Part shown: one piece after another, positions 1 through 64,000 of the stretch
Position numbering within the stretch: the stretch's first letter is position 1
Layout of the letters: every line of letters starts with the position of its first letter
Origin: an uncultured Pseudomonadota bacterium
GTDB lineage: Bacteria > Oederibacteriota > Muellerivitia > Muellerivitales > Muellerivitaceae
Direction: 5' to 3'
NCBI GenBank assembly: GCA_963770835.1
Contig: CAVYRH010000016.1
Coordinates: 1-64,000 of the forward strand
DNA: 64,000 nt
Program-made: the position numbers and the translations under genes
The notes under the pieces: generated by a model
Databases searched by the model: none
What the model saw: the letters and a program-made list of their open reading frames with translations, nothing else
What the model was told of the DNA's origin: nothing

Positions 1-11
1 AAGCAATAAAC

Positions 12-794
12 TTGAAAAAAATTGGAATAGAAATATTGGTAGTGCTGGGACTTATAGTCGCTATATGCATTCCGGCGTATTTGCTCGGGCTTCTCTTTAA
101 CCACTACGCTTTGTTTTCGTCCGTCGACCCCTTTGGGACTACTTGGACAGGAGTATGGATCCTGCAGGCCTCTACATTGGTGGGCGTTCTCGTGACCGCC
201 CTCTATGCGAGCTGGTTGTTCTCACTAAAACCCTGGCAAGGTTTTGAATTCATGGGATTCAAAAAGCCTGATGGGAAACAAATCCTAGTTGCTTTATTGG
301 CTTCCTTGCCGACCGCTTTGAATATGTGGTATGCCCTTCATACAAGTCCTGGCGCGGCTTTGATCCAGAGTTGGGGGCCCCACCTTCTTTTTTCATTTCT
401 TGGTAACGGGGTTGTCGAGGAAGGCCTGTTTCGCGGCTTTTTCTTCCATTATTTCCGAAAGAACCACTCTTTTTGGGGAGCCGCTTTCGGTTCAAGCCTC
501 CTTTGGAGCTTGGCGCATCTGTCAATGTCCAGTGCCTTCGGCTCTTATTGGGTCTCCATGATCTTGGCTCTCGTTTTGGGTTTCCCCTTTGCCTACCTTT
601 TTGAAAAAGGGAAGAATGCCCTTTGGGGCTGTATGCTGGTCCACATGGTTCTTGATTCATCCCAGCTATTCAAAAATCCAGATGGAACCGGTCTTAATTT
701 AGGAAATCTCCAGATTGTAAGTCTTTTGCTCACCATAGCCCTTATTTTTATTCTGCCAAGATGGGTTATGAAATCGGATCGATCAATTCAATGA
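12..794 (+). CDS. CPBP/CAAX-family intramembrane metalloprotease (Abi-like)
   Basis: Multi-TM protein with EEGLFRG, WSLAH and VHMVLD motifs of the CPBP family. Confidence 0.85.
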   Translation: MKKIGIEILVVLGLIVAICIPAYLLGLLFNHYALFSSVDPFGTTWTGVWILQASTLVGVLVTALYASWLFSLKPWQGFEFMGFKKPDGKQILVALLASLPTALNMWYALHTSPGAALIQSWGPHLLFSFLGNGVVEEGLFRGFFFHYFRKNHSFWGAAFGSSLLWSLAHLSMSSAFGSYWVSMILALVLGFPFAYLFEKGKNALWGCMLVHMVLDSSQLFKNPDGTGLNLGNLQIVSLLLTIALIFILPRWVMKSDRSIQ

Positions 795-797
795 TCG

Positions 798-827
798 ATG
801 TCCACGACGGGGACCCGCATTGTACAA
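798..827 (+). repeat. 30-bp palindromic site, copy 1 (ATGTCCACGACGGGGACCCGCATTGTACAA)
   Basis: Matches consensus TTGTCCACGACGGGGACCCGTCGTGGACAA; 3 nt after the protease stop, between convergent genes. Confidence 0.85.
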
Positions 828-837
828 AGAAAAAACA

Positions 838-1473
838 TCAATGAAATTTATTGGCGGAAGGGCACCACTTGGCCAGGGTACAAACATTACATAATGGTTT
901 TCTTGCGTCGCAAACCTTGCGGCCGTGCTGGATCAGGCGGTGGGAGAAGTGAAGCCACTCTTCCTTGGGGACGATCTTCATTAAGTCCTGTTCGATTTTG
1001 ACGGCGTCCTGGTGCCGGGTCCATCCCAATCGGTTACTGAGCCGGGTAACGTGGGTATCCACGGTGATCCCTTCCGAGATGCCGTAAACCTCTCCCAGTA
1101 CCACATTGGCGGTCTTGCGGCCCACACCCGGGATCTTCACCATTTCTTCGATGGTCTTCGGCATCTTCCCTTTATATAAACCCAATAAGGCCTGGGCGGC
1201 GCCCAGAAGGTTTTTGGCCTTGTTGTGGTAAAAGCCGGTGGACTTGATGATTTTTTCGATGTCCTTGATCTTGGCGCGCGCCAATTTTTCGGGAGTGGGG
1301 AAGACCTTGAAAAGTTCGGGGGCTACCATGTTCACGCGCTCGTCCGTGCATTGGGCCGACAGGATGACGGCGCACATCAATTGGAAGGGTGTTTGGTAGC
1401 GCAGGAAGCAGCGGGTGTCGGGGTAGAGGCGCTGGAGTTCCTTGATGATTTTGGATGTGTTCGGATTCGGCAA
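838..1473 (-). CDS. nth: Endonuclease III
   Basis: ILSAQCTDERVN, HhH motif IPGVGRKTANVV, VDTHV, Fe-S motif CDARKPLCNVC..C; TTG start at 1473 inferred. Confidence 0.95.
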   Translation of the reverse strand: MPNPNTSKIIKELQRLYPDTRCFLRYQTPFQLMCAVILSAQCTDERVNMVAPELFKVFPTPEKLARAKIKDIEKIIKSTGFYHNKAKNLLGAAQALLGLYKGKMPKTIEEMVKIPGVGRKTANVVLGEVYGISEGITVDTHVTRLSNRLGWTRHQDAVKIEQDLMKIVPKEEWLHFSHRLIQHGRKVCDARKPLCNVCTLAKWCPSANKFH

Positions 1474-1488
1474 CGAAAACCTCTTTAT

Positions 1489-1572
1489 CCACGGATGAAC
1501 ACGGATAAACACGGATGGGAAAAAGAAATATAATCTTCGGGGTTATCCGAGTTAATCCGTGTGCATCCGTGG
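1489..1572. repeat. Intergenic palindromic element of ~10-bp periodic units (CACGGAT.../ATCCGTG)
   Basis: ccacggatgaacacggataaacacggat ... atccgagttaatccgtgtgcatccgtgg. Confidence 0.7.
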
Positions 1573-1667
1573 CAAAATTGTTTGGCCGTTGGCTTGGAAA
1601 ACACCGAGCGGCTACTTATGATAACGTCCCAGCTTGGGGAATCAACGAGTAAGGAAATTCAACGCTC

Positions 1668-2645
1668 ATGCCCATCATCGAGGTCGAGAACCTTTCCAAA
1701 ATCTACCGCACCCAAAAACGCATGCCGGGGTTGGCCGGCGCGGTGCAGGGGCTCTTCAACCGCCAGTTCACCGAAGTTCGGGCGGTGGACGGGGTTTCCT
1801 TCAACATCGAGGAAGGGGAACTGGTGGGGTTCCTGGGGCCCAACGGGGCGGGGAAGACCACGACGCTCAAGATGCTTTCCGGCATCCTTTACCCCACTTC
1901 CGGCACCGCCAAGGTCATGGGGTTCATCCCCTCCGAGCGCAAAAACGAGTACCGCCGCCAATTCGCCCTGGTGATGGGCCAAAAGAACCAGCTTTGGTGG
2001 GACCTGCCGGCCCAGGAATCCCTGTTCCTCAACAAGGAAATCTACGGTGTTTCGGACGGGGATTACAAGGAAACCTTGGATGAAATGACCGAGCTCCTGC
2101 AGGTGAAACGCCTCCTGGGGATCATGGTCCGGGAGCTTTCGCTGGGCGAGCGCATGAAATTCGAATTGATCGCCTGCCTGCTTCACCGGCCCCGGGTGCT
2201 GCTTTTGGACGAACCCACCATCGGGCTGGATGTGGTGGCCCAAAAGAACATCCGGGAATTCATCAAGGACTACAACCGGCGCACCAAAACCACCATCCTC
2301 TTGACCAGCCATTACATGAACGACATCCAGGCCCTTTGCGAGCGGGTGGTGGTCATCAACCACGGCAAGAAGATCTTCGACGGGCGCCTGGACGACGTGG
2401 TGGAGAAGTTTTCCCAAACCAAGCTCATCACCATCACCTTCAAGAACGGGGGGGTCTCCCCGGAACAATTGGCGGCCTTGGGGCAAGTGCTGGAAAACAC
2501 CAAGGTCAAGGCGGTCCTCAAGGTGCCCCGGGAGGAAGTTAAAAAAGCCTCCAACGAGATCCTGCACCGGTTTGACGTGGATGACATCAACATCGAGGAA
2601 GTGCCGATCGAGGAAGTGATCGAGAAGGTGTTTAAAGGCGGTTGA
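1668..2645 (+). CDS. ABC transporter ATP-binding protein
   Basis: Walker A GPNGAGKTT, LSLGERMK signature, LLLDEPT. Confidence 0.95.
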   Translation: MPIIEVENLSKIYRTQKRMPGLAGAVQGLFNRQFTEVRAVDGVSFNIEEGELVGFLGPNGAGKTTTLKMLSGILYPTSGTAKVMGFIPSERKNEYRRQFALVMGQKNQLWWDLPAQESLFLNKEIYGVSDGDYKETLDEMTELLQVKRLLGIMVRELSLGERMKFELIACLLHRPRVLLLDEPTIGLDVVAQKNIREFIKDYNRRTKTTILLTSHYMNDIQALCERVVVINHGKKIFDGRLDDVVEKFSQTKLITITFKNGGVSPEQLAALGQVLENTKVKAVLKVPREEVKKASNEILHRFDVDDINIEEVPIEEVIEKVFKGG

Positions 2646-2706
2646 CAGCCGGCAGTCCGCAGCCAGCCGGCCGCCGGTAATGCCTTTCCTGCCGACTGTC
2701 GACTGG

Positions 2707-2862
2707 GTGGTGACTCAGTTTGAGTTGAACAACCTTAAGGCACCCCTCACCCTACCCTCTCCCCCAAGGGGCGAGGGTTTTTAGTGGTTTTTCCCCTCTC
2801 CCTTGAGGGGAGAGGGCGGGGTGAGGGTGGAGTAACATTTTCTTTTCAAACTGATGCACTAC
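2707..2862. mobile_element. MITE-like element carrying a REP-like CCCTCACCC...GGGTGAGGG palindrome, inserted in a GTCGACT heptamer tract
   Basis: Imperfect terminal inverted repeats GTGGTGACTCAGTTTGA / TCAAACTGATGCACTAC; related inverted copy ends at 7456. Confidence 0.6.
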
Positions 2863-2906
2863 CGTCGACCGCGAACTGTCGACTAACTTTGATAGGTTAA
2901 AACAAA

Positions 2907-3767
2907 ATGACAACTTCGATTTCGACAACCGCGGTTAAACCAAAGTCGCCCTTCCACAAATACTGGGTCATCCTTTCCACCCGCACCCAGGAGGACATGG
3001 TCTACCGCGCCAACTACGTCTTCGGGGCCATTTTCAGGTTCCTCCCCCTCGTCACCATGATTTTCCTCTGGTGGGCCGTTTACGCCGGGCGCAAGGCGGC
3101 GGGCGCGTCCCCCCTGATCGGCGGCATGAGTTACGAGGATATGGTGGTCTACAACACCCTGATGTACGTCGCCCGGGGTTTTTCCAGCGTCCCCGGCACC
3201 ATGAGCGACGTCAGCAAGGACATCAAGGACGGGCTGCTGAACCGCTATCTCATTAAACCCATGAATTATTTCGGGTACCAGGTGATGTACCGGCTGGCCC
3301 ACAAGCTGGTTTTCTGGTACATCGCCCTTTTCACCTTTCCGCCCATCTTTTTCCTGATGCGCCACTATTTCAGCCACATGCCGACCCTTTGGGAGTGGCT
3401 GGCCTTCGTGGTCTCCCTTTTCATCGCTTTTTGCATCGGCATTCAATTTTGCCTGATCATCGGCACCCTGGCCTTCTGGTTTTTGGAGATCTCGGGATTC
3501 CTTTTCGTGGTGATGATGATGGAGTTTTTCATGTCGGGACAATTGATCCCCTTGAATATCCTTCCCCAGTCCCTTCACGGTATTTTGTTTTTATCGCCTT
3601 TCGGGTACGAAGGCTATTGGCCCTGCGTGATCCTGATGGGCAAGGTGCCCCCGGAACAACTGCTTCCAGTGTTGGGGCGGGGATTCTTATGGATGGCGGT
3701 TTTTTACGGCATCTGCCAAGTGATGTGGAAGATGGGGTTGAAACGCTATTCGGCGGTGGGGGGATAA
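2907..3767 (+). CDS. ABC-2 family permease (DUF990-like)
   Basis: Multi-TM, IKDGLLNRYLIKP motif, follows the ATPase. Confidence 0.85.
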   Translation: MTTSISTTAVKPKSPFHKYWVILSTRTQEDMVYRANYVFGAIFRFLPLVTMIFLWWAVYAGRKAAGASPLIGGMSYEDMVVYNTLMYVARGFSSVPGTMSDVSKDIKDGLLNRYLIKPMNYFGYQVMYRLAHKLVFWYIALFTFPPIFFLMRHYFSHMPTLWEWLAFVVSLFIAFCIGIQFCLIIGTLAFWFLEISGFLFVVMMMEFFMSGQLIPLNILPQSLHGILFLSPFGYEGYWPCVILMGKVPPEQLLPVLGRGFLWMAVFYGICQVMWKMGLKRYSAVGG

Positions 3768-3769
3768 AG

Positions 3770-3855
3770 GCAGTCGGCGGTCGACAGCTCGCAGTCGGCA
3801 GGAAAGACTTTAAGGATTAGCTGTCGACAGTCGACTGTCGACTGTGGACTGTTGA
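3770..3855. repeat. Heptamer-periodic palindromic intergenic repeat (CAGTCGA/TCGACTG)
   Basis: gtcgacag tcgactg tcgactg tggactg; related tracts near 2645-2700, 8340 and 20044. Confidence 0.65.
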
Positions 3856-3880
3856 TCAAAGGTGATTCCGGGGGAAACGA

Positions 3881-4681
3881 ATGTTTAAACAACTCAGCCG
3901 TTACGCGAGGTTGACCGGCCTGATGATGAAGAACTGCTTCGTGCGGGAAATGCAGTTTAAGGCCAATTTCGTGGTGCGCTTTTTCACCGAGCTCATGTGG
4001 CTGGTGATGCAGTTCATCTACATCGAAGTCATGTACGGCCAGACCGGAGAGATCGCGGGGTGGAGCAAATGGGAGATGGTCGTCCTGATGGGCACCAATT
4101 ACGTCATCGCCCAGCTTTTCGAGGCGCTTTTTTACGACAATTGCATGCGCCTGATCGACCAGATCCGCCAGGGCGACCTGGATTTCAACCTCGTCAAACC
4201 CATCAACACCCAGTTCCTCGTCTCCCTGCGCTATACCGACTACGCCGCCATCGTCAACGCCACTGTCGGGTTGGCCGTGGTTTTGTTCGGCTTGGGCAAA
4301 ATGGGGATAGGGGTGAGCCTGGGGAGCGCGCTGCTTTTCGCCGTGCTCGTGGTGAACAGCGTCCTTATTTATTACGCCATCCTTTTTGTGCTGTCCACTT
4401 GGACCTTTTGGATCGGCCGGTCCAACAACCTCATGGAACTTTACTGGCAGTTCGGCCAATTTTCCCGCTACCCCGGCGATATTTATCCATGGCTCTTGCG
4501 GGGATTGCTTTTGACCCTGATTCCCATGCTGGTGGTTTCCAATTTTCCGGCGGGGGTCTTGATCCATAAACTTCAAAGCGCTTGGGTATTTTACGGCTTC
4601 GCCATCGGGGCGCTTTTCCTGGCCTTTACGGCCTGGGTTTGGCAGGCGGGGTTGAAACGCTACCGCAGCGCTTCATCCTGA
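3881..4681 (+). CDS. ABC-2 family permease (DUF990-like)
   Basis: IRQGDLDFNLVKP, FSRYPGDIY, C-terminal GLKRYRSASS. Confidence 0.85.
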   Translation: MFKQLSRYARLTGLMMKNCFVREMQFKANFVVRFFTELMWLVMQFIYIEVMYGQTGEIAGWSKWEMVVLMGTNYVIAQLFEALFYDNCMRLIDQIRQGDLDFNLVKPINTQFLVSLRYTDYAAIVNATVGLAVVLFGLGKMGIGVSLGSALLFAVLVVNSVLIYYAILFVLSTWTFWIGRSNNLMELYWQFGQFSRYPGDIYPWLLRGLLLTLIPMLVVSNFPAGVLIHKLQSAWVFYGFAIGALFLAFTAWVWQAGLKRYRSASS

Positions 4682-4938
4682 AGCGAGGTTTAAGTTTTAC
4701 GCAGTTTTCCATTTGAGTGGGGCCTTCGGCCCCAAAACGTAAACTGCGTCACCCTCATTACCTTGGTCGGGCTTTGCCCGAAATTAAATAGGATGAATGA
4801 GGGTAAGTTATGAGTTTTTAGTTTTGAGTTAAGGAATGTTTTTCCGCCTTTCGGCGGAAAAACTGCCAAAACTCAACACTCAAAACTTAGAACTCAAAAC
4901 TGTTTGACCCTTTTTGGGGTCAAACATAGAATGTCGCC

Positions 4939-7209
4939 ATGCCCGAGCCCCAAGCCAAGGAAGTCAAGGTCCATTACAGTAAGGTAACCGCCGCCTTGAT
5001 GTCCGCCGGCGTCGTCTTGTTCCTTTTCGCCTGCAACGGGTTCAATGTCCCGCTGTTCCAAGCCCTTGAAAACAAAGCCATCGATTTCCGGTTCAACATC
5101 CGGGGAACCCGGGCGCCCCAAGCCCCCGTGAAGCTGATCGTGGTCGATGATAAAAGCCTGAAGGAAGTCGGCCAATGGCCCTGGCCCCGGTCTCTCCACG
5201 CCCAAATCATCCGCCAGCTCAAGGCCGATGGCGTGAAGGACGTCTTTTATGACGTCTTTTTCCCCGAACCGGAACGAACCCAGGAAAAGATGCTGGCCCA
5301 GTTGGATGAGGTTTTGAATTCGACGATCAAGGGTTCCTCCAAAACGGCCAATTCCATCCGGGAAAAGGTCAAGGCGGACGTCGAGAAATTCAAGGAAACC
5401 CAAAACGGCGACGCCCAATTGGCGCAAGCCATGAAGGACGCCCATAATGTATTTCTTTTGATCGAGCCCTTCTTCGGGGTGGACGCCGAGAAGGGAAGCG
5501 CCCCCGAAGTGGACAGCCTTCATATGACCCCGGCCGTGCTTTTCAAGGGCTTTTCCGATGATTTTCCCTCCGCCGATTCCTTGTTGATTTCCATCCAGGC
5601 GCTCCAACAAAACGTCCTGGACTCGGGCCATACCCGCCTTTTCCCCTATGCCGACGGTATTTACCGTTACTACCCCACGGTCATCAATTACAAGGGAAAG
5701 CTGATCCCGCACGAGTCGCTCCAAGTCGCCCGTTACTTCCTGGGTGACAAGAACCCCGTCAAGGTCATCGAGGGCGAACGCATCGAGATCGCCGGCCGGA
5801 AAATACCGATTACCGACAACGGGTTCACCCAGATCAATTTTTGCGGCCCTTATGTCGATTTAAAGACGGGCAAGACAACCTTTCCCGCTTATTCCGCCTG
5901 CGACTTCCTGGACGGCAAGGTGCCCGCGGCCGAATTGAAGGACTCGGTGGTGGTTTTTGGGGTCACGGCGGCGGGGCTTTTTGACCTTCGTCCCACCCCC
6001 TTCAGCCACAACGCGCCCGGCATGGATATCAACGCCAATATCCTGGAGAACGTCCTTTCGGGGAATTTCATCACCCTGGCTCCCGATTACTTAAAGTTCA
6101 TCCTCATCATCATTGCGGCCATGCTCATGTGGTTCCTCATTCCCCGGCTGACCCCCATCCAAGGAACGATTTGGTTCCTCCTCTCCTTTGCCATCTTTAC
6201 CGTCTTGGCCTGCGTATTGTTCGGGGAATTCAACTTGGTCATTAATATGACCTATCCCTGCTCGGCGCTTATTTTGACCTTCCTGCTGCTGACCACTTAC
6301 AAATTCCGCACCGAGGTCCGGCACAGCCGCTACATCAAGCAGATGTTCCAAAGCATGGTGACGGCTTCGGTCGTTGAGGAAATCCTGAAGCTGCCCGCCG
6401 GCATCGAGCTGGGGGGCGAGGAAAAGGAATTGACGGTCATGTTCTCCGACGTCCGCAGCTTCACCACCTTCTCCGAGAAGCACACGCCGCACGAGGTGGT
6501 CGAAATCCTCAACGAATACCTCACCCAGATGACCCACCTCGTCTTCCAAACCGAGGGAACCCTGGACAAGTACATCGGCGACGCCATCATGGCCTTCTGG
6601 GGGGCGCCCACGGCCCAGCAAGACCACGCCTACCGGGCCTGCAGTACGGCCCTGGGGATGGTGGACCTGCTCCACACGGTGCTCCACCCCAAATGGGAAT
6701 TGGAGGGAAAGGAGAAACTGCAAATCGGCGTGGGCCTGAACACCGGGCCCATGGTCGTGGGCTTCGTCGGCTCCGAGTCCATCAAGAATTACACGCTGAT
6801 CGGAGACGCGGTGAACCTGGGAAGCCGCCTGGAAGGCACGACCAAGGAATACCACGTGGAAATCATCATCGCCGAAAGCACCTATGAGCACGTGAAAAAC
6901 GACATGCTTTGCCGTGAGCTGGACCTGATCAAGGTGAAGGGGAAGAACGAGCCCATCCGCATTTACGAATTGGTGGACCACCGGTTGAGGGGCGCGGGCG
7001 CGAAGGAAATGAAGGTGAAGGTTTTCGAGGAGGGGTTGGGCCTGTACCGCAACCAGAAGTGGGACGAGGCCGTCCATTGCTTCAAGAACTGCCTCGAACT
7101 GGACCCCAAGGACGGACCCGCCCAGATCTTCATTGAACGCTGCGACTTGCTGAAAAAGCAGAATCTCCCCGCCGATTGGGACGGCGTTTTCGTGATGAAG
7201 ACGAAGTAG
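4939..7209 (+). CDS. CHASE2-domain adenylate/guanylate cyclase
   Basis: CHASE2 GQWPWPR, three TMs, class III cyclase motifs MFSDVRSFT, DKYIGDAIMAFWGAP, GDAVNLGSRLEG. Confidence 0.95.
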   Translation: MPEPQAKEVKVHYSKVTAALMSAGVVLFLFACNGFNVPLFQALENKAIDFRFNIRGTRAPQAPVKLIVVDDKSLKEVGQWPWPRSLHAQIIRQLKADGVKDVFYDVFFPEPERTQEKMLAQLDEVLNSTIKGSSKTANSIREKVKADVEKFKETQNGDAQLAQAMKDAHNVFLLIEPFFGVDAEKGSAPEVDSLHMTPAVLFKGFSDDFPSADSLLISIQALQQNVLDSGHTRLFPYADGIYRYYPTVINYKGKLIPHESLQVARYFLGDKNPVKVIEGERIEIAGRKIPITDNGFTQINFCGPYVDLKTGKTTFPAYSACDFLDGKVPAAELKDSVVVFGVTAAGLFDLRPTPFSHNAPGMDINANILENVLSGNFITLAPDYLKFILIIIAAMLMWFLIPRLTPIQGTIWFLLSFAIFTVLACVLFGEFNLVINMTYPCSALILTFLLLTTYKFRTEVRHSRYIKQMFQSMVTASVVEEILKLPAGIELGGEEKELTVMFSDVRSFTTFSEKHTPHEVVEILNEYLTQMTHLVFQTEGTLDKYIGDAIMAFWGAPTAQQDHAYRACSTALGMVDLLHTVLHPKWELEGKEKLQIGVGLNTGPMVVGFVGSESIKNYTLIGDAVNLGSRLEGTTKEYHVEIIIAESTYEHVKNDMLCRELDLIKVKGKNEPIRIYELVDHRLRGAGAKEMKVKVFEEGLGLYRNQKWDEAVHCFKNCLELDPKDGPAQIFIERCDLLKKQNLPADWDGVFVMKTK

Positions 7210-7456
7210 TAACCCGACTTTGGCAAAAAAACCTCGCCACCTGGGGGAGAGGGTAGGGTGAGGGGTGCGACGCCAAGTAAAATCACCCTCACCCCGCCCA
7301 TCTCCCTAACGGCGCTCATAGGGAAGATCCCCTATGTACCCTCAAAACCAAAGCCTCAAGGGAGAGGGGGAAACAGCACTAAAAACCCTCGCCCCTTGGG
7401 GGAGAGGGTAGGGTGAGGGGTGCCTTAAGGTCGTCCAATTCAAACTGATGCACTAC
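7206..7456. mobile_element. Second MITE/REP-like element related to 2707-2862
   Basis: 7377-7430 is the reverse complement of part of the first element; same TCAAACTGATGCACTAC end; left end uncertain. Confidence 0.55.
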
Positions 7457-7498
7457 CAAACACCTTTGTTTTCACACCTTTTTTAATTTTGGGATAAA

Positions 7499-8335
7499 AT
7501 GCATCCACTGTTCGATGGCCTTAAGCGGAATCCAATTCCACCCGGGATGGTGCCAATCTTGAAGCCGATTTATTTAATTTTACCCCTTCTTTTGGCCGTC
7601 CTGCTTACCGGCACGGCTGTTTTCGCGGCCACCCCCTCAAAACCCACCCAGGGTTTGTTCACCTCCGTCAGCGGTACTGTGAAGGTCACGTCGAAATCGG
7701 GGGCTAAGACCCGCACGGCCCAAAAGGACTCCACGGTGGTGGAAGGGGAACAGATCGTCACCGGTAAGAATTCCGAAGCCACCCTCCATTTTTTCGACGG
7801 CTCCGATTTGAACATCAGCCCCGGCACCAAATTGGTGCTCACCAAAATGCAGAAATCCCCCACCCTGGACAAGATCCTGCTGTTCAAGCTTTTCGTGGGG
7901 AACCTTCTCGCCAAGGTCCAGAAACTGGCCACCTCGAAGTCCTCCTTTGAGATCGAGGCGGGCGGCGTGGTTTGCGGCGTGCGGGGGACACAATTCGATT
8001 ATTCCTATGATCCCGCCAACCAAAAAGTGACGGTCAAGGTGGACGATGGCAAGGTTTGGGTTGACGTGAACAAAAATACCTATGTTTTCATCGGGGGCCA
8101 AAAGGGCATCTTCCTCAATGGGATTCCGGACCCCACGAACCCCGGGCAGGCCCCCAAGGGCGGCAAACCAACCAGCGGTAATCCGACCGGGCTTGGCAGC
8201 CTGGACGACTTGAACCAGCAATTCGGAAACGGCCTGGCGGTCAACGGGGACAACAACTTCACCAACCCCGGTGTGGAGGGCTCCCTGCGCGTCAACGTCC
8301 GCGTCAACGTTTCGCCGCCGGAGACCGTTCCTTGA
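7499..8335 (+). CDS. FecR-domain exported protein
   Basis: Signal peptide, FFDGSDLNISPGT and FEIEAGGVVCGVRGTQF motifs; start uncertain. Confidence 0.85.
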   Translation: MHPLFDGLKRNPIPPGMVPILKPIYLILPLLLAVLLTGTAVFAATPSKPTQGLFTSVSGTVKVTSKSGAKTRTAQKDSTVVEGEQIVTGKNSEATLHFFDGSDLNISPGTKLVLTKMQKSPTLDKILLFKLFVGNLLAKVQKLATSKSSFEIEAGGVVCGVRGTQFDYSYDPANQKVTVKVDDGKVWVDVNKNTYVFIGGQKGIFLNGIPDPTNPGQAPKGGKPTSGNPTGLGSLDDLNQQFGNGLAVNGDNNFTNPGVEGSLRVNVRVNVSPPETVP

Positions 8336-8670
8336 ACAAAGACAGCTCACAGTTCACAGTCAGCGGTTCGCGGCAACGGTTTTCAATTCAAAATTCCATG
8401 CCTATCCGCAAAGCGAATGTTGCCTTAGGCCTAAAGCCCTCGCCCCTTGGCCGTGGTTTTGAGGGAGTTCGGTCTACGGGGTCCATGGGGGATTCTCCCC
8501 ATGAGTCCGTTGTACACACGGGGCTCTCCCCTGTGAGAGCTGTTGGGGAGATGGGTAGGGTGAGGGTGCCGTTGATGACGACTTTTAAAAACCATTCAAA
8601 TCACCCTCATCCCAACCTTCTTCCCTCGAGGGAGAAGGGGAAAATCGCAAGATGCGCTTTGCGGATAGGC

Positions 8671-9786
8671 ATGCGAAATTCCGTTTGGCTCATTCTTTTC
8701 CTCTTGGTGAGCCAAACGGTTTGCGCGGGGCAGTTGAGCCTGGGGGGCGAGTTTGTGGGATGGAGCGCGAACTACCAGGCGCCGGCCAACGATAGTGGAT
8801 ATGAATGGTGGGCCCCTTTGTCGGTCAACTTCAAGCTCGATCCGGACTTCAGCGTTTACGGGCAAACCGAGTTCGGCAGCGGCAGTTATACCGATCCGAT
8901 TTCCGGAACCGCCAACCTAACGGATTTTTCCGACACCGTCATCGGCGGGGAGCTTCATTTCCAAAGTTTCGCCCTTCCGTCGATGCTGAGCATCGGCCTC
9001 AACCTGCCCACGGGCGACCCCACATGGGAAACCAAGCAGATCACCGCCAGCATCCCCACCGAATTAGTGGACAGCCGCTACCGGGGCCGGGGTTTTGGTA
9101 CCAGCGCCTTCTATGGCTTGTCCTTTCCTTCGGGCGGAGGGGAATTCGGCGCCGCTGCGGGTTACATGTACGCCGGGGCCTTTAATCCCAGCTATGGCGG
9201 GGCGCCCATCAACAATTTGAAGATCGGCGATTCGGCTTTTCTCGCCCTCAACCACGTCCAGCCCTCTACGGGAAACCAAAGCGAAATCATCCGCCTCTCG
9301 GCTTATTATTCGCTTCCGAGCCAGAACGCCGGACAGAACCTTTACCAGCTCGGCGCCAATTTCAACGCTTCTTACAGCTGGTCGAACCCCTCGGCCCTTT
9401 CTTTTGAGGTGGGCGCCCAGTACTGGATGGCGGGCCAAATCGCCGGCTCCACCGGCAATTGGACCCCTGAATCCAACGCCTACTTTGGACCCCGCCTTTA
9501 TTTTGATCCTTCCTACTCTTTCGGGGATTTCAACGTCGCGGGCCGCCTGAAATACGTGCTGGCCAACGGCAATTCCCAAGGCAGTCCCTATTACGACGGC
9601 GGTGGATTTTTGGGGGGGATCGAGCCTTCTTACAAGCTGGGTTTGGATGCTTCTTCGGATATCAAAGTCTACGGTTCTTTTGATTATGTGGCCTGGCTTA
9701 ACGGCGCTTTTGACATTAACAACAACCGCACGAATGTGATTTATAATCTGTGGACGTTCGGCGCCACCTACGAAGTCAAATTATGA
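8671..9786 (+). CDS. Putative outer-membrane beta-barrel protein
   Basis: Signal peptide MRNSVWLILFLLVSQTVCA, aromatic/Gly-rich strands, terminal FGATYEVKL; the upstream ORF extension is repeat DNA. Confidence 0.6.
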   Translation: MRNSVWLILFLLVSQTVCAGQLSLGGEFVGWSANYQAPANDSGYEWWAPLSVNFKLDPDFSVYGQTEFGSGSYTDPISGTANLTDFSDTVIGGELHFQSFALPSMLSIGLNLPTGDPTWETKQITASIPTELVDSRYRGRGFGTSAFYGLSFPSGGGEFGAAAGYMYAGAFNPSYGGAPINNLKIGDSAFLALNHVQPSTGNQSEIIRLSAYYSLPSQNAGQNLYQLGANFNASYSWSNPSALSFEVGAQYWMAGQIAGSTGNWTPESNAYFGPRLYFDPSYSFGDFNVAGRLKYVLANGNSQGSPYYDGGGFLGGIEPSYKLGLDASSDIKVYGSFDYVAWLNGAFDINNNRTNVIYNLWTFGATYEVKL

Positions 9787-9799
9787 GGACCGGTAGGCC

Positions 9800-10903
9800 A
9801 TGAATTTAAACCTAAAAAAAACATTAGCCGTAGATTTGCGCAGATTGACGCTGATTTTAAGAAAAAAAATGATATTCAATGCCTTCGCCCAAAAGCTGGA
9901 ATGTCTTTTTGGATTTTGCCTTTTAAATCTGCGAAAATTTGCGCTGATTTGCGGCCCAACTGCCGTTGTTAGGTTAAATAAACTTTTTACCTTCGCGGTT
10001 TTTTTAGGCACGGTGGGCGTGTTTATTTGGGGATGCCAAACCAGCCAGCCCGTGACGCCCTATAAAAATGTGGCTTTGAGCGTTTCAGTCCCCGCCACCA
10101 ACGAGGTCAAGGCATCCCTCTTGGGCGTCGCCTCCAATGAGCTGCTTTACCGGGTGGACGGCCCCGGCCACAGTTTCTTAACCTCTGGGACGGTCGGCCC
10201 CTTCTCCACCGCCGCCAGCAGCGGATCGATCGATTTCACGGCCAATGTCCCCGCCAAGGATAACTTGGTTCTCTCCATCCAGCTCAATGATGCTTCTTCC
10301 AACCAGCCCCTGGCGGTTGGAGCAACCGGGCTTAACATGTTTTCGGCTCCCGTGACCGATGTGGTCATTGAAATGGGTTCGGTGACGAGGAATTGCTATA
10401 CCTTGAATGTTCCGGGCGGGAGCTTGGGTGGGGCGGTTGGGGAGATTTATACTTTCTCGACGGACAGTTTGTTGACCAACAGTCCTGTACTCGGCGATTT
10501 ACAAGTGAATTTCAATACGGGATCGACGGCGCCTTTAACCATTAGCGGGGGTCCGGTGTCCATCACCGGCGGGGCCCCTTTCCCACCGTTGCCCAACCTC
10601 GCTTACTTGGGCAATGGCAATTTTTTGGATTATGATTACATCCCTCCCGCGTCCGCTTTCCAAACAACTTCGGACCTTGCCAAGGGAGCCCCCATTTCGG
10701 TGAACGACATTTTCTGCCTGAAACTGGTTTCCCTTCCGGTAAACATCGGGGGTGGGCATGCCTGGATACAAGTGACGAACCTTGGGAATGGGGTTTCCAT
10801 TATCGGCCCCTCCTTCCGGTATCGGGTCAATGGAACCTTGCCGTATTTCGCATATGAACAAACATCGGCGGATATTGCCGCTACTTGTAGTACTTCGTGG
10901 TAG
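9800..10903 (+). CDS. Putative lipoprotein (start uncertain)
   Basis: Lipobox-like IWGC followed by a beta-rich domain. Confidence 0.6.
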   Translation: MNLNLKKTLAVDLRRLTLILRKKMIFNAFAQKLECLFGFCLLNLRKFALICGPTAVVRLNKLFTFAVFLGTVGVFIWGCQTSQPVTPYKNVALSVSVPATNEVKASLLGVASNELLYRVDGPGHSFLTSGTVGPFSTAASSGSIDFTANVPAKDNLVLSIQLNDASSNQPLAVGATGLNMFSAPVTDVVIEMGSVTRNCYTLNVPGGSLGGAVGEIYTFSTDSLLTNSPVLGDLQVNFNTGSTAPLTISGGPVSITGGAPFPPLPNLAYLGNGNFLDYDYIPPASAFQTTSDLAKGAPISVNDIFCLKLVSLPVNIGGGHAWIQVTNLGNGVSIIGPSFRYRVNGTLPYFAYEQTSADIAATCSTSW

Positions 10904-10934
10904 GGTAAATCCTCGAAATCCGTGGAGAATATCG

Positions 10935-12176
10935 ATGAGAAGAATTTTTATAAGTTTTTTTATTTTGACCATTTTTTCATGCAGCTTATGGTCGTGTCAA
11001 AAACTTCCGACTTATCCAACAACCGGGCCAACCGATTCGATTTTTTTAATGACGCATGGATTTTTGACTTTATGGGGAGGGATTGGAAGCGGAAACGGCC
11101 AATTAAATTCACCCCAAGGCATTGCGACGGATGAAAACAATAATGTTTATGTTGTAGATAGTAATAATCGCCGCGTTCAAAAATTTGATTCTGATGGAAA
11201 TTTTATTTTGTCTTGGGGAACCAGCGGAGCTGGGAGCGGTCACTTTGCTAGTCCCTGGGGCATCTGCATTGATAACTCGGGAAATGTTTATGTCACCGAC
11301 AATGGAAACAATAATGTCCAGAAGTTTACTGAGAGCGGAAATTTCATTTTGGGATGGGGAACTTATGGTTCGTCCAACGGCCAATTTAATAATGGGCCGT
11401 ATGGCATTGCTAGCGACAGCTCTGGAAATGTTTATGCTGTTGATAGAGAAAACAGACGGGTGCAAAAATTCAATTCTTCAGGAAACTATATAAATCAATG
11501 GAATGGTGGTGGCCTGGGATCGCCATATGTTCAATTTGGTGATCCGGTGGGTATCGCGATAAATCAAAAAAATAACCAAATTTATGTTTCTGATCATTTT
11601 AACAACATAATTTCGGTTTATGGCGCCAACGAAAACTACTTGTTTCAATGGGGTTCTTCTGGAAATGGAAACGGCCAATTCAATTTACTTGTTGGGTTAG
11701 CTATCGATAATCAGACCGGTGACGTTTACGCGTGTGACTATTCGGGGAACAGGGTCGAGGAATTTGATTCAAGCGGCAACTTTATTTTGACTTGGGGAAC
11801 AGCTGGTTCTTTGCCTTCGCAATTTAATGCACCTGAACAAATCTCAGCAAATTCGCTAGATAATGTTTATGTTACTGACTTTGGCAACAACCGGGTTCAA
11901 AAATTTGATCCTGCATACAGCTATATCATTTCCCCAAATCCTGTTGGCACTGGCCAAAATCCTGTTTTCGAATTTAATCTGGTTTCCGCCATCAATTTCA
12001 CCATCGATGTTCAGGACTTGACTCAAGGCAATAATCTTTTTCATTACTCCGCGCAAGGAGTTGTGGGTAATAATCAGGTCCCTTGGAACGTTTCGAATGT
12101 AAGCAATGGTGTTTACCTGGGGACGTTTACATCGGGAAGCACAAAAGTTCAAAATACAATCACGATCGCAAAATGA
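10935..12176 (+). CDS. NHL-repeat beta-propeller lipoprotein with C-terminal FlgD/T9SS-like Ig domain
   Basis: Repeats of GNGQFxxPxGIAxDxxGNVYVxDxxNxRVQKF; SPNP...NGVY tail. Confidence 0.85.
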   Translation: MRRIFISFFILTIFSCSLWSCQKLPTYPTTGPTDSIFLMTHGFLTLWGGIGSGNGQLNSPQGIATDENNNVYVVDSNNRRVQKFDSDGNFILSWGTSGAGSGHFASPWGICIDNSGNVYVTDNGNNNVQKFTESGNFILGWGTYGSSNGQFNNGPYGIASDSSGNVYAVDRENRRVQKFNSSGNYINQWNGGGLGSPYVQFGDPVGIAINQKNNQIYVSDHFNNIISVYGANENYLFQWGSSGNGNGQFNLLVGLAIDNQTGDVYACDYSGNRVEEFDSSGNFILTWGTAGSLPSQFNAPEQISANSLDNVYVTDFGNNRVQKFDPAYSYIISPNPVGTGQNPVFEFNLVSAINFTIDVQDLTQGNNLFHYSAQGVVGNNQVPWNVSNVSNGVYLGTFTSGSTKVQNTITIAK

Positions 12177-13063
12177 AAAGAAACCTAAAGGCTCTAACGG
12201 TTTTAGTTATAGGCATTTGTTTAACAAGGGCCTATGCCGGGCCTGCGTCTTATTTAGATGTTGATTCTGCGGCGAGGCCTTCGGGCATGGGTTCCGCTTT
12301 TGTCGCCATATCCGACGATATTAACGCTCCGCTTTTCAACCCGGCTGGCCTTGCCAATATGGGCTCAACTCAGTTCATGATCGGCGGAACACTGGGGTTT
12401 TTAAATGAGAACCAGTACGACAATTTCTACGGCGCTGCCCAGCAACTTCCTCCGAATGGTTATCTTGGCTTTCATGTCATTCAATACGGTGTAAGTAACC
12501 TAACCTATGCCCCAAGCGCTTCGAATTCCGATTTTCAAGACGCAGAATGGTCTTTTGGCGCTACCTATGCGTATGAATTAGATTATCAAGTCAAAGTTGG
12601 CATCAGCTCTAGTTTTCTGTACCAAGACATTGTGGGGCTCAACGCAAGGGGTTTTGGGGGCGCCGATATTGGCGTAATCGTGGTGCCCTCGTTGCTTTAT
12701 GACATTAACTTAGGCTTCTCCGTAAGGCATATAGGCGGCTTTTTAACCTACGATACGGGAACGACTAATTCCCTAAATCCGGATGTGAGAATTGGCGCAA
12801 GCGACCAGCTTTTCAAACAACAACTAACCATTGCTTACGACGCTGAGTGGCAAACCCAATCAAATTTAAATATCATCCATCACGCAGGGTTGGAATGGCG
12901 GAGCTTTGATTTCCTGACATTGCGGGGAGGATGGGACCAAAACACGCCGACCTTGGGGCTCACCGTCCGTTGGACCAATTACAGTTTGGATTATGCTCTG
13001 CGGTTTCAGGATTACGTCAATCAAGGAAGTTTACAGCGGGTGGCTTTTTCCTATGCCTTGTAA
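12173..13063 (+). CDS. PorV/PorQ-like outer-membrane protein
   Basis: ARPSGMGSAFVAISDDINAPLFNPAGLA N-terminal motif; LTLRGG and LDYA near C-terminus. Confidence 0.8.
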   Translation: MKRNLKALTVLVIGICLTRAYAGPASYLDVDSAARPSGMGSAFVAISDDINAPLFNPAGLANMGSTQFMIGGTLGFLNENQYDNFYGAAQQLPPNGYLGFHVIQYGVSNLTYAPSASNSDFQDAEWSFGATYAYELDYQVKVGISSSFLYQDIVGLNARGFGGADIGVIVVPSLLYDINLGFSVRHIGGFLTYDTGTTNSLNPDVRIGASDQLFKQQLTIAYDAEWQTQSNLNIIHHAGLEWRSFDFLTLRGGWDQNTPTLGLTVRWTNYSLDYALRFQDYVNQGSLQRVAFSYAL

Positions 13064-13076
13064 CCAAATCCAACCC

Positions 13077-14309
13077 ATGTTTTTTCGATCCAAATTGGGT
13101 TCTTTCTTTTTGCTTTTGACGATCTCGCTTTCACTTTACTGCGTTGCACAGGCCCAATCCGATCCGACACCAACCGTGACACCTGAACATGTCGCTGATC
13201 CTGGAAAAGTCCAAAGGGCAATGGAATTCCTTAAGCGGGGAAACGATTATGCCCAAAAGGGGCTTGAGGATAAGGCCCGCGAAATGTGGGGTATTGCTCT
13301 CCGGCTGGACCCCGATTCCTCTGAAATTCGCGAGAAGTTGAATCCTTCAAGTTATTCCGCCGATTCAAACTCGACGGAAGAAAATAAAAATCTCCAAGAA
13401 ACAGACCCCGCCAAGATTGAAAGAGCCAATGAATTTCTTTCAAGAGCCCAAGAAGCATATGATCGAAAAAATTATGACGAAGCAGAAAAATATATGGTTA
13501 TGGCTGAAGCCTTAAATCCCCATGATCCCAAAGTAAAGATGATAAAGTCGGAGATCGTCCTTGAGAATTTTGAGTCCGATCCTGATAGGCCTTTTAACGA
13601 CTTGGTTAAATCCTATTTTAAAGAAGCGGTTGATCATTTTCGTAAAAAGGAATTTGAGGAGGCCTTGCAATCTATCGGGCAGGCTCAAAAATTGGACCCA
13701 AAACAAACTCAAGTTCAAAAATTAAAAGGACTTATCGAGGAAGAGTATTCCAGTATCTTGTATGGCAAAGAAATTGAGCGGGCCAAAAATGAATTGGAGG
13801 TGGGGGATGATGTGATCGCAAAAGAAATTATTGCGAATGTCTTGGCGAAGGACCCCGCTTTCCAAGAAGCGGTTGATCTTCAAAAACAAATGGACCAAGC
13901 GGAAGAAAGGAAAGATGGCGAAAAGGATCAAACCCATTTTAAAAAGGCAAAAAGCGAACAGGGTAAAAGCCAAATACAAGATAAAATCAAGGATTTGGAA
14001 AACGCTGTTGCCAACGGAGAAAAAGAGAAAGCGGCCGCCTGTTTGAAGCAAATCGAAAATATGGATCCCAACTTTCCCAAGTTGGAGTATTGGAAAGAGA
14101 AAATCAATGAGCTTTCCGGCAATGAAGCTTCCGAGTCTTCGGAAGCAAAGGCGGATGAAGCCTATAACATGGGTTTGGAAAGTTATCGAAAAGGTGATCT
14201 CGCCGGGGCCAAGGAGTTTTGGAAAGAAGCCCTTGATTGGGATCCGAGATATGAGCAGGCAAAGCGGAATTTAGACCGTCTCTTTGAAGAACATCCCGAT
14301 TTAAAGTAA
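13077..14309 (+). CDS. Exported tetratricopeptide-repeat protein
   Basis: Signal peptide and several helix pairs ending ALxLDP. Confidence 0.8.
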   Translation: MFFRSKLGSFFLLLTISLSLYCVAQAQSDPTPTVTPEHVADPGKVQRAMEFLKRGNDYAQKGLEDKAREMWGIALRLDPDSSEIREKLNPSSYSADSNSTEENKNLQETDPAKIERANEFLSRAQEAYDRKNYDEAEKYMVMAEALNPHDPKVKMIKSEIVLENFESDPDRPFNDLVKSYFKEAVDHFRKKEFEEALQSIGQAQKLDPKQTQVQKLKGLIEEEYSSILYGKEIERAKNELEVGDDVIAKEIIANVLAKDPAFQEAVDLQKQMDQAEERKDGEKDQTHFKKAKSEQGKSQIQDKIKDLENAVANGEKEKAAACLKQIENMDPNFPKLEYWKEKINELSGNEASESSEAKADEAYNMGLESYRKGDLAGAKEFWKEALDWDPRYEQAKRNLDRLFEEHPDLK

Positions 14310-14387
14310 GATCGCATTCAATGAAATTCACCGACTTCCTCAGCATCTTCGTCGCCATGGACCCCCTGGGGTCCTCCCGGCTTTCAG
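14251..14387 (+). repeat. TPR-end/marC-start junction, copy 1 (degenerate marC start)
   Basis: Homologous to 17299-17449 and 18443-18558. Confidence 0.85.
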
Positions 14388-14561
14388 TCACAAGAACAAA
14401 ATCGTCCTTCGGAATCCACCCCCTCCTCTTAAGTCTTCCCCCTAAAACCACCTAAAAACGCCCTTCGATATTGGATTTCTAAAATCGGACATTTTTTGGT
14501 TATTGACTAAAAATTATTTAAGGGGATAGAAATTAAAAAAAACTATTTCCTGGAGGTTCGT

Positions 14562-16531
14562 ATGTCTCAAGACCTAGTAACCAACCCGCCCCTAATAACC
14601 GTCGTCCCAACTTCGGACCTGGTTATCCCTTCCTGGAATCCCCGAAAAACCATGGTTGAGGAGGAAACGAAAATTTTGACGGCATTCCTAGAAAATGGGG
14701 GCCGGGTTGAGCGGATTTTGGTGTGGAAGGGCAATGGGCAGGCCCCCTGGTCTGTCATTGCCGGCCAAAGGCGGTTGGAAGCCTTCCGGCGCCTAGGGAA
14801 GGACCGGGTTGAAGTCGAAATCCAGGATATCAGCCTGAAAGAGGCTAAACGGCTGGCCCGGTCCACCAACAAAGGGGTGGGCCTGCATTGGTTGGAGGAA
14901 TATGAAAGCTGGGAGGAGGACCTCAACGACCCCCAGTTTAAATCCCAGGGGCAGATTGCCGCCGAAATAGGGGTAGCCCCCATCTGGGTAAGCCGGGCGG
15001 TGAACCTGTTGAAGGTTTTGAACGGGAATTCAAGGCTTATGATCCAACAATCCTTGTTGGAACCCAAGGATGCCGAGGGCGAAGAATTGCCTAAAAACAG
15101 GCCTTCCCAACAAGGCTTGTTGGAGTCTTCGGAAGATGCCGGGTTGACCCCCTCCGGACAACCCAAACGCTGGCAACTGACCGAAGATGTTGCCTTCCGT
15201 TTGACCCGGTTCCTGGCCTCCAAGGTTGAGACCGAGGCCCAAGCCATGGCCGAAATGCCTTGCCGGTCATCCTTTCCCGCCAGCTCAGCGGGCCCCAGGT
15301 GGAGCAATTGGTGGAGTGGGTGAAGGCAGGGAATAAGCCGGAAGATTTTGATCCCCATTTGAAAAAGGGGGAACCAAAGGGGGTATTAGCCTCTGGATTA
15401 AAGCCAACCCGGGTACCCGCCCAGGGGGCCCCTTCAGTACATGCCCAAGCCGGGGCGGCTTTGGCCAATGACAGCAAAGGGCAAAACCAGGCATTGAAGC
15501 CAGGAGGTATGGCCGGGGCATTGGGCGGGTTATTGACGGGCTTGTTTCAGCGGAAAAAGGGGAAAAGACAAGCGGGGTCCGAGCTGGGGGGCACCGTATT
15601 AACCTTCCTGGCCCAGAACTTTAAACGGGTCTTGGGTACCCTTATCCGCCGATGGATCTTTTATGGCCTGGCAGCTATCGGCATTACCCTTCTCTTGAGT
15701 CCGCACCTTTTCGTCTCCCTCTCCCATTTGGCCTTTGGATATGGGGGTTCCCAACCCAAGGCTTCCCAAGGCGCGCACCTGCCACCCGGCCCTCAAGCCG
15801 GGGGGCAGGGATTGGTTGTGCCGACTTCTGGGCTGAGGTCTCAAACCGAAGCCCAAGGTTTGAATGTACCAATTCCTGAGAAACAGGGAATTGGTAACCA
15901 AGGGGTTTCAACTCCGAATTCTCTATCCCCCGAAGCCTTGGCGAAGGGGGACAAACTTCACACTTCGAACTCGGCCCAGGTAGTTCCTCCCTGGGCTAGG
16001 GAAGAGCGCATTTTCGCAGCCGAATTCGGAATCCGCTTTTACGGCGTTAATGCCCAGAATTGGGACGATACCCAAAACTATTTCATCGACCACCTCAGCC
16101 CTACCTACTTGGCCCCTTTCCTTCACCAGTATTTCGGGGCGGATTTCACAAATCAGGTGCGGCATCATAACCTGGCTTATTCCCTCGATGGCGCCCAGTC
16201 CCAGTTCCTGCGGATGAAGGGGGGCTCGGGGATATTCTTGTTCAAGGGCCTGCAAACCAAGGAGGGGGATGGGCAATCCCCCGTAAGCCTACCCGTTGCC
16301 CTGGTCATTCAAATCCAGCACCACCCGGACGGGAATAGCCTGGTGGAAAAGGTAACGGTAGTGAGTAGTGAGGAAGCAGCAGCCCAGGCCGAAAAAACGG
16401 ACATGTCAGCGAAGGGAGAGGACCCGTTAAAGGCCGTTAGTGATAGGGTGAAGGATGTCCAAAGCGCGGTCAACACGGCCGATGAAGCCAAATCGGCTGC
16501 CGATAAGGCAAAAGGGCTGTTTCCGTTTTAG
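14562..16531 (+). pseudogene. ParB N-terminal/HTH protein fused to a membrane-anchored domain, split by a frameshift near 15255
   Basis: NPRK and VIAGQRRLEAF ParB boxes, HTH SQGQIAAEIGV; ORFs 14562-15323 and 15260-16531 join with a 1-nt shift. Confidence 0.7.
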
Positions 16532-16558
16532 GCGCGGGTAGAAAGGGTTAGAATCAGA

Positions 16559-17065
16559 ATGCTTAAAGAGGTTTTGGCCAGAAATGGAAAATGGAGGCCA
16601 GGCACCTTTTTTTTCGTTTGGAATTACCCCTTTGAAATCCATTCCCCAGAACGAACGGCGGATACCTTGGAATTTTTTCGGATGGTTCGTATGGGTTTGT
16701 ATGGGATTTTCTATTCGGTAACGGTGGCCCGTGAAATTCAAGCGACCCGCACCGCGAGAGGTCCGTTGATGATGAAATTAGTCGAGGACACTAAGCCGCA
16801 AAGCCTCGCGTATACCAATGAGGTTCAAGATTTGGCGGATGAATACATTAGGCGGAAAGTATTACCGGAAAAAAGTGAGGCGGATGCTTTGCATGTTGCC
16901 TACTCAACGGTTTATGAAATGGACGCCTTGGTAAGCTGGAATTTCCAGCATTTAGCAAATATGAACCGCCGGAAGCGGGTTATGGAAGTAAATCTTGAAA
17001 AAGGCTATAATTTTCCTGTTGAGTTGGTGACGCCGTTGGAGGTTATGGGCGATGAAAAAGATTAA
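16559..17065 (+). CDS. PIN-domain protein, N-terminus possibly degraded
   Basis: DALHVAYSTVYEMDALVSWNFQHLAN and VTPLEV motifs. Confidence 0.75.
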   Translation: MLKEVLARNGKWRPGTFFFVWNYPFEIHSPERTADTLEFFRMVRMGLYGIFYSVTVAREIQATRTARGPLMMKLVEDTKPQSLAYTNEVQDLADEYIRRKVLPEKSEADALHVAYSTVYEMDALVSWNFQHLANMNRRKRVMEVNLEKGYNFPVELVTPLEVMGDEKD

Positions 17066-17237
17066 ATACAAAGTACCGAAAACCATATTGGAAGTGAGAG
17101 CCGTAAAACGCAAACTTTCCAGGGAGATTGAAAAATTGGGTTGGGAAGGTTTCCACAAGAAGTCTATGGAAATGACCAAGGATTTCATGGAACGCGTTGA
17201 AAAAGCCCGCCAAGAAAAACTGGCCGCAAAGAGATAA
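17052..17237 (+). CDS. Small basic protein, putative antitoxin partner
   Basis: 61 aa, overlaps the PIN gene end, followed by a terminator. Confidence 0.55.
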   Translation: MKKIKYKVPKTILEVRAVKRKLSREIEKLGWEGFHKKSMEMTKDFMERVEKARQEKLAAKR

Positions 17238-17260
17238 TGGTTTTTTTAAAATACGATTGA

Positions 17261-17288
17261 AAAGAAGGCCCCTTTCGGGGCCTTCTTT
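17261..17288. terminator. Intrinsic terminator, potentially bidirectional
   Basis: AAAGAAGGCCCC-TTTC-GGGGCCTTCTTT. Confidence 0.8.
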
Positions 17289-17298
17289 GTTTTCGGGT

Positions 17299-17449
17299 AT
17301 GACCAGGCAAAGCTTAATTTAGATCGTCTCTTGGTAGAACATCCTGAACTAAAGTAAGATAGCTTCCAATGAACTTCACCGACTTCCTCAGCCTCTTCCT
17401 CCCGCTCTTCGTCGCCATGGATCCCCTGGGGATTCTCCCGGCCTTCATC
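17299..17449 (+). repeat. TPR-end/marC-start junction, copy 2 (fragments of both genes)
   Basis: Encodes DQAKLNLDRLLVEHPELK* then MNFTDFLSLFLPLFVAMDPLGILPAFI. Confidence 0.85.
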
Positions 17450-17589
17450 CTGGGCTTGCAGCCTTGGGTGGCCCGCACAGATTCCATTTGAATCTGCACC
17501 GGCAATCTTGCCCTCGACTGGAGGCCTTGGGCGGCCCGCCTTGACGATAGTAAGGTAGTAAGGTATCCTTACTTCCACGGAGGTTTCCC

Positions 17590-17832
17590 ATGCTCGCCAA
17601 ATTAACATCCAAAAACCAAATCACCCTTCCTAAGTCGGCCGTCATGGCCTTCGAGGGGGCGGCCTATTACGATGTGGAAGTCCGCCCCGAAGGCCTGCTG
17701 TTGAGGCCCGCGAAAATTCATGTCGCTTCCCAAGCGCTTGAGGATGCCCGCAAACGGTTTAAACAAAAAGGGTTTAATGAGGACACGATTGCCCAGGCGG
17801 TCCGCTGGGCCCGCAAACACCATAAAGGATGA
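17590..17832 (+). CDS. AbrB/MazE-family antitoxin
   Basis: AKLTSKNQITLPK motif. Confidence 0.85.
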   Translation: MLAKLTSKNQITLPKSAVMAFEGAAYYDVEVRPEGLLLRPAKIHVASQALEDARKRFKQKGFNEDTIAQAVRWARKHHKG

Positions 17833-18248
17833 AGGTCGTCCTCGACACGAATGTGGTCATCTCGGCCCTGCTTCACCGGGGCCCCACCCGCCGTTTCCTG
17901 GAGCTTTGGAGAACCCATAAAATCAAACCCCTGGTGTCCCAGGACATCCTGAATGAGTATGCCCGCGTCCTGCACTACCCAAAATTCGGCTTCAAACCGG
18001 AATCCGCCGCGCAAATCCTGGAGGAAAATATTTTACCTTGGCTGTCAAAAGTTCAGGAGTTCGGGGGAAAACTGGACCACCCCTCCCCGGATAAAGGTGA
18101 TGATTTGTTCCTCCGCGCCGCCTTGGGGGGGAAAGTTGAGGCTTTGGTCAGCGGCGATCCCCATTTAACTACGCTGAATGGGAAATACCCTTTTCCGATA
18201 TTGGCTCCTGGCGCGTTTTTATCCAAATATTTTGGGAGAGGGAAATAA
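17829..18248 (+). CDS. PIN-family toxin (VapC-like)
   Basis: VVLDTNVVISAL, DKGDDLFL, LVSGDPHL; ATGA overlap with the antitoxin. Confidence 0.9.
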   Translation: MKVVLDTNVVISALLHRGPTRRFLELWRTHKIKPLVSQDILNEYARVLHYPKFGFKPESAAQILEENILPWLSKVQEFGGKLDHPSPDKGDDLFLRAALGGKVEALVSGDPHLTTLNGKYPFPILAPGAFLSKYFGRGK

Positions 18249-18311
18249 AGGGATAAAAGGGAACAAACGGCAGCCCATTCTAATCCTTCCTAAAAAAACG
18301 CCGCGCTTTAA

Positions 18312-18341
18312 ATTCGAATTTCGCACCCCCATCGTGGATAA
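18312..18341 (-). repeat. 30-bp site, inverted degenerate copy (TTATCCACGATGGGGGTGCGAAATTCGAAT)
   Basis: Left arm identical to that of the 20087 copy. Confidence 0.6.
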
Positions 18342-18478
18342 AACCTTCCGTCGCTATCCGAATTTTTACCCGCCTATGCTTATCGTTGAGCCTGCCCGCC
18401 GTCGCCATGATGGCTTTCTGCCTCGGATAATGGGTCCACCATGGAAGAACACCCCGACTTAAAGTAAAATGGCTTCCA

Positions 18479-19069
18479 ATGAATTTCACCGACTTCCTCA
18501 GCCTCTTCCTCCCGCTCTTCGTCGCCATGGATCCCTTGGGGATTCTCCCGGCCTTCATTCAAATCACCTCCGAGCTTTCCCCTGAACGCCGGCAAAAAAT
18601 GTTGAACCTCTCCATCGTGACGGCCGGGGCCGTGGGCCTTCTTTTCATCCCCTTGGGCCCCCTGGTCTTGGGCGCGCTGGGGTTGAAGACCGGGGATTTT
18701 CAGGTGGCTGGGGGCCTCTTGGTGTTGGTGATAGGCCTTCGGGATGTGGTTTGGGACCAGAAAATGATGGTGATGAGCGAAGCCTCCGAGGCGACGGGGA
18801 TCGTGCCCTTTGCCATTCCTCTCCTTGTGGGCCCGGCGGTTTTGGCCACCCTCATCCTTTTGAGGAGCCGGTTTTCCATTTTAGAAATCGGAGCCAGCCT
18901 CATTTTGAATCTTTTTTTGGCCTGGATTATTTTCCGCAAGTCCGAGACCCTCTTGAAATGGATGGGCGTGACCGGTTCCCGCGTGATTTCGAAGCTGGCG
19001 GCGCTGCTTTTGGCCGCTTACGCGGTGATGATGATCCGCGTGGGAATCTCATCACTAGGCAAATTTTGA
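18479..19069 (+). CDS. marC: MarC family membrane protein
   Basis: LFVAMDPLG, FQVAGG, VPFAIPLLVGP motifs. Confidence 0.9.
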   Translation: MNFTDFLSLFLPLFVAMDPLGILPAFIQITSELSPERRQKMLNLSIVTAGAVGLLFIPLGPLVLGALGLKTGDFQVAGGLLVLVIGLRDVVWDQKMMVMSEASEATGIVPFAIPLLVGPAVLATLILLRSRFSILEIGASLILNLFLAWIIFRKSETLLKWMGVTGSRVISKLAALLLAAYAVMMIRVGISSLGKF

Positions 19070-19180
19070 ATTATGAATTTTTAATTTTGAATTTTTGAAA
19101 TTTTTGAACCGTTGGTTCAAAAATAATCATTAACTCAAAACTCAACACTCAGAACTCAAAACTTATTTTGGGGGTTTTTA

Positions 19181-20050
19181 GTGAAAGTCCTGCTCGTCTA
19201 TAAAGAAAGCGCCTACCACCAGTACCTTTCCTCAAAACAACTGCTGAAAAACCTCAAAAAGGGAAGCTATTGGAGCGTGGTTTGGGGAAGCCACCAGCGG
19301 CACAACCGGACCCTGGAAGGGGTGCGGATAATCCTCCGGCAACAGGGGCTGGACGCCACCTTGGTCCTGCGCAAACGGGTATACCGGCTGAGGGAAGTGG
19401 ACAAAAAATACGGGCTGGTCATTTCCGTGGGGGGGGATGGAACGCTGTTGGATGCCTCCCACCACGCCAAGGAAACCCCCGTCCTGGGGGTCAATTCCGA
19501 CCCCCGGCGCAGCGTGGCGCGTTTCAGCGGCTGCGATTTGGAAACCTTTCCAAGGGTCCTCAAAAATTATTTGCGGGGAAGGCTGAAACCCGTTTTGGTC
19601 CCCCGGCTTGAGGTTTATTTGAACGGCAAGAAAAGCCGGTGGCTGGTCATGAACGATCTTTTGGTCTGCACCTTAAGCCCGGCCGGGACATCCCGCTATG
19701 TCCTGAAGGCGGGCTCCCGGATGGAGGAGCAGATGTCCAGCGGCATTTGGATCAGCACGGCGGCGGGGTCCACGGCCGCCATTTATTCCGCCGGGGGCCG
19801 CATCCTTCCGGCCGCCTCCCGGAAGTTTCAGTTTGTGGTGCGGGAAGCCTATCAAAAGAAATTCGGCCCGCGCCGCTTATTGAAAGGGGTCTTAGGCTCA
19901 AACCAGTCGCTGGAAGTGGTTTCCCGGATGAAGGAAGGCCGGGTCTTCATCGACGGGGCCAACCTGGAAATCCCCTTCCGCCTCGGGGACCGGCTGAGGG
20001 TCCGACTATCCCGGCATCCGCTGAAGGTCATTGGACTGAAAGACAGTTGA
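19181..20050 (+). CDS. nadK: NAD(+) kinase
   Basis: GGDGTLL, VLGVN, MND, STAAGSTA..SAGG. Confidence 0.85.
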   Translation: MKVLLVYKESAYHQYLSSKQLLKNLKKGSYWSVVWGSHQRHNRTLEGVRIILRQQGLDATLVLRKRVYRLREVDKKYGLVISVGGDGTLLDASHHAKETPVLGVNSDPRRSVARFSGCDLETFPRVLKNYLRGRLKPVLVPRLEVYLNGKKSRWLVMNDLLVCTLSPAGTSRYVLKAGSRMEEQMSSGIWISTAAGSTAAIYSAGGRILPAASRKFQFVVREAYQKKFGPRRLLKGVLGSNQSLEVVSRMKEGRVFIDGANLEIPFRLGDRLRVRLSRHPLKVIGLKDS

Positions 20051-20086
20051 CAGTTCACAGTCGGCGGTTCGCAGTAAAGGCTTTTT

Positions 20087-20116
20087 TTATCCACGATGGG
20101 GAGGCATTGCGTATGA
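20087..20116 (+). repeat. 30-bp site (TTATCCACGATGGGGAGGCATTGCGTATGA)
   Basis: Conserved left arm and central GA; contains GGAGG and the ATG of the next ORF. Confidence 0.7.
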
Positions 20117-21000
20117 AAGGCCTAAGACTGAATTGGCGGTATTTGATACTTGTTTTTATCGCTTGCGCGTTTAGCTTTCAGGAACCTCTTTTTAGCAGAG
20201 AAAATTCTAATACTGGGGGCATCACTCGCGAACAACTAATGAAATGGCTTGATGCCGTGACGGCGCCATTGTCCAAACCATCGGGGACATTAACGCCGGA
20301 ACAATTGAAATGGGGCGAAAAGCAATTAAAGCAAATGCTGAAAGACCGGCCGGCCATGGCTCTTTACGTGACTCAGGGGGATGATCTTTGGAACTGGACT
20401 GTCCGGCAGTTCGCTGGGGAAGTTTCCGGGGTGGAAGTGGGCTGGAACAACACCTGGTACGGTCCGGAAGCCGGTGGACGTAATGACCGGGACGCCGCGA
20501 CGACTTTTTGGCCTCCTAGCGACAAAATCCACGTAACCGTGACCGCTAAATATGGTGGCCTGGGGAACTTGAAAAACCAGGCCGAACTGAAAGGGAAACC
20601 GAAAGACGGCCCCATGCTTTGGTACGATACCATTTTTGAATTATTCAATTCGCAGAAAATGGTCCGTTTCATGAAGGTTTGCCGGAGGGCCATGGAAGGC
20701 AAAATCGACCGCGAGACTTTTATCCTGGAAATCGACATGGTAGAGAATGGAACCCGAAAGGAGGCTTTCGATTTCTACCAAAATATTTTTATTAAAAATT
20801 GCCAGGAAAAATCCCTACCCTTTCAAGACAGTGTTGTTGCTGACGAATTAAAGAACGCCACAGAACTTCAAAAGCAGTTTTACCCGGAAGACAGGATTGA
20901 CGAATTGATCTCTGGCAGGGAGTCGGTAGACCATTATCGGGCTTATGGGCAGATATACGATTCATTGATCGTTCCATACCTTCCCAAAAAGGGAACTTAA
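20113..21000 (+). CDS. Exported hypothetical protein (cassette-like)
   Basis: ATG 20113 with SD; signal-like N-terminus; flanked by two 30-bp sites. Confidence 0.7.
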   Translation: MKGLRLNWRYLILVFIACAFSFQEPLFSRENSNTGGITREQLMKWLDAVTAPLSKPSGTLTPEQLKWGEKQLKQMLKDRPAMALYVTQGDDLWNWTVRQFAGEVSGVEVGWNNTWYGPEAGGRNDRDAATTFWPPSDKIHVTVTAKYGGLGNLKNQAELKGKPKDGPMLWYDTIFELFNSQKMVRFMKVCRRAMEGKIDRETFILEIDMVENGTRKEAFDFYQNIFIKNCQEKSLPFQDSVVADELKNATELQKQFYPEDRIDELISGRESVDHYRAYGQIYDSLIVPYLPKKGT

Positions 21001-21010
21001 AGAATAGTGG

Positions 21011-21040
21011 TTGTCCACGAAGGGGACCCGTCGTGGACAG
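21011..21040 (+). repeat. 30-bp site (TTGTCCACGAAGGGGACCCGTCGTGGACAG)
   Basis: 28/30 to consensus, 10 nt after a stop codon. Confidence 0.9.
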
Positions 21041-21093
21041 GTTACATGAAGGGGTTTCACCATCTCATGGCAACTTATATCCGGGGGTAAAAA

Positions 21094-21524
21094 ATGTCAT
21101 GGTTCGTTGTTTTTTTATTAACGATCCTTTTTTTCATTTTTTATAAAAACCTGAAGAAACCCAATCAAACAATTTTGAAAAAGGCGTTATTTCCGGTTTT
21201 TGTTTTAATTTTCCTGTGTCTCTATTTTTGGGCTTTGTTTTTAGGGTCACATTTTCAATCTTGTGGAAATAGAATATTCGATATTTTAATTTTGATACCT
21301 TGGTTGATTATTCCTATTTCACTAGTTGCATTTGGGATTCATCATTACCGCCCATCAAAATGGTCGTTAGTTTTAATAATGGTTTGGGCATTTATGGCTA
21401 CATTTATGCTTTGCTTATATTCCATCATTTATTTGGCATCTCCAAAGTTTCAGTTGGGAGGAAGGCCGGTATCTGATTTATTAATTCCATGGCTTGCCCC
21501 AGTTTTAGGATTGATATTTTATTT
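21094..21524 (+). pseudogene. AT-rich multi-TM hypothetical protein, 3'-truncated at the 37-bp repeat
   Basis: Hydrophobic ORF runs into the repeat with no stop and continues antisense to the kinase gene. Confidence 0.65.
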
Positions 21525-21561
21525 CCTGCACATGCCTGTCGCAAAAAGGATGGTGTGCAAC
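21525..21561 (+). CRISPR. 37-bp CRISPR-like repeat, copy 1 (CCTGCACATGCCTGTCGCAAAAAGGATGGTGTGCAAC)
   Basis: Identical to 29111-29147, one mismatch to 37439-37475; TGCACA/TGTGCA dyad. Confidence 0.6.
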
Positions 21562-22462
21562 TTTTTCCCTCCGAGAGGGTGCGTTCGAGGGCTTCCGCCA
21601 CCGGCCGGAGGCTGTCCGGGAACTCCTCCAGTTTTTTCTCGGCCATCTCAGCCTCTATGCAACCCGTAATCTTCCGGGCTCCCGAATTGAAGGTCCGCAC
21701 CTTTCCGTCGTTTCTAACCACCACAATTCCGGTCTTGAGGGAGGAAAGAACGCTGTGGTGGTATTCCAAAAGGGATTTCAATTTACGGTTAATTTCGGTC
21801 ATTTTTTGGATGGAAGTGTCAGCTTGTCCCGCCAAAATAAGATTCATCCCCTCCAGCCTTTTTCTTTCATCTTCATGTTTTTTCGTTTCCATGGCGAGAA
21901 AACCGCTCATGGCGGCGGCAAGGAACAGGAAGGGAAATCGGACCAGCGAACCCGTGTCCGAAACCAGGAATTCCCCCGTAGTCTTATATTGAAGAAACAG
22001 GTAGAGGGCACAAGCCACAATGGCCACGGAAAAGACGCTTTTCACATCCTGGGAAAGGGCTGATATAAAAACAGTCGTAAAAAAGATTAAAAAAAGATCC
22101 GTGTCCTGAATGCCCGAAAGATAAAGTCCGGCTGTGATAAAAAGGGTATCGGCCACGAATAGTGTGGAAAGAAGCCCCTTATTTTCAAACCACCGGCTTC
22201 CCACAAAAAACATTCCCACGACAGAACAGGCAAAACAAGAGAGGAAAATTTCCACCCGCGCCTGGTAAATCGCTTGGTCATTTTTTTCGTTGAAGAACAA
22301 AAGAACAACAATCACCAAAAAAACCAACGACCGGAAAAGAATGAGAATTTCTTTGGTGCCGAGTTGGATGGCTGGACGCATTAAGATGCTGAAGTCCCCG
22401 CGAAAGGGCGCCAAGCGAGATGTTGGGTTCTTGGGTATTTCCAGCGTTGCCGTGTTGATCAT
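21562..22462 (-). pseudogene. Membrane PAS sensor (likely histidine kinase), truncated within the PAS region
   Basis: TM region, coiled coil, PAS start SLKTGIVVVRNDGKVRTFNSGARKITG; breaks at LSEGK where the repeat begins; no HisKA/HATPase. Confidence 0.75.
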
Positions 22463-22475
22463 GACTTAAAGAATG

Positions 22476-22491
22476 ATCAATCTTCGTGCCA
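22476..22491 (-). promoter_or_regulatory. Possible sigma-54 -24/-12 promoter
   Basis: TGGCACGAAGATTGAT versus TGGCAC-N5-TTGCW; -12 imperfect. Confidence 0.3.
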
Positions 22492-22663
22492 CCTTCCGGT
22501 CAAAAAAACACTAAAGAAGGGGCATTTTCATGAATCCCAAAAACAGTCCAGATGTTTTACGACCCATTGGGTAACTTTTACCCTTTCCATCATTAGATGG
22601 CATCAAAATAAAATGTTTAACAATCCGTGAATTTTTAAAATTTGACGGCAAGTACGATGGGAA

Positions 22664-22939
22664 TTATTTGAGATGAAAACCACGGTGAATCAAGAAGTTC
22701 TCGACTCGGTTTTTTACGATCATTAAGGCGTCGCCGGACAATTTTTCACCTGCTTCCAATTCAATAAGGGAACCTATCAATTCAAATAAATCGATAAAAA
22801 CTGATTTATGCCGAACGGTGAGTTCACCCGGAGAGAGGAGCACTTCTTCCATAGCGCGGGATGGGGGGTATATCTTGTCGAGGGTTTCCGTTGTCAGACG
22901 GGTGTCCAAGATATGCCGCAGAACGGCTTCTTTTTTCAT
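22664..22939 (-). CDS. Hypothetical protein
   Basis: 91-aa ORF with AAGGTG SD-like sequence. Confidence 0.6.
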   Translation of the reverse strand: MKKEAVLRHILDTRLTTETLDKIYPPSRAMEEVLLSPGELTVRHKSVFIDLFELIGSLIELEAGEKLSGDALMIVKNRVENFLIHRGFHLK

Positions 22940-23014
22940 GGAACACCTTTAGGTAAACGGTAATCCTAAAGGCATTTTTTGTCAACTTGCACAAAATACT
23001 AGATATTTTTGGCA

Positions 23015-26321
<3,307 letters not shown>

Positions 26322-26323
26322 CG

Positions 26324-26854
26324 CTATTTTTTCCTGAGCTTCTTGCGACGACGGGTTCGGCGGGATTTGGCATGAGGCTTAACCCTTGGTTTCAAGGCGA
26401 TGGTGTGTGCTGGGACTCTTTTATAGTAAATCAATTCCGGATCGTTCCGATCCAGATGGGTTATAAGACCCGACTTCACGAACCCGGCCCTCTCAAACAC
26501 GCCTTGCATGGCCTTGTTTGAACGGTTGGTAGAGGAAAAAAGCTTGTTACCGGGACAAAGATTCTCCATGGCCTGGATCAGGGCTGATGCCACTCCGTGA
26601 CGGCGCATCTTCGGATGCACCACCACCAAATCGATAAAATAATGACTGTAGAAGTCCTTGGTCCATATAAGGAATCCGGCGGGGATGCGTCCGACAAAGG
26701 CGATAAAGGCCCGTTTCTCTGTGAGGGCGGCGTTCAAATGGCGGAGCTTGTGCCATTTGGGCGCCGCGGCCTGGTTGATCTCGACCATTGCTTCCCGGTC
26801 TTTGGCCCGCGCCTGGTCGATCCGAAGTTTGAATTCCCTCTCGATGATGCCCAT
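26324..26854 (-). CDS. GNAT family acetyltransferase
   Basis: VVHPKMRRHGVASAL, N.AMQGVFERAGF. Confidence 0.85.
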   Translation of the reverse strand: MGIIEREFKLRIDQARAKDREAMVEINQAAAPKWHKLRHLNAALTEKRAFIAFVGRIPAGFLIWTKDFYSHYFIDLVVVHPKMRRHGVASALIQAMENLCPGNKLFSSTNRSNKAMQGVFERAGFVKSGLITHLDRNDPELIYYKRVPAHTIALKPRVKPHAKSRRTRRRKKLRKK

Positions 26855-26960
26855 GTCGTTTTCTTTTCCGTATTGTTGAAGCCATAGGCATTTTACAAAC
26901 AAACACTCACGGAGGGGCGGTTTTTCCGGCTTCTTTTGGCGGAAAAAGCTTATGGCAACT

Positions 26961-27998
26961 TTAAAGGATCAGCATGGCATCCCCATAGGACAGGAACCGG
27001 TAACCTTCCCGGAGCGCTTCCTCATAGGCTGCCAATACCCTTTCCCGGCCCGCGAAGGCACAAACCAGCATCAGCAGGGTGGACCGGGGTTGGTGGAAGT
27101 TGGTGAAGAGTGTATCGACTGCATTGAAGGAATAACCTGGCGAAATAAAAAGCCGCGTTTCATCGGGTTCAGAGCGGAATAGCCCGCCTGATTGAAACGC
27201 CGATTCCAGGGCGCGGACTACCGTCGTTCCAATAGCCACAACCCTTCCATGATTTTTCCGGGTCTCGGCAATAGCGGAAGCCGCTTTGGAGGGCACCTCG
27301 AACAACTCGGGATGCATGACATGGTCCTCAATTCGCTCTGAAGAAACCGGCTGGAAAGTTCCCATACCCACATGAAGGGTGACAGCTGCTTGCCGTATCC
27401 CCTTTTTCCTCAATTCCCCCAAAAGGGCTTTTGAGAAATGCAGCCCGGCGGTGGGCGCCGCCACTGAGCCTTCTTTTTTAGCGAAAAGAGTCTGGTATCT
27501 TTCACGGTCTATGGCATCGTCCTTGCGTTTGATGTAGGGCGGCAGGGGCACATGGCCGTTCCGAGCAAGGAAGGCCCGAACATTCCCGACTTTGTTCAAG
27601 CGAAGGATGAACCGCCCCTCCTTGAGAGATTCCAGTATCACGGCTTCCCCTTTGCCTTCCAACTTCAAGACTGGGCTTCCCTTGATCCGCTTGGCCGGAC
27701 TGACCAAAGCTTCCCACTCCTCTTTGGAATTCTCCAAGGCCGGCCGCAAGAGGAAAATCTCCAGTTTGGCCCCCGTATCGGATTTTATGGCATAAAGGCG
27801 GGCCGGAAAAACCTTGGTTTGGTTGACCACTATTAGGTCTTTCTCCAGAAGCCACTGAGGCAGGTCCCGGACAAAACTGTGGTTGACCCGTCCCGTTTTC
27901 CGGTCGAGCACCAGCATCCGGGCGTCATGGCGTTTCTCAAGGGGCCTCTGGGCAATCCTCTCTGTGGGAAGAGAATAGTCAAAAAAACTGGTTTTCAT
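26961..27998 (-). CDS. queA: SAM:tRNA ribosyltransferase-isomerase
   Basis: PLPPYIKR, YQT.FA, AAPTAGLHF, TNFHQPRSTL, SYGDAMLI. Confidence 0.97.
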   Translation of the reverse strand: MKTSFFDYSLPTERIAQRPLEKRHDARMLVLDRKTGRVNHSFVRDLPQWLLEKDLIVVNQTKVFPARLYAIKSDTGAKLEIFLLRPALENSKEEWEALVSPAKRIKGSPVLKLEGKGEAVILESLKEGRFILRLNKVGNVRAFLARNGHVPLPPYIKRKDDAIDRERYQTLFAKKEGSVAAPTAGLHFSKALLGELRKKGIRQAAVTLHVGMGTFQPVSSERIEDHVMHPELFEVPSKAASAIAETRKNHGRVVAIGTTVVRALESAFQSGGLFRSEPDETRLFISPGYSFNAVDTLFTNFHQPRSTLLMLVCAFAGRERVLAAYEEALREGYRFLSYGDAMLIL

Positions 27999-29110
27999 GG
28001 ATGTCCAGCCGAATCATTAAACCTCTCAAGGAAGGGGCTCCCGGAAGAAGCCAACGGGGATTCACCCCTCATTTTTTCAACGATGATACCGTGATAGTAG
28101 TACCTTAAAATCTCGAAAGCGGTGTACCCTCTCAATGCCATTCCACAGGCCCCCTCCTGGCAAAGCCCTACACCATGGCCCCAGCCCTTGCCAATAAAAA
28201 CCACCTTGGTTGGCCCCACTTCGGCCGTGAACCGGGTGCTTCGGATGAGGTCGGGTCCTACCGCCATGCGGAATGCGGTTCCCCGGATTGTTTTTCGGGA
28301 TCCATCCGCGTCCATTAGGGAAATCCTCAAGATACGGTTGGAACTATCCCTTTCCTGGGCTTCCAAACGAACGATATCACCGATCTTCACTCCCACGCCG
28401 CGCAATGATCGGACCAAATCTCGTATGGAAATTTCGGCCCTCCAACGAAAATGGGGTCCGTTGTTGCCGTAAGGGCAGCTCACGGGCCTCAGATAGGGTT
28501 TATCCTGGCTCCAAACGTCCAAAGCACCGCAGGTTTCACCCCCGCAATTGGAATGGAAAAAAGCCAGGATCGGTCGTGAATCGTAGGTGGCGATCTTTCC
28601 TTGGGTTTCGGAAACGGCCCGGTTAATTTTCTCGTTCACCAGGCCAGACCCCTGGTACATTTGGAATTGAGCCGTACTCTCCAAGTCGTAAGGCTCGCCC
28701 TTGTCACGGGCCTCGCCCCTTTTAAGAACCGCGAAGGTCCTGGCGGCGATGGCTTGGGCCTTCAAGGCTTCCAAAGGCCAATCGCGGGGTATTTCTCCCG
28801 CTAAAACCCCCATAACGTAATCCTCCAGGGAAAGTTCATTGACCACTGTGAGCGTCCCCCCACTATCCCGGAGGATTTCCATGGATCCCTTGAAATCCTT
28901 CCCGTTCACTTGGATCTCACCTTCACCTAGGGGTTCGATGTAAGCCTTGTCGGTATAAAGCTGGTCGGAGGTCAAGGTTGTTTCCTTGTAGCTCTTGGCT
29001 CCCCTTTGCACCACTGGGGTTCCTAACGGAAAACCCGATAGGATAAAAGATTCAGGAGCCAGCAGATGGACTGAATTTTGGCGTACCACGATGGCCACCC
29101 GGATCTTTTC
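27995..29110 (-). pseudogene. SpoIID/LytB-domain protein lacking its N-terminus (cut at the 37-bp repeat)
   Basis: LEALKAQAIAARTF, GWGHGVGLCQEGA; sequence before EKIRVAI is translated repeat, no signal peptide. Confidence 0.8.
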
Positions 29111-29147
29111 CCTGCACATGCCTGTCGCAAAAAGGATGGTGTGCAAC
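29111..29147 (+). CRISPR. 37-bp CRISPR-like repeat, copy 2
   Basis: Identical to copy 1. Confidence 0.6.
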
Positions 29148-29381
29148 AAATTTATTTCTTTAAGATGCGCCGACTGCGAGGCACCTCCCACGCCAATCCG
29201 AAACCGGGATTGTCATGTGAGGCAAGGCCGGCGCCGCTTTCGCTTTGTGAATAAATCCCCAAGACGGAATCCCCTTCTTAATTTCCAGCCCCGCCGCCGG
29301 TTTGTGCCGGCGGGGCCGGAAATTTAAAAGTCCCGCAAAAGAGGCCGAAGGCCCCAGGCAAAAAAATAAAGGAGCAAGTCA

Positions 29382-29690
29382 ATGGGACTGCAAATCGAAG
29401 TGAAGGATATGAAAAAAACCAAAAAGGAGGACACCAAGACCTTAGCGTTTTTCAAGGTCACGGTATCAGTGGACGGTGAGCCGGTTATCACCCTGCCGAA
29501 TTACCGATTGGTCAAGACCGACAAGGGTTTGAAGGTGGACGCCGCAATCCACGAGGTCAAGCAAGCGAAGGAGCAAGGTGGAAAGCCTGAATTCATCAAG
29601 TGCTACTACCCATTCAACAACCTCAACGAAAAGGTTCTGCCCGAAGCCGAGAAGGTCTACAAGGCTCTCCCGGTGAAAAAGGGCAAATAA
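29382..29690 (+). CDS. SpoVG-like nucleic-acid-binding protein A1
   Basis: LAFFKVTV..ITLPNYRLVKTDKGLKV pattern; AAGGAG SD; close paralog at 32396. Confidence 0.6.
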   Translation: MGLQIEVKDMKKTKKEDTKTLAFFKVTVSVDGEPVITLPNYRLVKTDKGLKVDAAIHEVKQAKEQGGKPEFIKCYYPFNNLNEKVLPEAEKVYKALPVKKGK

Positions 29691-29762
29691 GAGGAACAGC
29701 CCCGCCGGGGGCGCCGCCGAAAACGGCGCTACCCGGCAACATTTTTTTAGAAGGGGGAAAGA

Positions 29763-29945
29763 ATGTTTTTTATTCAGGTCAAAAATTCTTGGACTGGTCA
29801 GCTTGCCGGGGCTATAAGTGAAACGGACTCGGAAGCCTTTGATATGGTTCTACAGGAAAAAGGTTGGAAACCCTGGGACGTCCAGATCGTCGTAAGGGAA
29901 CAAATAGACCCAAGCCTTTACCGCCAGGAGGATTTAAAGGGCTAG
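29763..29945 (+). CDS. Small hypothetical protein
   Basis: 60 aa with AGGGGG SD. Confidence 0.45.
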   Translation: MFFIQVKNSWTGQLAGAISETDSEAFDMVLQEKGWKPWDVQIVVREQIDPSLYRQEDLKG

Positions 29946-30016
29946 AACTTGACGTGTGCCACAAATGTCGCTACAATTTATTTACGGTTATACGAACGCG
30001 AGGGAAACGAGGACTT

Positions 30017-30361
30017 ATGGCATTGAAACCGGAAGATGTGAAGGTTTGGGCAATCGAAGAATTAGAACGGGTTAAAGAAAAAATAAAAGCCTTCGATGAA
30101 ATGCCCAACGGTGCAATGTTCCGGGACCTTTATTTGAAATTTAAAGGTTACCTAAAAACCTTTCCGCCCGACAGCCGGGTTTTCTCAGTTCCCTTGAGTG
30201 ATGGCGGGGGCCTTTGGGTTGTCCATAGCGAACAAAAGCGGATTTTGTTAGTGGCACAATATTCCGCCCGATACGAAATCTGTTTAGTTAAACACCTTTT
30301 TTTGGCCGAGGAAGTGACCCAGGCCCTTTTTGATAAAATCATCAAAGGAGAAAAAATATGA
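30017..30361 (+). CDS. Hypothetical protein, possible toxin
   Basis: Shares LKTFPP and a GxWV strand with 33612-33980; coupled to the next gene. Confidence 0.5.
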   Translation: MALKPEDVKVWAIEELERVKEKIKAFDEMPNGAMFRDLYLKFKGYLKTFPPDSRVFSVPLSDGGGLWVVHSEQKRILLVAQYSARYEICLVKHLFLAEEVTQALFDKIIKGEKI

Positions 30362-30813
30362 AAACCCAAAAAGTTCATTTCCGGTTCAACCGGCGAATTG
30401 GGGTCAACAAAAGCGAAATGATCCGCTTTCGAGTTGACCTTATGAGGAAAAAGTCTTGGGTCGAGGCAATGGAAGCCTTGGGGGTGAAAGATTTTTCATC
30501 TTTTGCCCGGCAAGCCATTGACGGGGCCATTGACCGGGACTTTCGGGCCAAGGACCCTAAATGGCAGGAGTTTTTGAAGGCCGTAAAAGATATTTCCATC
30601 AAAATTTTGGGTTACCAGTTGATTGATAATCCTTCTTTGCGGAACCAGGATTTGACCGAAACCGAAAATATTTTGTACAAGAGGGGCCGGGAGTTGGCCC
30701 GCACCAGGGGAATAACCCATACTAAGGAACTGCCCACCCCTGAAAAAAAGACCATACGGTTTTCAGGGCGGCGCCCGGTTGTCATTCGTCATGCCCATGC
30801 GGCGAGGGCTTAA
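30358..30813 (+). CDS. Ribbon-helix-helix-like DNA-binding protein, putative antitoxin
   Basis: IRFRV...ALGVKDFSSFAR.AI; paralog at 34010. Confidence 0.55.
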   Translation: MKTQKVHFRFNRRIGVNKSEMIRFRVDLMRKKSWVEAMEALGVKDFSSFARQAIDGAIDRDFRAKDPKWQEFLKAVKDISIKILGYQLIDNPSLRNQDLTETENILYKRGRELARTRGITHTKELPTPEKKTIRFSGRRPVVIRHAHAARA

Positions 30814-30814
30814 T

Positions 30815-30967
30815 TTGAAAAGCAAACCAGAGGAAACAGGGAAGCTCTCCCTTAAAAAACCCGACGCCAAGACCGCCGCGAAGATTGACAAGGCGGTCAA
30901 ACATGCGGAAAAAACCGGGGAATGGATTTCTGATAAAGAATTAAGACCCCATGCTCATGGGAAATAA
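30815..30967 (+). CDS. Small basic protein
   Basis: TTG-KSKP start parallels 34428. Confidence 0.4.
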   Translation: MKSKPEETGKLSLKKPDAKTAAKIDKAVKHAEKTGEWISDKELRPHAHGK

Positions 30968-31052
30968 AACTAAGAAACCAAAGACCTCATCAAACACTTG
31001 AAGAAACTTTAAGAGCTAATTGTCCTCGAAGGAGGACAGCGGCCTTTTGGAG

Positions 31053-31084
31053 AAAAGCCCCGCCTTTCGGCAGGGGCTTTTTTT
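31053..31084 (+). terminator. Intrinsic terminator
   Basis: AAAAGCCCC-GCCTTTCGGCA-GGGGCTTTTTTT. Confidence 0.7.
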
Positions 31085-31266
31085 ATAACTGTTTTGTTTC
31101 CGCGTTTTTTTCGCAAACAGATTCATTCCAGCTTCGAAAAGTATCAAACAAAAAAAGCCCGACCCCTTCCGGGGCCGGGCCATTTTCCGGCTTTCACTTC
31201 TTCACGAAGTTTTGTGCCAGTTCCTTTTTTGGGAACTGGCACACACAAGGCCAGCGCCTCGGTTTG

Positions 31267-31695
31267 TTACCTCCGCGCAGTGGGCTTCCACTCCTTTTTC
31301 GGCCACGTCTTAGCAGGTGCCGCCGCACTCGTCACAGCCGCCGGCCCGGCCACCGCGGGCACCACAGAACTCGCCAGTGTCGTGGGAACCACGGACGCCA
31401 GACTCGCTGGTTTCTCCCCCGTCTTTTCCGCCACCGCTTTGCGGTAGGCTTCCAAGCCCTCATGCGTGATCAAATCCCTCAAGGCCTTGTTCAAGTAGTA
31501 GAAGGGAACAAATCCCACTTCCTTGAACTGCCGTGACGGCAAATCCACGAAAGTCCCCTTGGCCCCCTCGACAATTCTCATCCCTGGCCAAATAGCCTCG
31601 TACTTCTCCTCAAACGTCACCTTTGCCGAGAACGTCCCGACCTGCTGTCCCTTCTTGGCGATATTCAACTTCACAACTTCAATCTTTGGATTCAT
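31267..31695 (-). CDS. SpoVG-like protein B1 with Ala-rich tail
   Basis: GMRIVEGAKGTFVDLPSR resembles the SpoVG core. Confidence 0.7.
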   Translation of the reverse strand: MNPKIEVVKLNIAKKGQQVGTFSAKVTFEEKYEAIWPGMRIVEGAKGTFVDLPSRQFKEVGFVPFYYLNKALRDLITHEGLEAYRKAVAEKTGEKPASLASVVPTTLASSVVPAVAGPAAVTSAAAPAKTWPKKEWKPTARR

Positions 31696-32395
31696 GCGAA
31701 TCCTCCTCATTTTTATTTGAGGGTTCCGCGCCTTTTTACTGCGCCCCCCTCTACGAACGAGTAGGGGGGCGCGGGTAAAAAGGATTTTGCTTTTGGCTAA
31801 AGGGAAGTAGCGAAGCGGATTTCCTGTAGCTCCGGTCGGTAATCCTTTAAGCGACGAATCGCGAGAGTGAAACGCCAGCGTTCGAGGCCTGGTTCACCGT
31901 CCACGGTATTTGGGGACGAGGGAAGGGGCGTGAGACCCAAGGCCGCTCGCTGGGTTTATTTATTTGTACTTTGTGAAAGCCTATTCCCTACCTTCAAACA
32001 CAAAAGAAGGTTCGCCGGCCGCCGATTTCGCGGGCGTGTAACCTTCATCCATCCCCCCAATCCAGATGGGCCGAAGCCGGCCCAAACCCCAGCCATGCCC
32101 ATTGTAGATTCCTTTGAAAATTTATTTCTTAAAGACGCGCTGACTGCGAGGCACCTCCCACGCCAATCCAAAACCGGGATTGTCATGTGAGGCCGACCCA
32201 ATTGGCCTTCGGCCAAGGGCGATTGGAAACCATCGGGTCGGCGCCGCTGTCGCTTTGTGAATAAATCCCCAAGACGGAATCCCCTTCTTAATTTCCAGCC
32301 CCGCCGCCGGCCTTGTGCCGGCGGGGCCGGAAATTTAAAAGTCCCGCAAAAAAGAGGCCGAAGGCCCCAGGCAAAAAGGATAAAGGAGCAAGTCC

Positions 32396-32695
32396 ATGGG
32401 ACTGCAAATCGAAGTGAAGGACATGAAGAAATCGAAAAAGGAGGAAACCAAGACCCTTGCGTCTTTCAAGGTCACGGTTTCGGTGGACGGTGAGCCTCTC
32501 ATCACCCTGCCGAACTACCGGCTCGTCCAGACGGACAAGGGTTTGAAGGTGGACGCCGCCATCCACGAAGTCATCCAGCCGAAGAAGGCCGGGGACAAGG
32601 CGGACTTCATCAAGTGTTACTACCCCTTCGCCAACCTGAACGACGAGGTTTTGCCGGAGGCCGAAAAGGTCTTCAAGGGACTTCCGGTCAAGTAA
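32396..32695 (+). CDS. SpoVG-like protein A2
   Basis: Close paralog of 29382-29690. Confidence 0.6.
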   Translation: MGLQIEVKDMKKSKKEETKTLASFKVTVSVDGEPLITLPNYRLVQTDKGLKVDAAIHEVIQPKKAGDKADFIKCYYPFANLNDEVLPEAEKVFKGLPVK

Positions 32696-32758
32696 CCAGG
32701 AACGGCCCCGCCGGGGGCCTAAACCCGGCAATCCTTTTTCAGGAGAAGCGAATGACGC

Positions 32759-32787
32759 TTGACAATATGTCTCCCACGGGAGACAAT
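32759..32787 (+). promoter_or_regulatory. Sigma-70 promoter with operator palindrome
   Basis: TTGACA-17-GACAAT overlapping TGTCTCCC-AC-GGGAGACA. Confidence 0.65.
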
Positions 32788-32793
32788 TAGACA

Positions 32794-33135
32794 ATGGAAG
32801 CCAGACCAAGGACGCTCCTCGAATACCAGACCACGAAAGGCGAAAAGCCTTTTCGAGTTTGGTTGGACTCCGTTAAGGATGCCAAGGCGAAGAAGGCGGT
32901 TTTCGACCGTTTGCGCCGGGCCCAACTCGGAACCCTCGGGCATTGTGACGACGTCGGGGAAGGGGTTTGGGGCTTCAAGATCGACGTAGGGCCGGGTTAC
33001 CGGGTCTACTTCGGTCAGGACGGGCCGGTTCTGGTAATCCTCCTTTTGGGTGGTGAGAAGCACGGCCAACAAAAGGATATTAACCTGGCCAAGGATTACT
33101 GGCAGAACTATAAGGCCAGAAAAGGGAAAGGGTGA
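32794..33135 (+). CDS. RelE/ParE-family addiction module toxin
   Basis: PFRVWLDSVKD, VGEGV, GPGYRVYFG, LLLGGEK..QQKDI. Confidence 0.9.
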   Translation: MEARPRTLLEYQTTKGEKPFRVWLDSVKDAKAKKAVFDRLRRAQLGTLGHCDDVGEGVWGFKIDVGPGYRVYFGQDGPVLVILLLGGEKHGQQKDINLAKDYWQNYKARKGKG

Positions 33136-33494
33136 TTCCTATGAAAAAGAAAAAAGTAATTTCTCCGGCGGAACCTTTCGACCTCGACGGAGTTGTAGCC
33201 GAGAACTTGAAAAAGGACGAGGCTTTCCGCCAGGAATACCTCAAAGACCTCCTGACCGAAAAGGACCTTCCTTTCCTGGCCGCTAGTCTCAAGCCTGTGG
33301 TCCAAGCCTTGGGTGGGGTGGGGAAGCTCTCAAAGGAAACGGGCTTGGGTCGCCAAAGCCTCTACAAGGCCTTGTCCGGTAAAGTTCTCCCGGACTTCCC
33401 GACCCTCATCAAAATTCTCAACTTCGCTGGTTACGACCTAGCCTTGAAGAAAAGGGAACACCACGGCCGCAAAACCCACGCTTTAGCTCATTGA
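33132..33494 (+). CDS. Addiction module antidote (HTH)
   Basis: GGVGKLSKETGLGRQSLYKALS...PDFPTL. Confidence 0.88.
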   Translation: MIPMKKKKVISPAEPFDLDGVVAENLKKDEAFRQEYLKDLLTEKDLPFLAASLKPVVQALGGVGKLSKETGLGRQSLYKALSGKVLPDFPTLIKILNFAGYDLALKKREHHGRKTHALAH

Positions 33495-33611
33495 CGGCCC
33501 CCGGTAATCTTAACCCGGTAATTTGTAGCTCTTGTTTGTAGCTACAATTTGTAGTATATTCCTTAGAGACGGGGAAGGGTTGGTTGAAGCCAATCCTTTA
33601 CGGAAAGAAAC

Positions 33612-33980
33612 ATGAACGAGACGACCGGCGATTCCTTTGACGACATGAAATTTTTCAACCCCTGGGAGGTCAGGATTGATGACGGGATCAACCCAAAGCT
33701 CGTTGATATCTTCAAAAAACATCCCTTGTTGCAAAAGCCCTTCTTCACGTTCCTGGACGAACTGAAGACCTTCCCGCCAAATGCCGACCACTTCAAGGAA
33801 CCCATGAGGTCCTACTACGAGGAAGGGGTTTGGGTCACCATCACGGACGGGCATATCCGCCTGGCCTTGTTGGTGGAGTACCGGAAGCACGAGCAAACCT
33901 GTTGGGTGGTGGAGGCCGCGTTGGACGTACCGCGCGGGCATGATTGGTTGAAGGATTGGTATAAGAAAAAGAAATTTTAG
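33612..33980 (+). CDS. Hypothetical protein, possible toxin (paralog of 30017)
   Basis: LKTFPP motif, same position in the unit. Confidence 0.5.
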   Translation: MNETTGDSFDDMKFFNPWEVRIDDGINPKLVDIFKKHPLLQKPFFTFLDELKTFPPNADHFKEPMRSYYEEGVWVTITDGHIRLALLVEYRKHEQTCWVVEAALDVPRGHDWLKDWYKKKKF

Positions 33981-34009
33981 TAAAAACGAAACAGGGTTGG
34001 AGGTAAAGC

Positions 34010-34378
34010 ATGAAAGCCCATGTCGCAGAAAAGTCGAGTTTCTTCCCGGTTATTCGGGGAGAGGAGGAAAAATCTATCACCCTTCGTTTTCGGGCGACGC
34101 CTTCCCAGGCGAAATATTGGGAAGAATCCCTGAAAGCTTTGGGCGTGAAGGACTTTTCGTCCTTCGCCCGCGGGGCCGTTCAGGCCGCCATCGAAATGGG
34201 CCAAAAGGCCCATGACCCCAAGTGGCAGGATTTCCTTGAGGCTATCCAGCCTATCGCCAAGAAGAAGCTGGGTTATGGAATCTTCCATGGTGGCGCGACC
34301 GTCACCGAGGGTTACGGCAAGGAGCGCAAGGGAATCACCGCCGACGAATTCCGCCGCCAGGTTGAAAAAAAGAAATAA
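34010..34378 (+). CDS. RHH-like protein (paralog of 30358)
   Basis: ALGVKDFSSFAR and DPKWQ.FL.A shared; GGAGG SD. Confidence 0.55.
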   Translation: MKAHVAEKSSFFPVIRGEEEKSITLRFRATPSQAKYWEESLKALGVKDFSSFARGAVQAAIEMGQKAHDPKWQDFLEAIQPIAKKKLGYGIFHGGATVTEGYGKERKGITADEFRRQVEKKK

Positions 34379-34427
34379 AAACCACAGGGAACTAAATAAC
34401 ACCACCTAAACCTGTTGGGGGAAAACC

Positions 34428-34655
34428 GTGAAATCAAAACCCAGTAAACCGGCTAAGGCAAACCCGCCGAAAAAGACCCGGCTTAGAAGTAAATCCAACA
34501 AATTCCTTTTTGAATTTAATGGAACAAAGTTTTACAAACCAGGCCCCAAGCTCGCCAAAGAGATTGATGAGAGGGCGGACGCGATCATTGAAGGTCGGGT
34601 GAAAGGTATTCGTTGGAAGGGTTCCTTCGGCAAGACGTTCAAGAAAAAGGCCTAA
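34428..34655 (+). CDS. Small basic protein
   Basis: GTG-KSKP start, same position as 30815. Confidence 0.45.
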   Translation: MKSKPSKPAKANPPKKTRLRSKSNKFLFEFNGTKFYKPGPKLAKEIDERADAIIEGRVKGIRWKGSFGKTFKKKA

Positions 34656-34703
34656 CCCCCAAAATTTGCAGGGGAGGAAACCCTCCCCTGCACCTCTCCT
34701 TTC

Positions 34704-35018
34704 TCATTCCTGCTCCAACTTCTTCTCAAGGCTCGCCTGTTCGTAGGCATCTAGCGCCTGGTCCTCGATCAAGTCCTTTAGGGGCTTGTTCAGGTAGTAC
34801 AACGGGACAGGGTCCTGGCTCTCCTTGTATTTCCTCGTGGGCACGTCCACGAAAGCCCCCTTGCTTCCTTCGATGACGACCATCTTCGGGAAGTGCGTCT
34901 CGTAGCTGACCTCGTTCCCTTCCTCCTTATGGACGAAGGAAACCTTGGCGGTGAACGTCGCCACCAGCTGGCCCTTCCTTCCCAGGTACAACTTCAAAAT
35001 CTCAACCTTTGGATTCAT
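34704..35018 (-). CDS. SpoVG-like protein B2
   Basis: VIEGSKGAFVDVPTRK; paralog of B1. Confidence 0.7.
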   Translation of the reverse strand: MNPKVEILKLYLGRKGQLVATFTAKVSFVHKEEGNEVSYETHFPKMVVIEGSKGAFVDVPTRKYKESQDPVPLYYLNKPLKDLIEDQALDAYEQASLEKKLEQE

Positions 35019-35365
35019 GCGAACCCTCCTCAATTATTTTTTGAAGAGGCGCGTTTGGAGGCGCCCCCCTCACCAACCGGAAGGGGGGCGCCGTAAAAAG
35101 ATTAGGTTTTGCGGGAGGGAAGAAGCGAAGCGGATTCCAAGGAGCTTTGCCCTGGGTTTAAGCGACCAAGCGCGAAAACGAAGTGACAGCGTTCGAGGCC
35201 CGCCGCCCGGCCCGGGTTTTCCGGGCGGGCGGGGTCCCGGAGGGCTAGGGCCGGTCGCGTTTTTTTGGGCTTTTGGCCCTAAGGTGAAAAGCCATTCGGC
35301 TTTTTTTGGTAACGGTTTTGTTCTCGCGGCATTTTGCAAAAGGGGTAAAATTACCTGAATTAAGC

Positions 35366-35395
35366 TTGTCCACGACGGGGACCCGTCGTGGACAA
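35366..35395 (+). repeat. 30-bp site, perfect palindrome (TTGTCCACGACGGG-GA-CCCGTCGTGGACAA)
   Basis: 14-bp perfect arms around GA. Confidence 0.95.
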
Positions 35396-35434
35396 AGAAC
35401 AAGTACCAATTTGCAGTCCAATATGGAGGAACCG

Positions 35435-35944
35435 ATGAAGATAAAAGTTTATAAAAAAATATTCGTGATATCTGCAATCCTTTCTTTTGCCCCAATTCTT
35501 GGTTTTTCTGACGACTTCGACCTAAAAGATTCCCATCCAGAAATTCTTAAAGGTAATGTTTATGAAATAAAATCGATGGGGTCCGTCCCTATAGGCCAGG
35601 GAATTTATATCGATATGGTGATTGATCCATCCCAAGAGGAAATAATTCTAAAACGCTTCAAATTTAAGGAGGGGGCAGATTGGGGTGTAGTTTCAAACGA
35701 CTCCAAGGATACGATTCATTTGGATTCGATTAAGAAGGACGGCGATTCAAAGGTGATCATCGTTGGTTCTGAGGCCCAAGACACGGATGGAATTAAGGTT
35801 AAGATCGAATTGTCGGCTTTTGATCAATCTCGAGCCCAATTTACTGAAGCCCTAGTAGATATCATTTGTGATGTTGATCATGGAAGCGGTGATTTAACAT
35901 TATCATTAAAAAAATTGCACCTTCGGGCAATTAAGGTTAAATGA
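35435..35944 (+). CDS. Exported hypothetical protein (cassette-like)
   Basis: GGAGG SD, signal peptide, AT-rich, between two sites. Confidence 0.7.
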   Translation: MKIKVYKKIFVISAILSFAPILGFSDDFDLKDSHPEILKGNVYEIKSMGSVPIGQGIYIDMVIDPSQEEIILKRFKFKEGADWGVVSNDSKDTIHLDSIKKDGDSKVIIVGSEAQDTDGIKVKIELSAFDQSRAQFTEALVDIICDVDHGSGDLTLSLKKLHLRAIKVK

Positions 35945-35970
35945 GAATTTAGGAATTAAAGTTGCGCAGG

Positions 35971-36000
35971 TTGTCCACGACGGGGACCCTTCGTGAACAA
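35971..36000 (+). repeat. 30-bp site (TTGTCCACGACGGGGACCCTTCGTGAACAA)
   Basis: 28/30 to consensus. Confidence 0.92.
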
Positions 36001-36073
36001 CGAAAATAATGGATAATGGTAGTCAGGCACTTTCAGCATAAAGATGGTTTACAAAATTTGGGGGGCAGACCAC

Positions 36074-37084
36074 ATGGACTTGCTTATTGATACTTACGGT
36101 ACCAAGATCGGCGTAAATGGCGAGCGCATCGTCCTTTCTTTTCCGAAAGTTAAAGAGAAAAAAGAATACCCCATCCATAGACTGGAGAAAATAGTCATAC
36201 TGCGGCCGGCCTCGCTCACGACTCACGCGGTTCAGCTCGCGATTGAGCACGATGTTGATATCGTCTATCTCGGTTCTTTTGGCAAGCCCATCGGAAGACT
36301 ATTTTCAAGCGAACCAAAAGGGCTGGCGAGTCTTCGTAAAGCGCAACTGGAAGCGTCAACTTCGCTTGAGCGATCGTTCAAAATCGCGAAAGAATTAGTG
36401 CGGGGCAAATGCGCTAATCAGCTCGATCTACTCCGATATCTCGCGTACCGATATAAAAAGGATGTGGGGACCGAACTCTTACAAGCGCAGACCCTTTTTG
36501 ATGTCTTGGACAATGTCCCGTGTTCGGAGAAAGGCAAGGAGCAACTCCTTGGTACGGAAGGATACATCGCGGACAAATATTTCAGCGGGTTAAAAAAATT
36601 CTATAGATTCCCGGGCCGAAAACCACAAGGCAGGGACCAGTTTAACAGCGTACTGAATTATGGTTACGGCATCCTTTACAATGAAGTCGAACGGGCATGC
36701 CTTTACGTCGGTCTTGATCCATATCTCGGCCTCTACCACAGTGAACGCTATGGTAAGCCTGCCCTCGTTCTCGATCTTGTCGAAGAATTCCGCGTACCAA
36801 TCGTCGACTCGGTGCTTTTCCCGCTTTTCATAGAAAAGAAACTGAGCCAACGGAAATATTTTGAAAAAACCGCGGTTGGGCAATATCTGTTATCGCCTGA
36901 GGGAAAAAGCGTCGTGGTGGGGGCGATCATGAGGCGGTTGAATGAAACGACGGCATGGCGGGAGAAACAATATACTCTTAAGCAGATCATAGATAACCAG
37001 ATTAGGGCGTTGGCACGTCACTTTGTCGAAAAGGAGGACAAGTACAACCCGTTTCGTGCGGAAAAACTTTTTTCGATATCATGA
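36074..37084 (+). CDS. cas1: CRISPR-associated endonuclease Cas1
   Basis: LLGTEG, NSVLNYGYGILY, GLDPYLGLYH, LVLDLVEEFR; catalytic E/H/E present. Confidence 0.95.
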   Translation: MDLLIDTYGTKIGVNGERIVLSFPKVKEKKEYPIHRLEKIVILRPASLTTHAVQLAIEHDVDIVYLGSFGKPIGRLFSSEPKGLASLRKAQLEASTSLERSFKIAKELVRGKCANQLDLLRYLAYRYKKDVGTELLQAQTLFDVLDNVPCSEKGKEQLLGTEGYIADKYFSGLKKFYRFPGRKPQGRDQFNSVLNYGYGILYNEVERACLYVGLDPYLGLYHSERYGKPALVLDLVEEFRVPIVDSVLFPLFIEKKLSQRKYFEKTAVGQYLLSPEGKSVVVGAIMRRLNETTAWREKQYTLKQIIDNQIRALARHFVEKEDKYNPFRAEKLFSIS

Positions 37085-37416
37085 ACAATTTCAATGCCAT
37101 CACCCTAGTATCGTGGGAAACGCGCGACTGGCGGCATCGGGACAAGGCGGTTCTGTGGTGCAAGAATTATGGTCTCAAGCCGGTTTTACGGAATATGTAT
37201 ATCGGAAAATTGTATTCAAAAGAACGGGAAAAACTCGAGAATAAATTCAAGGGGGCTTTCGCAAAGAAGACCGAAAAGTTTTTTATCAGTACGCTCTGTC
37301 GGTCGTGCTTTGAAGATTCGGTTTTCGGTGGTACGCTTAGTTCTAAGAAAGATGATGTCGACATTGAAACTGCGTTTGAACTTATCCAAATCACGCCGAA
37401 TTCGGCGGAACGGTGA
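37081..37416 (+). CDS. cas2: Divergent Cas2-like protein
   Basis: ATGA-coupled to cas1; LVSWE, CKNYGL, YIGKL, LCRSC follow the Cas2 pattern. Confidence 0.75.
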   Translation: MNNFNAITLVSWETRDWRHRDKAVLWCKNYGLKPVLRNMYIGKLYSKEREKLENKFKGAFAKKTEKFFISTLCRSCFEDSVFGGTLSSKKDDVDIETAFELIQITPNSAER

Positions 37417-37438
37417 AAAACACCAATAATTGCAGGCT

Positions 37439-37475
37439 CCTGCACATGCCTGTCGCAAAAAGGATAGTGTGCAAC
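37439..37475 (+). CRISPR. 37-bp CRISPR-like repeat, copy 3 (one variant base), 22 bp after cas2
   Basis: CCTGCACATGCCTGTCGCAAAAAGGATAGTGTGCAAC. Confidence 0.65.
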
Positions 37476-37493
37476 CTCACTAAGGAGGGATCT

Positions 37494-37664
37494 ATGGCAA
37501 AGTTAAAAGAAAAAGAAGCGTCAGAGAAATCGGAAAAGGGAGTCTCGAGGGAAAGCCTGGAAGTGGCGGCTTATTACCACTGGCAGAACCGGGGATGCCC
37601 AAACAATGATGAAATGTGTGATTGGGTGGAGGCGGAAAAGGAATTGGTCGGAGCCTCCAAATAA
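37494..37664 (+). CDS. DUF2934-domain protein
   Basis: AAYYHWQNRG......DWVEAEKEL; TAAGGAGG SD. Confidence 0.8.
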   Translation: MAKLKEKEASEKSEKGVSRESLEVAAYYHWQNRGCPNNDEMCDWVEAEKELVGASK

Positions 37665-37725
37665 GTCTTAAAACAATAATTGACATTAAAATTCTCTAAA
37701 GAGTTGTGCTTCCGGGGAAGTTCAT

Positions 37726-37974
37726 TTGGTCAAGGTTGTATCCTTGAAGCCCCGGAGATTTTATGAGAGGTGGATCATGGTTGACCGTGTGCTTAGAAGG
37801 TACGGGCCTTTTTTAGAAAAATTGTTGTTCTGGGCTCTGGAAGGCGATAAATCACCTTTCGACCGGGACGATTCCCAACGCCAAGAATTGACACGAAAGC
37901 CGGTTCGAAAAATGCTGAAAAAAAATAAGGTCTTGGCTGAGCCAGCTCATTCTCCAATCCGGCAAAAGGCTTAG
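37726..37974 (+). CDS. Hypothetical protein (start uncertain)
   Basis: ORF only; GAGG precedes an internal ATG. Confidence 0.3.
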   Translation: MVKVVSLKPRRFYERWIMVDRVLRRYGPFLEKLLFWALEGDKSPFDRDDSQRQELTRKPVRKMLKKNKVLAEPAHSPIRQKA

Positions 37975-38157
37975 ACTAACAATTGGAAGAGGTTCTTGAT
38001 AGGACGCCGTGAAGGTGCCAGCGGATTTATTGCGATGTGTTAAGAAAAAGAATCCTCTTTCGTTGGAAACCCCGGGATGGGAGTGGATCCTGGGGTTTTT
38101 TTGTTTTTTGATAATCCTTAAGTAGTGTTCACAAGTAAATAAATTGGAGAAAAGAAT

Positions 38158-38772
38158 ATGACACTCATAGAGGAAGCGAAGAAAAGTAAGAAAACGGGCG
38201 CTTCGATCAGCGTTCTCGATGCCATTTGCAACCGAAGGGCCGTCCGCCACTACACGGCCAAGGCGGTTGACGAAAAAACCGTGAGGAGCCTCCTGGAATT
38301 CGCTGTCCAGGCCCCCAGCGCGGTCAACAGCCAGCCCTGGAGCTTCGCCGTCGTCCAGGATGCGGTTCTCCTGCGGGGAATTTCCAATGAGGCTAAAAAG
38401 ACGCTTGCCAAGGATCCCCGCTGGAAGTCCGAGGCCCTGCATGGGCCGAACCGTTTCCTGGACCCGGGATTCAATATTTTCTACGGCGCTTCCACCCTCA
38501 TCATTGTTTGCGCGACTCAGGAAGGACTAGTTCCCGAGGCGGATTGCTACCTAGCCTGCCAAAACCTGATGCTGGCCGCTTATGGAATGGGGCTGGGTAC
38601 CTGCCCCATCGGGCTGGCTTGGGACGTTCTGCGGACCGATTCGATGAAAAATAAATTGGGAATACCGGAAGGGCAATTCCCAGTCCTTCCGATCATCGTC
38701 GGATACCCGTCGGAGGAATCCCCAAGGACGCCGAGAAACCCACCCCGGATTTTAAACTGGATAGGGCCATAA
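38158..38772 (+). CDS. Nitroreductase family protein
   Basis: RRAVRHY, APSAVNSQPWSF, NLMLAAYGMGLGTC. Confidence 0.92.
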   Translation: MTLIEEAKKSKKTGASISVLDAICNRRAVRHYTAKAVDEKTVRSLLEFAVQAPSAVNSQPWSFAVVQDAVLLRGISNEAKKTLAKDPRWKSEALHGPNRFLDPGFNIFYGASTLIIVCATQEGLVPEADCYLACQNLMLAAYGMGLGTCPIGLAWDVLRTDSMKNKLGIPEGQFPVLPIIVGYPSEESPRTPRNPPRILNWIGP

Positions 38773-38867
38773 AGGACGACTCCTCGAATCAAGCCTGAAC
38801 GTCCAAAGGAGGGAATGCACTACAATGCTTCCTGGGCCTATCCGGACTTGAAAGGTTTTGATCCCCC

Positions 38868-39671
38868 ATGGAACCCATGATCGAAGTTCGCGGCCTTACC
38901 AAGAGTTTTAAGGAAGTCCGCGCCGTCCAGGACGTGAGTTTTGACGTTGCTCCGGGGGAATGTTTTGCCCTCCTGGGTCCGAATGGCGCCGGTAAAAGCA
39001 CCACCATCAAGATGCTCATTACCATGATTTCCCCGGATTCCGGCGATGCGAAAGTAAATGGCTTTTCCCTGAAATTAGACCCGGCCCGCATCCGTGAATC
39101 CATCGGTTACGTCCCCCAATCCTTGTCGGTGGACGGCAGCTTGACGGGCTTGGAAAACCTCACGATCTTCGGGAAACTTTACGGCCTGACCAAGGCCCAA
39201 TTAAAAGACCGGGTTCCCCAAATCCTGAAAATGTTGGACCTGACCGAGGCGGCCCACCGGCCAGTGGCTCACTATTCGGGTGGAATGGTGAGGCGGCTTG
39301 AGATCGGCCAATCCATTTTGCACCGTCCTGCGGTGGTGTTTTTGGATGAACCCACTGCGGGACTGGACCCCGTCGCCCGCAACGCCCTCTGGGGGCATAT
39401 CCGGGAACTGCGCAAAGATTACGGGACAACTTTGTTGATGACCACCCATTACATGGAAGAAGCCCAAGAATTATGCGATCGCATCGCCATCATGGATAAG
39501 GGGCGCATCAAGGTAATGGGAACGTTGAAGGAATTGCGCAAGAGGGCCCGCAAACCCCGGGCCACGATGGATGAGCTATTCGTGCATTTCGTGGGGTCGT
39601 CTGAATCTGGCGAGCAAGGAGGCTTGGCCAATGTCAAACGCAGTCGCCGTATCGCCCAAAGACTCGGTTAA
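38868..39671 (+). CDS. ABC exporter ATP-binding protein (DrrA-like)
   Basis: GPNGAGKST, YSGGMVRRLEI, FLDEPT. Confidence 0.92.
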   Translation: MEPMIEVRGLTKSFKEVRAVQDVSFDVAPGECFALLGPNGAGKSTTIKMLITMISPDSGDAKVNGFSLKLDPARIRESIGYVPQSLSVDGSLTGLENLTIFGKLYGLTKAQLKDRVPQILKMLDLTEAAHRPVAHYSGGMVRRLEIGQSILHRPAVVFLDEPTAGLDPVARNALWGHIRELRKDYGTTLLMTTHYMEEAQELCDRIAIMDKGRIKVMGTLKELRKRARKPRATMDELFVHFVGSSESGEQGGLANVKRSRRIAQRLG

Positions 39672-40449
39672 GCGCCGTCGCGGGCCGCTCCTTTACCTTT
39701 ATCATGTCGGCGTCATCATTGAATTGGAAACACTCAAGATGATGAAAGACCCCACCGAGATCCTCTCCCGGAGCATACAGCCCGTGATCTGGATCCTTTT
39801 GTTTGGCGAGGCTTTTAGCCGTATGAAGGCCGTTCCCGAGGCGGGAGGGGATTACCTGGCTTTTCTCACGCCAGGAATATTGGCCCAGTCCATCACTTTC
39901 GTTTCCATCTTCAACGGGTTGTCCATCATTTGGGAAAGGGACATGGGGTTGCTTCAGAAAATCCTTACCACTCCCATCGAGCGTTCCGCCCTGGTCCTGG
40001 GTAAAATGCTGGCCTCCACTTTCCGGTCCCTTTGTCAACTGGGGGTCGTATTGGCGGTCACCCTCTGCTTGGGTATCCATCTGCAATGGAGCCTTGACCG
40101 GGTGGCCGGCCTTTTGGGGTTTGTTGTGCTCGGTTCGGCTTTTTTTTCCGGGCTCTCCATGGTGATCGCGGCCATCGTGAAGACCCGTGACCGCATGATG
40201 GGCATCGGCCAATTGGTGACCATGCCGCTCTTCTTCGCTTCCAGCGCCCTTTATCCCGTTTCCATCATGCCGCCCTGGCTCCAGGTTTTCGCCAAAGCTA
40301 ACCCCTTAAGTTACCTCGTGGACGGCTTGAGGGGGCTCTTGCTGGACCCTTCCTATTCCCATGGGTTGTTGGACGGAATGGTCCTATTGGCCGCATCGCT
40401 CTTCATCTGGGCCCTAGCCACCCGCCAGTACCCCCGGCTTTTGACCTAA
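39631..40449 (+). CDS. ABC-2 type permease (DrrB-like)
   Basis: FLTPGILAQ, PLFFASSALYP, NPLSYLVDGLR. Confidence 0.9.
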   Translation: MSNAVAVSPKDSVKRRRGPLLYLYHVGVIIELETLKMMKDPTEILSRSIQPVIWILLFGEAFSRMKAVPEAGGDYLAFLTPGILAQSITFVSIFNGLSIIWERDMGLLQKILTTPIERSALVLGKMLASTFRSLCQLGVVLAVTLCLGIHLQWSLDRVAGLLGFVVLGSAFFSGLSMVIAAIVKTRDRMMGIGQLVTMPLFFASSALYPVSIMPPWLQVFAKANPLSYLVDGLRGLLLDPSYSHGLLDGMVLLAASLFIWALATRQYPRLLT

Positions 40450-40484
40450 ATTCGAGTCTGGATTGTTGTGAGTTGTTTTTTAGG

Positions 40485-40496
40485 TTGTCCACGACG
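40485..40496 (+). repeat. Left part of a 30-bp site interrupted by the intron
   Basis: TTGTCCACGACG joined to 42438-42455 (GGGAGCCGTGATGGGTAA) rebuilds a 30-bp site. Confidence 0.85.
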
Positions 40497-42437
40497 GTGC
40501 GTCCAGAAAAGGCAGGTGTGTTCAGCAAGAGATAGTCTTGCATGGGTAATAGCCAAAGCCCATTAGCTAGGATGGCAGGCAAGCGGGAAACCAAATGCCT
40601 GAAGCCCATCAACAAAGCCATCGAAAGGATGGTGAGCGAGTCGTCGGGCCGTAACGAAAGTAAATGCACAGGTGGCCCCGAAAACACTTGCCTCGGAGGC
40701 TGAGTCCGCCGTCGTGGGACGAAAGCATCATGGGACAGCGCGGAGAAATGGCTGAAGCGCTGGAACACTCCGACGGGGTGATAGCAACGGCACGAAGACA
40801 AGGACACGCCAAGCAACTGGAGAAACCCTCCTTGCCCCAGGCAGAAATGCTTGGAGAAAGGTAGGCCGTATAACCGTGACGCGGGAAAACGGTCGAAGGT
40901 GAGAGGGTTTAGGATGGGTTCATGGTAGCGATGAAGCGGGGTAATGCCCGTGGAGCGAAGGAACCCTGCTGTTGTTAAGTCCCTCGACAAAACGGAAGGC
41001 AGTGACGGTATGAAAAAGACGTCAATTAACCTGCAAGACCTGAGACGAGAGATATACGTCAAAGCGAAGGCTGAAAAGAACTGGAGTTTCTGGGGACTGT
41101 ACACCCATGTTTGCAAGATGGAAACGCTTCAACAGGCTTACCGAATGGCTAAGGTAAATAACGGAGCCCCTGGAATAGATGGGGTGACGTTTGATGCCAT
41201 TGAGGAGGCCGGAGTGGAGTCGTTTCTGGAAAGCATCCGGGGTGAATTAGTTCAAGGCACGTATAAGCCCGTTCGAAACCGGAAGAAGGAAATACCCAAG
41301 GGAAATGGGAAGGTAAGAGTCCTTGGGATACCCAACATTCGGGATAGAGTAGTCCAGGGAGCACTGAAGTTTATTCTGGAACCGATTTTTGAGGCCGATT
41401 TTCAAGAAGGGTCCTATGGGTATCGACCCAAGCGGACCGCTCATGCGGCTGTGAACAGGGTAGCATCGGCAATCGTCTGTAGAAAAACCCGAGTCATTGA
41501 TGTAGACCTCAAGGCATATTTCGACACGGTAAGGCACGACCTTCTGATGAAGAAAGTTGCCCGAAGGGTTGAGGATGAAACGGTGTTGAGATTGTTGAGG
41601 ATGATCCTGAAGGCCAGCGGCAAAAGAGGAGTCCCGCAGGGAGGGGTTATTTCCCCTCTTCTGGCTAATCTCTACCTCAACGAGGTGGATAAGATGCTGG
41701 AAAAGGCAAAAGAAGTGACTCGGCAAGGGAAGAACAACTATATCGAATATGCGAGGTTCGCTGACGATATGGTGATCCTTGTTAATGGATATCCGCAATG
41801 GGAATGGTTGGCAAAGGCTGCCTACCGAAGGTTACTTGAAGAATTGACCAAGCTCGACTTGCAAATCAACACGGACAAGACGCGGATAGCAGACTTAACG
41901 AAAGGTGAAAGTTTCGGGTTTCTGGGGTTTGACTTTCGACAGGTGAAAACCCGTCGAGGGAAATGGGGGGTGAAGTTCACGCCGAAAATGAAGGCGCGAG
42001 CAACACTTCTGGGTAAGCTCAAGGAAACATTTGGAAGCTTCCAATCTCAGCCGGTGCAGAGGGTGATTGAGATTATCAATCCCAAACTGCGTGGGTGGGT
42101 GAATTACTTTCGGATAGGGAATTCTAGGCGCTGTTTTAACTACGTGGAAAGATGGGTCGAGAATAAAATCAGACGGCATATGATGCGTGCGAAGAAGCTC
42201 GACGGTTTTGGGCGGGATAGGTGGAGTAGGGAGTGGATATATAAGTATCTGGGGTTGTACAGAAGCTACCAAATACGATATTACCAAGAACCGAAAGCGC
42301 TACCCGTCTGATAGGTCACATAAACTTTGACAGGAAAGCAACAGGTGAGCGTAGTGCGGGAAATCCGCACGCTACGTTCGAGGAGGCGGGGACTGGAAAC
42401 GGAGCCAGAAGGCCACCGCACCAGTCCTCGACCCTAC
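40497..42437 (+). mobile_element. Group II intron, apparently full length
   Basis: 5' GTGCG, domain V GAGCGTAGTGCGGGAAATCCGCACGCTACGTTC (42347-42379), domain VI ending CCCTAC, RT ORF inside. Confidence 0.93.
41010..42311 (+). CDS. ltrA: Group II intron reverse transcriptase/maturase without endonuclease domain
   Basis: GAPGIDG, RVLGIP, GVPQGGVISPLLANLYL, RFADD, LRGWVNYF. Confidence 0.95.
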   Translation: MKKTSINLQDLRREIYVKAKAEKNWSFWGLYTHVCKMETLQQAYRMAKVNNGAPGIDGVTFDAIEEAGVESFLESIRGELVQGTYKPVRNRKKEIPKGNGKVRVLGIPNIRDRVVQGALKFILEPIFEADFQEGSYGYRPKRTAHAAVNRVASAIVCRKTRVIDVDLKAYFDTVRHDLLMKKVARRVEDETVLRLLRMILKASGKRGVPQGGVISPLLANLYLNEVDKMLEKAKEVTRQGKNNYIEYARFADDMVILVNGYPQWEWLAKAAYRRLLEELTKLDLQINTDKTRIADLTKGESFGFLGFDFRQVKTRRGKWGVKFTPKMKARATLLGKLKETFGSFQSQPVQRVIEIINPKLRGWVNYFRIGNSRRCFNYVERWVENKIRRHMMRAKKLDGFGRDRWSREWIYKYLGLYRSYQIRYYQEPKALPV

Positions 42438-42470
42438 GGGAGCCGTGATGGGTAAGTAAAAGCTGAAATT

Positions 42471-42695
42471 TTATTTTGTAACTTTCGGTGTTTTTTCTTT
42501 AAGAGGCTCGGCTTTTTGTATCTTGTTCAGCACTTCCTTTTCGGCTTCAATCCAATCGTTCAACTCATCCCCCGGCTGGGCGTAACGGGCGCGATTCAAC
42601 CAACTGTAATAAGCGGCCTCTCCGATTTTGTTCAAGACACCGTCGGCTGTTGGGGTCGGCTCTGTTTTGGTAATTTCCTTATTGGCATTAACCAT
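42471..42695 (-). CDS. DUF2934-domain protein
   Basis: IGEAAYYSWLNR....DWIEAEKEV. Confidence 0.75.
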   Translation of the reverse strand: MVNANKEITKTEPTPTADGVLNKIGEAAYYSWLNRARYAQPGDELNDWIEAEKEVLNKIQKAEPLKEKTPKVTK

Positions 42696-43212
42696 TGGTA
42701 TTTCCTTCCGCGTTATTAGAACTCAAGCCGAAATGGGGGTTGTTGCTTACATTTACTAATGGCAAGAACCAAGCCGTTTTAAAAGTCTGTTTTACCCTTT
42801 TTTATCTATTTATTTCGCGATTTATAACTTTAGGGTCAAATCAAAATGAGAATCCAAGAGATCATTTTGATATGGAGAATCTAAATAATTTGTTCGATCA
42901 ACATGGGAAAAAGTTTACAAATTAAACCTCCGACTCGAGGTTTTAAGAGTTGGAAACATTAGAATAATCCTGATCGACCGACTAGCGAAAACGATCCCCG
43001 GCCCCGGCGAATGTCTTGACGGAATCCGAACCAAGTGTTCAATTTCACTTTGGCTCAACCAACTCGGCCTTTTTAACCCCAGTTAAAAACTGAAAAAAGA
43101 TAAAAATTCGGGATGAATCTGACCGGGGTCATAGCAAAAACTTCGGGTCGGTTAAAAAATATTCTAAAAATTAATGATCGATAAATAGAGATTAAAGGAT
43201 GCCCTGAAAGTC

Positions 43213-44907
43213 ATGAAAACAAGTTGCCATGCCGGAAAACCTGCGGAACCATGGATGTTGGTCGATGTTTCGAGGTTGATAACTGCTTACTTTACCGATG
43301 AACCCGATCCCAGCGCACCCGAGCAACGGATAATGTTTGGAACCTCAGGCCACCGTGGGTCATCCCTCCATAAGTCTTTTAATGAAAATCATATTCTTTC
43401 CATTACCCAGGCTATCTGCCACTATCGGAAGCTACAAAGAACTGATGGTCCTTTGTTTCTTGGAATAGATACCCATGCTTTGTCTATTCCTGCTAGCGCA
43501 AATGCCCTTGAGGTGTTGGCGGCAAATGGGGTTGATGTGATGATCGCGGAAGGGGACAAATATACCCCTACCCCGGTGATTTCCCATTCAATCCTGGCCT
43601 ACAACCGTGGAAGGAAAACCGGATTAGCCGATGGAATCGTTGTCACACCGTCTCATAATCCGCCGGAGGATGGTGGTTTCAAATACAACCCGCCCAATGG
43701 TGGTCCGGCGGACACGGTTGCCACCGATTGGATTGAAAAGGCAGCCAATGATTTCCTGGAATCCAGCCTGGAAGGGGTGAAGCGGGTTCCTCTTTCAAAG
43801 GCGCATAAGGCTTCCACAACCCACCGGCACGACTATATCAGTCCCTACATCACTGACCTAAACAGCGTTGTTGATATGCAGGCTATCCAAGACGCGAGAC
43901 TCAGGTTGGGGGTTGATCCCCTTGGGGGCGCTGGCGTTCATTATTGGGGAAGAATCGCAGAACGTTATGGTTTGAAACTTACGGTGGTCAACGATGAGGT
44001 TGACCCGACCTTCCGGTTTATGACAGTGGATTGGGATGGCCGTATACGAATGGATCCTTCTTCGTCTTTCGCAATGCAACGGTTAATGGGAATGAAGGAT
44101 CTTTTTGACATTTCTTTCGCTTGCGATACCGACCATGACCGGCATGGTATCGTCACCCCAACCGCTGGATTGTTACCCCCAAACCATTACCTTTCCGCAG
44201 CTATCCACTATCTTTTCCAACACCGGCCAAAGTGGGGCAAGGAGGCATCTGTCGGCAAAACGGTGGTTAGTAGCGGGATGATCGACCGTGTCACGACGAA
44301 GCTTGGCCGGAAACTATTCGAAGTGCCGGTCGGGTTTAAGTGGTTTGTTGATGGTTTGCTCGACGGTTCACTTGGCTTTGGAGGTGAGGAGAGCGCGGGA
44401 GCTTCCTTTTCCCGCATGGATGGTACCGTTTGGACCACGGATAAAGACGGGATTGTCCCGGCATTATTGGCGGCGGAGATCACCGCCGTAACGGGCCGTG
44501 ATCCCGGGGAGTTGTATCACGATCTTACCCAGGAATTTGGCGATCCCGTTTATGACCGCCTTGAGGCTCCGGCGACCCCGGAGCAAAAGACGACACTGAA
44601 AAAACTTTCGACCCAACAAATAAAACATACCGAACTGGCCGGTGAAAAAATCCAAACCATTCTCACGCATGCGCCGGGCAACGGAGCCCCCATTGGCGGG
44701 TTGAAGGTAGGGACCGAAAGCGGATGGTTCGCTGCCCGTCCATCGGGGACGGAGGATATCTACAAGATATACGCTGAGAGTTTCAGGGACCATTCCCATT
44801 TGGGCCGAATTCTCGAGGAAGCACGGGAAATCGTCGCTGATGCCTTAGCCGCATCCCCTCCTGTGCAAGGGAAGCCTTCAAGTCCAAAACAGAAAGTGAA
44901 AAGATGA
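43213..44907 (+). CDS. pgm: Phosphoglucomutase
   Basis: [28 protein letters not shown]. Confidence 0.96.
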
Positions 44908-47447
44908 CCGACAAAACAATCTTTAAACATCCGATTTACAGTTTGCCCATCGCTGAAATCGAGGGGTTCGGCTCACTTGCTGAACTCGCCCTGGATATGC
45001 GTTGGTCTTGGAATCATGCCACTGACGATATTTGGCGAAATCTAGACCCAGTACTGTGGGACCTAACCCATCACCCATGTGATGTCCTTCAAACGGTCTC
45101 CCGGGAAAAGATCAAGGGAATGCTTTCTGATCCCGCTTTTCGGAAAAAGATAGATGCCCTTGTGCAGTCCAAAAAGGAGGCGGAGGAAGCGCCAGCGTGG
45201 TACCAGCAACACCATCCCAAATCTCCCCTTAGCTGTGTGGCATATTTCAGTATGGAATTCATGTTGAGTGAAGCCCTCCCAATCTACTCGGGAGGACTTG
45301 GAAATGTGGCCGGTGATCAGCTCAAAGCGGCAAGCGATCTGGGGGTTCCTGTGGTCGGGGTGGGACTTCTGTATCAGCAGGGGTATTTTCGCCAGGTGAT
45401 CGACAAGGATGGGGCTCAACAGGCCATCTATCCTTACAACGATCCCGGCCAGTTGCCCATTATTCCCTTGCGCCACCCGAACGGAGAATGGTTGCGCCTG
45501 GAAATTCCCTTGCCCGGTTACTCGGTCTGGTTGCGCGCCTGGCAGGTTAAGGTAGGCCGTGTCAAACTTTACCTGTTGGACAGCAACGATGTGGCCAATT
45601 TCCCGGCCCATCGGGGGATCACCAGCGAGCTTTATGGCGGCGGCCAGGAGTTGCGGTTGAAACAAGAGATGGTACTTGGGTTAGGCGGGTGGAGGTTGCT
45701 CCGTGCGCTGGGCCTCCAGCCGGAAGTCTGTCACCTCAATGAAGGCCACGCGGCCTTCGCCGTATTGGAACGCGCACGGGATTTCATGGAGGAATCAGGA
45801 CAGCCTTTTGAAGCGGCCCTGGCCGTTACCCGGGCAGGCAACCTGTTCACGACTCACACGGCAGTAGTCGCCGGATTCGACCGTTTTAATCCTGCCCTCG
45901 TCGAACAATACCTTAGTGGATACGCACAGAAGCTAGGTATCTCCCTCCGCGACCTGTTGGCGCTCGGACGCCAAAACCCGGATGACCAAACCGAGAGTTT
46001 TAACATGGCTTACTTGGCCATTCGTGGCAGCGGGGCGGTAAATGGCGTAAGCCTCTTGCATGGACGGGTGAGTCGTCATCTCTTCGAGCCCCTCTTTTTA
46101 CACTGGCCGACAGCGGAAGTGCCCGTTAGCCATGTCACCAACGGAGTCCATATGCCGACCTGGGATTCGGCCCAGGCAGATGACCTTTGGACGAAAGCCT
46201 GCGGAAAAGACCGGTGGCTGAATCCGACTGAAAACATGGAGAAGGATATTCGCGGGGTTTCCGACGCCGCCATTTGGCAATTCCGTACCGACGCTAGCAA
46301 GGCCCTGGTCGAATACGCCCGAAAACGCTTTCCTCTTCAACTCGCCTCATCAGGCGCGTCGCCAGATGAGGTTGAAGGGGCAAAACATATGTTTAATCCA
46401 AATGCGTTGACTTTGGGTTTCGCGCGCCGCTTCGCCACTTACAAAAGGCCAAATATGCTGCTGCACGATCCGGACCGGCTGATTCGCCTTTTAACCAATC
46501 CACAAAGGCCGGTGCAACTCATCCTTGCTGGTAAGGCTCACCCGGCAGACCAAGCAGGACAAGACCTGATTAAAGAATGGTCTCGTTTCATCAAACGGCC
46601 CGATGTGCGCCCCCACGTGATTTTCTTGAGCGACTACAACATGCTACTGAGTGAATACCTTGTGCAAGGGGTTGATGTCTGGATCAACACGCCACGGCGG
46701 CCGTGGGAGGCCTGTGGAACGAGCGGAATGAAGGTACTCGTTAATGGCGGGCTCAATCTCTCCGAATTGGACGGCTGGTGGTCAGAAGCTTACGCTCCGG
46801 AGGTTGGTTGGGCGTTGGGAGATGGCCGGGAACACGGCGACGATCCAGCGTGGGACGCGGTTGAAGCCGAGGCGCTTTATGCCCTGCTCGAAAGGGAAGT
46901 AATACCGGAATTTTACACGCGTGATAAAAACGGTGTTCCAACTGCCTGGGTTAAAAGGATGCGGGAGAGCATGGCGCGCCTGACCCCTCTCTTTTCCTCC
47001 AACCGATCGGTCCGTGAATATACCGAGAAACATTATCTTCCGAGAGCGGAAGCCTACCATTCACGCTCGGCGAACAAGGGCGCGATCGGCAAACAAATGG
47101 TCGATTGGGGGCATCAATTTGAACAGAAGTGGCCCGCGATTCGATTCGGAGAAGTAAAGGTTGAGACGCATGGTGGCCACCATCAATTTGAAGTTCAGGT
47201 CTATCTCAATGACTTGGAACCGAACGTGATCAAAGTGGAACTTTACGCGGACGGGGTCAAAGATGGTTCCCCCATCATGCAGGAGTTGAAGCAACTTCGC
47301 CAACTGGCCGGGGTGCCGGGCGGTTTTGTTTTTGGCGCGGCGGTTTCGGCGACCCGCCCGGCAGTGGACTATACGGCACGGGTGATACCGCATTTCGACG
47401 GGATTTCAATCCCATTGGAAGAAGCCCATATCCTTTGGAAGAATTGA
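44904..47447 (+). CDS. glgP: Alpha-glucan phosphorylase
   Basis: [26 protein letters not shown]. Confidence 0.95.
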
Positions 47448-47553
47448 TTGGATTTTGAAAGAAAAAAATGATTGAAAAACAGAATATAAAAGCTAACTCC
47501 AACTCGATACTGCCATTTGGCAAGCAGAAATCAATTTGGGGAGGGGGCACCAA

Positions 47554-49173
47554 ATGAACCAAAGATCCTCCGGGATTCTTCTCCACCCAACATCCCTTTA
47601 TAACCCCTATTCCATTGGCGACTTGGGGCCTGCCGCGACCGCCTTTGTCGATTTCCTGGTCGAGAGCGGACAGCGTTGGTGGCAGATGCTTCCGATCGGG
47701 CCAGTTGGGTGGGGGAATTCACCCTACCAATCAACCTCCGCTTTTGCGGGTAATCCTCTCCTGTTAAGCCCAGATCGGTTAATGGAGCAGGGATTTTTGG
47801 ACGGCCAAAATATTGAATTTTCTCCTTTGGATGACCTTGGGAAGGTTGATTATCCCGTGGCTGAACACTTGAAGCTGGGATGGCTAAAAAATGCATTCGA
47901 GCATTTCAAATGGAACATGAACTCCGAAAAACCATCGCAGTTCGACGCATTTGTGGAGATGGAATCCTTTTGGGTTGAGGATTTTTCATTGTTTTCCGCG
48001 ATCGGGGAGAAAGAGGGCACTACGGATTGGACTCGATGGGGCCCAGGACTTCGAAAACGCAGTCCCGAGACCATCCTTCGCGCGAAAAAGGACTTTACGG
48101 ATGAAATTCTTTATCACAAGTTTGTGCAATGGCAGTTCGCAATTCAATGGAAAGAGTTACGTTCTTACTGCTTATCCAAAGGCATCGGATTGATCGGCGA
48201 TATTCCCCTTTTCGTGGGGCATCAAAGTGCCGATGTCTGGGCCCATCCCGAGCTTTTTAAACTGGATGTCGATGGAAAACCCACCGTTGTTGCGGGCGTT
48301 CCGCCCGATTATTTCTCGAAAACAGGGCAGGTGTGGGGTGTCCCCGTTTACGACTGGAGTGCGCTTCGAAAGCAGAATTACAGATGGTGGATCGAACGCC
48401 TGCGGAAGGCTTTTGGACGATTCGACCTCAATCGGTTGGATCATTTCATCGGTTTTGTCCGAACTTATGAAGTGCCTGCTCGTGCCAAGACGGCCGAGGA
48501 AGGGCAATACCAACCAGGTGGAGGGGCATCTTTTTTAAAAGCCGTCACCGAAGCTCTGGGCTGTTTGCCCTTGATCGCAGAGGATCTTGGGATCATCACC
48601 CCGGAAGTGGCCGCTTTACGGGATCAGTTCCATCTTCCGGGCATTCGAGTACTCCAATTTGATCTAGAACCAAGAACCGAAACCCATCCAGGTCCACCGG
48701 AACAACGTCCGGTGAAATGGATGGTTTATACGGGAACGCATGACAACGACACAACGCTGGGTTGGTACGGGAAGTTGACGGTATCCCAGCAGGAGGCCCT
48801 TCGAAAACAACTGGGAGTGAACGACCAGGGGGTTGTCTGGGCCGTGATAGGGGAGGCTTTTGCCTCCGAAGCCGAAGCCGCCATCATTCCGATGCAAGAC
48901 CTCATGGAGTTGGGGTCCGAGGGACGGATGAATTTTCCCGGGATCGCGGAAGGTAACTGGGGATGGCGACTGAAGGAGGGAGTGTTGACACGGCAGCTAG
49001 CGCAGAAGCTGAAAAAGCTGACTACCACCTATGGGCGCCTCAGCAGTCCTGTAGCCCTTCGAAAACCCAGGGGTCTGGAAGGGAACCCGACCCAACAGAT
49101 TGGGAAACGGGCTAGTGATTATTCAAAACTAAACACCGCCAGTAAAACAACGGAAGCCCTGGGACCCTTATGA
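47554..49173 (+). CDS. malQ: 4-alpha-glucanotransferase
   Basis: SGILLHPTSL, GVPPDYFS, RLDHFIG, IAEDLG, YTGTHDNDT. Confidence 0.95.
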   Translation: MNQRSSGILLHPTSLYNPYSIGDLGPAATAFVDFLVESGQRWWQMLPIGPVGWGNSPYQSTSAFAGNPLLLSPDRLMEQGFLDGQNIEFSPLDDLGKVDYPVAEHLKLGWLKNAFEHFKWNMNSEKPSQFDAFVEMESFWVEDFSLFSAIGEKEGTTDWTRWGPGLRKRSPETILRAKKDFTDEILYHKFVQWQFAIQWKELRSYCLSKGIGLIGDIPLFVGHQSADVWAHPELFKLDVDGKPTVVAGVPPDYFSKTGQVWGVPVYDWSALRKQNYRWWIERLRKAFGRFDLNRLDHFIGFVRTYEVPARAKTAEEGQYQPGGGASFLKAVTEALGCLPLIAEDLGIITPEVAALRDQFHLPGIRVLQFDLEPRTETHPGPPEQRPVKWMVYTGTHDNDTTLGWYGKLTVSQQEALRKQLGVNDQGVVWAVIGEAFASEAEAAIIPMQDLMELGSEGRMNFPGIAEGNWGWRLKEGVLTRQLAQKLKKLTTTYGRLSSPVALRKPRGLEGNPTQQIGKRASDYSKLNTASKTTEALGPL

Positions 49174-49817
49174 ACCGCTCGACAAAAGTCACGACTTTAT
49201 TCCTGGATATCGGTGGTGTCCTCCTCACCGACGGGTGGGACCGTCATGCCCGAAAGCGGGCGGCGATGAATTTCAAGCTGGAGCACGCCGATCTGGAGGA
49301 GCGCCATCACCTGACCTTCGACGCCTTCGAGGAAGGAAAACTTTCATTCAAAGAATACCTAAGCCGGGTGGTTTTCCACCAAAAACGGCCTTTTACCCGG
49401 GCCCAGTTCCGGGATTTCATGTTCGCCCAATCGAAGCCTTATCCGGAGATGATCGGGTTTGTCGCGGGCCTCAAGGCCAGGTACGGGCTTAGGGTTGCCG
49501 TGGTCAGCAACGAAGCACGGGAATTAAACGCATATCGGATACGAAAATTCAGGCTCGATACTTTCGTTGATTCATTTATTACCTCCTGCTTTGTGCATGT
49601 CCGCAAACCCGACGCGGATATCTTCCGGTTCGCCCTGGATATCGCCAATGCCCCAGCCCGGCAGGTTATCTATATCGAAAATACGCCGATGTTTGTCCGT
49701 GTCGCTGAAGGCCTGGGGATTCGGAGCATTCTTCATAAGGACGCAAAATCCACGCGGGCGAAGTTGGCTGCGTTAGGGTTGCGGAATCAGGAAGGAGTCG
49801 CCGATGAATCCTTCTGA
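49170..49817 (+). CDS. HAD-family hydrolase
   Basis: FLDIGGVL, VSNE, RKPDADIF. Confidence 0.88.
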   Translation: MNRSTKVTTLFLDIGGVLLTDGWDRHARKRAAMNFKLEHADLEERHHLTFDAFEEGKLSFKEYLSRVVFHQKRPFTRAQFRDFMFAQSKPYPEMIGFVAGLKARYGLRVAVVSNEARELNAYRIRKFRLDTFVDSFITSCFVHVRKPDADIFRFALDIANAPARQVIYIENTPMFVRVAEGLGIRSILHKDAKSTRAKLAALGLRNQEGVADESF

Positions 49818-50997
49818 ACCCCGCATTCTGACGATCAATGGCGGCTCCTCAAGTATCAAGTTTGACTTATTCGAGATCGGCGACCCCTTGCTCCGGATCC
49901 TGGCGGGAAAGATTGACCGGATTGGATTACCGGATGCCACCTTGCGGGTCAAGGGACCGGCTCCTTTGGATAATTTTTCACGACCAGTTAAAGTGCCCGA
50001 TCACAAGTCGGCGGTAGGTGTATTGATGGATTGGATAGGGGAACGTGGCGGCCGTGATGCCTTGGCGGCAGTAGGACACCGGGTGGTTCATGGAGGGCCG
50101 AATTATAGCGATCCGAAAATAATCACAAGAGAAATGATCGATGAGTTACGGCTACTCAAGACATTTGATCCTGAACACCTACCGGAAGAGATCATGCTGA
50201 TCGAGGCTTTTCATCACCAGTTTCCCGACTTGCCCCAAGTGGCCTGTTTCGACACGGCTTTCCATAAAAAATTGCCGCGCGTGGCCCAGTTGTTGCCGAT
50301 TCCGCGCCGGTACGAAGCAAAGGGGGTACGCCGGTACGGATTTCACGGGTTGTCATATTCGTACCTCATGGGGGAGTTGACCCGCTTGGCCGGGGCGGAG
50401 GCGGCTCAAGGACGGATCATACTTGCCCACCTTGGCAATGGCGCGAGTCTGGCGGCGGTCTGGAAAGGAAATTCCCTGGACACAAGTATGAGTTTTACAC
50501 CCGCAGCCGGAGTGCCGATGGGTACACGTTCCGGGGATATTGATCCCGGATTGTTTGGTTACCTGGCGCGCGAAGAGGGAATTGACGCCAAGGGATTCAA
50601 CGAAATGCTTAATTTCAAATCTGGACTCATAGGGGTATCAGAAACCAGTTCGGATATGAGTGATTTGTTGAAAAGTGAAACGACAGACCCACGGGCGGCG
50701 GAGGCTGTAACATTATTTTGCTACCAAGTCAAAAAATGGATCGGCGCTTTTGCGGCGGCTTTAGGCGGACTGGACACGTTGGTATTCTCAGCCGGTATCG
50801 GCGAAAACGCGCCCACGGTCCGTGGCCGGATTTGCGATGGATTGGAATTCCTTGGAATAGAGCTCGAGGAAAAACGGAACTCGGCGAACGAGGGAGTGAT
50901 ATCCAAAGACAAAGGCAGGGTTAGCGTCCGTGTCATTCGCACGGACGAGGAATTCATGATCGCCAAGATGGTTTGCCGCCTTCTCGACATCGGCTGA
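49804..50997 (+). CDS. ackA: Acetate/propionate kinase
   Basis: [30 protein letters not shown]. Confidence 0.93.
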
Positions 50998-51013
50998 AAA
51001 AGGAGGATTTAAA

Positions 51014-53383
51014 ATGGGGACCGAAACACTTTCACCTGAACTGCTCCGCAAAATGGATGGCTATTGGCGTGCCGCGAACTATCTGTCGGTCGGCCAAATA
51101 TACCTTTATGACAATCCGTTGCTGAAGGAACCTTTGAAGCTGTCCCACGTGAAGCCCTTGGTGGTCGGGCATTGGGGTACGACTCCCGGCCAGAACTTTA
51201 TTTATGTTCACCTGAACCGGGTCATCAAGAAGTATGACCTGGATATGTTCTATATCGCCGGTCCCGGTCATGGAGGTCCGGCCCTGGTCGCAAATACTTA
51301 CCTGGAAGGAACCTATAGTGAGATTTATTCCAATATCAGCCAAAACGAGGAGGGCTTAAAAAAACTTTTCACACAATTTTCCTTCCCCGGTGGGATCTCC
51401 AGCCATGTTGCACCCACGACACCTGGGTCGATCCATGAGGGGGGCGAGTTGGGGTACTCGCTCAGCCATGCCTTCGGGGCCGCCTTCGATAATCCAGGCC
51501 TGATAGTTGCCTGTGTTATCGGGGATGGCGAGGCAGAAACCGGACCGTTGGCGACCGCTTGGCAGTCCAACAAATTCCTCAACCCTATTTCCGATGGGGC
51601 CGTCTTGCCAATTCTTCATCTCAACGGTTACAAGATCTCCAACCCGACCGTTCTGGCCCGGATCGAGCCGGAAGAATTAGAGCAATTTTTCAGGGGTTGT
51701 GGCTGGAAGCCCTATTTTGTGGAGGGAGATGACCCGGAAAAGATGCATCAACTTATGGCGGCTACCCTCGAACAAGCCGTCGAGGAAATCCGGCAGATCC
51801 AAAATAACGCGCGGGGCAATAACGATACCACCCGGCCCCGCTGGCCGATGATCGTCCTCAGGTCGCCAAAGGGGTGGACGGGGCCGAAGACCGTGGATGG
51901 CCTCCAAGTGGAGGGCACGTTCCGGGCGCACCAGGTTCCGCTCCTGGTGGATTTTGAGCATCCCGATCATATCCATGAATTAGAAAGCTGGATGAAGAGC
52001 TATAAGCCCGAAGAACTTTTCGACAAGAACGGCGGTCTCATTCCGGAATTGGCGGAACTGGCGCCCAAAGGCAACCGGCGGATGGGAGCCAATCCCCACG
52101 CCAACGGGGGGTTACTGCTTCGCGACCTGAGGATGCCGGATTTCCGCGTCCATGCCGTGAAGGTGCCGTCACCCGGTGCCGTTAATGGACAGGATACGAT
52201 GGTTCTGGGAAAGTTTCTTCGGGATGTGGCAAAGATGAATAAGGATCAAAACAATTTCCGTATCTTTGGCCCCGATGAAACCCTCTCGAATCTTCTTGGC
52301 GCGGTTTTTGAGGAAACCAACCGCCAGTGGGATGCCCGAACTGAAAAGAACGATGAATTTCTCGCGCCAGCCGGGCGGGTACTGGACTCGATGCTGAGCG
52401 AGCACCAGTCGGAGGGCTGGCTGGAGGGTTACCTCCTCACGGGGCGGCACGGGCTTTTCAATTGTTACGAGGCCTTCATCCACATCATTGATTCGATGTT
52501 CAACCAGCACGCCAAGTGGCTGAAGATCACCGCTGAATTGCCCTGGCGGAGGAAGATCGCGTCCCTGAACTACCTGTTGGCTTCCCACGTCTGGCAACAG
52601 GATCACAACGGGTTCACTCACCAGGACCCCGGCTTCCTCGACCATGTGGTGAACAAGAAGGCCGATATCGTCCGCATATACCTTCCGCCCGACGCCAATT
52701 GCCTCCTTTCGGTTTTTGACCACTGCCTGCGAAGCCGTCACTATGTGAATGTGGTGGTCGCGGGGAAACACGCGCTTCCCCAATGGCTGGACATGGACGC
52801 TGCGGAAAAGCACTGCACGGAAGGGATCGGTATCTGGCAATGGGCCAGCAACGACCAGGGTGCCGAGCCCGACGTGGTCATGGCCTGCTGTGGGGACACA
52901 CCCACGTTGGAGATCCTCGCCGCCGTTTCCATCCTTCATGAGCATTTGCCCGAATTGAGAATCCGGATGATCAATGTGGTCGATCTGATGAGATTGCAGC
53001 CGCAAACCGAGCACCCACATGGGCTGAACGACACGAATTTCGATTCACTTTTCACGAAAGACAAACCCGTTGTCTTCGCCTTCCATGGCTATCCCTGGCT
53101 AATCCACCGTCTGACCTACCGCAGGACCAACCGAAATATCCACGTCCGGGGCTATGTGGAAGAAGGCGCGATCACAACGGCTTTTGACATGAGGGTGTTG
53201 AACAAATTGGACCGGTTCCACCTGGTACAAGACGTGGTGGACCGCCTGCCGCAATTGGGAACGAGAGGGGCCTACATCAAGCAGATGGTTAAGGACAAGC
53301 TCGTCGAGCACAAGCTTTACATCGATAAACAAGGTCAAGACATGCCGGAAATCCGCAACTGGAAGTGGAGCGTCACTCGATGA
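51014..53383 (+). CDS. xfp: Phosphoketolase
   Basis: [35 protein letters not shown]. Confidence 0.95.
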
Positions 53384-54408
53384 ACAACCAAGAATTGATG
53401 GATGCTGTGAGGTCGCTGGTCGCGGGGGACAAGGGCCTATTGGCGATGGATGAAAGCAACACGACTTGCAACGAGCGATTCGCCAAGTTGGATATTCCAC
53501 AGACCGAGGATGCCCGGCGCGCTTATCGGGAGTTGATCATTACGACTCCCGGCCTTTCGGATTCCATCAGCGGAGCTATCCTCTATGACGAGACTATCCG
53601 CCAGAAAACGAAAGACGGAATCCCCTTCGTAAAGGCCCTCACCGATTTGGGAATCATACCCGGTATCAAAGTGGATACGGGAGCGAAGGAGTTGGCAGGC
53701 CATCCGGGAGAGCGTGTCACCGAGGGACTGGATGGTTTGCGGGGACGCTTGGCCTATTATTCCCAATTGGGCGCCCGATTCGCCAAGTGGCGCGCCGTCA
53801 TAGCCCTGGGCGACGGACTGCCCAGTTTGGGTTGCGTCGAGGCGAACGCACATGCTTTGGCCCGTTACGCCGCCCTGTGCCAGGAAGTCGGATTGGTCCC
53901 CATTGTGGAGGCGGAGGTTCTGATGGATGGGGCGCATGACCTTCAGCGTTGTTTCGAAGTGACCGAGGAAACACTCCGGACGGTTTTTATCCAGCTTCAC
54001 GCCCAACGAGTCATGCTGGAGGGCATGATCCTGAAGCCCAACATGGTACTTCCGGGATGGGCCTGTTCCCGGCAGGAATCGGTAGAAGAAGTGGCCGACG
54101 CGACGGTGGGGTGTCTTTTGCGGTCCGTTCCCGCCGCCGTTCCCGGAATTGCCTTCTTGTCGGGGGGACAATCCGCCGAATTGGCCTCGGAGCGTTTGAA
54201 CGCCATGAACGTACGGTTTAAATCCCGGTTGCCTTGGGCTTTGTCCTTTTCCTTCGCCCGGGCCATCCAGCAACCCGCATTGGAGATTTGGATGGGCGAG
54301 GAAGCCCATGTGGCGACCGCGCAGAAAGCCCTGTTTCACCGGGCCACGTGCAATCGGGCCGCAAGACAGGGCAAATACAACGCTGATATGGAAAGAGCAA
54401 AAGTATGA
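53380..54408 (+). CDS. Class I fructose-bisphosphate aldolase
   Basis: [28 protein letters not shown]. Confidence 0.93.
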
Positions 54409-54446
54409 CGACAAACATACCCCCACCCGCGAAACCTGCGGTATAG

Positions 54447-56431
<1,985 letters not shown>

Positions 56432-56439
<8 letters not shown>

Positions 56440-56761
56440 AAAACCTGAAGCCGGGAACGGGAAAGATCCGACAGGGTTCAGTCGTGAGGTTGGCGAGAAG
56501 GCGGAACGCAAGATCAAGGCCCAACGGAATCCCGTCAAGGGCGTCTGGTTTGGATTGGGCATGATGGGGCTTATTGGCTGGTCGGTGGTAGTTCCGACCC
56601 TGCTCGGCGCGGCACTTGGTATATGGTTGGACAAACGGCATCCGGGCGGCCATTCCTGGACGTTGGCCCTCATGGCGGCGGGACTGGCGATTGGATGCAT
56701 GAACGCCTGGCATTGGGTGGCCCAACAGGACAAGGAAATGGGGGAGGACCAAAATGACTGA
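56432..56761 (+). CDS. AtpZ/AtpQ family protein
   Basis: GLGMMGLIGWSVVVP, GIWLD. Confidence 0.85.
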
Positions 56762-57071
56762 TCTTTTAAAAATGGGGATGGTTTTGGCGGTTGGGGTCCT
56801 GATAGGCGGAATATTCTTTGGCGGCCTCTGGTGGACGATCCAGAAAGGGGCTTCGATCAAACGGCCAGCCTTATGGTTCCTCGGCAGCTTGTTGTTACGG
56901 ATGGGGATCACCTTGGGTGGCTTCTATTTCATCGCGCACGGACATTGGGAGAGGTTTCTTGTATGTTTGCTGGGATTTTTAATTGGCCGATATATCGTGA
57001 CTCGGCTTACCGGTGGGGTGGAAAAACCGAAAATCCTGGCACAGGGGGTCGGCGATGCGCCTTACTCCTGA
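56754..57071 (+). CDS. atpR: N-ATPase AtpR subunit
   Basis: FFGGLWWT, SLLLR. Confidence 0.85.
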   Translation: MTDLLKMGMVLAVGVLIGGIFFGGLWWTIQKGASIKRPALWFLGSLLLRMGITLGGFYFIAHGHWERFLVCLLGFLIGRYIVTRLTGGVEKPKILAQGVGDAPYS

Positions 57072-57852
57072 TGAGATGATCTTTTGGCATCATGGTTTTC
57101 TCAAACTCAATGGAACCATTGTTTTCACTTGGGGGCTCATGTTCGTCCTGACGGTGGGTTCCAAGATCCTCACCCATAAACTATCGACCGGGTCGGACCG
57201 TTCCCGATGGCAAAACCTGCTTGAAATTCTCGTCACCGCCATTGAGAAGCAAATCCAAGAGGTGGGTTTGAGCCGGCCCGAGAAATATATCGGCTTCCTT
57301 GGCACCCTTTTTCTTTTTGTCGCCTCAGCCAGCCTTTGCACGGTCATTCCCGGCTACGAGCCGCCCACCGGATCTCTCTCGACCACTGCCGCGCTCGCCT
57401 TGTGCGTGTTCGTGGCCGTGCCCTTCTTCGGAATCGAGGATCAAGGGTTGGGAAACTACCTCAAGTCCTACATGAAGCCCACCTTCATCATGCTGCCTTT
57501 CAACATCATCAGCGAACTTTCGCGTACATTGGCCCTGGCCGTCCGTTTGTTCGGCAACATGATGAGCGGGGCGATGATCATCGCCATCCTGCTCACCATC
57601 ACGCCGTTTGTTTTCCCGATCATAATGATGGTCCTCGGCCTGCTCACCGGCATGGTTCAGGCCTATATTTTCAGCATCCTGGCCGGTGTTTATATCGCGG
57701 CGGCCACAAGGGTTCGAAAACCCAAGCCTGAAACGGATTCAAAACCGGAAGGCAAGGGTGGGGCGAAGTCTGGCGTACAAGTCGATCCTAAGCCTGGGGC
57801 CGAACCAGAAAAGGAGGCTACAGCCAATTCTTTGCCAGTTTTGAATCATTGA
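57055..57852 (+). CDS. atpB: ATPase subunit a
   Basis: LAVRLFGN, VQAYIF. Confidence 0.93.
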   Translation: MRLTPDEMIFWHHGFLKLNGTIVFTWGLMFVLTVGSKILTHKLSTGSDRSRWQNLLEILVTAIEKQIQEVGLSRPEKYIGFLGTLFLFVASASLCTVIPGYEPPTGSLSTTAALALCVFVAVPFFGIEDQGLGNYLKSYMKPTFIMLPFNIISELSRTLALAVRLFGNMMSGAMIIAILLTITPFVFPIIMMVLGLLTGMVQAYIFSILAGVYIAAATRVRKPKPETDSKPEGKGGAKSGVQVDPKPGAEPEKEATANSLPVLNH

Positions 57853-57882
57853 AGAAAAAATATAAAAATAAAAGGAGGAATT

Positions 57883-58164
57883 ATGGATAGCTTAACGATT
57901 ATCGGAGTGGCATCGATTGTCATCGCGGGCATTACCACCGGTTTCGGGACGATGGGGCCCGCCCTAGCGGAAGGGAGGGCGGTCGCGACAGCCTTGACTT
58001 CACTGGCCCAACAGCCGGACGCCTCCGCCACCATCACCCGGACCTTGTTCGTGGGACTGGCGATGATCGAGTCCACGGCCATCTATTGTTTTGTGGTCTC
58101 GATGATTCTCATCTTCGCCAACCCCTTCTGGAACCACGCTATCGCCCAAGTGGCGGGAAAGTAA
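57883..58164 (+). CDS. atpE: ATPase subunit c with Na+-type ligands
   Basis: ALAEG, AQQP, IESTAIY. Confidence 0.95.
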   Translation: MDSLTIIGVASIVIAGITTGFGTMGPALAEGRAVATALTSLAQQPDASATITRTLFVGLAMIESTAIYCFVVSMILIFANPFWNHAIAQVAGK

Positions 58165-58168
58165 GCTC

Positions 58169-59338
58169 ATGCTCATCGATTGGTTTACTGTCATCGCCCA
58201 GGCGCTCAACTTCCTCATCCTGGTATGGCTGATGAAGCGCTTTTTATATAAGCCCATCCTCAAGGCCATCGATGAGCGGGAAAAAAGGATCGCCGCCGAA
58301 CTCGCGGAGGCGGACAAGAAGAAGACCGAAGCCCAAAAGGAAGGCGACGAGTACAAACGCAAAAACGAGGACTTTGACCGGCAACGCGATGCGCTATTGA
58401 ACCAGGCGACGGCAGAAGCCCAAGCTGAACGCCAGCGGCTTCTCGCGGAGGCAAGGAGGGCCGCAGAGGATTTAAGCTTTAAACGCCAGGAGGCGTTGAA
58501 GGCGGAAGAACATGACTTGCACCAGGCCATCCGCCGCCGGACAGGGAAGGAAGTATTTTCCATCGCGCGAAAGACGCTGTCTGATCTCGCCGGTTCAGTG
58601 TTGGAGGAGCGAATGGCGGACCTGTTCATCCTGCGTTTGCGGAAGATAGAAGGCCAGGCGAAAGCCGACCTCGCCGGGGCTCTTCGGTCGGCTCATGAAC
58701 CGGCGCTAGTTCGAAGCGCTTTTGACTTACCTTTGGATTTGCGAGATTCCATCCAGAAGGCGTTGAATGAGACTTTTTCATCCGAGATTCGGGTCCGTTT
58801 CGAAACCGCCCCCGAATTGATCAACGGCATCGAACTCACTGCAAATGGACAAAAACTAGCATGGAGTATCGAGGATTACCTGGCGTCGATGGAAAAAGGT
58901 GTGGAGGATATCCTGAAAGAGAAGGATAAAACCGCGAGCAAAGCATCGTCCGATTTGACGCCACGGATCGCCAAGCGCGCTTACGAACTGTATGAGATGC
59001 ATGGACGCAAAAACGATTCGGCGAGCCAGGATTGGAGTCAGGCGGAAGGGGAGATTCGCAAGACGGGTATCAAAGCCGAACCTAAACCCGAAATCAAAGT
59101 CGAACCTAAAGTGGAACTTAAAGCACCGGCAAAACCCGAGACCAAAGCCGAAACCAAAAATGAAGGCGAGGTCTCGGTTAAGCCAAAAGCCGATGTTGCC
59201 CCTAAACCTGAAGTCAAAGCTGGTGCTGAACCTGAAATTAAAAGTGGGGCAAAAATAGTTGTCAAAGCCGAACCCGAGCCGGAAGTCAAAGTGGAACCCA
59301 AGCCGGAAAAAGTTATTCCCGGAGCAAAGAGTCAATGA
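58169..59338 (+). CDS. atpF: ATPase subunit b (delta-like fusion) with extra DUF2934 and PEK tail
   Basis: [35 protein letters not shown]. Confidence 0.9.
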
Positions 59339-61026
59339 ACACGGAAACCGAAAGTCTCGAAAGCGTTTTTGAAAGCGCGTTTGCCGGAATAGCCCAAACT
59401 CTGGAAGCGACCAAGCCCCAACTGAAGCCACGAGAGGTTGGAACGATCATGAGTGTCGGCACCGGCATTGCAAAAGTTTCGGGCCTCCCCGGTGTGGGCT
59501 TTGAGGAATTGATCGAATTTCCCGGCGATGTGCTCGGCATCGCTTTTAACGTTGACGCCGACGAGATCGGCGTGGTCCTGCTCGGCGAATACTGGCATTT
59601 GCGGGCGGGGGATGAAGTGCGGCGAACGGGCCGGGTCATGGATGTGGTCGTGGGCGAGGGATTGCTTGGCCGGGTCATTGATCCCCTGGGATGCGCCCTG
59701 GATGAGAACGGCCCAGTGGTTTCCAGCGGGCGCCTGCCCGTCGAACGCCCCGCCGCGCCCATCATGGACCGGGCTCCAGTCACGGTACCCCTCCAGACGG
59801 GCCTCAAGGTCATTGACGCGCTTATCCCCATCGGGCGGGGCCAAAGGGAGTTGATCCTCGGCGACCGGCGGACGGGGAAGACAGCCATCGCCATCGATAC
59901 TATCCTCAACCAGCGGGACCAGAACGTATTGTGTGTTTATTGTTTCATCGGTCAGCGGGCATCCGCCGTCGCGAAGGCCGTGGCAACCTTGCGGGAAAAA
60001 GGCGCGATGGATTACACCGTCGTCGTCGTGACGGAGGGCAATGATCCTCCTGGCCTCACTTATCTCGCTCCCTACGCCGCCACCAGCATCGCGGAGTCCT
60101 TCATGGAATCGGGCCGGGATGTTTTGATCGTTTACGATGACCTTACCCATCACGCGCGAGCCTACCGCGAACTCTCCCTACTACTGAACCGTCCGCCGGG
60201 CCGGGAAGCCTTTCCGGGCGACATCTTTTACATCCACTCAAGGATGCTCGAACGGGCGACGCACTTGGGTAAGGAACTCGGGGGAGGTTCCCTTACCGCG
60301 CTCCCCATCATTGAGACCCAGGCCCAGGATATTTCTGCCTATATTCCCACGAACCTGATCTCTATAACGGATGGGCAGATCTACCTCTCGCCCTCGCTGT
60401 TTGAATTGGGCGTGCTGCCTGCGGTCGATGTCGGGAAATCCGTTTCGCGGGTTGGGGGAAAGGCGCAACGCGCGGCCTACAGGGTGGTGGCAGGAGACCT
60501 CAAGCTCGCCTATGCACAGTTCGAGGAACTTGAGACTTTTTCCAGGTTCGGCGCAAGCCTGGATGAAAACACCCACAAAGCCATTGAGCATGGACGTCGG
60601 ATACGTTCCTGCCTGAAACAGCCGGAAGGAGCCCCGGTGTCCGTTCCCGCCCAGATTACCGTCCTGTTGGCGTTGGGGGAGAAGCTCTTCGACCTTGTGC
60701 CTTTGGACCGAATGAAGGACGCTGAGCAAGCCCTGCTTGAAGCCTCGGCGAAACTGCCGGGGGAGGTTCGAGGGAGATTGGAGTCCTCCGAAAAATTGAG
60801 CGGCAAGGATCGTGAAATGATCATCCAAATCGCCCGTGATTCGCTTGGCCCCTTCCAACCCAAACCCGAACCAAAGCCGGAGATCAAAACGGAAACTCCA
60901 ATCAAGCCCCAGCCTGGGTCCAAACCGGAACCCAAGATGGAGATAATGCCGAAACCTGGACCTGTGGGAAAACCGGAAAATAAAACGGAAGCCAAAAGAA
61001 AGCCTGAACCCGAGGTTAAATCGTGA
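59335..61026 (+). CDS. atpA: N-type ATPase alpha subunit
   Basis: [29 protein letters not shown]. Confidence 0.95.
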
Positions 61027-61916
61027 GCAACACAACCGCCAGCCTCCGCCGAAAGATCGCCGGTGCCAGGGATCTTCAATCAGTCGTCCGAACGATGAAG
61101 GCCGTGGCCGCATCCAGTATCGGGCAATACGAGAATTCGGTTCGTGCCTTGGCCGACTACTATCATGCCGTTGAACTGGGTTTGGGTGTTTGCTTCAGGG
61201 CAAGCGGGCCGGTTTCCGATGTTGAAGTAAAGAATGGGAAACAAAAAGTGGGAGCCATTGGGGCGGTCGTTTTCGGCTCGGACCAGGGCCTCGTGGGTCA
61301 ATTTAACGAAGTGGTTGCGGATTTCGCCGTAAAAACTCTTTCGGCCTTTCCATCCAAATCCGAGGTCTGGGCCGTTGGGGAACGTGTTTATGCGCGACTT
61401 GCGGAAGCGGGCCTGCCCTTGATGGGGGTATTAACCGTGCCAAATTCCGTCAAGGCAATAACCCCGCTAGTCGGGCAGATTCTCATGGAAAGCGAGGAGC
61501 GCCGGGACAAGGGCGAAATCAGCGAACTCCACCTTTTCTACAATCGCCCGACATCAGGGGCCGTTTACGCGCCCGTGACCCAGCGGCTTCTGCCCTTGGA
61601 CGAAAACTGGAGACGCAAGCTTGCAGGACTTCCCTGGCCGACGGGATACCTGCCCGAGGTTATGGGTGTAGGCGCCGAGACGTTACAGGCTTTCCTGAAC
61701 GGATATCTTTTCGTTTCCCTTTTTCGGGCCTGCGCCGAATCCCTAGCCAGCGAGAATGCGAGCCGTTTGGCTTCAATGCAACGTGCGGACAAGAACATCA
61801 ATGAATTGTTGGAGGAACTCAACGTCAATTTCCATCGATTGCGTCAAAGTGGAATTGATGAAGAACTTTTCGACGTCATCTCTGGATTCGAGGCCTTAAA
61901 CGGTAAGGAGAAATGA
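61023..61916 (+). CDS. atpG: N-type ATPase gamma subunit
   Basis: [29 protein letters not shown]. Confidence 0.93.
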
Positions 61917-61956
61917 TGGTTGGCGACAAAACTTATAACCGGCCTAGTTTAGGAAG

Positions 61957-61986
61957 GTCTCCACCCTGGGGAGGCGAATAGGACAA
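61957..61986 (+). repeat. 30-bp site, degenerate (GTCTCCACCCTGGGGAGGCGAATAGGACAA)
   Basis: TCCAC, TGGGGAGG and GGACAA at consensus positions. Confidence 0.65.
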
Positions 61987-62024
61987 AGGGAAAAGGTTAG
62001 GCAGCGGTAAATAAAAAGGAGGTT

Positions 62025-62282
62025 GTGATGAAGATTAACATCAAAGCGTTCGGATTGGCTTGTGGTTTGTTGTGGGGCCTGGGAGTTTTAGGCCTGACTT
62101 GGTGGGTCATCCTTTTCGAGGGGTCAACCCACGACCTGATGTTGCTTGGACACATCTATCGGGGTTATGACATCAGCCCCGCCGGAAGTTTGATTGGGGC
62201 TGCGTATGGGCTTGTGGATGGAGGGGTGGGCGGTGTCGTTTTCGCCTGGCTTTATAACATCCTCTGCGTCAAGTTCAAATGA
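62025..62282 (+). CDS. Small two-TM membrane protein (cassette-like)
   Basis: AAGGAGG SD; AFGLACG..W, YRGY, FAWLYN; between two sites. Confidence 0.75.
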   Translation: MMKINIKAFGLACGLLWGLGVLGLTWWVILFEGSTHDLMLLGHIYRGYDISPAGSLIGAAYGLVDGGVGGVVFAWLYNILCVKFK

Positions 62283-62301
62283 TCAGGGGTTGAGTAGTAG
62301 G

Positions 62302-62331
62302 TTGTCCACGACGGGGACCCAGAGTGGACAG
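62302..62331 (+). repeat. 30-bp site (TTGTCCACGACGGGGACCCAGAGTGGACAG)
   Basis: First 19 nt identical to consensus. Confidence 0.9.
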
Positions 62332-62354
62332 AGAAAAAACGGAAGGGGTTTTAA

Positions 62355-63767
62355 ATGTCTAAACGGCAGGCAGTGGGAACCATCTTCCTTCTCTTTTTCC
62401 TTGCCCAACGAGTGTTCGCCATCAGTGATGACTGCCTTTTGGCCGAAAAGTCCGTGTTGATCGTGCGTGCCCGCCTTCATATTCAACAAAAAAACCTACT
62501 GAATCCAACCACCAAAAAAGAATATCGGGTACCCATCCGTTTGGAAATTATCGATGTTTTAAAAAAGGGCGATGAGGGGCTCAAGCAGGTTGAACTTACG
62601 GATGTCTACCCCGACACGAATCCCAAGTGGGATGCGGACGTTTGGATGAAAAAATACAGGGTGTTTGACGGGAAAGACGTATTGGTGTTTTTGCAAAAGA
62701 CCTACCTGCGGATTCCCGTGGCCGACCCCCAAAAAGACGATTCTTTCGTGCCGATGTACTACTTAACCCCTTTTGGTTCCTTTGTTTACGACCCCTCCCC
62801 GGATGCCTTAAGGCTTTATTCGGCCTCGGCGGCCAAGACCGTCCATGATTGTTTGTATGCGCCGACCCCAACGCCCCCACCTGTGCCCGAATGGGCTCTG
62901 AAGGCCATTGAAAAGACGGACTTCTCCTTTATCAAAACCGCAATCCACCGCCCGGATAACGACATGGACATTGGCCCGAGCTTGAAAGGAAAGAAGGTTG
63001 AAATCCCCAAAAAGATTCGGGCGGTCTTGCAGACCGAAGCCAAGGAGGATTTCGGGGGGCTGGTCAAATTTATAGCCCAGGATTCGGAAGGGTCGGGTGT
63101 CAAGGAGGATGAAATTTGGGATTATTACGGCCTCCATCCCCTTAAAACCTATGGCCCTGTTTACTTAGTCAAGGCCCCCAATGGGCTGGAAGTTTACGTT
63201 TTAATGAACCTCCGGTCGGGCTCCATGGGCGGGTGGAGTTACGGCTTGCTCCTCTATGACCCTAAAACCGGTAAAGCCAGTAAAAGTGCCACTTGGATTT
63301 CCGGCAAATGGCTGGATGGTTTGGATAAAGACTTAAGGATGTTCGAGGGGGACCGATGCCTCACGAAGCCCATGATCTCCTTCGATGACATCAACTCGGA
63401 CGGCCAAAAGGCTCTCGTAGTGGAGGAGCGGGTCCACAATGGGACCATGGTCAACGCGGGCATTTATCACTATTTCTTCATCGAGAAGGACTTGTCCCTT
63501 AAGGAAGTTCTAGAGTTGGAAGCCCGGTTGTTGAATTTGAACGATGAGTCGACCTGGTTTTACCGGAGAATCACCGCCCGGAAAAAGAACGAATTGACCG
63601 TGAAAGTCACTTTGGAAGGGGACGGGAAAAGCTCAACCCCCATTGGAACAATAGTTTTAAAAAGCGATGGGAACGACGCGCCTTTTAAGATGGACCATAA
63701 GAACGTCACAAATGGGGAATACAAGGATTTCATGTTTTTTTCGGAAGACGACGAATATTTCCGTTAA
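62355..63767 (+). CDS. Exported hypothetical protein with PTPTPP linker (cassette-like)
   Basis: Signal peptide, 470 aa, between two sites. Confidence 0.75.
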   Translation: MSKRQAVGTIFLLFFLAQRVFAISDDCLLAEKSVLIVRARLHIQQKNLLNPTTKKEYRVPIRLEIIDVLKKGDEGLKQVELTDVYPDTNPKWDADVWMKKYRVFDGKDVLVFLQKTYLRIPVADPQKDDSFVPMYYLTPFGSFVYDPSPDALRLYSASAAKTVHDCLYAPTPTPPPVPEWALKAIEKTDFSFIKTAIHRPDNDMDIGPSLKGKKVEIPKKIRAVLQTEAKEDFGGLVKFIAQDSEGSGVKEDEIWDYYGLHPLKTYGPVYLVKAPNGLEVYVLMNLRSGSMGGWSYGLLLYDPKTGKASKSATWISGKWLDGLDKDLRMFEGDRCLTKPMISFDDINSDGQKALVVEERVHNGTMVNAGIYHYFFIEKDLSLKEVLELEARLLNLNDESTWFYRRITARKKNELTVKVTLEGDGKSSTPIGTIVLKSDGNDAPFKMDHKNVTNGEYKDFMFFSEDDEYFR

Positions 63768-63834
63768 CTAAAAAAAGCAGAATGAACAGGGCTTTTATCA
63801 TTAAAAAGTAAAAAGGTCAGGAATTTATTAAATG

Positions 63835-63864
63835 TTGTCCACGATGGGGAGGTGTAGTAGACAA
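63835..63864 (+). repeat. 30-bp site (TTGTCCACGATGGGGAGGTGTAGTAGACAA)
   Basis: Conserved left arm, central GA, GACAA end. Confidence 0.85.
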
Positions 63865-63945
63865 TACTTTTTACTGGTTACCCACCATAAGGAGATGCAG
63901 TGAACTTCTTGCCTGGCCGGGGTAGCACCCACAATTTGCGTTGTA

Positions 63946-63974
63946 TTGACAATACGAAATATATTTCGTACACT
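63946..63974 (+). promoter_or_regulatory. Sigma-70 promoter with operator for a gene starting at 63991
   Basis: TTGACA-17-TACACT overlapping palindrome TACGAAATATATTTCGTA. Confidence 0.65.
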
Positions 63975-64000
63975 TGTTTTGGAGGGATTGATGCAGGTTA

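Follow-up and report, generated by a model that had tools for sequence, protein, structure and literature searches.

The stretch of DNA analysed here (the window) is 64,000 nucleotides long, and its genome of origin is called G000 below. Along the window lie copies of a 30-bp palindromic site with the layout 14-GA-14, accompanied by single genes, a group II intron and a small cas1 unit (Table 1). Weight-matrix scores of the sites were judged against the maximum reached in the reversed genome, which was 5.4.

Table 1. Sites, cassette genes and inserted elements in the window, with weight-matrix scores where available.
Feature	Position	Strand	Remarks
Rce1-like CAAX protease cassette gene (PF02517)	12..794	+	final cassette; its array is truncated at the contig start
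30-bp site, 14-GA-14	798..827	+	score 38.1
Doubtful, weak inverted look-alike with GG centre and only a left arm	18312..18341	-	full score -8.5
Degenerate site, good left arm and GA	20087..20116	+	full score 7.4; synteny break after NAD kinase gene
Cassette gene, no family match, hydrophobic N-terminus	20113..21000	+	
30-bp site	21011..21040	+	score 48.9
30-bp site, perfect consensus	35366..35395	+	score 53.2
Cassette gene, no family match, hydrophobic N-terminus	35435..35944	+	
30-bp site	35971..36000	+	right-arm variant travels with the cas1 unit
Cargo unit: cas1, cas2-like ORF and CRISPR-like repeat	36044..37475	+	second, separate system
Intron-split site, left 12 bases	40485..40496	+	
Group II intron, RT/maturase ORF 40944-42311	40497..42437	+	RF02003; RVT+GIIM protein
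Intron-split site, remaining 18 bases	42438..42455	+	
Degenerate first site after atpG	61957..61986	+	score 4.5, inside null range
Holin cassette gene (NF037947)	62025..62282	+	
30-bp site	62302..62331	+	score 48.0
Cassette gene for 470 aa with hydrophobic N-terminus, no family match	62355..63767	+	
30-bp site	63835..63864	+	array runs on in contig C23

An initial annotation of this DNA had listed ten positions for the motif, and the claimed sequence is present at all ten. Scanning with a position weight matrix, one of the checks which it had proposed, gave six strong full sites in the window (scores 36–53). The supposed inverted copy at 18312 is not counted as a site, and the copy at 798, which had been placed between convergent genes, is actually the last site of a truncated array, the gene upstream of it being a cassette. 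The site had been put 10–67 nt after the stop codon; the gaps inside the window are 3, 10, 26, 19 and 67 nt. The bracketed ORFs had been called exported or membrane proteins: this fits the holin, while for the genes at 20113, 35435 and 62355 “exported” reflects hydrophobic N-termini judged by eye rather than by a predictor.

Genome-wide, G000 holds 88 full copies of the site, against none in the reversed control. The site is present in 27 of 30 family genomes (FCPU426), at 0 to 92 copies per genome (most in G021), and in none of 29 genomes outside the order. In an unbiased scan that left the centre free, 86 of 89 sites had GA there (null, 1). The arm 5' of GA is the better conserved, with 0.85 mismatches on average versus 2.30 in the 3' arm, bearing out the annotated pattern of a constant left arm and GA with a varying right arm; the free-centre scan keeps this asymmetry, which is therefore no seeding artefact. 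Comparing sites by shared flanks revealed no conserved sequence past 30 bp and a single class of site. An upstream ORF is co-oriented at 77 of the 85 sites that have one nearby (88 examined), with a median of 27 nt from stop to site. All 88 sites keep one orientation per contig, and in the relative G004 the orientation tracks the replichore. As had been stated, the site lacks both the attC signature (its consensus has no R boxes and its length is fixed) and that of dif (it is unrelated to the lineage’s own dif-like site at the xer gene, and its centre is conserved).

The bracketed genes could have proved syntenic in relatives; they are not, and similarity stops at the sites. For example, window positions 8–817 are 94% identical to part of G020:C10, where they belong to another array, and the match stops inside site 798. 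A 6252-bp match to contig C12 ends at site 35366, after which C12 continues with other cassettes. The gene at 20113..21000 was not found at the syntenic place in five relatives. At the atpG anchor of site 61957, G004 and G020 carry clear sites followed by other genes, and the holin has a 72% homolog in G004 at a different place without sites. Four contigs share one 861-bp cassette at 100% identity, with three different left and two different right neighbours, and among 284 cassettes, 26 pairs match end to end at 74–92%, all in the same orientation. The Rce1 and cas1 cassettes of the window match copies in other genera at 94% and 99% identity, versus about 69–80% for flanking housekeeping DNA. 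The arrays consist of exchangeable cassettes in one orientation, and every cassette ends with a site. The proposed gene shuffling is supported by these sequence comparisons: one cassette recurs in varying surroundings, even in more than one genus, and the arms of a site travel with their flanks. Several G000 contigs overlap one another, so “within the genome” may mean “within a strain mixture”.

To locate the exchange point, we compared 457 distinct sites in pairs, which are not independent of one another. In 37 pairs sharing only the downstream flank, the left arms differed 52 times (67 expected) and the right arms 23 times (140 expected). In 34 pairs sharing only the upstream flank, the left arms differed 17 times (62 expected) and the right arms 106 times (129 expected). 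At position 17, 6 of the 34 upstream-sharing pairs show a difference, versus 1 of the 37 downstream-sharing pairs, and positions 10–11 vary too among the former. The exchange point accordingly falls in the interval from position 11 to position 17 of the site, which includes the GA, agreeing with the central crossover that had been predicted; because positions 12–16 never differ in flank-sharing pairs, the cut cannot be placed exactly at the GA. The prediction that outer arms should be poorer at array ends was barely met (right arm of last sites, p=0.044 uncorrected; left arm of first sites, p=0.55). Contigs from sequencing runs, compared with sequence away from the recombinase locus, contained no excised circles or skip joints at sites, and viral contigs gave 0 matches. 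As weak hints only, runs X1 and X3 have zero cover over the cassette at 62355, and one X3 contig has 69 other letters after site 62302.

Other mobile elements use the site as a target. The intron at 40485 is 1941 bp long and inserted after base 12 of a site which scores 29.8 once the intron is removed; 10 of its 12 genomic copies occupy this same position. What looked like a cassette inversion turned out to be an IS110 element, which can insert at the outer border of one arm or the other. The cas1 unit comprises cas1 (36044–37084), a cas2-like ORF (37081–37416) and a 37-bp CRISPR-like repeat (37439–37475), and is 99% identical to G004:C1:431426-432929, the match beginning at the site.

The initial annotation had expected a recombinase encoded elsewhere, and a serine recombinase is indeed tightly linked to the sites. 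Our best candidate, outside the window at G000:C17:12078-12905, has 275 aa and is the sole PF00239 match in G000. It combines the Resolvase (PF00239) and Recombinase (PF07508) domains without zinc ribbon or coiled coil, which makes it a shortened large serine recombinase and not a resolvase of the gamma-delta type. An AlphaFold model, used for fold identity only given its modest pLDDT (65.5), matches serine integrases. Its closest relatives, integrases of ~510 aa, in several cases end at tRNA-like sequence. Among the matches listed, the short clade comprises 19 clusters (275–283 aa, 68–100% identical to the query; next match 59%), and in a quick tree built from 70 of the 120 matches listed it forms one branch (SH-aLRT 99). 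PF13408 is absent in 19/19 clade members and present in a 510-aa relative. The catalytic residues R16, S18, D87, R88 and R91 are invariant, and dN/dS, where computable, does not exceed 0.08 for the catalytic part and ranges over 0.07–0.33 for the DNA-binding part, values which indicate that the clade is under purifying selection.

An inverted site lies 8–34 bp past the stop codon in 8 of 10 distinct clade loci, and the ninth has an intron-split site; these nine linked loci (versus 0 of 47 non-clade recombinase loci) are not independent, since a single ancestral junction may underlie them all. At the tenth, the contig ends 25 bp after the stop. The site next to the recombinase lies at the tail of the array, whereas an integron has attI and Pc at the array head. 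Sites occur in 28 of 31 family genomes, versus an intact recombinase gene in only five. Junctions of a site with the tail of the gene were found in 9 of 31 genomes (one query), and only gene fragments in G021, with its 92 sites. Ten of 11 truncated remnants were examined and have no common internal break, and the 1.6 kb around the gene contain 0 sigma-70-like promoters. We infer that this enzyme acts on the site, and consider it likely that the short serine recombinase moves the cassettes.

Our preferred reading, which we consider probable, is that the 30-bp palindromes are the joints of cassette arrays exchanged at the site centre, and that the 275-residue serine recombinase likely binds the arms, cuts at GA, and excises or reinserts cassettes. 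One recombinase dimer would occupy each site, with about 13 bp per arm. The 2-bp GA overhang would force insertion in the same orientation, and with the attP/attB distinction lost, like sites could recombine, the cassettes passing through circular intermediates. A good left arm joining a poor chromosomal look-alike would create a new cassette, and decay of the recombinase gene would leave arrays behind. A symmetric dimer does not account for the uniform orientation per contig or the stronger left arm. The available part of Rutherford 2013 (PMC3783163) describes a contact area of 13 bp for the recombinase domain, as long as the conserved arm here, and reports that coiled-coil removal leads to promiscuous excision, that zinc-domain deletion weakens binding about 25-fold, and that a coiled-coil deletion is unable to integrate intermolecularly. 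Since these deletion enzymes bind weakly or cannot integrate, capture by the short recombinase would need compensation, and we found none.

It is possible that the cassettes are real but moved by another enzyme (e.g., one acting on a single-stranded hairpin), the short recombinase being an old passenger or parasite at one site. The scarcity of intact recombinase genes would suit this, strand-specific processing could be reflected in the one orientation per contig and the replichore match in G004, folding is strong for the perfect site (z about -7), and two group II introns and one IS110 element target the site as well. However, natural copies fold poorly (z=0.18 at 63835, z=-1.9 at 62302), the commonest inner-arm variants disrupt arm pairing, and IS110 is inserted at the site's outer border, away from the crossover. 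No IntI exceeds the cut-off in G000 (TIGR02249, best 44.6 bits vs 265), and the short recombinase is under purifying selection, always inverted relative to the site, and of a domain content that fits the arm length. We therefore regard another enzyme as unlikely. Formal candidates also include tyrosine integrases: six of ~360 aa, three that form a cluster on C10, and two more. A site lies ~0.7 kb away from one of them (C26) and, in G006, 1.8 kb away from another. The family’s single Xer has been rejected as the cassette enzyme, and it is very improbable that it uses the repeat as a dif-like 11-6-11 site in the style of pdif modules. The repeat can be read as 11-6-11, and a distinctive Xer-like gene has the same range as the site, being present in 29 of 30 family genomes and in the order’s one other genome. 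Yet this Xer has a palindrome of its own, AT-rich, 11-6-11 and unlike the repeat, which immediately precedes the gene in 19 of 20 loci. It shows compensatory changes and lies near the gene-strand switch. Moreover, positions 17–18 of the repeat differ between exchanged partners, and its centre is conserved, unlike the central regions of xrs sites, which are poorly so according to the available part of 10.1101/2022.12.17.520857.

That the motif is merely a dispersed repeat, terminator or operator, with rearrangement by homologous recombination or slippage between copies, we consider improbable. Its copies do lie just 3' of stop codons, are hairpin-capable and vary greatly in number among genomes, but their two arms follow opposite flanks rather than moving as one unit, the centre is strictly asymmetric, whole genes are common end to end across genera, and the site is linked to a recombinase. 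Least credible of all is that the Cas1-Cas2 next to site 35971 writes gene-sized spacers between repeats. Although cas1 comes after a site in three G000 copies, G004 and G014, its distribution largely refutes it as the cassette enzyme: it occurs in 5 of 31 family genomes, has no 30-bp site ahead of it in G027 and G030, and is tied to its own 37-bp repeat, whose inserts end mid-gene. A duplicated target would also give both arms from one parent, whereas here the arms segregate with the flanks.

Taken further, the short-recombinase reading would mean that FCPU426 independently invented the integron, a view towards which we lean with some reserve. A tRNA-targeting large serine integrase would have lost its zinc ribbon and coiled coil to become a direction-free, natural 275-aa minimal enzyme acting on identical, short (30-bp), double-stranded sites, serving a cross-genus cassette pool with its own site-specific introns and IS110, and with a Cas1-Cas2 module of kilobase spacers as cargo. 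To our knowledge, published gene-cassette systems use tyrosine recombinases (IntI, XerCD), so cassette capture, if this is true, evolved again from different parts, and integron finders overlook a whole class of variable loci. An enzyme this small, working on a 30-bp site whose 2-bp core can be changed, would then also be attractive for cloning. Serine integrases engineered to lack the zinc ribbon or the coiled coil show poor binding and fail to integrate (PMC3783163, available part), yet here a natural clade has been conserved without either. Our literature search (judged from listings and the starts of abstracts, most subscription papers being outside its scope) found no description of a serine-recombinase cassette system, nor does the available part of PMC8987985 describe one; for Cas1 with gene-sized spacers, likewise, no description was found in the literature.

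Several known systems invite comparison. In integrons, attC sites act as folded single strands and are marked by an R-box signature, and they too attract group II introns and IS110/IS1111 elements. Integrons and CALINs also share with our arrays the small gene units in one orientation, each with a recombination site at its end, the toxin-antitoxin and unknown cargo, and the many arrays without an enzyme (10.1101/2024.07.02.601686, available part). Here, however, the site is near-symmetric with a fixed length of 30 bp and a conserved 2-bp centre, folding is not conserved in natural copies, and the candidate enzyme, a serine recombinase, is encoded at the array’s downstream end and converges on it. 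XerCD pdif/xrs modules likewise have short sites bracketing small mobile units, a trans-acting enzyme and IS elements abutting the sites (10.1101/2022.12.17.520857, available part), but here the sites are unlike the lineage’s own dif-like site, conserved at the centre, and direct repeats in chromosomal arrays. In a CRISPR array, the whole repeat is duplicated around spacers, while here its arms part with their flanks.

Small resolvases (gamma-delta/Tn3) use a ~28-bp crossover site with a 2-bp centre, and the gene of such a small HTH enzyme lies next to a res of three subsites. The site had been likened to gamma-delta site I, a likeness which we take as an assumption, as no supporting paper was found in the literature; G000 encodes no small resolvase (its one PF00239 match being the short recombinase), no accessory res sites have been noticed so far, and a recombinase domain takes the place of the small HTH. 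SCC composite islands are tandem units built by serine recombinases, large and at one attB, whereas the cassettes here are single genes. Serine integrases (LI/A118, Bxb1, phiC31, SPbeta) share PF00239 and PF07508, the catalytic motifs and the central-dinucleotide geometry with the short recombinase, which differs in having no zinc ribbon or coiled coil, in its 28–30-bp site instead of ~50 bp, and in having many like sites instead of one attP/attB pair. Serine recombinases cleave at a central dinucleotide that has to match between the partner sites.

The initial annotation had read a 30-bp near-palindrome (two 14-base arms around a central GA) at ten positions in the window, and the motif is present at all of them. 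The window's sites comprise six strong, one intron-split, and two degenerate copies, the inverted copy at 18312 being doubtful. A weight-matrix scan, which that annotation had proposed, found 88 full sites in G000, the genome whose contig C16 is the window, versus none in the reversed genome, and a further 10 are interrupted by one group II intron. When the arms were scored separately and the centre was left free, GA occupied positions 15-16 in 86/89 matches, and mean mismatches were 0.85 in the left arm (5' of GA) versus 2.30 in the right arm (3'), bearing out the earlier reading of a conserved left arm and GA with a variable right arm. Sites occur in 27 of the 30 other genomes of the family and in the single genome that represents the order's other family, and were found in 0/29 other genomes of the phylum and nowhere in the viral contigs searched.

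Site clusters share one orientation on every G000 contig. In the relative G004, orientation flips within contig C2 and across the xer gene on C1, and site orientation therefore follows replichore. Where a site has a nearby upstream ORF, the two are usually co-oriented (77 of 85), with a median stop-to-site distance of 27 nt. Across 284 distinct inter-site segments, the median length is 812 bp; their GC content is 45.6%, versus 54.5% for G000. A Pfam scan took in 62 of the 90 listed inter-site proteins: 28 had no match, and the remainder include toxin-antitoxin genes, acetyltransferases, hydrolases, and mobile-element proteins. Genes for ArdC, RadC-like proteins and toxin-antitoxin pairs also repeatedly adjoin arrays or the recombinase described below, a hint that the carrier may be a mobile island. 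In one relative, left-arm-only and degenerate sites are densely clustered, 40-600 bp from one another, in what may be a zone of decay or of cassette formation. Other dispersed intergenic repeats in the window have many copies in same-genus genomes.

The cassette arrays themselves are firmly established. Four G000 contigs carry identical copies of an 861-bp cassette, with differing neighbours, and repeated G000 segments of 0.9-6.3 kb terminate at sites, although these repeats may be strain variants because some contigs overlap. Shared cassettes also reach across genera: in the relative G020 a different array holds a cassette 94% identical to the window's first gene, the match stopping inside site 798, and in G004 the cas1 unit has a 99% identical counterpart, starting at site 35971. 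Downstream of atpG, a site is present in both G004 and G020 and is followed by different genes. Regions of G001, G002, G003, and G020 that are syntenic to window 0.8-20 kb have no site and no cassette. Because matches end at sites, neighbours differ, and syntenic regions lack cassettes, the bracketed ORFs are not a syntenic set free of breakpoints at the site, and the proposed shuffling stands.

Two larger blocks also adjoin sites. In four relatives the NAD kinase gene is followed by a block that in G000 is found elsewhere, after a site, suggesting either chromosome rearrangement via the sites or the co-assembly of strain variants. A phosphoglucomutase/phosphorylase/phosphoketolase/N-ATPase block, which may be a transferred island, is flanked by sites 40485 and 61957; its atp end is 91-92% identical in G004 and G020, where sites follow too.

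The point of exchange can be located by comparing arms with flanks across 457 distinct sites, using site pairs (not independent of one another) that share only one flank. Pairs with only the downstream flank in common had 23 right-arm differences versus 140 expected, and 52 versus 67 in the left arm; pairs with only the upstream flank in common had 17 left-arm differences versus 62 expected, and 106 versus 129 in the right arm. Position 17 already segregates with the right flank, and no differences occur at positions 12-16, in keeping with the earlier suggestion of exchange at the central GA. As judged from these sequences, the pattern is the trace expected of conservative recombination at the site centre. 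A jumping repeat or a target duplication is disfavoured, because either would keep both arms together.

The initial annotation had placed the recombinase outside the window, and a candidate is indeed encoded on contig C17. It is the only serine recombinase in G000, has 275 aa with Resolvase and Recombinase domains, and ends 14 bp before an inverted site. Its clade of short relatives (19 clusters, all 275-283 aa and all without a zinc ribbon) has invariant catalytic residues and is under purifying selection (seven genes compared, several pairs saturated). An inverted site lies 8-34 bp past the stop in 8 of 10 distinct clade loci; of the other two, one carries a site split by an intron at that place and the other is on a contig that stops after 25 bp. 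Among the other recombinase loci, 47 have enough sequence downstream for the comparison, and none of these has a site there. An intact copy of the gene is present in 5/31 genomes, and a single query found junctions of site and gene tail in 9/31; these remnants, truncated at varied points, fit repeated decay of the recombinase leaving orphan arrays. We consider this enzyme a good candidate, and probably the one that moves the cassettes.

G000 also encodes 12 tyrosine recombinases, none of which is IntI. Its only Xer-like gene belongs to the one such gene found family-wide, single-copy across the order, and was rejected as the cassette enzyme: in 19 of 20 loci it has its own 11-6-11 palindrome directly upstream of the start codon, with compensatory changes and unrelated to the 30-bp site. 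This palindrome, near a flip in gene strand bias, is probably the lineage's dif site.

According to the available text of Rutherford et al. 2013 (PMC3783163), the recombinase domain of a serine integrase spans 13 bp of each half-site, and the bases further out are covered by the zinc domain; binding is ~25-fold weaker without the zinc domain, and loss of the coiled coil gives promiscuous intramolecular excision with no intermolecular integration. A two-domain enzyme would be expected to read 13+2+13 bp, which is the conserved span of the site, and to recombine like sites. Cassettes would be excised as circles and would reinsert at any site, with GA setting orientation, and new cassettes may arise at poor look-alike sites. 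At many sites a well-kept left arm and GA lead into a right arm that has diverged strongly: 53 sites have 5 or more mismatches in the right arm, versus 17 with 4 or more in the left. The predicted enrichment of poor arms at array ends is weak. The main weaknesses of the recombinase model are the integration result in that text, the patchy gene, an arm asymmetry for which it does not account, and the lack of an excised circle among the contigs examined.

Other elements exploit the site or lie close to it. The first group II intron is inserted after site base 12 in 10/12 copies. The second sits just 3' of the right arm in 12/14, the other two being preceded by degenerate look-alikes; its usual form is ~800 bp long with no RT gene, and some copies contain an RT or IS. 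A 1369-bp IS110-family element has 5 copies whose left end is intact; 4 of these adjoin the site's outer edge, in either orientation.

A second system is separate from the 30-bp sites: cas1 and a cas2-like ORF (matching Cas2 clusters at 0.88-0.89, no more than a lead), then a 37-bp CRISPR-like repeat, to whose system the cas1-cas2-like unit belongs. The repeat has 27 copies in G000, 23 of them identical, mostly 0.9-12 kb apart, and occurs in 7/61 genomes, among them all five with this cas1. Several inserts between repeats match other DNA of the assembly at 99-100% and have their ends within genes; a fragment of cas1 is among them. No array of short spacers was found.

Positions of the features discussed, in the window and on other contigs (G, genome; C, contig; L, locus)
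Feature	Window	Other contigs and loci
Candidate serine recombinase		G000:C17:12078-12905
ArdC, RadC-like and toxin-antitoxin genes		G000 C17:5915-12077; G020:C9; G004:C4; G015:C19
xer palindrome		G000:C11 about 156020-156050; also L150-L169
NAD kinase-associated block/site	19181-21040	G000 C3:412885, C12:26820, C25:28911
Phosphoglucomutase-to-N-ATPase block	43213-61916	
cas1 / 37-bp repeat system	36044-37475, 21525-21561, 29111-29147	G000 C3:48634-101992, C3:383301-400905, C15
Second group II intron		G000 C3:38313, C11:109926 and 12 more
IS110-family element		G000 C3:45329, C3:81922, C3:103116, C8:165073, C26:219210
Cluster of left-arm-only and degenerate sites		L362 (G014:C6:183000-191000)
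Other dispersed intergenic repeats	2704-2867, 7226-7466, 4694-4903, 19062-19169	

Our literature search did not find a description of such a cassette system. It is not a canonical serine-integrase element, nor is it a pdif module as far as the available text of 10.1101/2022.12.17.520857 describes these. By the definitions of integrons and CALINs in the accessible part of 10.1101/2024.07.02.601686, the cassette system belongs to neither class, since it has no IntI and no attC, as the initial annotation had said of attC; yet it works like one.

Follow-up and report, generated by a model that had tools for sequence, protein, structure and literature searches.

A group II intron likely homing into cassette junctions, the probable crossover sites of a shortened serine recombinase

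The group II intron described here (intron A) carries EBS1 and EBS2 sequences that match the left arm of a 30-bp site standing at the junctions of gene cassettes and, on the strength of that match, likely retrohomes there; these junctions are in turn likely to be where a shortened serine recombinase makes its crossovers. We give this reading, which draws on comparative sequence analysis, a probability of roughly 0.6. The intron lies in a stretch of 64,000 nucleotides (the window: positions 1-64000 of contig C16 of genome G000, which comes from an uncultured soil bacterium); the intron parts, the sites, the two cassettes and the segment upstream of the occupied site are on the + strand. The intron's habit is a variation on a known way of living in cassette recombination sites; the larger interest is the cassette system that it marks.

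Intron A is complete, 1,941 nt long (40497–42437), and was recognized from its ends, an Rfam match and further copies in the genome. It begins with GTGCG at 40497 and finishes with CCCTAC at 42437, and removing it restores a member of the site family, as an earlier note based on the window sequence had proposed. Excision joins a 5' exon made of site bases 1–12 (40485–40496, where IBS2 is bases 1–4 and IBS1 is bases 7–12) to a 3' exon made of bases 13–30 (42438–42455), which holds the GA core and a decayed right arm and belongs to the last of a row of three sites. The right arm of the rebuilt site is off consensus at 5 of 14 bases and, because the occupied site is a variant, an exact search of the window with the rebuilt 30-mer gave no match within three mismatches.

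The features by which group II retroelements are recognized are present: GUGYG...AY ends, an AGC triad in domain V (42346–42380 by folding, with a 5-nt terminal loop) and a bulged A at 42431 in domain VI (42382–42437, also by folding). A segment of domain I (40523–40659) matches Rfam group-II-D1D4-4 at 121 bits (cut-off 49), and domain IV houses a reverse transcriptase (RT)/maturase ORF of 433 aa with an FADD motif (41010–42311; TIGR04416, 378 bits, cut-off 300). Pfam matches to this protein are RVT_1 and GIIM only, with no endonuclease domain. Without its ORF the intron measures about 640 nt. Excerpts of PMC3753933 give a 5-nt domain V loop and an ORF-less length of 450–700 nt as RNA marks of class E/F (IIE/IIF) introns, and the RNA of intron A shows both. 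Judged by eye, the RT looks unlike one printed class E protein; its nearest plasmid relatives are 63–65% identical. A scan for promoters and terminators around the intron returned hits at chance level. Judged on its sequence, intron A is an intact group II intron.

Twelve copies of intron A are present in the genome, 11 of them identical and one with a 1-nt insertion, and this near-identity is an indirect pointer to activity. Ten lie between bases 12 and 13 of the 30-bp site (12|13), all on the top strand, that is, in cassette sense. These ten occupy at least eight distinct loci: eight distinct 5' flanks are readable, two of the copies form a duplicated pair, and a contig end truncates one flank. 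The remaining two copies are inside an insertion sequence of which the genome holds nine copies; because two of the nine are occupied, targeting is not exclusive to the site. A flank of the insertion-sequence type was also found in a soil run from another study. Among relatives with the same EBS1 in other genomes and metagenomes, seven of the ten different 5' flanks show insertion at 12|13 of the site, and the other three comprise a fragment at the site core (L295), a copy behind another intron copy, and one off-site insertion (L293). The claim that the intron exploits the conserved arm of the site is thus borne out by 10 of 12 genomic copies and 7 of 10 flanks of same-EBS1 relatives at the same base.

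The L295 fragment (G043:C3, about 168479-169972) comprises intron nt 2–1497 and sits at the site core rather than at 12|13, flanked by the left half of a site plus GA and by the right half; it may be DNA captured at a recombinase cut. At another locus (L314, G014:C7) two ORF-less relatives of intron A stand in tandem, the second directly 3' of the first. Four soil DNA runs, searched as assembled contigs (which cannot show absence), contained no intron-less and no cassette-skipping joint at the window sites. On long contigs the G-rich strand is the top strand of 44 of 55 sites, but the skews are small and the sites clustered, so that GC skew gives only a hint of insertion into the lagging-strand template.

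Target recognition was analysed by covariation across domain I in a non-redundant set of 52 introns; these came from 80 metagenome loci, five family loci and the window, limited to loci with a readable 5' end. The EBS1 hairpin spans 40704–40720, its stem formed by 40704–40707 with 40717–40720. Within it, 40710–40715 pairs at all six positions with exon bases −1 to −6, and for each of these bases the partner is the top covarying column (Watson-Crick fractions, in turn, 0.85, 0.88, 0.88, 0.98, 0.87 and 0.73). The earlier note had correctly taken the loop at 40710 to be EBS1, and had given it eight bases, 40710–40717. That 8-mer is present in the hairpin and complementary to the exon end; covariation, though, is confined to 40710–40715, and exon −7 and −8 have no covarying partner at 40716–40717 in the 52 introns. 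An 8-nt EBS1 was accordingly ruled out, 40717 being part of the hairpin stem. In shuffled versions of the first 420 intron bases (5,000 shuffles) an 8-nt complement to the exon end arises by chance in 0.4% of cases and a 6-nt complement in 4.8%. EBS1 is therefore 6 nt long, and a second element, which the note had overlooked, reads site bases 1–4: EBS2 at 40684–40687, whose positions are the top columns for exon −9 to −12 (Watson-Crick fractions 0.69, 0.81, 0.83 and 0.75). EBS2 is ACAC here, pairing at three of four positions with the site, and ACAA in most relatives; the ACAA of same-EBS1 relatives pairs at all four. EBS3, which the note had proposed to confirm by folding, does not match the site: the column at 40781 covaries with exon +1 across the family (0.79 of 42), yet the A it holds here does not pair with the +1 G of the site and does pair with the +1 T of the insertion-sequence target.

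Taken over EBS1, EBS2 and EBS3, pairing amounts to 6/6, 3/4 and 0/1 at the site against 5/6, 4/4 and 1/1 at the insertion sequence, or 9/11 against 10/11 in total. Sites on the top strand with full EBS1 and at least 3/4 EBS2 pairing are occupied in 9 of 62 cases, and such positions elsewhere in 0 of 99 (p=1.3e-4). Since none of the 99 equally paired positions is used, the pattern is not accounted for by pairing alone; contacts made by the protein could be sufficient, and so could selection against insertion into genes. The difference between top-strand sites (9/62) and bottom-strand sites (0/25) is not significant (p=0.055).

The same counts bear on the possibility that intron A is an ordinary EBS-guided generalist, its on-site excess arising from the abundance of intergenic sites and the purging of gene insertions by selection. 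Such an intron would be expected to enter the insertion sequence at a rate no lower than the sites, as it does; the EBS3 mismatch, the off-site L293 and the many different targets of close relatives also fit. A generalist sits less easily with the retention of the same EBS1 down to about 82–84% nucleotide identity, with most such relatives at 12|13, or with the better fit of the relatives' EBS2 to the site, and the 0 of 99 counts against it too, though there selection could give the same result. We consider this alternative unlikely while taking it seriously.

Phylogeny places the likely retrohoming into the site within a wider repertoire. In a tree of 68 RT sequences the five RTs that target the site fall into a single clade (support 0.999), nested within a set of relatives whose loops and targets are different; target labels came from a rough pattern that left 22 of the 68 rows unlabelled, and L293 is absent from the tree. 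Most other members (30 rows, labelled by the same rough pattern) sit in domain V of other introns. These include a large sister group (L153–L230, about 70–75% RT identity) inserted at the 3' base of other introns' domain V, whose EBS1 and EBS2 match their targets. Descent of intron A from domain-V-targeting introns was considered and is unsupported, such introns being mostly the sister group and the nearest relatives having mixed targets. More distant homologues have unrelated flanks, but also different EBS loops, and this combination supports the pairing model rather than refuting it. The expectation that homologues would share exon flanks held for same-EBS1 relatives, which are mostly on-site, and failed for distant ones, which lie elsewhere.

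The consensus of the site is a perfect 14-GA-14 palindrome, present in 98 copies in G000 (counted in the genome sequence with introns removed), in agreement with the earlier view that the sites are abundant. Of 30 other family genomes, 27 contain the pattern, as does the one sister-family genome, and none of the 67 genomes of the phylum from outside the order does; a reversed control pattern had no match in any genome; genomes carrying the site are mostly labelled candidate division FCPU426. Four unoccupied copies in the window (798–827; 35366–35395, a perfect consensus palindrome; 35971–36000; 62302–62331) share the same eight bases before 12|13, as had been noticed, and two further unoccupied sites had gone unlisted (21011–21040, with IBS1 at 5/6, and 63835–63864, with a variant right arm). 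Two single-gene cassettes lie exactly between neighbouring sites: 35396–35970 (575 bp, 38% GC) and 62332–63834 (1,503 bp). The segment upstream of the occupied site (36001–40484) encodes cas1, a cas2-like ORF, a 37-bp repeat, a nitroreductase and an ABC transporter, and on contig C15 another site is followed by a further copy of its first 1,475 bp.

Two features of the window's gene content were noted in passing. The arrangement of cas1 and a cas2-like ORF followed by the 37-bp CRISPR-like repeat occurs at 36044–37475, 21525 and 29111 and in 27 copies across G000 (mostly on C3 and C15); the repeats share one orientation and stand 0.25–12 kb apart, not about 35 bp, and the whole module is itself carried as a cassette behind the 30-bp site. 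Behind the occupied site, 43213–61916 holds co-oriented genes for phosphoglucomutase, glycogen phosphorylase, glucanotransferase, acetate kinase, phosphoketolase, aldolase and an N-type ATPase operon. This block is closed by the site at 62302 and may be a 20-kb cassette or island.

Array statistics were gathered from the window's own genome plus 90 fetched regions, using adjacent site pairs less than 7.5 kb apart. Orientation is common to 322 of 331 pairs, the median spacing is 799 bp and GC content is 46%. Short cassettes contain a same-strand ORF in 218 of 229 cases, ending a median of 18 bp ahead of the next site, and cargo comprises PIN/VapB, PemK, TacA-GNAT and HigBA-type pairs, GNATs, hydrolases and many unknowns. 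Identical cassettes (861, 961 and 764 bp), bounded exactly by sites, recur in rows of different order. Comparison of these sequences gives good support to the view that the sites are junctions of co-oriented, mostly single-gene cassettes that are exchanged as shuffled arrays.

If cassettes are exchanged at the sites, then the two halves of a site should travel with their own flanks. Exchange was mapped over 527 non-redundant sites, flanks beginning with IS110 or with forward copies of a second intron (intron B, below) being left out. The 22 pairs of sites with only the downstream flank in common differ at bases 1–12 (with one difference at 20), while the 17 with only the upstream flank in common differ at 17–30 (some also at 6 or 11; two cross-locus pairs differ at 11, and three pairs share a reversed intron B as flank). 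Six of the 39 pairs break the pattern, and its limits are set by one informative pair at base 12 and one at 17–18. As half-site differences stop at 12 and resume at 17, exchange falls within bases 13–16; these are nearly invariant (the core is GA in 504 of 527), so the crossover cannot be narrowed to GA.

A candidate for the enzyme is the sole PF00239 match in G000, a 275-aa protein at C17:12078-12905. It belongs to a monophyletic group (support 1.0) of 19 database proteins of 275–283 aa and 68–100% identity that carry PF00239 and PF07508 only, with invariant RVSS and DRLYR columns. All 19 end ahead of the position of the zinc ribbon, which is absent, whereas their next relatives (at most 59% identity) mostly continue into it or have scattered lengths. 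The fold is closest to the SPbeta, Bxb1 and phiC31 integrases, and an AlphaFold model (mean pLDDT 78, pTM 0.49) bears out the two domains, though not the way they are arranged. dN/dS is 0.08–0.16 in seven of ten pairs (three are saturated), which points to purifying selection on the clade. A site faces the gene at every one of the ten loci whose 3' end is visible, lying 8 to about 35 bp past the stop codon (one of these sites is split by intron A, and in several genomes the site has a distinctive right arm), whereas the 18 loci examined for full-length relatives, two of them overlapping, have none within about 1.5 kb. Five 5'-truncated or frameshifted remnants of the gene (L371, L372, L373, L376 and L377) are still joined to a site, which in four cases has the same distinctive right arm.

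Sites and the short recombinase clade are both restricted to one family or order among 99 genomes. The gene itself was found in 7 of 31 family genomes (five full-length, two fragments) and not in the site-rich G002, G012, G018, G023 and G041. It backs onto ardC/radC-type genes and could for that reason be cargo; together with its patchy occurrence this suggests a mobile source of the enzyme that works in trans, or perhaps nothing more than cargo. According to excerpts of PMC11722253, large serine integrases cleave at the centre of the site with a 2-nt overhang, and their zinc-ribbon domain sets attP apart from attB and bears the coiled coil that controls direction. By analogy, a symmetric 14-2-14 site is what a truncated recombinase would need. 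The short serine recombinase is the likely, though still candidate, enzyme that moves the cassettes, and the cassette system is probably serine-driven.

A tyrosine recombinase might move the cassettes instead (for example the Xer-like protein at C11:156053), reading the site as 11-8-11 or 12-6-12, with the short serine enzyme as cargo. PF00589 proteins, unlike the short enzyme, are present in 31 of 31 family genomes; the exchange interval 13–16 would fall inside such a spacer too, and in G000 one tyrosine paralogue starts about 800 bp behind a site on C26. The sites themselves fit this reading poorly: of 527, 407 have a consensus 8-bp spacer and 431 a consensus 6-bp spacer, compared with 504 that have the consensus 2-bp core, and recombined pairs differ at bases 12 and 17–19. 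Across 30 tyrosine-recombinase loci no site was found within about 1.5 kb. On this balance a tyrosine enzyme is distinctly improbable. The C26 paralogue is one of six (360–370 aa), and the AT-rich stretch between it and the site (C26:881466-882280) contains about ten short GGTAG-type motifs. That the palindrome is a regulator's operator or a REP-like repeat, as its strong symmetry and position tens of bases upstream of start codons might suggest, is scarcely credible, given an asymmetric core that follows the direction of the genes in 322 of 331 pairs, identical cassettes that start and stop exactly at sites in different neighbourhoods, and – largely refuting it – half-sites that travel with their own flanks.

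Under the serine-recombinase reading, the enzyme, consisting of the catalytic and first DNA-binding domains only, would bind each 14-bp arm and cut at the central GA, excising or inserting cassettes between like sites without attP/attB asymmetry, and could act in trans on distant arrays. Intron A would gain about 100 intergenic landing places. Because it separates the left arm from the core, an entered junction should be inactivated, locking two cassettes together, while splicing would restore the transcript.

Intron A shares the site with other elements. A second intron lineage (intron B) comes in RT-bearing forms and in ORF-less forms of 800 nt; of its 20 5' ends in G000, 16 are at the 3' edge of a recognizable site, four of these at sites that also hold intron A. 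Its ends are non-canonical, with two or three extra bases before GTGCC and CTCTGC as the finish of most forms. The lineage occurs at C11:109926-110725 and 19 other places in G000 and also at L233 and L234; its ORF-less form spreads as identical copies, and in G043 intron B also occurs on the opposite strand. Intron B had been considered as a class C intron or an IS200 element, and neither reading was kept: it has an EBS loop of its own and is of the D1D4-4 type. An IS110-family element of 1,369 bp is found in G000 at C3:45329-46697, C3:81922-83290, C3:103116 and C8:165073, and four of its five copies lie flush against a site end, on either strand. Judging from these positions, intron B and IS110 would leave the site nearly whole.

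Group II introns that live in cassette recombination sites are known from the IIC-attC introns, S.ma.I2 and its relatives (excerpts of PMC4424553 and PMC3001079), and like them intron A inhabits such sites and has no endonuclease domain. IIC introns are, however, described as being without EBS2 (excerpts of PMC3753933), while intron A has EBS2 and a 6-nt EBS1; and IIC-attC introns lie opposite to the cassettes (excerpts of PMC7923331), while all ten on-site copies of intron A are in cassette sense and in a non-attC target. Because of its EBS2, sense orientation and non-attC target, intron A is not a member of the IIC-attC group. The analogy with attC drawn in the earlier note did not hold: the target is something other than attC, and the intron recognizes it through ordinary EBS1/EBS2 pairing, not in the hairpin-based manner of IIC-attC introns. 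Also comparable are the IIB introns beside attC, UHB.I2 and H.ha.F1/F2 (excerpts of PMC7923331), which like intron A are non-IIC, within a cassette array and in cassette orientation. As excerpted there, these are single or truncated cases, and UHB.I2 lies after attC with poorly conserved exons, in contrast to a whole clade inside a non-attC site at one base.

The arrays invite comparison with integrons and CALINs. Both have rows of co-oriented, low-GC, mostly single-gene cassettes (toxin-antitoxin pairs, GNATs, unknowns), the same reshuffling, arrays distant from the enzyme, and parasitism by introns and IS110. Integron attC sites are long and variable, with a GTTRRRY core; the 30-bp site here is a fixed, near-perfect palindrome without that core. 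The enzyme of integrons is IntI, whereas the candidate here is a serine recombinase facing the array tail; a search of the 31 genomes with TIGR02249, run without a working positive control, gave no IntI match over cut-off. Large serine recombinases (the SPbeta, Bxb1 and phiC31 integrases and CcrA/B) have the same catalytic and recombinase domains, and differ in the zinc ribbon and coiled coil that the short enzyme lacks and in that the site here is symmetric and only 30 bp. Among the titles and abstract openings of the openly accessible literature we found no account of serine-recombinase cassette arrays or of introns homing there.

A bolder reading, to which we give slightly better than even odds, is that FCPU426 harbours a serine integron, in which cassettes in their hundreds are shuffled at symmetric 30-bp sites by a natural recombinase of 275 aa, a cut-down version of a phage-type integrase, and which would be old and abundant enough for two group II intron lineages and an IS110 element to have specialized on it independently, one of them freezing the junctions it enters. 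If true, nature would have supplied a loxP-like serine recombinase that is compact and works in both directions, and with it a natural test of whether direction is imposed by the zinc ribbon and coiled coil alone, as one model has it; tools that seek IntI and attC would miss these arrays. Intron A would show that the habit of an attC parasite can be reached through plain EBS retargeting by a non-IIC lineage, and would offer a natural case of how selfish elements slow cassette shuffling. Integron-style gene collecting would then have evolved a second time, from unrelated parts.
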